A DNA stretch of 42,552 nucleotides, from NCBI GenBank assembly GCA_963805625.1, contig CAWDVE010000001.1, positions 1-42,552 on the forward strand. Direction: 5' to 3'. Under the pieces are notes generated by a model. It saw only the letters and a program-made list of their open reading frames with translations. It was not told where the DNA came from and made no database searches. The stretch comes from an uncultured Candidatus Rokubacteria bacterium. GTDB lineage: Bacteria > Methylomirabilota > Methylomirabilia > Rokubacteriales > DASRDR01. Position numbers and translations under genes: made by a program. Shown one piece after another: positions 1 to 42,552 of the stretch; positions within the stretch are counted from its first letter, which is position 1, and each line of letters begins with the position of its first letter.

Positions 1-264
1 GGCGGCGAAGACGCTGACCCTATAGGGAAAGATCGTCCGCCTCGACCTAACGGGGCCGGTACCTCATCGGTGAGTCGCCGAGCCGCCAAGCCATGAAAGA
101 CTCCATGGGGGCCGCGGTCGAGCCAGCTACGTGAACACGCGGCGTCGGAATCGATCAATTCGCCGATTTGATCGTGCCCGACCACGGACCGCCAGGGACC
201 GTCGGCCGAATGTTTGGACAGTTCAGCCTGGCGGAGGGCACCGCGCCGCCTCATGGCGACGGCG

Positions 265-1485
265 TCAGGGGAGGATGTTCTGCTTGCGGTAGCCCCCGCT
301 GACGGAGGCGGAGGCCTGCGCTTGGAGCCAGCCGGCATCGGCGCTCCTGTCGCCAAAGCGGCCAGGCGCACAGGAACGGGGATCGACGGTGGTCTCGCCG
401 CCTTCGATCAGGTCTGCGATGAGGGTGCCGGCCATCGCCGACCAGGTGACGCCCGCGGAGTTCATGGCGCTGGCGACCAGCAAGTCCTGGATCCCCTCGA
501 TCCGACCGATCAGTGGGAGACCGTCAGGCGTGAAGGACTCAGGACCATTGATGAAGCGCTGGACCGGCGCCTTTGCGAGGGCCGGGAACAGCGCGGTCGC
601 CTGCTCGAAGTAGGGTGCGATCTTGTCGACGCGCGGCGCCAGCAAGGTGAACGAGAACGGCTCCGGCAGCGCTTCGGGCGCGATGGGGATAGCGTCCTCG
701 TCGAAGAAGCCGATCAGCAAGCTACCTACCTCCTCGCGACCGTAGGCGAGGCAATCCGGCACGACGAAGGAGGGAGTCTGGCGGTCGAGTTGCGGGCTCA
801 CGTCCGCGATGAGGTACATGTGCTCGCAGGGCCACTGCGCCAAGTGGCAGCCGAGCGGTGCCAACAGGCTACGCGACCACAGGCCGGCGGCGACCACGAC
901 CACGTCGGCCACGATCGGGCCCCGGCTGGTCTCGAGGCCGCTGATGCGGTCGCCTCTGGTAATCAGCCGCTCGACGACCGTCCCCTCCTCGATGCGCGCG
1001 CCCTTCATTCGAGCGCCCTTCGCGAACGCGGCGGTGAGGTCCGCGGGATTGAGCCGGCCAGAGAACGGATTGAACCAGATGCCGGCGGTCACGGACGGCT
1101 CGATCAGCGGGTTGAGGCGCCGCGCCTCCACGGGCTCGAGCCAGCGGGCTGCGTAGCCGCGCCTGGCCGCCTCCTCAGCATGATGCGTGAAACCCTCGCG
1201 CGAGGCCGGGGTGAGCGCCACGAACAGTCGGCCCGTCCAGAGCCAGCCTGTGTCCTGCCCGGTCTCGACGGTCAGGCGCTCGATAGAGCGAAACATGCCG
1301 TGGACTGGCGCATCGTGCCCAGGTGAGAATCGCCAAGTGATGTTGCCGGCCGAGTGCCAGGTGGTGCCCGAGCCGAGGCGGTCGCGCTCAAGCAACACGA
1401 TGTCGCCGAGGCCGCGGTCAGCGAGGTGCCAAGCCACGCTGGCGCCGATCACCCCGCCGCCGACGATTACGATGCGCCGTGCCAT
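265..1485 (-). CDS. FAD-dependent oxidoreductase (DAO family; resembles dimethylglycine/sarcosine dehydrogenase flavin domain)
   Basis: N-terminal GxGxxG (IVIVGGGVIG), GSGTTWHSAG, NGPESFTPDGLPLIG and MNSAG motifs; no C-terminal GcvT folate domain. Confidence 0.9.
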   Translation of the reverse strand: MARRIVIVGGGVIGASVAWHLADRGLGDIVLLERDRLGSGTTWHSAGNITWRFSPGHDAPVHGMFRSIERLTVETGQDTGWLWTGRLFVALTPASREGFTHHAEEAARRGYAARWLEPVEARRLNPLIEPSVTAGIWFNPFSGRLNPADLTAAFAKGARMKGARIEEGTVVERLITRGDRISGLETSRGPIVADVVVVAAGLWSRSLLAPLGCHLAQWPCEHMYLIADVSPQLDRQTPSFVVPDCLAYGREEVGSLLIGFFDEDAIPIAPEALPEPFSFTLLAPRVDKIAPYFEQATALFPALAKAPVQRFINGPESFTPDGLPLIGRIEGIQDLLVASAMNSAGVTWSAMAGTLIADLIEGGETTVDPRSCAPGRFGDRSADAGWLQAQASASVSGGYRKQNILP

Positions 1486-2056
1486 GTGCGCCCCTCCCGG
1501 GGCAGATTCTACCGCCTCGGGGTCCGCGGCGGCCGGCCTCGAGTCACGATGCCCTCATTCAGAGTGCCGAGAGAATGCATCGTCGGGTACCAATGACAGG
1601 GCACCGACGGCGCACTATAATGCCATCTTCCCCTCTGCGCCCCGGGTGACGTGAGTCAACTCCGAACGCTCACCTTCTCAACGATGGAGCGCGGAGAAAC
1701 GGTCGAGCGGGCTATCACGGTCGAGGCCACTGTTGTTGAAGAGGGAGGTGAGCATGGAAATCTTCGCACAGAGAAGATCTTGACGTATTGACCCGGGCCG
1801 GCTGCCCGGTAGCCCGCGTGAAGTCGCGGATCTGCTGAGGATTGACTACGGCATCCGGCCACCGCGCGCTGAGCAGCGCGGCTCCGGACAAGTAGATAGA
1901 GTTCGTGACCGGCACAGGTGACGTGCACCGCCGCCGCAGATTCTTGTATCCTCTGGCCGAGGGCCGTCGCCCGTTCCTTTCCCTCGTGCTGTCCTTGACC
2001 GGGAACGGGCACGCAACCTGGCGGCGCGAGCCCCGCCTTGATTTCGGAGGTGCGCA

Positions 2057-2500
2057 TTGTCATTCCGTGACCGATATCGGCGGCTCGAGGTGACCGCCCT
2101 GGTCGCGGGGCTCCTCGTGTGCACGGCCGCCTGCGCGGCTGTTACGACGAGCGTCTCAGTCGAGACGCTGCTGAAGGCCGGAGCGTCCTGGGACGGCACG
2201 CCCTACGAGCGTTACCCGGACGCGGCGCCCGAGCTGACGGTGCTCAAGATCACCATCCCACCGCGGACCGCGCTTCCCTGGCACCGCCACCCCATGCCGA
2301 ACGCAGCTTATGTCGTGTCCGGCGAACTGCTAGTGGAGAAGCGCGACGGCGGTCAGACCATTCGGCTCGTGGCCGGCGACGTGCTGCCCGAGATGGTGAA
2401 TGGAGTGCATCGCGGCGTCACCGGCGACGTGCCGGTAGTGCTTATCGTGTTCTACGCGGGAGCCCGGGGGCTACCCGTTTCTGAGACGCTCGGCAAGTAG
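2057..2500 (+). CDS. Cupin-domain protein, probably secreted
   Basis: Cupin motifs PWHRHPMPNAAYVVSGEL and GDVLPEMVNGVHRG; hydrophobic N-terminus; start could be GTG at 2090. Confidence 0.85.
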   Translation: MSFRDRYRRLEVTALVAGLLVCTAACAAVTTSVSVETLLKAGASWDGTPYERYPDAAPELTVLKITIPPRTALPWHRHPMPNAAYVVSGELLVEKRDGGQTIRLVAGDVLPEMVNGVHRGVTGDVPVVLIVFYAGARGLPVSETLGK

Positions 2501-2962
2501 GCGGTACCGGCCTACGCCGGTCTGGCCGCGCCAGAAGGCCAGCAGCACGGAACCCCGACAGTGCGGTTGCGCGCGCAGCACGACGAACGCGTTACCGCCT
2601 TGGCGCAGCACGCGTCGGGTAGGCCAACGGCGGCTGCTTCACGTGTCGTGCGCCCCCAGGATGCTTTCAATCTCGAGGGAGGAGAGCCCTGTCCGTGCCC
2701 CTGCTCTGCTGATACAGCTTGGCGTGGAGAGCTCATCGGGTGCGACGGCCGGACAGACTGCATAGCGCAGGTGGACGAAGAGCTGAGAACGATGCGAGTG
2801 AGCACCCTCGATTTCATCCGATTCGGAAGGTTTGGGCCCCGGTGGCTAAGTACGCACAGGATCGGAGGTCGCCAGCCTGAGGTTTGAGCCCCGTCACCTT
2901 TCTCGGAACTAAACAGCGTCCAACTTCGTGAGCTCACTAGCGAAAGCGTGGTCGCGGGTTAG

Positions 2963-2992
2963 GCACGAGTTCGAATCCCGTCGGAGCCACCA
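2963..2992 (+). other. Isolated tRNA 3'-end fragment (T-arm, acceptor strand, CCA), tRNA-Glu-like; possible att-site remnant
   Basis: GCACGAGTTCGAATCCCGTCGGAGCCACCA has a TTCGAAT T-loop, a T-stem with one mismatch and ACCA; no matching D-arm or anticodon arm upstream; T-rich tract follows. Confidence 0.6.
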
Positions 2993-3151
2993 CTCGGTCT
3001 CTTTTCCTTTTGGTTTTCCGGTTAAGAGACTATCTCCCACGACCCAAACGCGAACGGCTGGTCCAGGGCAGATGTGACGGTGCGCCGCGCTTGTTGCGGA
3101 CGCCGGGGTTGGGAGGAACCCGCAACGGGGCGCGCGCGAAATTAAAGCCGC

Positions 3152-4141
3152 CTACGAGGATGGCGGGCTGAGCCGGCGTGGTAACGCGATGCCCGTGACC
3201 TCCTGGTACGCCACGAGATACCGGGCGATGTCGGGGCGCCAGAAGGTGGTCCAGGTGGCGGCCGCGGGAGGCGCGGACTGGGTCCAGTCGCCGAAGCGGA
3301 TGGAGAGGAGCAGGGCTTCGGACGTCGCGGCGAGATCGTCGTAGAAGAGGGCGAGCGAGTCGAAGGCGCCCGTGAGCTGGCGGAGGCGGTCGAGCGTGGG
3401 CATCCACGGCTCGGGGTAGGGGACGAGGACCGGGCCGCGGAGCGCGGCGGTGAACTCGGGACGCGCGAGGAGCCACTCGGCGGTGAGGAGGTCGGCGCGG
3501 CCGAGGGAGAGGCTCTCGCCGAGGCGCGCGAAGATGTCGGGGGGCGGGACACCCTCGACGATCAGCGATGCGCGCTGGGCGAGATGAACGTGGAGGCGCC
3601 GCAGCCGGAAGAGCAGGTGGCTCGCGTCGGCGGGCGGGACGAGGCGGAGGGCCTCGACGAGGGCCGCATGGAACGCGCGGAGAAAGCGCGACGACTTCAC
3701 GCGGGGGCTGGCGTCGGGAGTGCTGGGGGCGGGAAGGCGGAGGCCGTAGTGGGCGAGGTAGTTGGCCGCCCGCGCGGCAGCCCGGGCGCCGCTCTGGTGA
3801 TCGTTGAGCCAGGTCGTCAGGAGCGCGACGAGGGACGGCGGAAGGTCGAGCTTCGGGATGCCCGAGGAGCCGGGCATGGGCGCGTCGATCTGACGGGCCG
3901 CGAGGAGTGTGGTCAGGCGTGCGAGGTGGGCGGCATCCAGCCAGAAACTCCAGATCGGCTCGACGAGGGGAAGGGGGGAGTCAGCGGCCGGCGCGATCCG
4001 GTCCCTGACGGCGGCGGCGAGACGCGCCGGCTGATCGCCCGCGGCTTGAGTGGGGGCGAGGCGCAGCGGTCGAGCGCGCGCGGTGAGCGCGGCGCGGAGG
4101 GCGCGGTCGCTGACTGAGCGGGAGACCTGCCGCTTCGCCAT
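3152..4141 (-). CDS. Hypothetical protein
   Basis: 329-aa ORF with ATG start and protein-like composition; aromatic motifs EPIWSFW, YLAHYGL, VPYPEPWM, LLSIRFGDW, FWRPDIARY. Confidence 0.75.
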   Translation of the reverse strand: MAKRQVSRSVSDRALRAALTARARPLRLAPTQAAGDQPARLAAAVRDRIAPAADSPLPLVEPIWSFWLDAAHLARLTTLLAARQIDAPMPGSSGIPKLDLPPSLVALLTTWLNDHQSGARAAARAANYLAHYGLRLPAPSTPDASPRVKSSRFLRAFHAALVEALRLVPPADASHLLFRLRRLHVHLAQRASLIVEGVPPPDIFARLGESLSLGRADLLTAEWLLARPEFTAALRGPVLVPYPEPWMPTLDRLRQLTGAFDSLALFYDDLAATSEALLLSIRFGDWTQSAPPAAATWTTFWRPDIARYLVAYQEVTGIALPRRLSPPSS

Positions 4142-4397
4142 GGTTGTCCGGGTGGCAGGCCATTATCGCCGGAAACGTGCGACCGGACACGACCCCAGCG
4201 TGACCACTCCGTTCCGGCCCGCACCATGACGCTGCCCCGCCCGCCGGAGTAGGATGGCCGCGTGATTCGTCGGCTCGTCGGTGGGGGCGGCGCGACGGCG
4301 ATCCTGGTCCCGGCGCGCGCTCGCGAGGACGCGCCGGGCGCGACCCAGCCCGGATCGTGAGCCGGATCGTCGAGCGCCAATCGCGAAAGGACTGCCC

Positions 4398-5780
4398 ATG
4401 GTGAGCAAGCGTCCCGCGTCCCGCCCCGCCCCCGTCGCCCGGATCGTGGCGGCGGCCCGCGCCGCCCGCGTGCGGCTCGTGCGCTTCCTCTACACGGACA
4501 ACGGCGGGGTCACCCGGGGCAAGGCGACGCACGTCGAGAGCCTCGCCCAGCGGATAGCGGACGGCATCGGCCTCACCGTCGCCATGCAGGCCATGAACAT
4601 GCTGGACCATCTCACGCCGGTGGAGGGGATGGGGCCCGTCGGCGAGATCCGCCTCGTGCCCGACCCCGCGACGTTCACGGTCCTGCCCTACGCGCCCCAC
4701 TCGGCGGCGATGACGACGGACATGCTCGCCCTCGACGGGACGCCGTGGGGCGCGTGCCCGCGGGCGTTCCTCAAGCGCCAGATCGCCGCCTGCGCGGCGG
4801 AGGGATTCGGCGTCCAGGCGGCGTTCGAGTGCGAGTTCAGCCTGGCGACGCGGGAGGCCGACGGAAGCTACCGGCCTCTCGATGAGAGCCTCTGCTTCTC
4901 GACGGTGGGGATGACGAGCGCGGCCCACGTGATCGACGACATCGTCGCGGCTCTGGAGGCCCAGGGGATCCAGGTGGAGCAGTACTACCCGGAGCTGGGG
5001 CACGGCCAGCAGGAGCTCTCGATCCGGCACGCCGACGCCCTCGCGGCGGCCGATCGCCAGGTCTACTACCGCGAGACCGTGCGGAACGTCGCCTGGCGGC
5101 ACGGCCTTCACGCCTCGCTCGCGCCGAAGCCGTTCCCGGAGGGCGCGGGGAACGGCGGCCACATCCACTTCAGCCTGTGGGATCGGAGCGGCCGCCGGGC
5201 CCTCATGCACGATCCGCGGGACCGGTACGGTGTGAGCCCGCTCGGCTATCACTTCATCGCGGGCGTTCTCCATCATCTGCCGGCGCTGCTCGCCCTCACG
5301 TGCGCCACCTACAACTCGTACCGGCGGCTCCAGCCCCACTTCTGGGCCTCGGCCTACACGGCGTGGGGCCCCGACAACCGCGAGGCGGCGGTGCGGATTC
5401 CGTCCGCGTTCCGGTCGGACCGCGCGGGATCGACCAACGCGGAGCTCAAGGCGTGTGACCCGGCGGCGAATCCGTACCTCGCCCTCGGCGGCCTGCTGGC
5501 CACGGGGCTGGACGGCGTCAAGCGTCGGCTCGCCCCCGGAGAGGCGACGCTCGAGGACCCCGGCAATTACTCCGCGAAGGAGCGGGCGGCGCGAGGCATC
5601 CGGCGATATCCCGAGACGTTGAAGGACGCCCTCGACCAGCTTGAGCGGGACCCGGTGCTGGTGGATGCGCTGGGGCCGCTGCTCGCGCGGTCGTTCCTGG
5701 CCGTCAAGCGCGCCGAGTGGGCGGCGTTCAGCAAGGAGTCCGTGGACTTCGAGGTGCGGCATCACTTCGGGAAGTTCTGA
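4398..5780 (+). CDS. Glutamine synthetase family protein (GSI-like / gamma-glutamyl ligase)
   Basis: FECEF, ELGHGQQE, GNGGHIHFSL, NSYRRL, WGPDNREAAVR, NPYLALG motifs; AAAGGA RBS before ATG 4398. Confidence 0.92.
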   Translation: MVSKRPASRPAPVARIVAAARAARVRLVRFLYTDNGGVTRGKATHVESLAQRIADGIGLTVAMQAMNMLDHLTPVEGMGPVGEIRLVPDPATFTVLPYAPHSAAMTTDMLALDGTPWGACPRAFLKRQIAACAAEGFGVQAAFECEFSLATREADGSYRPLDESLCFSTVGMTSAAHVIDDIVAALEAQGIQVEQYYPELGHGQQELSIRHADALAAADRQVYYRETVRNVAWRHGLHASLAPKPFPEGAGNGGHIHFSLWDRSGRRALMHDPRDRYGVSPLGYHFIAGVLHHLPALLALTCATYNSYRRLQPHFWASAYTAWGPDNREAAVRIPSAFRSDRAGSTNAELKACDPAANPYLALGGLLATGLDGVKRRLAPGEATLEDPGNYSAKERAARGIRRYPETLKDALDQLERDPVLVDALGPLLARSFLAVKRAEWAAFSKESVDFEVRHHFGKF

Positions 5781-5793
5781 GGCGGGCCGCGCG

Positions 5794-6936
5794 ATGCCGC
5801 TCGACCTCGGGACCATACCGATCCTTGACCACCACTGTCACACGCTGCTCCGTCCGGGCGCGCTCACCCCGGCGATCTTCCAGCAGTTCTTCACCGAGAG
5901 CCTCGACCCGACCGTGCGGGCGCGGGACGTCCCGGCGACCGTCTTTTTCCGCTGGGCGCTCCGGGAACTGGCCGGGTACCTTGGCTGCGCGCCGACGGTG
6001 GACGCCGTCCTGGCGGCGCGCATCGCCGCCGGCGACGGCCTGGCCGGCCGGATGCTGCGCGATGCGAACGTTCCGGTCCTCCTGGTCGACCTCGGCTACC
6101 AGGTCGGCGAGATGTCGACGCTCGAGGAGCTGCGGGCGCGCCTGCCCTGCCGGATCCACGCGATCCTGCGGCTCGAGACGCTCGCCCAGGAGCTCATCCT
6201 CCGCCACGAGCGCTTCGACGCCGTCGTGGACGCCTTCGTCGGCACCGTGGAGGGCGCGCGGGCAGCCGGCCACGTCGGGCTCAAGAGCATCATCGCCTAC
6301 CGCACCGGCCTCGCCGTTGGGACCCCGCGCCGCGCGGACGCCGCCCGCGCGTTCCGGCCGCTCCGCGCCGAGGCGCGACGCGCGGGCCGCATCCGCCTCG
6401 CTGCCAAGCCGCTCACCGACTACCTCCTGCGGCTGGCGCTCGACGCGGCCGCGCGGCAGGCGCTGCCCCTGCAGCTCCACACCGGCTTCGGGGACTCCGA
6501 CGTCGATCTCCTCCAGGCGAACCCGCTCCTTCTGCGCCCGCTCCTCGAGGACCGGCGCTTCGCCTCCGTGCCGTTCGTCCTGCTCCACGGCGCCTATCCC
6601 TACGTCCGGGAGCTGAGCTACCTGGCCTCCCTCTACCCGAACGTCCACGTGGATCTCGGCCTGGCGATCCCGCACGTGGCGAGCGACCTCCCCGGCATCG
6701 TCCGGCAAGCCCTCAGCCTGGCTCCGACGAGCCGAGTCCTGTTCTCCAGCGACGCCTCGGGCGTGCCGGACCTCTACTGGCTCGCCGCGCGCTGGGGCCG
6801 CCGCGCGCTCGGCACGGTCCTGGAGGATCTCGTCCGCGAGGGCGCGCTCGGGTCCGACGAAGCCCTCTCGGTAGCGGAGGACATCCTCGGGCGGAACGCG
6901 GCCCGCCTCTACGGCGTGCCATTTGGGTCGTCCTGA
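5794..6936 (+). CDS. Amidohydrolase_2 family protein (FluG N-terminal domain-like)
   Basis: DHHCH metal motif, KSIIAYRTGL, QLHTGFGDSD, LLHGAYPY, LFSSDA; ATG 13 nt after the GS-like stop. Confidence 0.88.
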   Translation: MPLDLGTIPILDHHCHTLLRPGALTPAIFQQFFTESLDPTVRARDVPATVFFRWALRELAGYLGCAPTVDAVLAARIAAGDGLAGRMLRDANVPVLLVDLGYQVGEMSTLEELRARLPCRIHAILRLETLAQELILRHERFDAVVDAFVGTVEGARAAGHVGLKSIIAYRTGLAVGTPRRADAARAFRPLRAEARRAGRIRLAAKPLTDYLLRLALDAAARQALPLQLHTGFGDSDVDLLQANPLLLRPLLEDRRFASVPFVLLHGAYPYVRELSYLASLYPNVHVDLGLAIPHVASDLPGIVRQALSLAPTSRVLFSSDASGVPDLYWLAARWGRRALGTVLEDLVREGALGSDEALSVAEDILGRNAARLYGVPFGSS

Positions 6937-6982
6937 GTCTCGCGTCATTGCCACGGCGCTGACCACCACACCACACGCCTCG

Positions 6983-7060
6983 AAGGTCGGCTTCGACACC
7001 GATCCGGACGAGGCCGCGGCGAGCCGCTGGCGCGTGCTCGACTAGGTCGCGACCGACCGG
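6983..7060 (+). pseudogene. Short shard resembling a metallo-beta-lactamase-fold hydrolase C-terminal segment
   Basis: Translates KVGFDTDPDEAAASRWRVLD*VATDR, like the FDxDPxxAxxTRxxxLDxxAxD segment of MBL-fold proteins; internal TAG. Confidence 0.4.
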
Positions 7061-7290
7061 TCGCGCCGGAGACCTTCACCTTCCTCGATCGCCTGTTCGG
7101 GAAGATGGCGACGTTGTTCCCGGACCGGCACTTCCATGTGGGCGGCGACGAGATCTCCGGCGCGGACTGAAAGGCCAATTCGCGAGTCCAGGAGTTCATG
7201 AAGACCAACGGGTTGATGACGCTGGGGGAGCTCGAGTCCTACTTCTTCGACCGCGTGCGGAAGGGCGTGGTGGCTCACGGCAAGACCGCC
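7055..7290 (+). pseudogene. GH20 beta-N-acetylhexosaminidase internal fragment
   Basis: ETFTFLDRLFGKMATLFPDRHFHVGGDE contains the GH20 catalytic HxGGDE motif; TGA at 7168-7170 where Trp is expected; no start or end. Confidence 0.75.
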
Positions 7291-7449
7291 GCGACATCAC
7301 TCAAAGAGAGACGAACCAGGTCCGTTGTCGAGCTTACCCCTCTGGGTGGGGCCGCCATTCCGCCGGATCCGGACGGCCCGACCGTCCGAGGTCCCGGCTG
7401 AGCTCGCGCGAAAAATGGTCGAGATGTCGCGGGGTTCACCCCCTGGAAG

Positions 7450-7495
7450 ACAGAGACAGAGAACAGAGAAAGACAGAGAACAGAGAAAGACAGAG
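7450..7495 (+). repeat. Iteron-like purine-rich direct repeats (6x ACAGAG; 17-mer GACAGAGAACAGAGAAA twice)
   Basis: Seen directly; A-rich and strand-biased within a GC-rich background. Confidence 0.8.
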
Positions 7496-7511
7496 ACGAA
7501 GACGGCGCGCG

Positions 7512-7553
7512 TGTCCTGCGCGCGCGTCGTGCGCACAACGCGCGCGCAGGACA
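7512..7553. repeat. 42-bp near-perfect palindrome (one mismatched pair)
   Basis: TGTCCTGCGCGCGCGTCGTGC|GCACAACGCGCGCGCAGGACA is symmetric about 7532/7533. Confidence 0.9.
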
Positions 7554-7931
7554 TCCTCCCCCGCGCGGCGAGGAGACCGCCACCGCCGCGGCCATTCGAG
7601 AGCTCCTCGCGACCCAGCCCTGGTGGCGACCGCCGGCGGATGGCCGACCGAGTCCGACCGGGGCGGAAGCCGGCACCGGCGCACCGGGCGAGGCCTCGAC
7701 GCCATGAGCCCGAATAGGAAGGCCCGGAACGTGGGTAGGGCACCGACCAACCCGCCGTGGCACGACTGGCGGTTCGAACTGGTTCCGCGAGGCGTCGAGA
7801 CTGGATCGACGGAGCCGCCGCCCAGGGGACGCGTATCGACAGGCGATGGCCGCACCGAACGCGGGAGCCACGCCCTCCCCGTGGTGCGCGCCCACACCCC
7901 GCGACATGACTCCTCACCAGGAGGCCAGTCC

Positions 7932-8140
7932 ATGACAACGACGATCCGCTCCCGCAAGGTGCGCCGAATTCTCCGGCTCGAGGCCCAGGCAGACCGCCAG
8001 GCGACGCGCGAGGCGCGGGCGGCCTCGCGCGCGACGCTGCTCCAGCGCCGCGTGGACGCCCTCCGCACCGAGGCGCGCACCCTCGAGGCGAGCCTCAATG
8101 ACGCCCAGCGGGCGGAGCTCGGGCGCGCCCGAACCTGCCC
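7932..8140 (+). pseudogene. Small basic coiled-coil protein; 3' end unclear or disrupted
   Basis: AGGAGG RBS at 7919-7924, ATG 7932, helical sequence MTTTIRSRKVRRILRLEAQADRQ...AELGRAR, then read-through into non-protein-like sequence. Confidence 0.45.
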
Positions 8141-8265
8141 GGCAACGACGAGTCCAACGCCATCGATCCCCCCACGCGCGGCGTCGCACGGGCGATGCGA
8201 CGGCAGCTTTGGCCGCGCCTGCAGGACCTTGATACGCCCCTCCGGCTCGAGGCGTGCCCATCGTC

Positions 8266-8544
8266 GTCGAAGCCTGGCTCCAGCTCTCGATCTACAGCTA
8301 CGCGACCTCGATGAACGGCCTCGCCAACCAGGAGGACCTCCGGCTCCGCTTCGACGTGCTCACGAAGACGAAGCAGCCCGAGCTCCACCGCTACTGGACG
8401 ACCCGCGACCGCGCCGCCAACGTGCGGCTCTACCGTCTGGCGGCCAAAGTCCTCGCCGCCGTCGACGCCGGCGTCTTCCCGCCGCGCGTCGGCTGGCACT
8501 GCCAGGACTGCCCGGTGCGGAGCCGGTGCTGGGCGTGGGGGTAG
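8266..8544 (+). pseudogene. PD-(D/E)XK (RecB/Cas4-like) nuclease C-terminal fragment, copy 1
   Basis: LQLSIYSYA (QxxxY motif) and terminal HCQDCPVRSRC (CxxC-x5-C Fe-S ligands); N-terminal catalytic half absent. Confidence 0.75.
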
Positions 8545-8728
8545 CGGAGTCACGAGCTTGGGTCGGACCGGCGAGATTTGCCCCATTTCCGGGGACTTCC
8601 TGGCCGGCGAACGCTCGGTGCCGAGCCATAAGCCTTCGGATTCATTCACCTGCGTTCTGGCCGTTCCCTTGCCTCTTTCGTCGGCGCAAGCAATCGAGCA
8701 GCGACCCGACGAAACGAGGGAGGACGCG

Positions 8729-9472
8729 ATGCGATACCGAGTGAAGCGACGCATCATGGCCTGGACGGCGGTGCCCCTGCTCGTGGCCCAGTTCGGCTGC
8801 GCGGCCCGGACCGTCGCGCCCTCACCCGCTGCGCCAGCGGTCCCGATCGCCGAGGTGGACCGACAGGCGTGTGAGGCCTATGCGGACAAGCATCCATCCA
8901 AGTCGGTACTGGCTCGCACGCTGGTCGGAGGCTTGCTGCTCCTGCCTCTGGGCGCGGGGGTGGCAGTCCTTGGCATGGCCGTGGGGCGACCCGATGGCCT
9001 GATCCTCCCGTTCATGGCTTTCAATCCCGCGATCGAGGCCGCCAAGGAGAATCGCACCACGCGGGAGGCTGCCATGGCCGCATGCCTCGACCCCGCTATC
9101 CAGGCGCAGACGCTCGGCCCGCGGCACCCGAGCGTGGCGCGGAGCCTCACCCGCCTGGCCGACGGCTACGCCGTCATCGGCGACCTCACCCAGGCCGAAG
9201 GGCTCTACCAGCGCGCTCTGGCCATTCAGGAGGAACGTCTCGGAACCGACCATGACGACGTGGCCCTGACTCTGGCGGGCTACACGGCACTGTTGCGGAA
9301 GCAAGGCCGCGCCGCCGAGGCCGCCGAACTCGACGGCCGCATCGAGGCGATCCGCACCAGGGCCGCTGCCGAGGAGAACCACGCGGCGGGCAGCGAACGC
9401 GGGCCGTCTGAGGGCGCGGCGGTCACCGAAGGTGGTGCTCCCTCTCCCGCGTTGTCCCCGCTGCGCGAGTAA
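8729..9472 (+). CDS. TPR-containing putative lipoprotein
   Basis: GGGAGG RBS; signal peptide with AQFGC lipobox-like motif; kinesin-light-chain-type TPRs (LGPRHPSVARSL...AEGLYQRALAIQEERLGTDHDDVA). Confidence 0.8.
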   Translation: MRYRVKRRIMAWTAVPLLVAQFGCAARTVAPSPAAPAVPIAEVDRQACEAYADKHPSKSVLARTLVGGLLLLPLGAGVAVLGMAVGRPDGLILPFMAFNPAIEAAKENRTTREAAMAACLDPAIQAQTLGPRHPSVARSLTRLADGYAVIGDLTQAEGLYQRALAIQEERLGTDHDDVALTLAGYTALLRKQGRAAEAAELDGRIEAIRTRAAAEENHAAGSERGPSEGAAVTEGGAPSPALSPLRE

Positions 9473-9615
9473 GATCCGTGTCCCTCCGAGCCGCTGGCCC
9501 CTCTGGGATCTTGTCGTGCCGACCCGCCGTGCGCGACCCTCTGGCCACGCTGGCGCACGGCGCGCACGAAGCGGACGCCAGGTCAGGAAGGCAGGCGACG
9601 TCCGTTGCACCGGCG

Positions 9616-9815
9616 TCCGCTTCGACGTGCTCACGAAGACCCAACAGCCCGAGCTCCACCGCTATTGGACGACCGGGGACCGGGCGGCGAACGTCCGCCT
9701 CTACCGCCTGGCCGCCGATGTGCTCGCCGCAGTCGACGTGGGCGTCTTCCCATCGCGCGTGGGTTGGCACTGCCCGGACTGCCCGGTCCGGAGCCGCTGC
9801 TGGGCGTGGGGGTGA
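9616..9815 (+). repeat. PD-(D/E)XK nuclease 3'-end fragment, copy 2
   Basis: RFDVLTKTQQPELHRYW...HCPDCPVRSRCWAWG*, homologous to 8345-8544. Confidence 0.9.
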
Positions 9816-10001
9816 GCATCGTGCGATCCTGCTGTGGCGTCCGCAACGGCGCACACGCGGTGCGGGACGCACTTCGCGCTGACCCTCAGCGACACGGGCA
9901 GTGCCGCTGCCGATCCCGGCGCGACCCCTACGGGTACGTGGTGCTGCCCCGCAGGCCCGCTGGCGCGGACGATCGCGCCGCCGCGTCGGGATATCGAAGA
10001 C

Positions 10002-10520
10002 TCAGACCGGTCGTGATGGCAGAGAGAGGACGGAGGTGCGATTGTGTCGGACCGCACGCAAGTGCGAGGAGACGTCCCGGCCATTCAGCGTCACGGTGGC
10101 GGCGCCGGGCGGCTGGCTGAAGAATATCGGTCCGTGTGCATGGGAGGCCAGGATGTCCACACGGGCATCGTGCTGAGGATAGTGGGCGATGCGACCCAGA
10201 CCGAACGCCGTGGTTTCCAGAGTTCCGTGTGGAGACACTACTGTAAGCGCAGCGGCCCAACATTATCTGAGGTCGTCATGGCTACGTAGCAGCCCAAGGC
10301 CTTGTCCACGAGCAGCCAGGCCGGGCGGTGGTCCGTCGTCAAGACGGCGCCTTTCAACTCGATGCGGCCGGTCTTCCCGGCCCTGACGGTGTCGGCATCC
10401 ACGGACGGCGGGTCATAGCGCTGGCCGTTGACCTGGCATTCGATGAGGTCGTCGGTCTTGAGGTCGACCTTGATGGAGATGGTGTCGGCGCTGCTGCGGT
10501 AGATCGGCCCGTCCCTAGCG
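10002..10520 (-). pseudogene. Frameshifted C-terminal fragment of an unidentified protein
   Basis: Two protein-like frames (TISIKVDLKTDDLIECQVNG...GPLRL, then VVSPHGTLETTAFGLGRI...TVTLNGRDV) joined by a shift near 10240; no start. Confidence 0.35.
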
Positions 10521-10527
10521 CGGCTCG

Positions 10528-10872
10528 TCAGTCGCAGCGCTTCAACAGGATGTCGACCATCTTCACCGGCCGGCTCGTCGTGTTCCGGGTGTCGTGCGGC
10601 GTCAGACCCGGGAGCCAGTAGGCAGTCCCGGGCCGCAGCACCGTGCGCCCCGATGGGCTTTCGAGGACGATCTCGCCGTCGACGATGATGCCGACCTCTG
10701 CCTCGATGCCTTGATGCAGCCCGGTGCCCGTGCCCGGCGGATATGTGACGATCGTGATCCGCACCGAGGGGTTCTCGAGGATCACCTCCGGCATGGGCGG
10801 CTGGGCGGTGGCCGAGACCGGCGCCAGGGCGCCCGCAAGGATGAGGATCCTGAGGATCATCGACATGTCCAT
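10528..10872 (-). CDS. Secreted cupin-domain protein
   Basis: Signal peptide (ILRILILAGALAPVSATA), ENPSVRIT, cupin motifs TGLHQG...E and TPHDTRN; GAAGGGGG RBS. Confidence 0.8.
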   Translation of the reverse strand: MDMSMILRILILAGALAPVSATAQPPMPEVILENPSVRITIVTYPPGTGTGLHQGIEAEVGIIVDGEIVLESPSGRTVLRPGTAYWLPGLTPHDTRNTTSRPVKMVDILLKRCD

Positions 10873-11135
10873 GTCCCCCTTCTCGCATGATGCCTCCGCG
10901 ACCACGTCACGGCCGGCGCGATCCTTACGGCCATCATCGGATTGATCAAGAACAGGATGAGCTAGCCGAACTCGGGTTCGTATCTCGAGGCCGGTTCAGC
11001 CGGCTACCATCTCCTCAGCGCGGCCGCCGTCCTGAACACTGTGCCGATGCTGATCGCCCTCATCATCCTGCGGCGCCGCATCATGGAGTCGGTCGCCCTC
11101 GGGAATTCCCCATGCCGGGTCGGCCCGACAAGCTG

Positions 11136-12473
11136 TCAGCCCCCCGGTGCGAGCCAGAGAAGCGCGAAATAGAAAACGAAGCTGGCGTAAAGGAGTCCCA
11201 GGATGGCATGGGTCGCTTGGCGGACGCGCTGTGGGAGTGCTTCGAGGCCGAGAGCCAGCAGAGCAAGGAGGCCGGCAGTGGCGGGAAAGAGGTTCCGCCC
11301 CTGGAATACGGACCAAACCTCGGAGCGGTAGCCGGTGAAGACGACAAGCGCCAGGCTGGCGAGGAGCAAGGCGGCACTCACACCCTGTAGCGACCGACGC
11401 TCGCGCTCGACGGTGGACAGGGGAGGGCCGGCCACGGCGAACCGGCGGCGAGACACGAGCCGGATCAGGCCGATCCCCATCGTGAGCGTCGGCCCGAGAG
11501 CCAGGACGTAGATGACGGGAGCGACGAGCCGATCAGCCGTCGCGGACCGGAGGTTCGTCTCCGGAATGTGGGGGTACCAGAAGGTCGCGTACGTGAGGAG
11601 TGGGTATGACGAGGTCGTGGCCGGGCCCACCAGCGGGTTCCGGACCAGGGTGGCGATGCTCGGGAACTGACGCGGCTCGCCGGGCTTCCGCTTCTGAGCG
11701 AGGATGCCCGGTGGCGCCAGCTCGAGGGCGGTGACGGCTGGCCGGCCGTAACGGACGATGTCGTTCACGAACTTGTAGGAGCCAACGACGCCCGCGATCA
11801 GGACAAACGCGAGCCCGGCTGCCAGCACTCGTCGCCACCCTCGCCGGCGCTCTGTGACCAGGACCAGCCCGAGGAGACACGGCGCAAAGGCCACGAACGT
11901 CAGCTTCGTCAAGAGCCCTAGTCCGAGAAGCAGGGCCAGGTCCCTCCGGGAGCTGCCGGATGGGCGGCGAATGTAGGCGCGGGCTTGAAGGACGAGGAGG
12001 GAGCCGAGTGCGAACGCGAGCGCGTCGTTCGACACATAGTTTCCGAACAGCACGAGCTGCGGGAGGAACGCCGCCAGCGAGAGACACAGAGCCCGACAGG
12101 TCTCCCCGAGTGATCCGTCTCGGAGAAGGACGTAGAGAACGTAGAGGTTCACGATCGAGAGCAGCAGCGAAAAGGCCTGGGCAGCTTTCCAGCCGCCCGC
12201 GACGACCCAGGGCAGGGCAAGGAGATAGTAAAGTGGCGGGTGGTAGGCTTGCGGGACCGCGCGGATGTCGGGGAACCGTCCGGTAGCCAGGAACGCCGTG
12301 ATGACGCCGGCGTGGTCATCGTTGTTGAAGGGGCTCTGATAGAGGTAGACGAAGATCCTCAGGGCGATGCCGGTGGCCAGAATGATCTGGAGATGATGCT
12401 CCCGGTGCCCGCCTTCCCCGTCCGCGCCTGACGCGCGCCACTGCGCTCGCACCGGGGGACGCCAGCCGATCAT
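11136..12473 (-). CDS. GT-C fold membrane glycosyltransferase (ArnT/PMT-like)
   Basis: Multiple TM helices; NDDH luminal loop, QAYHPPLYY, VSNDALA, LLTKLT, QGRNLFP. Confidence 0.8.
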   Translation of the reverse strand: MIGWRPPVRAQWRASGADGEGGHREHHLQIILATGIALRIFVYLYQSPFNNDDHAGVITAFLATGRFPDIRAVPQAYHPPLYYLLALPWVVAGGWKAAQAFSLLLSIVNLYVLYVLLRDGSLGETCRALCLSLAAFLPQLVLFGNYVSNDALAFALGSLLVLQARAYIRRPSGSSRRDLALLLGLGLLTKLTFVAFAPCLLGLVLVTERRRGWRRVLAAGLAFVLIAGVVGSYKFVNDIVRYGRPAVTALELAPPGILAQKRKPGEPRQFPSIATLVRNPLVGPATTSSYPLLTYATFWYPHIPETNLRSATADRLVAPVIYVLALGPTLTMGIGLIRLVSRRRFAVAGPPLSTVERERRSLQGVSAALLLASLALVVFTGYRSEVWSVFQGRNLFPATAGLLALLALGLEALPQRVRQATHAILGLLYASFVFYFALLWLAPGG

Positions 12474-12536
12474 CGACCAGTCCTCATGCGGCTGAGACCG
12501 CCGCGCGGCCCGCGGCGTCGGACGCGGCCTTCCATG

Positions 12537-12920
12537 TCAGCGGCGGACCTTGGCCTCGATGCGCGCAAGGAACCGGGCCTGGTCGATCTGGAACCGCTCG
12601 TGCGTGCCCTCGACGATCCGTTCAGTCTTGTCGTGACCCTCGATCTCGAAGATCAGCCGCCGGCCGTCGACCTCGCGCAGGGTGGTCCCACGCATGCCGA
12701 CCGGTGTGGCCGCCAGGTGGCGGACATCGATCCGCGTCCCCACGGTGCCGGTGCCCGGTGGGAGATGACCAGCGACGGCGCGAATGGCGGCTTGCTCGAG
12801 GAGCGCCACCAGGCGGGGCGTGGCGAGGACGTGGACCCCTGTGTTCCCGAGCGCGTCTGCCGTGTCGTCGGGCCGCACGACGATCTCGACCTCTCCAACG
12901 AGTCCGGGGGCGATTGCCAT
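12537..12920 (-). CDS. Hotdog-fold thioesterase (fluoroacetyl-CoA thioesterase FlK-like)
   Basis: VLATPRLVALLE, GTVGTRIDVRHLAATPVGM, GTHERF; possible short in-frame deletion after PVGM. Confidence 0.85.
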   Translation of the reverse strand: MAIAPGLVGEVEIVVRPDDTADALGNTGVHVLATPRLVALLEQAAIRAVAGHLPPGTGTVGTRIDVRHLAATPVGMRGTTLREVDGRRLIFEIEGHDKTERIVEGTHERFQIDQARFLARIEAKVRR

Positions 12921-12932
12921 CGGAGCCCTCCT

Positions 12933-13520
12933 TCAGCGCGGGGGATGGACCAGGAAGAGCAGGCCGAGGCCGGCGACCAGGACCTCGAGCGCCACGACGA
13001 ACGAGCGATCGGTCATCCGGTCAAGTGTGCGACGTCCGAAGAACGCGCCCACGAACATGACCGCGCCCATCGCGAGGCCGAGGGCGCCGGTTTCCAGCGT
13101 CACACGAGGGCGTAGCGGCGGTATACCAGCGTTTTGGTGATATGGACGGCGGCGGCGCACGCGGCCTCGGTTCCAACGAACGCGCCGCGGCGGAGCCCGT
13201 AGCCCAGGAAGAACGGCATGTTTACGGGTCCGGTCGCGGCCACGAGCGCCGACAGGAGACCGGTCGCGGCGCTGAGCAGGGGAAAATGCCTGAGCCGCAT
13301 CCGCCGTGGGGCCCGTTCGAGCCAGCGATGGAGGGGGAGCGCCGAGAGCAGCACGAGGCCCATGAGGCGCGACAGCCACTCGGGCGCGGCCGCCGTGTAC
13401 ACGATGGAGCCCATCGCGGCGAGCGGCAATGCCCCGCGAGATAGGCCCCGATCACGCGCCAGTCGAGCTCGTTCCGGCTCCACCAGGCGCGAGAGACGTT
13501 GCCGACGATCAGCGCCACCG
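12933..13520 (-). pseudogene. TauE/SafE sulfite-exporter family membrane protein, 5'-truncated and frameshifted
   Basis: Membrane segments spread across three frames (ALIVGNVSRAWW / GPVNMPFFLGYGL...GTEAACA / LAMGAVMFVGAFFGRR...GLLFL). Confidence 0.75.
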
Positions 13521-13859
13521 TCAGGTTCCCGGAAATTGATCGGCGAGCAGCCCGAAGCCCGGGATGTTGGCGGTCCAGCCCCAGCCCGACGGAGTGAAGG
13601 CCAGCAAAGTCACCCTGAGCGCGTCCCCCGGCTCGGTGCCGGTGACAAAAACCGGGCCGGTCACCGGGTTAACCCGCGAGAAATCGAGCCGGGCCAGATC
13701 TTCCAGCGTGGCGTTCCGGCCGAGCTGGCCGCCCAGCGAATCCACGGTCTCGAGCTCGACGGTATCGCCGGGCGCGACCGTCAGCACCGGGGCAAACTGG
13801 TTGTTCCACCCGATGTGGTTCTGTTGGCGATGGATGGTGTGGCATTGCGGCGCGCCCAT
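13521..13859 (-). pseudogene. Acetamidase/formamidase family, N-terminal third only
   Basis: HIGWNN, PGDTVELETVD, RVNPVTGPV, PGDAL, GWGWTANIPGFGLLADQF, then an abrupt stop at the junction with the TauE fragment. Confidence 0.85.
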
Positions 13860-14485
13860 GCCGAATCCCGATCAGCTGACGGGAGCGGCCGCCCTACCGC
13901 GCGCCCAATGGCGCGGGGTGTCAGCACGTGCGCGGCTCTGGCGGTGATGGCGCGACGAGTCCGGGCGAAGTGGGGACCAGAAGGGTGTCGTCGGCCTTGG
14001 AGATGCGTGATCATTGTGGCCCGCGTCCCTGTAGGCTATTGCTCGTTGACGGAATATATCACGCAACGGTCGATGCGCGGGGTAATACCTGAAGGGCGCG
14101 CCACCCCGCATTCATGCCGTGGCCTGGTAGTGTCGTGGACGATCATTGGCGGCGCGCCGGCAGGACGAACACTGGGTCCGGTCAATCGTGGAGTCGGGCT
14201 TCACGGACGACAATGGGATCGAGCCAATCGTGCTTCATTCCGGGAAGCAGCTCGATGCCTCGAGCGCGCCCTTGGCCCCCCCAAGTCCGGGCGATCTCAT
14301 GGTTTGGCATCCTCATGTCGTGAGGGTAGCCGTTCGAGCCTTCGGTAGGCCGAATGATGGTCACCGGCGAGAGCCGGACGCCATGGTAGGTGCGGTATCA
14401 GCATTCACGCCTTGGTTCCGTTCCAGGTGATAGCCGTTCTCGCTCACCACGGCCAAGAACAGACTTCGAACCCCACGTTGACGCC

Positions 14486-14742
14486 CTGGCCGCGAAGCCG
14501 CCGCCGGGCGGCCCGTCCCCGCCGCCTGACCCGCGCGCGATCGCGCCCACCCCGTGGCGCGGCTGTCCCCGTCTGTTCGCCGGCACGGGGGGAGGGTTCC
14601 GGGCCCCTCCCGCGCCGACCTCCCGCTGCCGTTGCCTGGCTGACTGGCCGCGCGCTACCCTCTGGGCTCGGGGGCTGACGGGCGAGCGGGGAGGACGGGG
14701 GGCGGGGGAAGGAGACCGGGAAACGTGGCTAGCACCTCCTAC
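14486..14742 (+). mobile_element. IS91-family right end (last codons of transposase plus oriIS-like terminus)
   Basis: 14486-14582 is similar to 20320-20415 (...GGCGGCCCGTCCCCGC.GCCTGACCCGC...TCCCCGTCTG.TCGCC); ends CCTAC immediately before GTTC, an IS91-type target tetramer. Confidence 0.55.
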
Positions 14743-14747
14743 GTTCC

Positions 14748-15270
14748 AAGTCGCACGACGAGTACACGTTCGTCCACTCGGTCAACGTCTCGCTCCTGGT
14801 CCTGGCCCAGGCGCGCGGCTTCGGCTTCGACGGCCCCCTGCTCCACGCCATCGGCGTGGGGGCGCTGCTCCACGACGTGGGCAAGCTCCGCGTCCCCCTG
14901 GACGTCCTCAACAAGGCCGGGAAGCTCTCCGGCGACGAGTGGACGACGATGGCGAGCCATGCCGAGCTCGGCGCCCGGGAGCTGGCCGCGCTCTCGACGA
15001 GCGCCCCGCTCTCGATCCGGGTCGCCTACGAGCACCACCTGCGCTACGACGGCGAGCCGAACTATCCGGCCGTCCGGGGCCCGCGCAGCCCGACGCTCGC
15101 GAGCCAGCTCACGGCGATCGCGGAAGTGTACGACGCGATCTGCACGGTCCGGCCCTACCGGCGCGCCCTCACCCAGGCCGCCGCGCTCGACGTCCTGCGC
15201 TCGCGCGCCGGCACGTTCCAGGAACCCGTACCTGGTCGGCCAGTTCTGCCAGCTGGTGACGGCCGAGTGA
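14748..15270 (+). pseudogene. HD-GYP-type phosphodiesterase domain, 5'-truncated, with frameshift near 15222
   Basis: KSHDEYTFVHSVNV, LLHDVGK, YEHH, NYP, VYDA...RPYR; in-frame TAG at 14730 with no start; C-terminus (NPYLVGQFCQLV*) in another frame. Confidence 0.85.
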
Positions 15271-15313
15271 CCGCACCGGCCCGCGCTGCCGGCGAGGCCG
15301 AGCGCCGCGCCTG

Positions 15314-16909
15314 TTGACCGCGACCGGAGCGGTGCGCCGGATCCAGGACCACCTGCGCACGCACACCGCCCTGTGGCTGTGGGTGGTGATCGGCCTCGGC
15401 GCCGTGATCCGCCTGCGGACGTTCGCGCACGGCCGCTCTCTCTGGCTCGACGAGGCGTTCCTGGCGCTCTCGCTCATCGAGCGGTCGCCGCTCGAGCTCC
15501 TGCGACCCCTCGACTACGCCCAGGTCGTGCCGGTGGGCTATCTCCTCCTCCTGAAGACCGTGGCCGCGCCGCTCGACTACAGCGAGTGGGGCCTCCGGCT
15601 CGTGTCGCTCGCGGCCGGGCTCGTCACGCCGGTGCTGGGCTACGCGCTCGCGCGGCGGTGTCTCCCGCCGAGGGCGGTGGCGATGGCGGTCACCCTCCTC
15701 GCGCTCTCGCCGAACCTGATCCTCCTGGCGGGCGACGCCAAGCCCTATGCGAGCGACGTCGCGCTGAGCCTCGCCCTCACGCTCCTCGCGCTGGAGACGT
15801 TCCGGCGCGACTTCGCCTGGGACGCCGTCGCCCGCCTGGCGCTCGCGGGCGCCGTCGCGATCTGGCTCTCGACGCCGGCCCCGCTGGTCCTGGCCGGGAT
15901 CGGGCTCCTCGGCCTGGTCAAGGCCGGGCGGCGCGGGTCGTGGCGGATGTTCGGCCGGCTGGCCGCCGTCGGGCTGGCCGTGGGCGCGAGCCTGACCGTC
16001 GTCTGGGCCGTCGTCCTCCGCCACTACCTCGCGCAGAACCAGCTCATCCAGGAAGAGTACCGGGGTGGTTTCGTCCCCCTGCCGCCCCGCTCCCTCGCCG
16101 ACGTCCTCTGGTTCCAGACGACGTTCGTCGGGTGGTTCGACGACGCCGGCTTCGGTCTCGCGGCTCTCGCCGGCTTCGTCGGGCTCGTGGGCGCGGCGGT
16201 CCTGCTTCGCGAGGCGCGGGTGCCGGCTCTCCTCCTGCTCGCCCCCATCCCGGTCGCCGTGGCAGCCTCGGCGCTCCGCGCCTATCCCCTCTATGGGCGC
16301 CCGATGGCCTTCCTGATCCCGGCCCTCCTGCTGCTGGTCGCGGCAGGCGCCGACGGGCTCCGGCGCGCCACGGCCCCGAGTGTGCCCGCGGTTGGGCCGC
16401 TCCTCGTGGCCCTGCTCCTCTTTCACCCGCTCGTCCTGGCGGGCCATCAGCTCCTGGCGCCGCCCGAGCGGGAGGAGCTCCGGCCGGTGGCCCAGTACCT
16501 CCAGGATCACCGGCAGGCGGGCGACCTCGTCTACGTGTACTACGGGGCACAGTTCGCGCTCCGGTACTACGCGCCGCGCGTGGGCCTGCGGGCCCGGGAC
16601 GTGGTGACCGGCGTGGCGGCCCGCACGGCGTGGGCGCGCTACGTGGAGGATCTCCAGCAGCTCCGGGGCCAGCCGCGGGTCTGGGTCCTCTTCTCGCACG
16701 TCTACGCGCGGAGCGGCGTCGACGAGGAGCGGCTCTTCCTGCACCACCTCGACGCGATGGGCGCGCGGCTCGACCAGTTCCTGCGGACCGGCGCGGCCGT
16801 GTATCTCTACGACCTGCGCCAGGCGCCCGCCGGGCCCGCCGCGGCGCCCCTGCCCGCGCCGGGGGCGGCCGTCGAGCCGCCCGAGCTCCGCGGATGGCGC
16901 CGGCGCTGA
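15314..16909 (+). CDS. GT-C (family 39-like) membrane glycosyltransferase
   Basis: RSLWLDE motif, LRLVSLAAG, AKPYA, multiple TM helices, soluble C-terminal domain. Confidence 0.85.
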   Translation: MTATGAVRRIQDHLRTHTALWLWVVIGLGAVIRLRTFAHGRSLWLDEAFLALSLIERSPLELLRPLDYAQVVPVGYLLLLKTVAAPLDYSEWGLRLVSLAAGLVTPVLGYALARRCLPPRAVAMAVTLLALSPNLILLAGDAKPYASDVALSLALTLLALETFRRDFAWDAVARLALAGAVAIWLSTPAPLVLAGIGLLGLVKAGRRGSWRMFGRLAAVGLAVGASLTVVWAVVLRHYLAQNQLIQEEYRGGFVPLPPRSLADVLWFQTTFVGWFDDAGFGLAALAGFVGLVGAAVLLREARVPALLLLAPIPVAVAASALRAYPLYGRPMAFLIPALLLLVAAGADGLRRATAPSVPAVGPLLVALLLFHPLVLAGHQLLAPPEREELRPVAQYLQDHRQAGDLVYVYYGAQFALRYYAPRVGLRARDVVTGVAARTAWARYVEDLQQLRGQPRVWVLFSHVYARSGVDEERLFLHHLDAMGARLDQFLRTGAAVYLYDLRQAPAGPAAAPLPAPGAAVEPPELRGWRRR

Positions 16910-16991
16910 CCCGCGGGCGCCGGCCCGGAGGCCTCGCCAGCGTGTCGCGGCGCGGCGCCGCGGGATCTGTCGCCGGGCTTGCCTCCCGGAC

Positions 16992-17795
16992 CTCGACGGC
17001 GTGTACACGCGCGCGAGCCCGACCGCACGGCCGGTGTTCCACCGCCTCCCGCTGCCCACCGACGCCGACATCACGGCGCTCCTCACGCGGCTGCACCGGC
17101 GTGTGCGGCGGCTCCTCGCCCGCCGTGGGCGGCTGCCGGACGACGAGGGCCGCGACGCGTTCGCGGTGCAGGCGCCGCTGTTCGCGAGCGCCGTGGCCGC
17201 GTCGCTACAGGGCCGGGTCGCGCTCGGCCCGCGCGCCGGCAGCCGGTGCGACGCCTGCGCTCAGCGGTCGATGCGATCGCGACGGGGCGGCGCTCCGCCC
17301 GGCTGGAAGGCTTCAGCCTGCACGCGGACGTCGTGGTGCCGGGGCGCCGACCAGCTGGAAAAGGTGTGCCGTTACATCTTGCGCCCGCCGCTGGCCGTGG
17401 CGCGGTTGACGGAGAGCACCGGCGGGCCGCTACTCTACCACTTCCGACGGCCCTGGCGCGACGGCTCCACGGCGCTCGTGTTGGAGCTGCTGGAGCGGTT
17501 GGGGCGGCTCGTCGCCCTCGTGCCGCCGCCGCGCCGGCCGTTGCTCGCGTATCACGGGCTCCTCGCCCCGCGGGCCCGCTGGCGCTCGACGATCGTCCCG
17601 CCGCCCGCGCCTGACGACGGGCGCGCGGACGCCGGCGCGCGCTCGCCGAGACGGTGGCCGCGGGCGCGGCTCCTCCACCGGGTGTTCGCGAACGAGGTCC
17701 TGGTGTGCGACCGCTGCGGGGGCCCGCGCCGGATCCTGGGCGCGGTGACCGAGCCTCACGCGGTGCGGCGGCTCCTCACCGCCCTCGGCCTCGCG
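16992..17795 (+). mobile_element. IS91-family (rolling-circle, HUH) transposase remnant, frameshifted and truncated at both ends
   Basis: LDGVY, GFSLHA, LEKVCRYILRPP, PWRDGST, LVPPPR..LLAYHGLLAP and C-terminal CxxC; frameshifts near 17240 and 17345. Confidence 0.85.
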
Positions 17796-17963
17796 AACGC
17801 GGCGAAGGCGGCGCAGCTGGCAACCAACCGAATTCCGATCGTCTTCGCCGCCGTCGTGGGCGATCCGGTCGCACTGGGGCTGGTGCAGAGCTTCGCCCGG
17901 CCCGGGGGCAACATCACCGGCGTCACCGATACGGACCTCGACTTGAGCGCGAAGCGCCTGGAA
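17796..17963 (+). pseudogene. ABC substrate-binding protein (PF04392-like) internal shard
   Basis: AAKAAQLATNRIPIVF...GDPVALGLVQSFARPGGNITG...LSAKRLE fused in frame to the transposase remnant. Confidence 0.75.
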
Positions 17964-17968
17964 GCGAC

Positions 17969-18607
17969 TCATTGTGACGCGAGGTCTCGCCAGCAGCAGA
18001 GCTCGATGCGCGTCACCGGATGGACCTCCCAGAAGGTGATGCGCGTGTGGTGCGGATTGTCCCACATGAGCCAACCGGATACACGGATGCGCGTGTCGGC
18101 ACCGCACAGCGGGAGCAGTCGCTCCCAGGTGTAGGCCGGCTTCCGAGCTCGGATGCCGGGGGTCAGTTCCGTGAAGAACTGGTCTGGAGTGTCGCCGCCG
18201 AGACAGTGCCCCGGCCAGGCTTCGGCGAGCTGAATGTGGTAGTCCCCGTCTTGCATTTGCCGAAGGCGCGCGACGAAGCCCTCCACCATGACCCCTCGCT
18301 CTTCCAGAGCCGAAATCTCCGTGAATTGCTGCCGCGTGTACGCCCTCGGAAATTGGGGGAGGGCCGCAATCTCCAGGATGGTCATGCCCACCACTTGCCG
18401 CGGATCATCCAGTCGATTCTTCATGTCCTGCAGATGGGCTTCGCGTTCGGCCGCCGGCACCTCGTCCGGCCCGGCGGGACCCGAACCACCACCCCCGCAC
18501 TCGGCGACCAGAAGACTGAGCACGACCAGCGTGACGACGCGCTTGACCAAGCCGCCCCAGACCCCCGGGGCGAGAACCCGATCGTTAGACACTCTCCTCA
18601 TGGACAC
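17969..18607 (-). CDS. Hypothetical exported/lipoprotein, possible OB-fold
   Basis: Signal-like KRVVTLVVLSLLVAEC; motifs DGDYHIQL, ELTP, RVSGWLMWD, WEVHPVTRIE; true start may be near 18550. Confidence 0.7.
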   Translation of the reverse strand: MSMRRVSNDRVLAPGVWGGLVKRVVTLVVLSLLVAECGGGGSGPAGPDEVPAAEREAHLQDMKNRLDDPRQVVGMTILEIAALPQFPRAYTRQQFTEISALEERGVMVEGFVARLRQMQDGDYHIQLAEAWPGHCLGGDTPDQFFTELTPGIRARKPAYTWERLLPLCGADTRIRVSGWLMWDNPHHTRITFWEVHPVTRIELCCWRDLASQ

Positions 18608-18637
18608 CCCTCATCTGCGCGCTCCGCGCGCGCGATC

Positions 18638-19477
18638 TTACGGGGCCGCCGTGGAGGCCGGGCACGTTTCCGGCGGGCTGGACCGCCCGGCGCTCACGCA
18701 TACCACCGTGGCGAGCCAGAGCGTACCGAGCGCGAGGCTGGCGAGGACGTCCGTGAGCCAGTGCGCGTCCACCACGATGCGGGCCGCGCCCACCACGCTT
18801 GCGATGAGGAGCGCGCCGGCGTATGGGGATGATGCCGACGGCCTCCCGGTGAGACGACCAATCGTCCAGATGATCAGCCCAGCGACCACGAGCGTCATGA
18901 CGACGTGACCGCTGGGGAAGGCGTAGCTCGAGATCGCCACGGGGTGGTGGGCCAGGGCATTTGGCCGCGGGACGCGGAGCAGGCTCTTCAACCCCGTGAA
19001 CAGCGCCCACGCGCCGAGCGTGCCGGCCAGTAGGACGGAGGCCTCGCGCCAGCGGCGACGCCACACCAGGCCGATGCCGACCGTGAGCACCGCCCCCGTC
19101 AACCCGGCCCAGGTCAGGTCGCTGACAACCTCGGCGGCGCGCCTCACCCATGACCCCACGGTGGCGGCCAGTGCTGCGTCTCGAACGAGGACGTCCATGT
19201 CGACCAAGAGCTCGTCCTCCTGGTGGTCGAGTACCGCCTCGGCCGACGCAAAGAGAACGATGAGCGAGATCGCGGCGAAGAGCATCGCGGGGACGCGGGG
19301 CTGTCGCCCCAACGTCCGCACGAGGATCGCGAGAGGCGTGCGGCGATCCACATAGATCCAAAAGGCGACGAGCGGGGCGACGACGAGCACGCCCAAGCAT
19401 GCCGCGTCGGTCAGGTCATACCACGGCGACAGATGTGGGACGGTCACGGGTGCCTCGCTGCTCCGGTACCCCAGCAT
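18638..19477 (-). CDS. PAP2 family membrane phosphatase
   Basis: KxxxxxxRP (KSLLRVPRP), FPSGH, ARIVVDAHWLTDV motifs; start approximate. Confidence 0.85.
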   Translation of the reverse strand: MLGYRSSEAPVTVPHLSPWYDLTDAACLGVLVVAPLVAFWIYVDRRTPLAILVRTLGRQPRVPAMLFAAISLIVLFASAEAVLDHQEDELLVDMDVLVRDAALAATVGSWVRRAAEVVSDLTWAGLTGAVLTVGIGLVWRRRWREASVLLAGTLGAWALFTGLKSLLRVPRPNALAHHPVAISSYAFPSGHVVMTLVVAGLIIWTIGRLTGRPSASSPYAGALLIASVVGAARIVVDAHWLTDVLASLALGTLWLATVVCVSAGRSSPPETCPASTAAP

Positions 19478-19550
19478 AGCGCGCGGGGAGGGGCGAGGGC
19501 CCCAGGGGTTTACCTGGATGGCCCCGGGGCTTCCCTGGACTGTCACCCTG

Positions 19551-19805
19551 CTGGCGGCGTCGCTCCAGGGCCGGGTGCCGCTGGGCCCACGGGCCGGGCA
19601 CCCAGTGCGTCGGCTCCGCTCGGCGGCCGCCGTGACGGCGACCGGGCGGCGCTCGGCCCGATTGGAGGGGTTCAGCCTGCACGCCGACGTGGCGGTCCCG
19701 GCCCGCCGGCGGGACCAGATGGAGAAAGCTCTGCCGGTACATCGTGCGCCCGCCGCTGGCGCTTAAGCGGCTGACGGAGAGCACGGGGGGACCGCTGCTG
19801 TCTAT
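19551..19805 (+). mobile_element. IS91-family transposase internal fragment
   Basis: AASLQGRVPLGPRAG...GFSLHADVAVPARRRDQ...CRYIVRPPLA..RLTESTGGPLL; homologous to about 17195-17440. Confidence 0.85.
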
Positions 19806-19925
19806 GCTGCCGCTGACGTGTTGAAGGCCCATCCGACGCGGGTGAACGCCTTCGCCGCGCCACAGACAGGTCCCCTGGCCGCCCTCGTGGAGGACCGCGT
19901 TGTGCCGCTCGGTCTGCCGGTGCGT
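19803..19925 (+). pseudogene. Shard resembling an L-asparaginase internal segment
   Basis: YAAADVLKAHPTRVNAFAAPQTGPLA resembles the asparaginase DVxKxHT...AFxSP..GPL segment. Confidence 0.45.
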
Positions 19926-20001
19926 GATGCCATTGTCGCCGCTCGTGCACGGTTGGCTGGCGCATCGACCGGCAAAGACTCGCCGGTGATAGCATCGGAG
20001 C

Positions 20002-20196
20002 ATGAAGCGTCTCTATCGCAGCACGGACAACAAGATCGCAGGGGGAGTGATCGGAGGGATCGGCGAGTACTTCGACGTCGACCCGGTGCTCCTTCGACTT
20101 CTCTATGCGGCCGTCACCGTATTCACGGGCGTGATTCCCGGGCTCATCCTCTATGTCGCCTCGCTCTTCATCGTTCCGAAAAAGCCGGCGCAGTAG
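20002..20196 (+). CDS. pspC: PspC domain-containing protein
   Basis: MKRLYRS..NKIAGGVIGGIGEYFDVDPVLLRL followed by a TM helix; GGAG RBS. Confidence 0.88.
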   Translation: MKRLYRSTDNKIAGGVIGGIGEYFDVDPVLLRLLYAAVTVFTGVIPGLILYVASLFIVPKKPAQ

Positions 20197-20197
20197 C

Positions 20198-20415
20198 CCG
20201 GTGCTCCGGTAGGTGTTCGCGGTCGGGGTGCTCGTGTGTCCCCGCTGTGCCGGCCCGCGCCGGATCCTGGGCGCGGTGACCGAGCCTCCCGCGGTGCGGC
20301 GGCTCCTCACCGCCCTCGGCCTCGGCGCGGAACCGCCGCCGGGGCGGCCCGTCCCCGCGGCCTGACCCGCCCCCTGATCGCTCGCCGACGCCGTCTCCCC
20401 GTCTGCTCGCCGCCG
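20198..20415 (+). mobile_element. IS91-family transposase C-terminal fragment plus downstream sequence
   Basis: VF..VLVCPRC..PRRILGAVTEP.AVRRLLTALGL, stop TGA 20363-20365; homologous to 17670-17795 and 14486-14582. Confidence 0.8.
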
Positions 20416-20420
20416 GTTCG

Positions 20421-20484
20421 CCGCGGGTCGGCTGGCACTGCCAGGACTGCCCGGTCCGGAGCCGGTGCTGGGCGTGGGGGGTGA
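20421..20484 (+). repeat. PD-(D/E)XK nuclease 3'-end fragment, copy 3
   Basis: PRVGWHCQDCPVRSRCWAWG with one extra G before TGA. Confidence 0.9.
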
Positions 20485-20621
20485 GCGGTCGAGTGGCTAC
20501 TCGGCGCCCGCCAAGGGACCGTTGGCGGATGCCGAGGCGTCCCCCAGGCAGGATCCGGTCTGGTTGCTCCCCGAGTTCCGCTGGGCTAGTCTGGCGGCAC
20601 TCTGCGCGGAGACGTTGGGGC

Positions 20622-23600
20622 ATGCACTGTCCCCGGTGCCAGCACGAGAACCCGCCATCGGCGAAGTTCTGCCTGGAATGCGGAGGCCGGCTTGCGCCCA
20701 CATGCACCCAGTGCGGCACCGCGCTGCCGGCGGGCGCAAAGTTCTGTCTGGAGTGCGGTCAGCCCGTCAGCGCGCCACCCGGGCGATCTCCGTCGCCCCA
20801 GGGGTATACCCCCAAGCACCTCGCCGAGAAGATTCTCACGTCGAGGAGCGCTCTGGAAGGAGAACGCAAGCAAGTCACGGTGCTCTTTGCCGACCTGAAG
20901 GGCTCGATGGAGTTGCTGGCGGATCGCGACCCCGAAGACGCGCGCAAGCTCCTGGACCCCGTCCTGGAGCGGATGATGGAGGCCGTCCACCGATACGAAG
21001 GCACGGTCAACCAGGTGATGGGTGACGGGATCATGGCGCTCTTCGGGGCGCCCCTCGCCCACGAGGACCACGCGGTGCGCGCCTGCTATGCGGCCCATGA
21101 CATGCAGGCCACCATGCGCCGGTATGCCGTGGAGGCGCGTCGCGCCCACGGCGTCTCGCTCGAGATTCGCGTCGGACTGAACTCGGGCGCAGTCGTGGTC
21201 CGGGCCATCGGGAGCGATCTCCACATGGACTACACCGCCGTCGGTCAGACCACGCACCTGGCGGCCCGCATGGAGCAGCTCGCGACGGGCGGCAAAACCC
21301 TGGTCACGGCCGACACGCTGCGGCTGGCGGAGGGGTACGTCGAGGTCACGCCGCTGGGGCCGGTGCCCGTGAAAGGCCTGGACACCCCGGTCGAGGTCTA
21401 CGAGCTGGTCGGGACCGGGGCCCGCCGCTCCAGGCTGTCCGCGGCCGCCACACGTGGATTGACGCGCTTCGTGGGGCGGGACGCCGAGCTAGACCAGCTG
21501 CGCCAGGCGCTCGGGCGCGCCGCCGCCGGGCATGGCCAGGTGGTGGCGATCGTCGGCGAGCCCGGCGTCGGGAAATCGCGGCTCGTGTGGGAGGTGACGC
21601 ACTCCCACCGCGTCCACGGCTGGCTCGTCCTCCAGGCCGGCTCGGTTTCGTACGGGAAGGCGACATCCTATCTACCGGTTGTCGACCTCCTCAAGGGCTA
21701 CTTCGCGATCGAGGACCGCGACGGTCCGCGCGCGATGCGCGAGAAGATGACGGGGAAGCTCCTGACGCTGGACCGCGCGCAGGAAGACAGCCTGCCGGCG
21801 CTCCTGGCCCTGCTCGACGTCCCGAGTGGCGACGCGTCCTGGGACGCGCTGGATCCCCGACAGCGTCGCCAGCGGACGCTCCACGCGCTCAAGCAGCTCC
21901 TGATCCGCGAGAGCCAGGTCCAGCCGCTGCTGGTGGTCTTCGAGGACCTCCACTGGATCGACTCCGAGACCCAGGCGCTGCTCGACGGGCTCGTGGAGAG
22001 CCTGCCGGCGACGCGGCTCCTGCTCCTCGTAAACTACCGCCCGGAGTATCAGCACCCCTGGGGGAGCCGGACCTACTACACGCAGCTCCGACTGGACCCC
22101 CTCCCGCCGGAGACCGCCGAAGAGCTCCTCCGCACGCTGCTCGGGCCCGACGCCCTCGAGCCGCTCAAGGGCATGCTGATCGCGCGGACGGAGGGCAACC
22201 CGTTCTTCCTGGAGGAGAGTGTCCGGGCGCTCGTCGAGACCCAGGCGCTCTCGGGCGAGCGCGGGGCGTACCGGCTGGCACGGTCGCTCCCGGCCATCGA
22301 GGTCCCCGCCACGGTGCAGGCGGTGCTGGCCGCGCGCATCGACCGGCTCGACCCCGGCGACAAGGCGCTCCTGCAGACGGCGTCGGTGATCGGAAAGGAC
22401 GTGCCGTTCGCGCTGCTCCAGGCGACGGCCGCGCTGGCCGAGGACGAGCTGCGCAGCGCGATCGGTCGCCTCCAGGCCGGCGAGTTCCTGTACGAGACAA
22501 GCCTCTTCCCGGATCTCGAATACACCTTCAAGCATGCCCTCACCCACGAAGTGGCCTACGGGAGCCTGCTCCAGGACCGACGCCGCCGCCTCCACGGCGA
22601 GATCGTGGCGGCCATCGAGCGCCTCTACCCCGATCGGCTCGGCGAGCACATCGACCGTTTGGGCCATCATGCCTTCCGGGCGGAGCGCTGGGAGACCGCC
22701 GCCGCGTACCTCCGGCAGGGCGGGCACAAGGCGCTCTCGCGCTCGGCGTTCCGGGAGGCCGTGGTCGCTTATGAAGACGCGCTGGTGGCGATCCAGCGCC
22801 TCCCCGAGACGCGCGAGAGGCAGGAGCAGGGCATCGACCTTCGGCTCGATCTGCGCGGACCCCTGCAGGCGCTCGTACGCATGAGCCGCATTCTCGAGCA
22901 CGACCGGGCCGCCGAAACCAGTGCCCGGGTACTCGGCGACGAGCAACGGCTGGGGCGGGTCTCGTCGGGGCTAGCCAACACTCTGTGGGTCACCGGCGAC
23001 CACGCGGCCGCGATCGTGGCGGCCATGCGCGCCCTGGACATCGGTCAGCGGCTCGGCGATGTTGCCACTCACGCGACCGCGGTCCTGCGCCTCGGGGCCA
23101 TCCACTTCACCATCGGGGAATACGAGAAGTCCGTGGCCTACCTGCGGCAGGCACTGGAGCTGACCGCGGGTGACCGGCAGCGAGAGCGGTTCGGGATGAC
23201 GGCGAGCGCGTCGGTGCTCGCGCGCTACTGGCTCGCGCGTGCGCTCGGCGAGCTGGGGGAGTTCTCCGAGGGGCTGGCGGTCGCCCAGGAGGGCCTGGAT
23301 ACTGCCCTGTCTACGGACAACGTGGCCAGCCTCCCACCGGCCCACTCCGCGGTCGGGTCCGTCCACCTCCACCGCGGGGAGTGGGCGGAGGCGCTCGCGC
23401 CGCTCAGGCGAGCCGCCGAGGTCGCTCAGGTGACAGAAGTCCTCAACTTTGAGAGCACCTCCGTCGGCTTGCTGGGACTGCGAGACGTTCGCGCCGAGGG
23501 TCGGGCAGTTGGTGTCGCGCTGCTGGAACGCGCAGTCAGTTTGGCCGAGGAACGCGGTGAGCGGTTCAACCTGGCGCTCTTCAAAGGCTGGCTCGGCGAA

Positions 23601-23975
23601 GCGCAGCTCGCCGCCGGAGACCTGGAGCGGGCGAGGCGCTCCGGCCAGGCGAGCCTTGAGATGGCGCGCGCCCAGAGCCAACGCGGGACCGAGGCGTGGG
23701 CATGGCGGCTTCTCGGCGAAGTCGCCGCGGGGACCACCCCGCCAGGCGTCCAGGAAGCCGAGATCGCCTATCGAGAAGCGCTAACGCGGGCGACGGGGCT
23801 CCGCATGCGCCCGCTCATCGCACACTCCCACCTCGGCCTCGGCACGCTCTACCGCCACGCGGGCGACCCTGTACGCGCTCAGGAGCACCTGACCACCGCG
23901 GCGACCCAGTACCGCGAAATGGGCATGGGTTTCTGGCTTGGCCGGGCCGAAGGCGCGGTCCAGGGTGACAGATAG
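20622..23975 (+). CDS. Double zinc ribbon + class III adenylate/guanylate cyclase + AAA ATPase + TPR protein
   Basis: Four CxxC pairs, ERKQVTVLFADLKGS, MGDGIMALFGAP, Walker A GEPGVGKS, Walker B VVFEDLHW, TEGNPFFLEE, C-terminal helical repeats. Confidence 0.92.
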   Translation: MHCPRCQHENPPSAKFCLECGGRLAPTCTQCGTALPAGAKFCLECGQPVSAPPGRSPSPQGYTPKHLAEKILTSRSALEGERKQVTVLFADLKGSMELLADRDPEDARKLLDPVLERMMEAVHRYEGTVNQVMGDGIMALFGAPLAHEDHAVRACYAAHDMQATMRRYAVEARRAHGVSLEIRVGLNSGAVVVRAIGSDLHMDYTAVGQTTHLAARMEQLATGGKTLVTADTLRLAEGYVEVTPLGPVPVKGLDTPVEVYELVGTGARRSRLSAAATRGLTRFVGRDAELDQLRQALGRAAAGHGQVVAIVGEPGVGKSRLVWEVTHSHRVHGWLVLQAGSVSYGKATSYLPVVDLLKGYFAIEDRDGPRAMREKMTGKLLTLDRAQEDSLPALLALLDVPSGDASWDALDPRQRRQRTLHALKQLLIRESQVQPLLVVFEDLHWIDSETQALLDGLVESLPATRLLLLVNYRPEYQHPWGSRTYYTQLRLDPLPPETAEELLRTLLGPDALEPLKGMLIARTEGNPFFLEESVRALVETQALSGERGAYRLARSLPAIEVPATVQAVLAARIDRLDPGDKALLQTASVIGKDVPFALLQATAALAEDELRSAIGRLQAGEFLYETSLFPDLEYTFKHALTHEVAYGSLLQDRRRRLHGEIVAAIERLYPDRLGEHIDRLGHHAFRAERWETAAAYLRQGGHKALSRSAFREAVVAYEDALVAIQRLPETRERQEQGIDLRLDLRGPLQALVRMSRILEHDRAAETSARVLGDEQRLGRVSSGLANTLWVTGDHAAAIVAAMRALDIGQRLGDVATHATAVLRLGAIHFTIGEYEKSVAYLRQALELTAGDRQRERFGMTASASVLARYWLARALGELGEFSEGLAVAQEGLDTALSTDNVASLPPAHSAVGSVHLHRGEWAEALAPLRRAAEVAQVTEVLNFESTSVGLLGLRDVRAEGRAVGVALLERAVSLAEERGERFNLALFKGWLGEAQLAAGDLERARRSGQASLEMARAQSQRGTEAWAWRLLGEVAAGTTPPGVQEAEIAYREALTRATGLRMRPLIAHSHLGLGTLYRHAGDPVRAQEHLTTAATQYREMGMGFWLGRAEGAVQGDR

Positions 23976-25825
23976 TGCGCTGTCCTCGCTGTCAGACGGA
24001 CAACCGCCCCGAGCGTCGCTTCTGCGCTGACTGTGCGGCGCCCCTCGCGGTCGCCTGCCCATCCTGTGGGTTCTCCAATGAGCCCGGCGAGAAGTTCTGC
24101 GGTGGCTGTGCGACGGCCCTCACGGTGGTCGATCGGCCACACACGCCTCGCTTGATGGCCCCCGATGCCTACACTCCCAAGCATCTTGCCGACAAGATCC
24201 TCACGTCGAAGAGCGCCCTGGAGGGCGAGAGGAAGCAGGTCACGGTCCTCTTCGCTGACCTCAAGGGCTCGATGGAGCTCCTCGCCGATCGCGACCCTGA
24301 GGAGGCGCGCAAGCTCCTCGACCCGGTGCTCGAGCGGATGATGGAGGCGGTCCACCGCTACGAGGGCACCGTCAACCAGGTGATGGGCGACGGGATCATG
24401 GCGCTCTTCGGTGCGCCCCTCGCGCACGAGGACCACGCGGTGCGGGCCTGCTACGCGGCGCTCCGGATGCAGGAGCGCGTGAAAAGGTACGCAGACGACA
24501 TCCGGCGCTCACACGCGGCCGTCGTCAAGATCCGGGTCGGGCTCAACTCCGGGGAGGTCGTGGTGCGCGCCATCGGCAGCGATCTGCGCATGGACTACAC
24601 CGCCGTCGGGCAGACAACGCACCTGGCCGCACGCATGGAGCAGCTGGCCGATCCCGGCTCGATCGTCATCGCGCCGGAGACGTTGGCGTTGGCCGAGGGC
24701 TACGTCGAGGTGAGGTCGCTCGGCCCGGTGCCGGTGAAGGGGCTGGCAGATCCGGTGGAGACCTACGAGCTCATGGGTGCGGGGCCCCGGCGCTCGCGGC
24801 TCTCCGCGGCGGCCGCGCGCGGGCTCAGCCGCTTCGTGGGCCGGGACGCGGAGCTGGAGCAGCTTCGCGAGGCGCTCGCTCGCGCAGCCAGCGGGCACGG
24901 CCAGGTGGTGGCGATCGTTGGCGAGCCGAGCGTCGGGAAGTCGCGGCTCGTCTTGGAGGTCACCCACTCCCATCGCACCCACGGCTGGCTCGTCCTGCAG
25001 GCCGGCTCGGTCTCGTACGGCAGGGCGACGCCCTACCTCCCGGTGATCGACCTCCTCAAGGGCTACCTCCAGATCGCCGACCGCGACGAGCCCCGCGCCA
25101 TCCAGGAGAAGGTCACCGGCAAGCTCCTCACCCTCGCCCGCGCCCTGGAGCCGGCGCTGCCGGCCTTCCTGGCACTCCTCGACGTGCCGGTGGAGGACCG
25201 GCGGTGGGAAGTCCTGGACCCGCCGCAGCGACGGCAGCGCACCCTCGAAGCCCTGAAGCGGCTCCTCCTTCGAGAGAGCCAGGTCCAGCCGCTCCTGGTC
25301 GTGTTCGAGGACCTCCACTGGATCGACGCGGAGACACAGGCCGTGCTCGACCGCCTGGTCGAGAGCGTGCCGACGGCTCGGATCCTGCTGCTCGTCAACT
25401 ACCGCCCGGAGTACCGGCACGACTGGGGCGGGAAGACTTACTACCGCCAGCTCCGGTTGGACCCGCTCGCGCCGGAGAATGCGACCGCGCTACTGGAGAC
25501 CCTGCTCGGGAGCGACGCCGGCCTCGAACCCCTCAAACGGCTTCTGCTCGGGCGGACCGAGGGCAACCCCCTCTTCCTCGAGGAGAGCGTGCGGAGCCTC
25601 GCGGACGACGGCGTGCTCGCGGGCGAGCGCGGCGCGTACCGACTGGTGAAGGCCCCGGAGACCGTCCACGTGCCGGCGACGGTGCAAGCGATCCTGGCGG
25701 CGCGGATCGACCGGCTCCCGGTGGAGGGCAAGGATCTCCTCCAGACCGCGTCGGTCGTCAGCACCGATGTCCCCGTCGCGGTGCTCGAGGCGGTCGCCGG
25801 GCGAACCCCAGACGTGCTCGCGCGA
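23975..25825 (+). pseudogene. Second cyclase/AAA paralog, truncated before the TPR region
   Basis: Same domain order; GTG overlaps the upstream TAG; Walker A GEPSVGKS; homology stops near 25825. Confidence 0.85.
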
Positions 25826-26067
25826 AGCTTACGGACCAGGAACGGGCCGAGTTGTTCAAGACGATGGTGGCCTACGCCGGAACATTCACCGTCGAAGGCG
25901 ACCGGGTTGTGCACCACGTGGACATCTCGTGGAACGAGAACTGGACCGGCACCGCCCAGGCGCGCCACCTTCGGATTGAGGGGCGGCGGTTGATCATCCG
26001 TGGCGAACAGATTGGGGTCGACGGAAGACAGATCATCGCCGTCTTGACGTGGGAGAGGTTAGGTTGA
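25826..26067 (+). pseudogene. Lipocalin-like domain C-terminal fragment
   Basis: LFKTMVAYAGTFTVEGDRVVHHVDISWNENWTGTAQAR...LTWER; no start, joined out of frame to the truncated cyclase. Confidence 0.75.
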
Positions 26068-26096
26068 GAGACGCAGCCCCTTCCGAACGAGGGAAG

Positions 26097-26333
26097 CGGT
26101 CGAGACAGGCCTTCATGTCGACCCCCTCGAAGAGGCGCGGTGCCCGCGTGCGCCACCTCCTCGCCGACGGGCGGATCGAAGACCGCGTGAAGACCGAACG
26201 CCACCTCCTCGACGTCACCGGAAAGGCTGGGTCACCTCTTCTCGCCTCCACGGAGGACGGGGCAGCGACGCTCGATCGAGTCCACGCCACGCGCGAGCGC
26301 ATGATGGCCGCACTCGCGCCGGAAGGGGGCTAG
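26097..26333 (+). pseudogene. C-terminal fragment of an unidentified gene upstream of the dehydrogenase
   Basis: Protein-like frame ending 3 nt before the next ATG; no convincing start. Confidence 0.35.
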
Positions 26334-26336
26334 CCG

Positions 26337-27314
26337 ATGGCACAAGACGACACCGTGCGGATCGTCTGCCGCCTCAGCGTCGGCTACCCGGAGATAAGTC
26401 ACGCTTGCCAAGGCCTCGAGGCCGTCACGCTCGTGGCGGCCCGCGACGCCGAGACCTTCGCCCGTGCCATTCCGGACGCCCGGGTGGTGGTCACCCACAA
26501 CGGCCTCTACACAGCCGAGATGGCGGGGCTCCTGAAGACGCGTGGCCAGCGCCTCGAATGGCTCCATCTCGTGACCGCCGGGTGGGATGCGCTCCTCAAG
26601 CACGGCGCGCCCTCCGCCATTCCCATCTCCAACTCGTCCGGCATCTGGACTCCCGTCGTCGTCGAGCATGCGTTCGCCATGCTGCTCGGGCTCCTCCGGA
26701 GTCTCCCGCAGATAGAGCGGGGGCGCGCCCAAGGTCGCTGGGTGCAGGACGAGATTCGCGATTCGCTCTCGTGTCTCCGGACGCGCACTCTCGTCGTGCT
26801 CGGCATGGGCAGCATCGGTCGCGCAGCCGCCCGGATCGCCAAGACGTTCGACATGCGAGTGATCGGCGTCTCGCGAACGCCACGGACGGACGCGCGCGTG
26901 GATCGCGCGGTGGGTGTCGAGCAGCTTTCGGACGTGCTGCCGGAGGCGGACGCGCTGCTGATCTCGGTTCCCTTGACGCCGGCGACCCGCCACCTCATGG
27001 GCGCTGCTGAGCTCGCCCGCCTAAAGCCGTCAGCCGTTCTGATCAACGTCGCCCGGGGCGAGGTGGTCGAGGAGGCAGCGCTCGTCCGGGCGCTCGCCGA
27101 CGGAACGCTCGCGGGGGCCGGACTCGACGTGTTCGCCGAAGAGCCCCTGCCGCCGGACCACCCACTTTGGCGCCTCCACAACGTGATCCTTTCACCGCAC
27201 GTTGGCGGCTACGGCGACCCGGACTTGCTCGAAGGCCTTGCCCGCCACTTCCGCGCCAATCTTGAGCGCTTTCTCGCGGGCGAGCCGTTGCAGGATCGTG
27301 TCTCTCTGGCCTGA
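26337..27314 (+). CDS. D-isomer-specific 2-hydroxyacid dehydrogenase
   Basis: GMGSIG Rossmann motif, LINVARG, LDVFAEEPL, ILSPHVGG. Confidence 0.93.
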   Translation: MAQDDTVRIVCRLSVGYPEISHACQGLEAVTLVAARDAETFARAIPDARVVVTHNGLYTAEMAGLLKTRGQRLEWLHLVTAGWDALLKHGAPSAIPISNSSGIWTPVVVEHAFAMLLGLLRSLPQIERGRAQGRWVQDEIRDSLSCLRTRTLVVLGMGSIGRAAARIAKTFDMRVIGVSRTPRTDARVDRAVGVEQLSDVLPEADALLISVPLTPATRHLMGAAELARLKPSAVLINVARGEVVEEAALVRALADGTLAGAGLDVFAEEPLPPDHPLWRLHNVILSPHVGGYGDPDLLEGLARHFRANLERFLAGEPLQDRVSLA

Positions 27315-27490
27315 CCGCCGGGGGTCGCTTTCTTGCTTACGCGACCCGATTGCAAAATTCGGGGCCGGCGTCGCGGGGGGCCGGCCCGGGCCGGCCGCTC
27401 CGACGGAGGTGGCGTTCGTCGTTCCTCCCGTGCCCTCACGGGTAACCGATACTGCAAAGCTCCTCCCCACAACCGTACAATGATGCGACC

Positions 27491-28054
27491 ATGACCCTTG
27501 ACCCCCGTGTCATCCCTACCCAGGACACGATCTACGGCTGGATCGAGGCGATCTTCTTGCGAGGCACCCGCCGCCCGGCGTATCCGGCGGACCAATGGAC
27601 CGAGGAGTACTGCGTGCACCTGTTTGACACGTGGGGCCTGGAGAACGTGCGGCTGGAGCCAGTGGAGCTCCCATACTGGGAGCCCAGACGGTGGTCGCTC
27701 ACGGTGCGCGGCGCGGCCGGCCATGAGACCGAGGTTCCATGTTTTCCCCTGCCGCATTCGAGCGCCGGGGCGCTGGAGGACGTGGAGGTCGCCCGGTTCG
27801 ACGAGCATCAGCGAGACCTGGCCCGTGGCCGCATCGCCGTCCGCGAAATCCGCATGATGCGGGCGAGCCGTTGGTACCGCCCACCCTGGGTGGACCCGCA
27901 TGCGGGGAGTCGAGTGGTGGTGGCGCCATCTATGCGACGGCTCTCGGACCGCGGCCGGGAACGATTGCGCGCTCACCCACCCGTCGACCATCCGCTGCCG
28001 GACTCGGTGAAGATCGGTGGCCGCATCAAGGCCCTGCGCGAGAAGCTGCACTGA
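27491..28054 (+). pseudogene. Probable chimeric ORF: N-terminal part of an M28-peptidase-like protein joined to an unrelated C-terminus
   Basis: RRPAYPADQWTEEY...GLENVRLEPVELPYWEP resembles peptidase N-termini; character changes near 27860; too short for the full enzyme. Confidence 0.4.
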
Positions 28055-28067
28055 CAGGAGGAACGTT

Positions 28068-29423
28068 ATGTCCCTGACTAAGAGCCTCAGCCAGTTCGTT
28101 GCCGACCTGTCGGCCAACCGGCTTCCCGAGGAAGCCGCGCGCGTCGCGCGCCTGGGCTTCATCGACTGCATCGGCACGATGATCGCCGGCCGCCGCGAGG
28201 ACTGCGTGCGCATCTTGAAGGAGGTGCTGGCGCCCACCGATGGCCCCGCGACGCTGACCTTCGGCAAGGAGAAGAGCACCGCACCGGAAGCCGCATGGAT
28301 CAATGGCACTGCGGCGCACGCGCTCGACTACGACGATGTGGGGCTGCGCGGGCATCCGAGCACGGTGCTGGTGCCGGCGATTCTCGCCGAGGCGGAAGCG
28401 CTGGGCTCGACCGGCGCCGACATGATCGTGGCGTATGTCGCGGGGTACGAGACCTGGGCCGAGCTGTTCCGGCGCGACTCGGGACTGCTGCACAAGAAGG
28501 GCTGGCATCCGACGGGCCTTTATGGGGCGGTCGGCGCGGCCGCGGCGTGCGCATCACTGCGTCGCCTGGACGCCGACAAGGCCGCTCAGGCCATCGCGCT
28601 GGGCGCCTCGCAGAGTGCCGGCCTCATGGCCAATTTCGGCACGATGACGAAACCGTTCCATGCCGGCAAGGCGGCGCATGCCGGCATCATGGCGGCACGC
28701 CTGACCGAGGCGGGCTTCACCGCCAGCACCGATGCGCTCGAGCATCCGCAGGGTTTTCTTCATGCAATCTCGCCCAGCGGCACCGAGGATCGCACCAGCG
28801 AAGCTAAGCCTGGCGAGGCCTGGGCCATCCTGACGCAAGGTCTCGGCATCAAGAAATACCCCACTTGCTACTGCACGCATCGCGCCATCGACTGCATGCT
28901 GGATCTGGTGCGCGAGACGCCGATCAAGGCAGACGAGGTGAAGAGCATCACCGCCAACATCAGCGACTACTTCGCCACCGTGCTGCGCAACCACCAGCCG
29001 GACACCGGCCTCGCCGCCAAGTTCAGCATGGAGTTCGCCATGGCGAGCGGCGTCATTGCCAGGCGCGTCGGCCTGCAGGAGCTGACCGACGAGTTCGTGC
29101 GGCGGCCCGACATCCAGGCGCTGATGCGCAAGGTCGAGATCGTCACCACCAACGAATACGATGCGGACCTGCCCGGTGCCGCGCCGCAGGACCAGGTGAC
29201 GGTTGAGCTCGCCGACGGCAGCACCATCGTCGGCGAGCCGGTGAAGCGCGCCACCGGCCACGCGTCCCGCCCACTGACCGAGGCGCAGATCTACGAAAAA
29301 TTCGCCGACTGCCTAGACGCCGGCGCCTCGGACATTCCGGCCGACGTGCTGTTCACACGCCTTTCGGCGATCCGGTCGATGTCGGCGCGGGAGATCACGG
29401 CGCTGCAAACTTCGGGCACATGA
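28068..29423 (+). CDS. MmgE/PrpD family protein
   Basis: NGTAAHALDYDD, GHPS, GWHPT, GTMTKPFHAG, KKYPTCYCTH, AKFSMEF; AGGAGG RBS. Confidence 0.93.
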   Translation: MSLTKSLSQFVADLSANRLPEEAARVARLGFIDCIGTMIAGRREDCVRILKEVLAPTDGPATLTFGKEKSTAPEAAWINGTAAHALDYDDVGLRGHPSTVLVPAILAEAEALGSTGADMIVAYVAGYETWAELFRRDSGLLHKKGWHPTGLYGAVGAAAACASLRRLDADKAAQAIALGASQSAGLMANFGTMTKPFHAGKAAHAGIMAARLTEAGFTASTDALEHPQGFLHAISPSGTEDRTSEAKPGEAWAILTQGLGIKKYPTCYCTHRAIDCMLDLVRETPIKADEVKSITANISDYFATVLRNHQPDTGLAAKFSMEFAMASGVIARRVGLQELTDEFVRRPDIQALMRKVEIVTTNEYDADLPGAAPQDQVTVELADGSTIVGEPVKRATGHASRPLTEAQIYEKFADCLDAGASDIPADVLFTRLSAIRSMSAREITALQTSGT

Positions 29424-29753
29424 TCACGCCCAAGAACAACCATCACGGTCAGATCGAGTTCATCCGGGGGGCGGCGATACCCGGAGTGGGAGCTCACGCC
29501 CGGCACGGGAATCGTGCAGCGCTGTTGATCGTCTGCTCCGCCCCAGCTCCGTCCCCATCGCCACGAGGACCCGGGCGGGTCGGAGCGACGGGGACGGCGA
29601 TCACCCTGAAGCGGGCCTGACGGGAGGCCCGGTCATTGACTGGGCCCCAGGAGCGGACGGATCATTGGCGCCATCACGGACAGTCGGGCGCGACGCGCGC
29701 CCTTGCCACGGGTCCGGTGGTCCGAGATGTGCTGACTCAGGGGAGGTTCCCGT

Positions 29754-31427
29754 ATGGCCCAAATCGAGGTGCTGAACCCCGTCGCGGAGGTTGTTCGTCA
29801 TTCCATCACGCCCGCCCCGCGCCGTCCCGACCTGCGCGGCGCGTCGATCGGCCTCTACTGGAACATGAAGGCGGGGGGCAGCGATGCCCTCGACCGCGCG
29901 GAGGCGCTGCTGCGCGAGCGGTTTGCGGGCGTGACGTTCAAGCGCTACCACGGCTCGGTGGGCTTCCTGATGCGCCACTGCACCGCGGAGGATTCCGATC
30001 GCATCGCCCGCGAGGTCCAGGCGGTCGTCGGTACCACCGCCGACTGAGGGTCGTGCACGTCGTGGGGTATCCACGACATGGTCGAGCTGGAGCGGCGGGG
30101 TGTCCCGACCGTCTTCTTCACCGCGAAGAGCTTCGTCCACGATGCGCAGCGCAGCGCCGCGAGCTTCGGGGTACCGGGCCTGCCCATCGCCGTGGTGTCG
30201 ATGCCTCTCACGAACCAGCGGGCGCCGGACATCCATGCCATGGTCGACGGCGCCATCGACGAGGTGGTGACCGGCCTCACACGTTCCGTCGAGACGGTCT
30301 CCGCGGAGCACGACCTGCCCGTGGCCGATGAGCGGCTGACCTACGGCGGCGACGATCTCCTTGCCGCCTGGGACGCCCTGCAAGCCGATTTCCTCAAGCG
30401 CGGCTGGGGGGACGGCTTCCCGCTCGTGGCCCCGACGCGCCGGCCCGTGGACGCGATGCTCGGCGGCACGAAGCGCGCGCCGGGGGACGTCATCGCCACG
30501 CTCGAGCCCGGCTTCGGCCTGGCCACGGTGGAGAAGCTGGCCATCAATGCGGTGATGGCGGGGTGCCGCCCCGAGCACCTCCCGTTCCTGATCGCGGCCG
30601 TCCGGTGCCTGGCCGAGCCGAAGATGTACCTCAGGAACAAGGCGATGTCGACCGGCCCCCACGCCCCGGTCGTCATCGTGAACGGGCCAAGGGGCCGGGC
30701 CGCGCGCTTCAACGGGGGAATGTGCGCGCTCGGTCCGGGCGCACCCTCGGCATCGAATACCGCCCTCGGCCGGGCGCTGCGGCTCACCATGATGAACGTC
30801 GGCCACACCTACGTCGGGGTGTCGGATATGGACACCATCGGCTCCCCGCTCAAGTACGCGTGCTGCTGCGCGGAGAATGAGTCGGATAGCCCCTGGGACC
30901 CATATCACGTCGTGCGCGGCTTCGGTCGCGAGGACAGCACGGTCACGGTTCACTTCGCCTACGGACTGTGCGAGCTCCACGACTTCACGAGCACGAGGCC
31001 CGAGGATCTGATCAGCGTCTTCGCCACCGCGGCCGCCAATGTCGCCCAGGTGGGTACGGGGCTCTGGCTGCTCGGCCGGCGCGCCGACCCGCGCTACAAG
31101 ACCTCCGAGAAGGAGCACAACACCCTCCTCATCTGCCCCGAGCACGCGCAGATCTTCGCGCGTGAGGGGTGGGGGCGCGAGCGGATCCAGGAGGCGATGT
31201 ATCGCGCGGCGCGCATGCCGTTCCGGACGCTCATGCTGAACAAGGAGCGGCCCGCCATGGCTGCCTCGCACCCGGAGCTTGGCTGGATGTGGGACCACCC
31301 GGATCTCCCGGTACCCATCGTGGAGGACCCGGGCTGCTTCGAGATCGTCGTGGTGGGGGGCGCGGCGGGGCGCGGGGCGTACTTCTACGGCGCCGGCGAG
31401 CCCGTCACGATGCCCGTCGAGGACTAG
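29754..31427 (+). CDS. UGSC-family selenoprotein (Sec at TGA 30045-30047), 557 aa after readthrough
   Basis: ORFs 29754-30047 and 30078-31427 are in frame; the junction reads TAD-U-GSCTSW; SECIS-like hairpin follows; GGAGG RBS before 29754. Confidence 0.85.
30059..30077 (+). promoter_or_regulatory. Putative bacterial SECIS element
   Basis: GTCGTGG-GGTAT-CCACGAC: 7-bp stem with a GU-containing loop, 11 nt after the UGA. Confidence 0.7.
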
Positions 31428-31595
31428 CCGACCGGGAGCCGGCACGTTCCGGGGTCTCCCAGGCTCACGCGCCTGGCTTGACGCCGGGCACGACGTCCGG
31501 GCCGTGCCCCAGCGCTCGGGCGCCCGGACGCGAGCGCGGCGATCGTCTCCACGCGCGCATTGCATGGGCGAGCGCATTGCCGGAAGGGGGATGAG

Positions 31596-33260
31596 ATAGC
31601 GGCCGACGTCGTCCTGCTCAACGGCCGCGTCGTCACGCTCGATCCCAGCCGTCCACGCGCGGCGGCCGTCGCGATCGCGGGCGATCGCATCATCGCCGTG
31701 GCCGGCGACGCCGAGATCCGCCGTCGGCGTGATCGCCGCACGCGGGTGATCGATCTGCGCGGCGCCACGGTCGTGCCGGGGCTCGTCGACGCGCACGCGC
31801 ACCTGGACCGAGAGGGGCTCAAGTACCTCTATCCCTCGCTCGCGCGATGCCGGTCGATCGCCGACATCCAGGCCGTGATCCGGCGTCTTGCCGCCACCCG
31901 GGCTCCGGGCGAGTGGATCGTGACCATGCCGGTCGGGACACCGCCCTTCTATCTGGATGCGCCCGCCGGCCTGCGGGACGGGCGCTGGCCGACCGGGGCC
32001 GACCTCGACACGGCGGCGCCCCGCAATCCCGTGTACATCCGCGGCATCTGGGGCCACTGGAAGGGTAAGCCGCCGGTGGTGTCGATCGCCAACAGCGCGG
32101 CGCTCCGGCGCGCGGGCGTCACCCGCGACACGGTGCCGCCGAAGGGCGTCGAGATCCTCAAGGACGCCGCCGGAGAGCCCACCGGTGTCTTCGTCGAGCA
32201 CAATCTCGTCCAGGTCCTGGAGTTCACGTTGATGCGGGAGGTGCCGCGCTTCACCCCCGCGGACCGCCTCCGGGCGCTCGTCGATTCTCAGCGCCGCTAT
32301 GCGGCTCGCGGCGTCACCGCCGTCTACGAGGGCCACGGCGTCGCGCCGGAAGTGTTGAGTGTCTATCGCGAGGCGCGCGAGCGGGGGGAGCTCTTCGTGC
32401 GGGCCTATCTGGCCCTGAGCCCGACGTGGGACGCGCCGGACGCTGCGCGGGCGATGCCCGACGTCGCGGCGTGGGCAGGAGGTCGCGGGCTGGGTGACGA
32501 GCTGCTGCGCGTCGGCGGCATCTGCCTCCATTACAAGGGCGATCCGGACGTCGCGCGCATCCTCCACGCGGCCCAGCCCTACACGGGCTGGGCGGGCTTC
32601 GTCGAGAGCGCGAACTCGCCGGAGTCGTATCGGGAGCAGGCCGAACTGGCGGCCCGGCACGGACTCCGTGTCGGCACGCTGGTCACGCGCACCCTGCCTC
32701 CGGTCCTCGACGCATGGGAGAAGATCGCGCGGAGCACGCCCATCGCCCACCTCCGGTGGGTGGCGGTGCACCTCAACGCGGCGCCCGCCGATCAGCTCGC
32801 ACGCCTGAAGCGTCTCGGCGTGGTGGTGAACACGAATCCGATCTCCTACCTCTGGCGATCAGGCGCGCACGAGGCGCAGATGCTGGGTGGCGCGGCCGAG
32901 ACGCTGTCGCCCCATCGCAGCCTGGAGCGGATGCGCCTGCCCTTCGGCCTGGCCACCGACAACAAGCCCGCCGATCCCTGGTTGGCGTTCCGGACCGCCG
33001 TCGAGCGCCGCGACATGACGTCGGGCGCGGTCGTAGGACCGCGCGAGCGGTTGACGCGCCTGGGCGCGCTGCGAGCGCTCACGGTCGGCGGAGCGTGGCT
33101 CACGTTCGCCGAGCGGCAGCGCGGCGTGCTCGCGCCGGGACGACAGGCCGATCTCGCCGTTCTCGAGGAGGATCCGCTGACCATGCCGCTCCGCGAAATC
33201 GAGTCCCTCGGGTGCCGGCTCACGATGGTCGGCGGGCGAGTCGTGCACGGCGAGGGCTAG
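31596..33260 (+). CDS. Amidohydrolase 3 family (YtcJ-like) metal-dependent hydrolase
   Basis: ADVVLLNGRV, IDLRGATVVPGLVDAHAH, GEPTGVFVE, GVLAPGRQADLAVL, TMVGGRVV; start uncertain (ATA 31596 or TTG 31560). Confidence 0.88.
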   Translation: MAADVVLLNGRVVTLDPSRPRAAAVAIAGDRIIAVAGDAEIRRRRDRRTRVIDLRGATVVPGLVDAHAHLDREGLKYLYPSLARCRSIADIQAVIRRLAATRAPGEWIVTMPVGTPPFYLDAPAGLRDGRWPTGADLDTAAPRNPVYIRGIWGHWKGKPPVVSIANSAALRRAGVTRDTVPPKGVEILKDAAGEPTGVFVEHNLVQVLEFTLMREVPRFTPADRLRALVDSQRRYAARGVTAVYEGHGVAPEVLSVYREARERGELFVRAYLALSPTWDAPDAARAMPDVAAWAGGRGLGDELLRVGGICLHYKGDPDVARILHAAQPYTGWAGFVESANSPESYREQAELAARHGLRVGTLVTRTLPPVLDAWEKIARSTPIAHLRWVAVHLNAAPADQLARLKRLGVVVNTNPISYLWRSGAHEAQMLGGAAETLSPHRSLERMRLPFGLATDNKPADPWLAFRTAVERRDMTSGAVVGPRERLTRLGALRALTVGGAWLTFAERQRGVLAPGRQADLAVLEEDPLTMPLREIESLGCRLTMVGGRVVHGEG

Positions 33261-33589
33261 CGCACGGCGGGCGCGACTACGGCCATTCTACCGTGGCCGC
33301 GCTCGAGGTACCGGCGCGGCCAGGCACGACATCATGCGGTCCCTCGGGAGCGAGCGCGTGGGCGCCCCCACCCTACCACCGGCGAGAGCATTGGCTGCTG
33401 AGCGATCCAAAGAAGGATGTGAGACGGGATGGGGCCAGCAGCGCGGCCCGTGAGGTGGCCTTTGCGCTGGCTCTGGAACTCGATGCCGGGTACAGGTAGG
33501 CGGCCTTCTAACTAACCCCGGCATGCAGGCGATGGCGTACAGCGTCCGGTGCGCTCTCGCTTCCCGCCGCGCCTGATGCCCGGCGTTAG

Positions 33590-33768
33590 AGACCAAGCAG
33601 CCCGAGCTCCACCGCTACTGGACCACCCGCGATCGCGCGGCCAACGTCCGGCTCTACCGGCTGGCGGCGGAGATTCTGGCTGCCATTGAGGCAGGCGTGT
33701 TCCCGCCGCGGGTGGGCTGGCACTGCTCGGACTGCCCGGTCCGGAGCCGGTGCTGGGCGTGGGGGTAG
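33590..33768 (+). repeat. PD-(D/E)XK nuclease 3'-end fragment, copy 4
   Basis: TKQPELHRYWTTRDRAANVRLYRLAAEILAAIEAGVFPPRVGWHCSDCPVRSRCWAWG*. Confidence 0.9.
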
Positions 33769-33901
33769 CTGGAGGCCAGCGGCGAGAGGGTGTGCCGGCC
33801 CGATTCACGATGTCTCAATCCGAGAGAACGGTCTGCGGGTCTGAGCGCGCCTGGCCGCTGCAAATTCCCCACGCGACGACGCGGGGGAAGACCGACGAGG
33901 C

Positions 33902-33917
33902 GGGCATGACGTGTGCT
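33902..33917 (+). promoter_or_regulatory. Possible sigma-54 (-24/-12) promoter
   Basis: GGGCATGACGTGTGCT fits GG-N10-GC with GGCA and TGCT; lies just before ATG 33930. Confidence 0.35.
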
Positions 33918-33929
33918 CACGGGGGCGGC

Positions 33930-34089
33930 ATGACCCGCCCATGTCTGGCGGCCCGGACCTACCAACGCCGCCAGCCCGAACAGACACTGCTGTACCGAAC
34001 CATTGCGACGCACCTGCCGACGTTCCTCGCGCGGACGGGGGGCGAGGACGGGAGCGGTGGGTGGCCGGCGTTTGTCCGGCGCGAGTTCG
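33930..34089 (+). mobile_element. IS91-family transposase N-terminal fragment
   Basis: YQRRQPEQTLLYRTIATHLPTFL...WPAFVRREF, the typical lead-in to the IS91 zinc-binding domain, cut before the Cys motifs. Confidence 0.8.
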
Positions 34090-34149
34090 CTACGCGACAC
34101 CGTCGCAGTATAGTTGTGAGGAGTTGACTAAGAACGAGGAGGATTTCCC

Positions 34150-34428
34150 ATGGCGAGGTTTCTGCTCGAGGTTCCGCATGAATCGGGGGTGGTGGCCTGC
34201 GCGCGGGCCAACAAGATTCTGCTCGAGACCGGCTCACACTTTCTGACCCACGCGGACTTTGGCTGCAACGATGGCGTCCACAAAGCCTGGATTGTCGTGG
34301 ACGTGAGCAGCAAGGAGGAGGCTCGCAATATGCTGCCTCCCACGTATCGTCGTCAGGCCACGGTCGTGGGCCTGTCCAAGTTTGGAATCAAGGAGCTGGA
34401 CGAGCTCATTCGGCATCACCAACGCTGA
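34150..34428 (+). CDS. Small hypothetical protein
   Basis: Strong GAGGAGG RBS, ATG, 92 aa protein-like sequence (HADFGCNDGVHKAW). Confidence 0.75.
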   Translation: MARFLLEVPHESGVVACARANKILLETGSHFLTHADFGCNDGVHKAWIVVDVSSKEEARNMLPPTYRRQATVVGLSKFGIKELDELIRHHQR

Positions 34429-34552
34429 ACGCCGTTGGGGACACTAACCCCACCCCGGTTAGCCGAGCCGCGCGTGGTTGAGGAGCGTCCATCGGGTCAT
34501 CGGCACCGGCTTTCAGCAGCGCCCGCATGACGAAGCAGCCGCGCTCCGCGTA

Positions 34553-34730
34553 GACTCGGCAGCCCGAGCTCCACCGCTACTGGACCACCCGCGACCCCGC
34601 GGCCAACGTGCGGCTCTATCGCCTCGTGGCCGAGATTGTCGCCGCCATCGACGCGGGCGCGTTCCCGCCGCGCGTGGGCTGGCACTGCCAGGACTGCCCG
34701 GTCCGGAGCCGCCGCTGGGCGTGGGGGTGA
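34553..34730 (+). repeat. PD-(D/E)XK nuclease 3'-end fragment, copy 5
   Basis: QPELHRYWTTRDPAANVRLYRLVAEIVAAIDAGAFPPRVGWHCQDCPVRSRRWAWG*; last Cys changed to Arg. Confidence 0.9.
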
Positions 34731-34870
34731 ACGCACGCGACTCCGATCTGAGCTATGCTGTTGCATCACACTTGGACCGGAAGCTGGGCCCGATCATTTG
34801 GCGTCGTGAACGGTCACGGTTCCGTTACCGATAGCCGACCTCATTGTCCTGACAAAAGGGGGACACAGCC

Positions 34871-36430
34871 ATGCAGCTCACGCGTAGAGAGATCCTGGCC
34901 CTCGGGGGCGCCGCCAGCGCCACCGTTCTTCTCGGCACCCCGGCCCGCGCTCAGAAGAAGGGCGGCGACGTGATCGTCGGCACCGTCTCCGCGCCGCCGC
35001 TGACCGACGCCCAGGCCTCTACTGCCGAGGTCTCGCGCAACATCAGCCTCCACTGGATCGAGACGCTCTGGGCGCGCGACGAGAACGGCAACCCGGTGCC
35101 CGACCTGGCCGCGAAGACCGAGACCTCGCCCGACGGCAAGGTCTACACCTTCACGCTGCGGCAGGGCGTGATGTTCCACAATGGCTAGGAGATGACGGCA
35201 CCGGACGTCAAGGCCTCACTCGAGCGCTACGGCCAGGTCGGCGGCAGCCTCGCCATGATGAAACCCGTCGAGTCGATCCAGGCCGTCAGCAAGTACGTGG
35301 TGCGCGTCTCGCTCAAGCAGCCGGTGCCGGGCTTCATCGATCAGCTCAGCTCGCCCCGGGCGCCGGTCGGCATCATGCCGGCCAGCGAGGGGGACAAGGA
35401 GCGCGGCAAGATCAACCACATCGGGACCGGGCCCTACCAGTTCGTGGAGTTCCGGCCGGACAGCCATGTTCGGCTGAAGCGGTTCGACGGCTACACGGCG
35501 AATCCCAGCTACCAGAAGCGCGATGGCTTCGGCGGCCGCAAGACCGCTTACTTCGAGACGGTCACCTTCCGGCATATCCCCGAAGGTGGCGCCCGGACGG
35601 CGGCGCTGGAGACCGGCGAGGTGCACGCCGTGGACATGCTGCCGCCCGCCGCGGCCGACCGACTGAAGGGCAACAAGAGCATCAAGATCTACGCGGCCAT
35701 GCCGTGGGCGTTCCAGACCATCATCATGAACGCCTCGCAGGGGGTGACGGGGAACATGAAGGTCCGCCAGGCGATCCAAGCGACCCTCGACTGCGAGGAG
35801 ATCATGGCCATCGCCGGCGAGGGCCTGTACCGGCTGACCCACGGCTGGCAGCATCCCGGCAGCACCTACTTTGCGGGCGACGTGGGCAAGGAGTTCTACA
35901 ATCAGAAGAACCCGGCCCGGGCCAGGCAGCTTCTCCAGGAGGCAGGCTACAAGGGCGAGGAGATCGTCTTCCTGACCGACTCCACGTACAAGAACCATCA
36001 GGACACCGCGGTGGTGGCCAGCGAGCAGATGAAGAAAGCCGGCTTCAACGTCCGGCTGAACGTGGTCGACTGGCCCACCGCCTTCGAGATCCGGCGGAAG
36101 CCCGAGGGGTGGAACCTCTGGTCCCTCGGCTTTGGCATCGAGCCGTACGAGGGGCCCTACAACGTGGCCGGCTTCTTCGTCGGCGAGAACGGTGGCAAAG
36201 GCGCACAGTGGGCCCCGGATGCGGAGCTGACCCGGGCGGATGCCGCCCTCAACTCGTCGCTGAAGGTCGAGGATCGCAAGAAGGCCTTTGCCGACTTCCA
36301 GCGTCGCTTCTTCGAGTACGTCCCGGGCTTCAAGGTGGGAGACCTTGGTCGCTATCAGGCGACTCGCGCCAACGTGGTCGGGTACGCCACCGCCCGGATC
36401 CCGCGCATGTGGGACGTGTCGTTCGACTAG
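34871..36430 (+). CDS. Peptide/nickel ABC transporter substrate-binding protein (family 5), Tat-exported, with in-frame TAG at 35186-35188
   Basis: TRREIL Tat motif; YTFTLRQGVMFHNG*EMTAPDVKASLER; IGTGPY; both ORF halves in the same frame. Confidence 0.85.
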
Positions 36431-36452
36431 AGCCACGCTAGAATCCCTCCAG

Positions 36453-36482
36453 CCGAAGGGGGGCGTGACCGCCCCCCTTCGG
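36453..36482. repeat. Intergenic 13-bp perfect hairpin between SBP and permease genes
   Basis: CCGAAGGGGGGCG-TGAC-CGCCCCCCTTCGG; no U-tract. Confidence 0.8.
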
Positions 36483-36499
36483 GCTTCCGCTCGATCGAC

Positions 36500-37444
36500 A
36501 TGACCCGCTACCTCGTCTACCGGCTGCTCAGCGCCATCCCGGTTCTGGCCGTCGTCTCGCTCACGTCGTTTCTCCTCATCTTCCTGGTGCCTGGCGATCC
36601 GGCCGCGGAGATCGCCGGCCCCGGCGCAACCTCCGAGGAGGTGGCGCGGATCCGCAGTCAGCTCGGCCTCGACGCGCCGGTTCACGTTCAGATGCTCAAC
36701 TACTACGGGCGGCTTGTCCGGGGGGATCTCGGCCACTCCATCATGCTCAACGGGAGCGTCACCACCGCGATCATCGAGCGGGCGCCGGTCACCCTCTCAT
36801 TGACCGCCTTGGCGCTCGGCATCTCCCTGACGGTGGCGGTCCTCCTCGGCGTGGCGGCGGCGGTGAAACGCAACACCTGGATCGATCAGTCGGCCATGAC
36901 CGTCGCCCTGCTCGGCCTGTCGGTACCCGACTTCTGGGTCGGCCTCGTGATGATCTACACCTTCGCGGTGATGCTTGGCTGGTTTCCGACGGGCGGCTAC
37001 GTCGACATCGGGCAGGGCGTGGGACCCTGGCTGCGCAGCCTGGCGATGCCGGCTCTCGCGCTCGGCATCACCCAGCTCGGTCTCCTCGCCCGAATCACCC
37101 GCGCGGCGATGCTCGAGGTCCTCAACCAGGACTACGTGCGCACGGCGCGGGCCAAGGGTCTGCCCGAGCGGCTGGTGGTTGACAAGCACGCCCTGGCCAA
37201 CGCCATGATCCCGGTGGTCACCGTAATCGGGCTGATCGTCGGCATCCTCCTGGGGGGAGCCGTGGTGGTCGAGCAGGTCTTCTCGTTGCCCGGGGCCGGC
37301 CGCCTGATCATCGGAGCAATCCTCCGGCGCGACTATCCAGTCATTCAGGGCGGCCTTCTGCTGACCGCCGTGATCTTCGTCTTCGTGAATCTCGCGGTGG
37401 ACATCCTGTACGCGACGCTCGACCCACGAGTTCGCTATGACTGA
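36500..37444 (+). CDS. Peptide ABC transporter permease (DppB/OppB-like)
   Basis: PGDPA, LGLDAP, EVLNQDYVRTARAKGL (EAA-like motif), RDYPVIQG. Confidence 0.95.
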   Translation: MTRYLVYRLLSAIPVLAVVSLTSFLLIFLVPGDPAAEIAGPGATSEEVARIRSQLGLDAPVHVQMLNYYGRLVRGDLGHSIMLNGSVTTAIIERAPVTLSLTALALGISLTVAVLLGVAAAVKRNTWIDQSAMTVALLGLSVPDFWVGLVMIYTFAVMLGWFPTGGYVDIGQGVGPWLRSLAMPALALGITQLGLLARITRAAMLEVLNQDYVRTARAKGLPERLVVDKHALANAMIPVVTVIGLIVGILLGGAVVVEQVFSLPGAGRLIIGAILRRDYPVIQGGLLLTAVIFVFVNLAVDILYATLDPRVRYD

Positions 37445-38330
37445 AGCCGCGCTCGCCGAGCCCGGTAGGGTCAGGCTCGCCGCCGACCGGTTCCGCCGGT
37501 CCAAGGTGATCCGGCGGCTCGTTCACCACCGGCTCTTCATGACCGGCCTCGTGCTGTTCGCGCTGATCGTCGCGATGGCGGCGTCGGCCGGCGTCTTTGC
37601 CCCTCACCCTCCGAACCAGAACAACTTCCGCTACCGGCTCGGCGCCCCGACCCGGGTGTTCCTGCTCGGCACTGACGGCTACGGGCGTGATGTTCTGAGC
37701 CGCGTGATCTACGGGGCTCGGGTGTCGCTCCGCATCGGCCTGATGGTCGTGGTGATGAACGCGATCCTCGGTACCATGATCGGCGCCAGCGCCGGCTCGG
37801 TCCGCTCGCTCGACAACGTGGTGATGCGTGTCATGGACGGTCTCATGGCCTTTCCGGCCATCCTGCTCGCCATCGCTCTGGCCGCCACGCTGGGCGCCTC
37901 CGAACTGAACGTGGTCCTCGCCCTGACCATCGCCTACGCGCCCCGCACCGCCCGTATCGTGCGGGCCTCGGTGCTGGTGGTGCGCGAGCAGGAGTACGTG
38001 CAAGCGGCGCTGGCGGCCGGAGCCGGCTCCTTACGCATCCTGTTCCGCCACATCCTGGCGAACAGCATGTCGCCCCTGATCGTGCAACTCACGTTCATCT
38101 TCGCCGTGTCCGTGCTAGCCGAGGCCGTGCTGAGCTTCATTGGCGTGGGTCCGCCGCCGCCCACCCCGACCTGGGGCAACGTCATCGCCGAGGGCCGCAA
38201 CTACATTCGGGAGGCGCCCTGGATCTCGCTGCTTCCTGGGATCGCCATCGGGATCACCGTGCTCGGACTCAACCTCCTCGGCGACGGCCTCCGCGACGTG
38301 CTCGATCCGCGGATCAAGGTGGAGCCCTGA
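37437..38330 (+). CDS. Peptide ABC transporter permease (DppC/OppC-like)
   Basis: LGTDGYGRDVLSRVIYGARVSL, EYVQAALAAGA, NLLGDGLRDVLDPR; overlaps the upstream stop. Confidence 0.95.
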   Translation: MTEAALAEPGRVRLAADRFRRSKVIRRLVHHRLFMTGLVLFALIVAMAASAGVFAPHPPNQNNFRYRLGAPTRVFLLGTDGYGRDVLSRVIYGARVSLRIGLMVVVMNAILGTMIGASAGSVRSLDNVVMRVMDGLMAFPAILLAIALAATLGASELNVVLALTIAYAPRTARIVRASVLVVREQEYVQAALAAGAGSLRILFRHILANSMSPLIVQLTFIFAVSVLAEAVLSFIGVGPPPPTPTWGNVIAEGRNYIREAPWISLLPGIAIGITVLGLNLLGDGLRDVLDPRIKVEP

Positions 38331-38620
38331 GCAGGGGTCGGTGAATCCCCTCGAAACGCCGGCAGGCCATTCTGACCCATCTCGCCCTCGTTAGTCCTGT
38401 GGGTCGCGGAACCCTTGAATGTGGCCTGTGCCGGTCAGAAACCTCATCGGCCAACCGTGGAGATCGCCTGACACTCGGCGCGAACGTCCGGAACCACGTC
38501 GTATTGAGTGTGATCAGGATTGTCGCGTGGATGGCAGCCGCGGACTGGAGTGCGGTTTGCCCATTCCAGTCAGCGTAGATCGTACGAGCGGGCGACGGCT
38601 GGCCCGTCGGCTGACCACGA

Positions 38621-39391
38621 TCAGGCGATGCGAGTGTAGCGGTGATGAAGTCCGCCGACCTGAGGGATGGCGATGATCCGGCCAGGTGGGGAGGGTTCGA
38701 CGACTCGTGGCTGGGGACTGTTGTTTTCAAGCGATTGGTGTGGCCGCGCGGTGTTGTAGTAGGCGAGATACGCGCGCAAGACGCGGCAGAGATGGGCCCC
38801 GCTCAGAATGATGACGTGGTCCAGGCACTCCCGACGGATGGAGCCGATGAGCCGCTCGACGAAGGGGTTCTGCCAGGGCGTTCTGGGGGCCGTGGTCACC
38901 TGGCGGATCCCAGGTGGTCGACGCGCCGAGTGAAGGCCTCGCCGTAGATCGAGTCTCGATCCCGAAGTACGTATTTCGGGCCGGTCTCCTCCGGGAACGC
39001 CTCGATCACCTGCCGGGCCGTCCAGACTGCGGACGGGTGATCCGTCACGTTGACGTGGAGGAGTTCGCGGCGGTGATGCCGCAGGACGATGAAGACGAAC
39101 AGCAGGTGGAAGGTGATCGTGGGGACCACGAAGAAGTCGATGGCGACGATGTCTCGGGCATGCGCGGTGAGAAAGGCGCGCCACGTGGGCGACGGCCGAG
39201 GAGACGTCCGGTGCATGTACTTGGCGACGGTCAGCTCAGCGACTTCGTAGCCGAGCAGTGCCAGCTCCGCTCGAATGCGTCGGCGGCCCCACGTCGGATT
39301 TTCCCGCGCCATGCGTCGGATCAGGTCGCGCAGCTCGGCGTCGAGTCTCGGGCGGCCGACCGGGTTGGGCCTGGACTTCCAGCGCCAGTAG
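38621..39391 (-). mobile_element. DDE/rve integrase-core transposase pseudogene (5'-truncated, frameshifted near 38910)
   Basis: GRP...IRRMARENPTWG..RI..EL; AIDFF; RDRD; PWQNPFVERLIGSIRRECLD; YYNTARPHQSL. Confidence 0.88.
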
Positions 39392-39436
39392 GTCGCGGCC
39401 GGGCCCCGGTTCCGCATCGCCCCGGGAGGCGTAGCG

Positions 39437-40459
<1,023 letters not shown>

Positions 40460-40598
40460 GGGCGCATGTCCAGGTCGGACTTCGTTGCTCAGTAGGTTGC
40501 GGCCGTCAGGACGGGACAACCTGACGCTCGCGATCAGGCCATCGCATCCGGGTCGGACGTGGTTATCCCTGGCGGAGCGTTTATCATTGAGGTAGGTC

Positions 40599-42546
40599 AT
40601 GACGACAGAGACTGACGGCATCGTCTGGCGTCCCACCCCTGAGGTCGCCCAGCGCTCGCGGATCGGCCGCTTCATGCGCACCCATGGGATCGCCACGCTG
40701 GCCGAGCTCCAGCGCCGCTCTGTCGCGGACCTCGCGTGGTACTGGGATGCGGTGGCGCGCGATCTGCAGGTGCGGTGGACAACGCCGTACACGCGCGTGC
40801 TGGATGAGTCGCGCGGCGTTCCATGGCCGATCTGGTTCCCCGGCGGCCGGCTGAACTTCACCGACAACTGCCTGGATCGTCACGTGGATGCGGGCCGTGG
40901 GGCCAAGCCGGCGGTCGTCTGGGAGGGGGACGATGGCCAGACACGCACGCTGACCTACGCGGAGCTGGCGGCCGAGGTGAACCGTCTGGCGAACGCCCTG
41001 CAGGGGCTCGGCGTCGGGGAGGGCGACCGCGTCGGGATCTTCCTGCCGATGTCGCCCGAGGCCGCGATCGCCACGCTCGCGGTGGTGAAGATCGGCGCCA
41101 TTTACACGCCGTGCTTCTCCGGATTCGGCGCGGGGGCCGTGGCGTCCCGCCTGGCCGACTGCGAAGCCACGCTCGTGATCACGGCGGACGGATTCTACCG
41201 TCGCGGCCAGGTCGTCACGCTGAAGGAGACGGCCGACGAGGCCGTGGCCCAGTGCCCCACGGTCAAGACGCTGCTCGTCCATCGTCGCCTCGGCCGCGAG
41301 GTCGCCTGGACGAGGGGGCGCGACCACTGGTGGCACGAGGCCCTCGCCGGTCACAGTGACCGTGCGGCGGCGCGGCCGGTCGAGGCCGATCGGCCCTGCC
41401 TCATCATCTATACGTCCGGGACGACGGGCCGGCCGAAGGGGGCCGTGCTCACGCATGGCGGCTTCCTCATCAAGGCCGCGCATGATTTCGCCTACTGCAT
41501 GGACGTCGGTGAGGAGGATCGGCTGTTCTGGCTGACCGACCTCGGCTGGCTCATGGGTCCGATGGCGCTCACCGCCGCGCTGTTCCACGGCGGCACCGCG
41601 GTCGTGTTCGAGGGGGTGCCGGACCATCCGAAGCCCGATCGCCTGTGGAGCCTGGTCGAGCGACACCGCATCAGCGTGATGGGGATTTCGCCCACGGCGG
41701 TGCGCGCGCTCATGCAGCACGGACCCGAGCCGGTGCACGCCCACGACCTGTCGTCGCTCCGCATTCTGGGATCGACGGGTGAGCCGTGGAATCCGGAGCC
41801 GTACCGCTGGCTCTTCGAGCACGTGGGCAAGGCGCGGATCCCGATCATCAACTACACGGGCGGCACCGAGATCTCCGGCGGGATCCTCGGCTGCTTTCCG
41901 ATCGCGCCGATCAAGCCCTGCGCGTTCGCGGGCCCGATCCCCGGCATGGCCGCCGAGTGCTTCGGCGAGAACGGCGAGCCGGTGCGCGGGCAGGTCGGCG
42001 AGCTGGTGATCACGAAGCCGTGGCCGGGCATGACGGCGGGGTTCTGGCGCGACCCGGCGCGCTACGAGGAGACGTACTGGTCGCGCTGGCCCGACGTCTG
42101 GGTCCACGGCGACTGGGCGTACGTGGACGCCGACGGGTTCTGGTTCATTCAGGGCCGCTCGGACGACACGCTCAAGATCGCCGGCAAGCGGCTCGGGCCG
42201 GCCGAGGTCGAGTCGGTACTGGTCGGCCATCCCGCCGTCGCCGAGGCTGGCGTCATCGGCGTGCCCCACGCGATCAAGGGCGAGGCCGTCGTCTGCTTCG
42301 TCGTGCTTCGCCCGGGCCAACGCGCCGTCCGAGCCACTCCGTGGCGAGCTGTCGGACCGCGTCGCCAAGGCGATGGGCAAGGCGCTCAAGCCCGAGAAGG
42401 TGCTGTTCACGCGCGACCTCCCGAAGACCCGGAGCGCCAAGATCATGCGCCGCGTGATTCGCGCCACGCACCTGGGGAAGCCGGCCGGCGACGTGTCGTC
42501 GCTCGAGAACCCGGACTCGATTACGGCGATCGCCGAGGCGAGGTGA
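40599..42546 (+). CDS. Acetyl/acyl-CoA synthetase (AMP-forming) with a +1 frameshift near 42320
   Basis: Not in the ORF track; read by hand from ATG 40599: WFPGGRLN, YTSGTTGRPKG, STGEPW, GGTE, HGD, GRSDD; the PKTRSAKIMRR...* end lies in the shifted frame, stop 42544-42546. Confidence 0.88.
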
Positions 42547-42552
42547 CGTCGG

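Follow-up and report, generated by a model that had tools for sequence, protein, structure and literature searches.

Why should a single stretch of bacterial DNA carry the 3' end of one nuclease gene five times, each time followed by different DNA? The stretch, called the window below, is the whole 42,552 nt that were analysed, and it comes from a genome (G000) of the Rokubacteria, an abundant uncultured soil lineage. Here, we suggest that the five copies are probably dead 3' remnants of successive cargo insertions at the nuclease gene, by which the tip of the gene and the old cargo were shifted downstream.

Five nuclease gene ends in one window

The full gene encodes a 268-aa PD-(D/E)XK nuclease. 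Its 3' end occurs five times in the window, always on the + strand, in pieces of 62-279 nt that are 82-97% alike (BLASTN E-values of 1e-22 to 1e-64). The initial annotation had listed these copies and their variable 5' ends; both were recovered by BLASTN, with copy 3 starting at 20419, copy 5 at 34559, and the five starts corresponding to nt 529, 608, 743, 629 and 636 of 807 in the gene. Remnant 1 (8266-8544, codons ~177-268) lacks the catalytic PD-(D/E)xK core, carries E237K and matches PF12705 (E 9e-8). Remnant 2 (9616-9815, codons ~203-268) has R223G, E237D and P249S, and remnant 3 (20419-20484) comprises the last 20 codons. Remnant 4 (33590-33768, codons ~210-268) is unchanged at the conserved sites except for the changes of its own clade, and remnant 5 (34559-34730, codons ~212-268) has R225P, L239V and C264R as well as an imperfect short direct repeat at its 5' junction. 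The lesions in remnants 1-5 number 1, 3, 1, 0 and 3, counts that show no age gradient of decay along the window, and all the window tips are without the catalytic core and C23. A shared ending CPVRSRCWAWG-stop had been described, which holds in general, but copy 5 reads RSRRWAWG, with the Cys lost, and copy 3 has one additional G ahead of the stop.

Over all 10 window pairs, the differences at codon positions 1, 2 and 3 number 32, 18 and 113, and dN/dS is 0.09-0.23 in the 6 pairs of the four long copies, in agreement with the earlier reading of distinct donor genes under selection. The G003 gene is 89-95% identical to each long copy, and the window copies, C22 and G003 form one clade (support 100/99, the bootstrap being not fully settled). 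Judging from these comparisons, each window copy derives from an allele of its own, which evolved as a functional gene. Local tandem duplication was ruled out, as each long copy is nearer to the G003 gene than to any of its window siblings.

Could the array be an artefact of assembly or binning? The contamination of the MAG is 6%, and the last 8 kb of the window (34536-42552) duplicates the C10 end in reverse at 97.5% identity, where the match is copy 5 again. However, the copies lie 12-18% apart, and four junctions are bridged by short-read contigs of two studies. Of these, X2 contigs cover the 5' junction of copy 2 (9082-9718, 5 differences) and that of copy 5 (34102-34652, 14 differences), and contigs of run X1, which may be the source sample of this genome, cover the 3' junction of copy 2 and that of copy 4 (33736-34470). 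Among the matches listed, none bridges the 5' junctions of copies 1, 3 and 4. The same architecture is also present in unrelated datasets. An artefact is extremely unlikely, and the chimeric assembly that the initial annotation allowed for is contradicted at the junctions tested, which are bridged by independent contigs.

The label Cas4, given at first, did not survive. Among 22 sequences, D150, D164-x-K166, Q182xxxY186, C255 and C258 are invariant, while C23 and C264 are conserved in at least 90%; the full family has the RecB nuclease motifs and a four-cysteine Fe-S staple. The score for TIGR00372 (cas4) is 43.3 bits, below the curated cut-off of 65, the neighbours of the full gene are SSB and Rad52-like genes, with no cas1 or CRISPR context among the selected neighbour proteins scanned, and the window has no CRISPR-like repeat family. 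The best PDB matches are helicase-nuclease chains (6ppu, 7sjr, 6ppj and 9np6; E 4e-7 to 1e-5), which we take to be AdnAB. Because the matches in viral contigs (2, distant, 26-28%) and plasmids (3 records, best 35%) are few and distant, the nuclease does not correspond to a phage or plasmid gene known from these collections.

An integrative element with a cargo slot

The conserved backbone has the order DprA-like, SSB, Rad52-like and nuclease, and is closed by the nuclease gene; PF00436, PF04098 and PF12705 are consecutive in C22 and likewise in many loci. A variable cargo slot opens behind the nuclease stop codon, and it is inside this slot that the tips occur. Behind 51 full genes there are 25 flank classes, and the cargo includes HmaA/B, DrmD (DISARM), a type III RM MTase, PDC-S06 and metal resistance. 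Beyond the cargo, the element runs on to a sigma-54 activator, Xis and an integrase. The nuclease gene belongs to the backbone of an integrative element of the Rokubacteria. No att repeat turned up for the G180 element, which lies at tRNA-SeC. The family is apparently undescribed, and a literature search that lay mostly outside subscription journals and supplements returned no paper on this element or on nuclease-tip arrays.

Since the element continues past its cargo, the nuclease tail is not an element terminus, as had been supposed. A terminus inserted at random targets was likewise rejected, because the element goes on and the flanks recur behind full genes. The comparison with integrons is an analogy only. 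The element integrase (L078) scores 44.4 bits against 265 for TIGR02249, short of an IntI assignment; with regard to attC sites between cassettes, the repeated unit consists of coding sequence whose 5' edge varies, and the window gave no Rfam match. Displacement by recombination in rhs and T6SS loci is the closer precedent.

The genes behind the window copies are those first named, all on the + strand. Remnants 1 and 2, with a start-to-start distance of 1271 bp, enclose the gene of a TPR protein (8729-9472) with a lipoprotein-like N-terminus (signal judged by eye), for which a single weak match exists in 182 other genomes. An IS91-family 3' flank (14482-14700) ends in the shared ...cctac/GTTC, likely the ori end, a label that we assume from IS91 biology. 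It is followed by the 3' half of an IS91/ISCR-like Y2 transposase (16995-17795; PF04986, partial NF052416) and by a second shard (19533-20423), whose interior is replaced by a small foreign gene. The 3' flank of this shard meets remnant 3 ~60 nt past the stop, short of the ori end, and the two overlap by 5 nt (20419-20423). Behind remnant 3 lie two zinc-ribbon/cyclase/AAA(/TPR) genes (20622-25993); this tip-plus-cyclase junction recurs at C7 and C13 with other 5' breakpoints, the 400-nt flank being matched there at 86-87%. Between remnants 4 and 5, the 5' ~55 codons of an IS91-like transposase are fused to a 92-aa gene (33936-34428), the latter (34150-34428) matching no Pfam family, and the flank of copy 4 recurs behind tips at C16 and in G017. 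Different DNA behind each copy, as initially reported, is therefore true within the window, but the flanks of copies 3 and 4 recur elsewhere. Remnant 5 is followed by peptide ABC transporter genes (34871-38330), where a stop splits the binding-protein gene. The sigma-54 activator at 39437-40459 is 60% identical to the right-flank activator of the element, compared with 50-52% for most host paralogues, and likely represents the right side of the element. The degenerate tRNA-Glu 3' fragment at 2964-2992, oriented to the nuclease as in L100 and L106, is possibly the left attachment scar.

Nuclease gene tips and their possible origin

Then, are the fragments drawn evenly from all parts of the gene, as the ordinary decay of a multicopy element would have it? 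In G000, a BLASTN pile-up gave 14 places matched by at least 10 of 49 full genes. One is the full gene, one is a doubtful match of 33-55 nt in the gene middle, and the other 12 (11 distinct) begin no earlier than nt 517, within the final 36% of the gene. Of 41 partial copies across the order, 28 extend to at least residue 260, i.e., the stop end (hand count of the matches listed), while 8 lie mainly in the 3' half and 5 in the 5' part or middle; this count was made at 43% identity or more, minus G000, 6 full genes and 4 copies 5'-cut by a contig edge. The detectability is flat, with 30-aa windows scoring 120-129 at the N-terminal and 111-147 at the C-terminal side. As a control, the Rad52-like gene (15 candidates scored per genome) gave 12 rows in 8 of 183 genomes with no orphan tip seen, and G000 has no second element copy of Rad52 or SSB beyond one 67-nt match. 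The bias toward the 3' end thus holds in the genome and in the order. The DprA-like gene has a few orphan 3' pieces too, and tRNA-Glu halves and IS91 3' ends are also scattered in G000; therefore, the genome is scar-rich in general. The unpublished genomes G045 and G176 underlie no claim.

At 54 full-gene loci, 9 extra pieces were found, 7 of them downstream on the same strand, of which 3 stop short of the stop codon. The polarity is statistically weak, with 7 of 8 same-strand pieces downstream against 61% of the flank length (P ~0.11, by hand). A full gene is followed by a co-oriented tip reaching the stop in L073, L097 and L151, and by a co-oriented 3'-half piece in L083, L084 and L146; in L083 and G180, a second backbone is absent, and the piece is found after the full gene and before the Znf/sigma-54 right flank. 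In the triad L073, L133 and L151, the same 380-386 aa gene is located between the nuclease and the tip, and as these loci are only 68-74% identical in DNA, they are not an assembly chimera. The protein encoded by this gene has no NCBIfam match, and among 151 class genomes it was found in 2, one of which is its source. Behind the tip follow DrmD, the usual small downstream gene and Hma, respectively. The full nuclease of L137 directly precedes the cargo found behind the tip of L151 (77% over 3860 bp), and that of L109 the cargo found behind the tip of L133 (76% over 311 bp). In L097, the full gene clusters with its own remnant (support 99/87, bootstrap not fully settled). Among 53 tips, 10 have a flank resembling that of a full gene, and 6 of these are long copies, perhaps simple 5' deletions.

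A separate pattern was observed in L120, L122 and L127, which have a common 1.6 kb upstream and the breakpoint 236, yet three different 3' flanks. One allele switches to another inside the remnant, and the 3' part and flank of L122 match the full gene L085. The pattern fits recombination at the tip; these are short-read contigs with neighbouring identifiers, which may be assembly mosaics, and they are therefore not counted as support.

For the displacement that we favour, we infer the following course. A donor nuclease gene with cargo B would pair with the resident nuclease gene, and the far end of cargo B would join non-homologously inside the 3' part of the latter; alternatively, a circle would arrive with such a junction ready-made. 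The outcome would be full gene - cargo B - tip - cargo A, where the 5' edge is variable and the stop codon fixed. Cargo plus tip would then form a cassette homologous at both sides, movable between elements by ordinary homologous recombination, and short tips would persist because long duplications would collapse. The SSB/Rad52-like/exonuclease set of the element may catalyse the exchange, tolerating the observed 10-18% divergence; tolerance of divergence by Rad52-like recombination is described in the available part of De Paepe et al. (2014; PMC3945230). At the copy 3 junction, the one examinable, 5 nt of microhomology were seen, and no joint of an excised circle or of a strain without the cassette was listed among the low-depth contigs of 5 runs. 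Since no full nuclease gene or backbone is present upstream in the window, its array is read by analogy. The window no longer has the backbone or the 5' part of the leading gene; thus, remnant 1 likely arose by deletion, and remnants 2-5 are likely displaced tips. The anchor for repeated cargo gain, proposed at first, is retained in that the nuclease end marks the spot of gain, but not as a dedicated role, as distinct from merely being the last homology before the cargo. A bolder version, in which SSB, the Rad52-like protein and the Fe-S nuclease use the nuclease tail as a standing homology arm, so as to form a self-loading capture platform without att sites that shares a cassette pool among Rokubacteria elements and stacks defence and metabolic genes by arrival order, is rather unlikely.

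The same end structure is also predicted if entire elements accumulate one behind the other, either at tRNA-Glu or through one crossover between two of them, after which deletions strip the redundant backbone and selection keeps the cargo with an adjoining bit of backbone. About 20 tRNA-Glu 3' fragments and 11 serine-recombinase matches speak for many integrations in G000, several co-oriented on C10, and at least 6 tips of G000 are solitary. Moreover, in L100, L134 and L136 a 5'-truncated nuclease is fused directly to the integrase gene, which on its structure is plain backbone deletion. However, the region from remnant 1 to remnant 5 contains no tRNA-Glu attachment scar, and a single gene occupies each spacing of 0.96-1.6 kb. 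In the 300 nt ahead of 67 truncated copies, Znf, sigma-54, Xis, Rad52 and SSB gave no match, and there were just 2 integrase matches and 1 RHH match. With 0-3 lesions each, the tips are almost undamaged, a state more in keeping with formation in a single step than with gradual erosion. Some of the solo tips can be put down to backbone deletion, and tandem elements as the source of the array are possible but doubtful.

Another conceivable agent is the IS91/ISCR-like transposase behind the nuclease, which would move variable upstream lengths by one-ended rolling-circle transposition, the circles reinserting or recombining as in ISCR1 with the integron 3'-CS. Its 5' end is located behind tips at copy 4, C16 and G017 and behind the full gene in L089, and ISCR1 is tied to 3'-CS duplications in the part of PMC3575428 at hand. 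No duplicated segment was seen with an ori end fused to its 5' edge, the near-match being L129 (1 of 67), where an ori-like end lies ~12 nt ahead of the tip. A co-oriented 3' flank is clearly upstream in only 2 of the 67 truncated copies (copy 3 and L129; copy 2 has a weak 43-nt match), and in copy 3 the junction falls short of the ori end. Besides, the breakpoints have no common tetranucleotide (by eye), no transposase match occurs at the triad loci, and no intact transposase was found in G000. IS91 explains few solo tips, and as a general cause it is improbable.

Finally, could the tip be retained because the gene after it depends on a promoter, a site or a small peptide in the tip? Behind the window tips, the four genes that could be identified are co-oriented, and the last 27 codons show a slight drop in synonymous diversity (0.33, 8 sites), but the first 27 codons are nearly as low (0.37), a promoter scan of 8200-10100 gave no sigma-70-like promoter, the tips have frameshifts and changes at invariant residues, and in L097 the third copy is followed by genes of the opposite strand. 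Such retention is very improbable.

Comparison with known systems

To our knowledge, the growth of defence or cargo hotspots, as opposed to the swapping of their content, is mostly a matter of inference. In the present case, a scar that can be read seems to remain from each gain, and therefore gain events could be counted and the states before and after paired. Known defence systems occur in the slot behind the nuclease, where new ones might also be sought.

The nuclease resembles the Cas4/AddB/AdnA-type Fe-S nucleases in its RecB motifs, QxxxY and 1+3 cysteine set, but is a stand-alone 268-aa gene beside a Rad52-like gene. Red-like modules are known from ICEs, for example, bet-exo of SXT/R391. 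The run of SSB, Rad52-like annealing protein and PD-(D/E)XK nuclease, with relaxed-homology exchange, recalls the Lambda Red/Rad52-like modules of temperate phages and ICEs, which, as far as the available text goes, are known to exchange modules by way of the homologous stretches on either side (De Paepe et al., 2014; PMC3945230); in the literature search, no array made of tips of a module's own nuclease gene came up. In ISCR1 complex class 1 integrons, an IS91-like element also lies beside partial duplications bracketing captured genes (PMC3575428, in part), whereas the transposase here is tied to few tips and always broken in G000.

The T6SS immunity arrays of Vibrio cholerae, according to the accessible part of Kirchberger et al. 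(2017; PMC5361080), likewise gain a new module by a homologous anchor and an illegitimate joint, and older genes are pushed back, at times with a 3' remnant; they are, however, chromosomal effector-immunity pairs, and the anchor is not a recombination gene of an element. The closest likeness is to the rhs C-terminal displacement arrays, for which the portion of Jackson et al. (2009; PMC2935791) at hand describes an intact gene followed by co-oriented 3' fragments of variable length from the same clade, each with different DNA, a part attached in one strain being displaced in another; recombination through circles is proposed there, and the Neisseria mafB cassettes are given as a comparable case. 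An intact gene with co-oriented 3' fragments is present at the six loci named above but not in the window, attachment in one locus and displacement in another in L137 versus L151 and L109 versus L133, and fragments in the clade of the local gene for the window copies with C22 and G003 and for L097. A displaced in-frame C-terminal tip was not found: the variable part in rhs is the toxin's own in-frame C-terminus, whereas here homology stops at the stop codon, the cargo genes are separate and unrelated, and the locus belongs to a mobile element that brings its own genes for recombination. On this reading, the displacement model would reach beyond polymorphic toxins and cover whole, unrelated genes carried by a mobile element.

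The element and its cargo slot

The product of the complete gene, a PD-(D/E)XK nuclease of 268 aa, has 370 or more relatives and carries the RecB motifs, the QxxxY motif and a 1+3 cysteine set. The initial annotation regarded it as Cas4-like, but its score against the cas4 profile is 43, below the cut-off of 65, and this reading was rejected. Among metagenome and genome loci the gene order is conserved, that is, a DprA-like gene, a small regulator, SSB, a small gene, a Rad52-like gene and the nuclease, often followed by a 90-aa gene, then the cargo and, past it, a small Cys-rich gene with a sigma-54 activator. At locus L078 this order is completed by Xis and a tyrosine integrase, and serine recombinases are located upstream, at tRNA-Glu, in L100 and L106. 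The cargo genes include Hma, DISARM DrmD, a type III methyltransferase and PDC-S06, as well as a copper ATPase and a MerR-type gene (both identified by eye). Since the backbone is conserved and the 400 nt downstream of 51 full genes fall into 25 flank classes, a cargo hotspot begins, on its left side, at the nuclease stop codon, and similarity ends there for this reason. Several imperfect GC-rich repeats of 55-60 bp flank the DprA-like gene on both sides in every long element locus (L078, L083, L091, L137, L151 and L169). We found no description of the element or of nuclease-tip arrays in the literature searched.

The source genome G000 (7.27 Mb in 28 contigs, the window being one), whose nearest named relatives are Rokubacteria MAGs, contains a sole near-complete nuclease copy, on contig C22. 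It has one internal stop at codon 63 and is preceded by SSB and Rad52-like genes.

Tips in the window and the tail bias of fragments

The five co-oriented copies with a shared stop codon noted in the initial annotation are real. They are located on the + strand at 8266-8544, 9616-9815, 20419-20484, 33590-33768 and 34559-34730, and start at positions 529, 608, 743, 629 and 636 of 807 in the gene, respectively, all running to the nuclease stop. Contigs from other runs bridge four junctions, on the 5' side those of copies 2 and 5, on the 3' side those of copies 2 and 4, and the junctions tested in this way are not assembly chimeras. At 97.5% identity, window 34536-42552 recurs at the end of contig C10, so the match there is a second view of copy 5; C10 stops just short of the 5' junction of this remnant, and the duplicate is either a low-coverage end or a strain variant. 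As had also been noted, differences between the copies are largely at third positions (32, 18 and 113 at codon positions 1, 2 and 3 for the 10 copy pairs), with a dN/dS of 0.09-0.23 for pairs of the four long copies. Therefore, the copies diverged as working genes and their decay began later. The lesions in remnants 1-5 number 1, 3, 1, 0 and 3, clade-wide substitutions not counted, and form no age gradient along the array.

The element backbone is gone from the window. Together with a tRNA-Glu scar (2964-2992) 5.3 kb left of the remnants and, 4.7 kb right of them, a sigma-54 activator resembling that of the element, this loss makes the region read as an eroded hotspot. A shard of another element occupies 7388-8197 (also C10:2174492-2175283 and C13:354678-355388), with a small gene whose RSRKV motif is shared with a frequent post-nuclease gene. 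The zinc-ribbon/cyclase/AAA/TPR genes at 20622-25993 have many paralogues in G000, and the second of the two copies there is without the TPR part.

The tail bias of the nuclease fragments is real and specific. For G000, places matched by at least 10 of 49 full genes were kept, and those matched by no more than seven were discarded as noise, including two likely tips (C13 and C19). The 14 places kept are the full gene, 12 pieces (11 of them distinct) that begin no earlier than nt 517, and one short, doubtful match in the middle of the gene. The order-wide count was made by hand over 183 genomes among the matches listed at 43% identity or more, with 45 weaker ones outside; it excludes G000, six full genes and four copies whose 5' end is cut by a contig edge, and includes four with unchecked contig edges. 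Among these matches, 28 of 41 partial loci reach residue 260 or beyond, eight are largely confined to the 3' half, and the other five are 5' or middle pieces. Ordinary decay, with fragments from all parts of the gene, was the alternative envisaged initially, and the 3'-end bias holds at both levels. The nuclease N-terminus is no less detectable than the C-terminus. For the adjacent Rad52-like gene, the 12 matches from eight genomes included no visible orphan tip (only 15 candidates scored per genome), and a few orphan 3' pieces were seen for the DprA-like gene.

Arrays of nuclease and tip

The 54 loci that have a full gene yielded nine extra nuclease pieces: seven downstream on the same strand (four to the stop), one upstream on the same strand and one on the opposite strand, a downstream excess that alone is not significant (P about 0.11). 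Similar pairs occur in L133, L147 and L145, additional to this count, and in L083 and genome G180 a piece has the full gene on one side and the right-flank genes on the other, without a second backbone. At L159:6859-7101 (genome G162) a nuclease piece is folded back, as an inverted repeat of the tip.

The strongest evidence among the arrays comes from three loci in which the same gene of 380-386 aa, with DNA identity of 68-74%, separates nuclease and tip: L151:13240-14400, L073:939-2099 and L133:473-1615 (minus strand). Beyond the tip are DrmD in L073, the usual 90-aa gene in L133 and Hma-type cargo in L151. The full nuclease is directly ahead of the post-tip cargo of L151 in L137 (77% over 3860 bp), and directly ahead of that of L133 in L109. 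L137/L151 and L109/L133 look like before and after states. The intervening protein has two CxxC motifs, gave no match in an NCBIfam search, and is a candidate defence gene.

Proposed displacement and its alternatives

We propose that an incoming nuclease with cargo B would pair with the resident nuclease gene, and that the far end of B would join within the 3' part of the latter; alternatively, the incoming DNA might be a circle already holding the joint of cargo B and tip. The product would be full gene, B, tip and the former cargo A. Cargo plus tip, with homology at both ends, could spread via ordinary recombination; short tips would outlast long repeats, which would collapse. The element's Rad52-like protein may be the catalyst, because such proteins are tolerant of divergence (PMC3945230). 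The single testable microhomology is 5 nt, at the copy 3 junction, and neither an excised circle nor an empty-site joint was seen among the matches listed in contigs of five low-depth runs.

The tips could instead derive from an IS91-like transposase, whose shards are common near them and whose 5' end follows three. However, a co-oriented putative ori-side IS91 flank is clearly upstream in only 2 of 67 truncated copies. G000 contains about a dozen 5'-truncated transposase pieces and no intact one, and IS91-family 3' flanks end at a common motif followed by GTTC (window 14482-14700; C10, C11, C13, C16 and C22). The inside of a transposase shard is replaced by a small PspC-like gene (named by eye) at window 19800-20200, and by a 92-aa gene of no family at 34090-34430. 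Retention of the tip as a promoter has no support from the promoter search of window 8200-10100 or the synonymous-diversity comparison.

Tandem integration with backbone deletion leads to the same end state as displacement and is real for some copies. An integrase is fused to the nuclease in L100, L134 and L136, and G000 holds about 20 tRNA-Glu scars; however, the stretch from remnant 1 to remnant 5 has none, and right-flank, Rad52 and SSB traces are all absent from the 300 nt ahead of the 67 truncated copies. Besides the window, partial tRNA-Glu copies are found on C10, C11, C13, C14, C16, C17, C19 and C24, with the intact gene at C11:59807-59882. Their number, and the shared orientation of several on C10, suggests that serine-recombinase elements integrated repeatedly at tRNA-Glu in G000.

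Displacement is probably the main route to the tips, and it is unlikely that the element's own enzymes run it as a dedicated capture system. The anchor idea of the initial annotation broadly stands, its Cas4 part does not, and the integron reading was rejected. Displacement via circles was proposed for rhs by Jackson et al. (PMC2935791), and an anchor with an illegitimate joint for Vibrio T6SS arrays by Kirchberger et al. (PMC5361080). The nuclease-tip arrays appear to work in a similar way; however, their cargo lies past the nuclease stop codon, and therefore they are not members of these systems.
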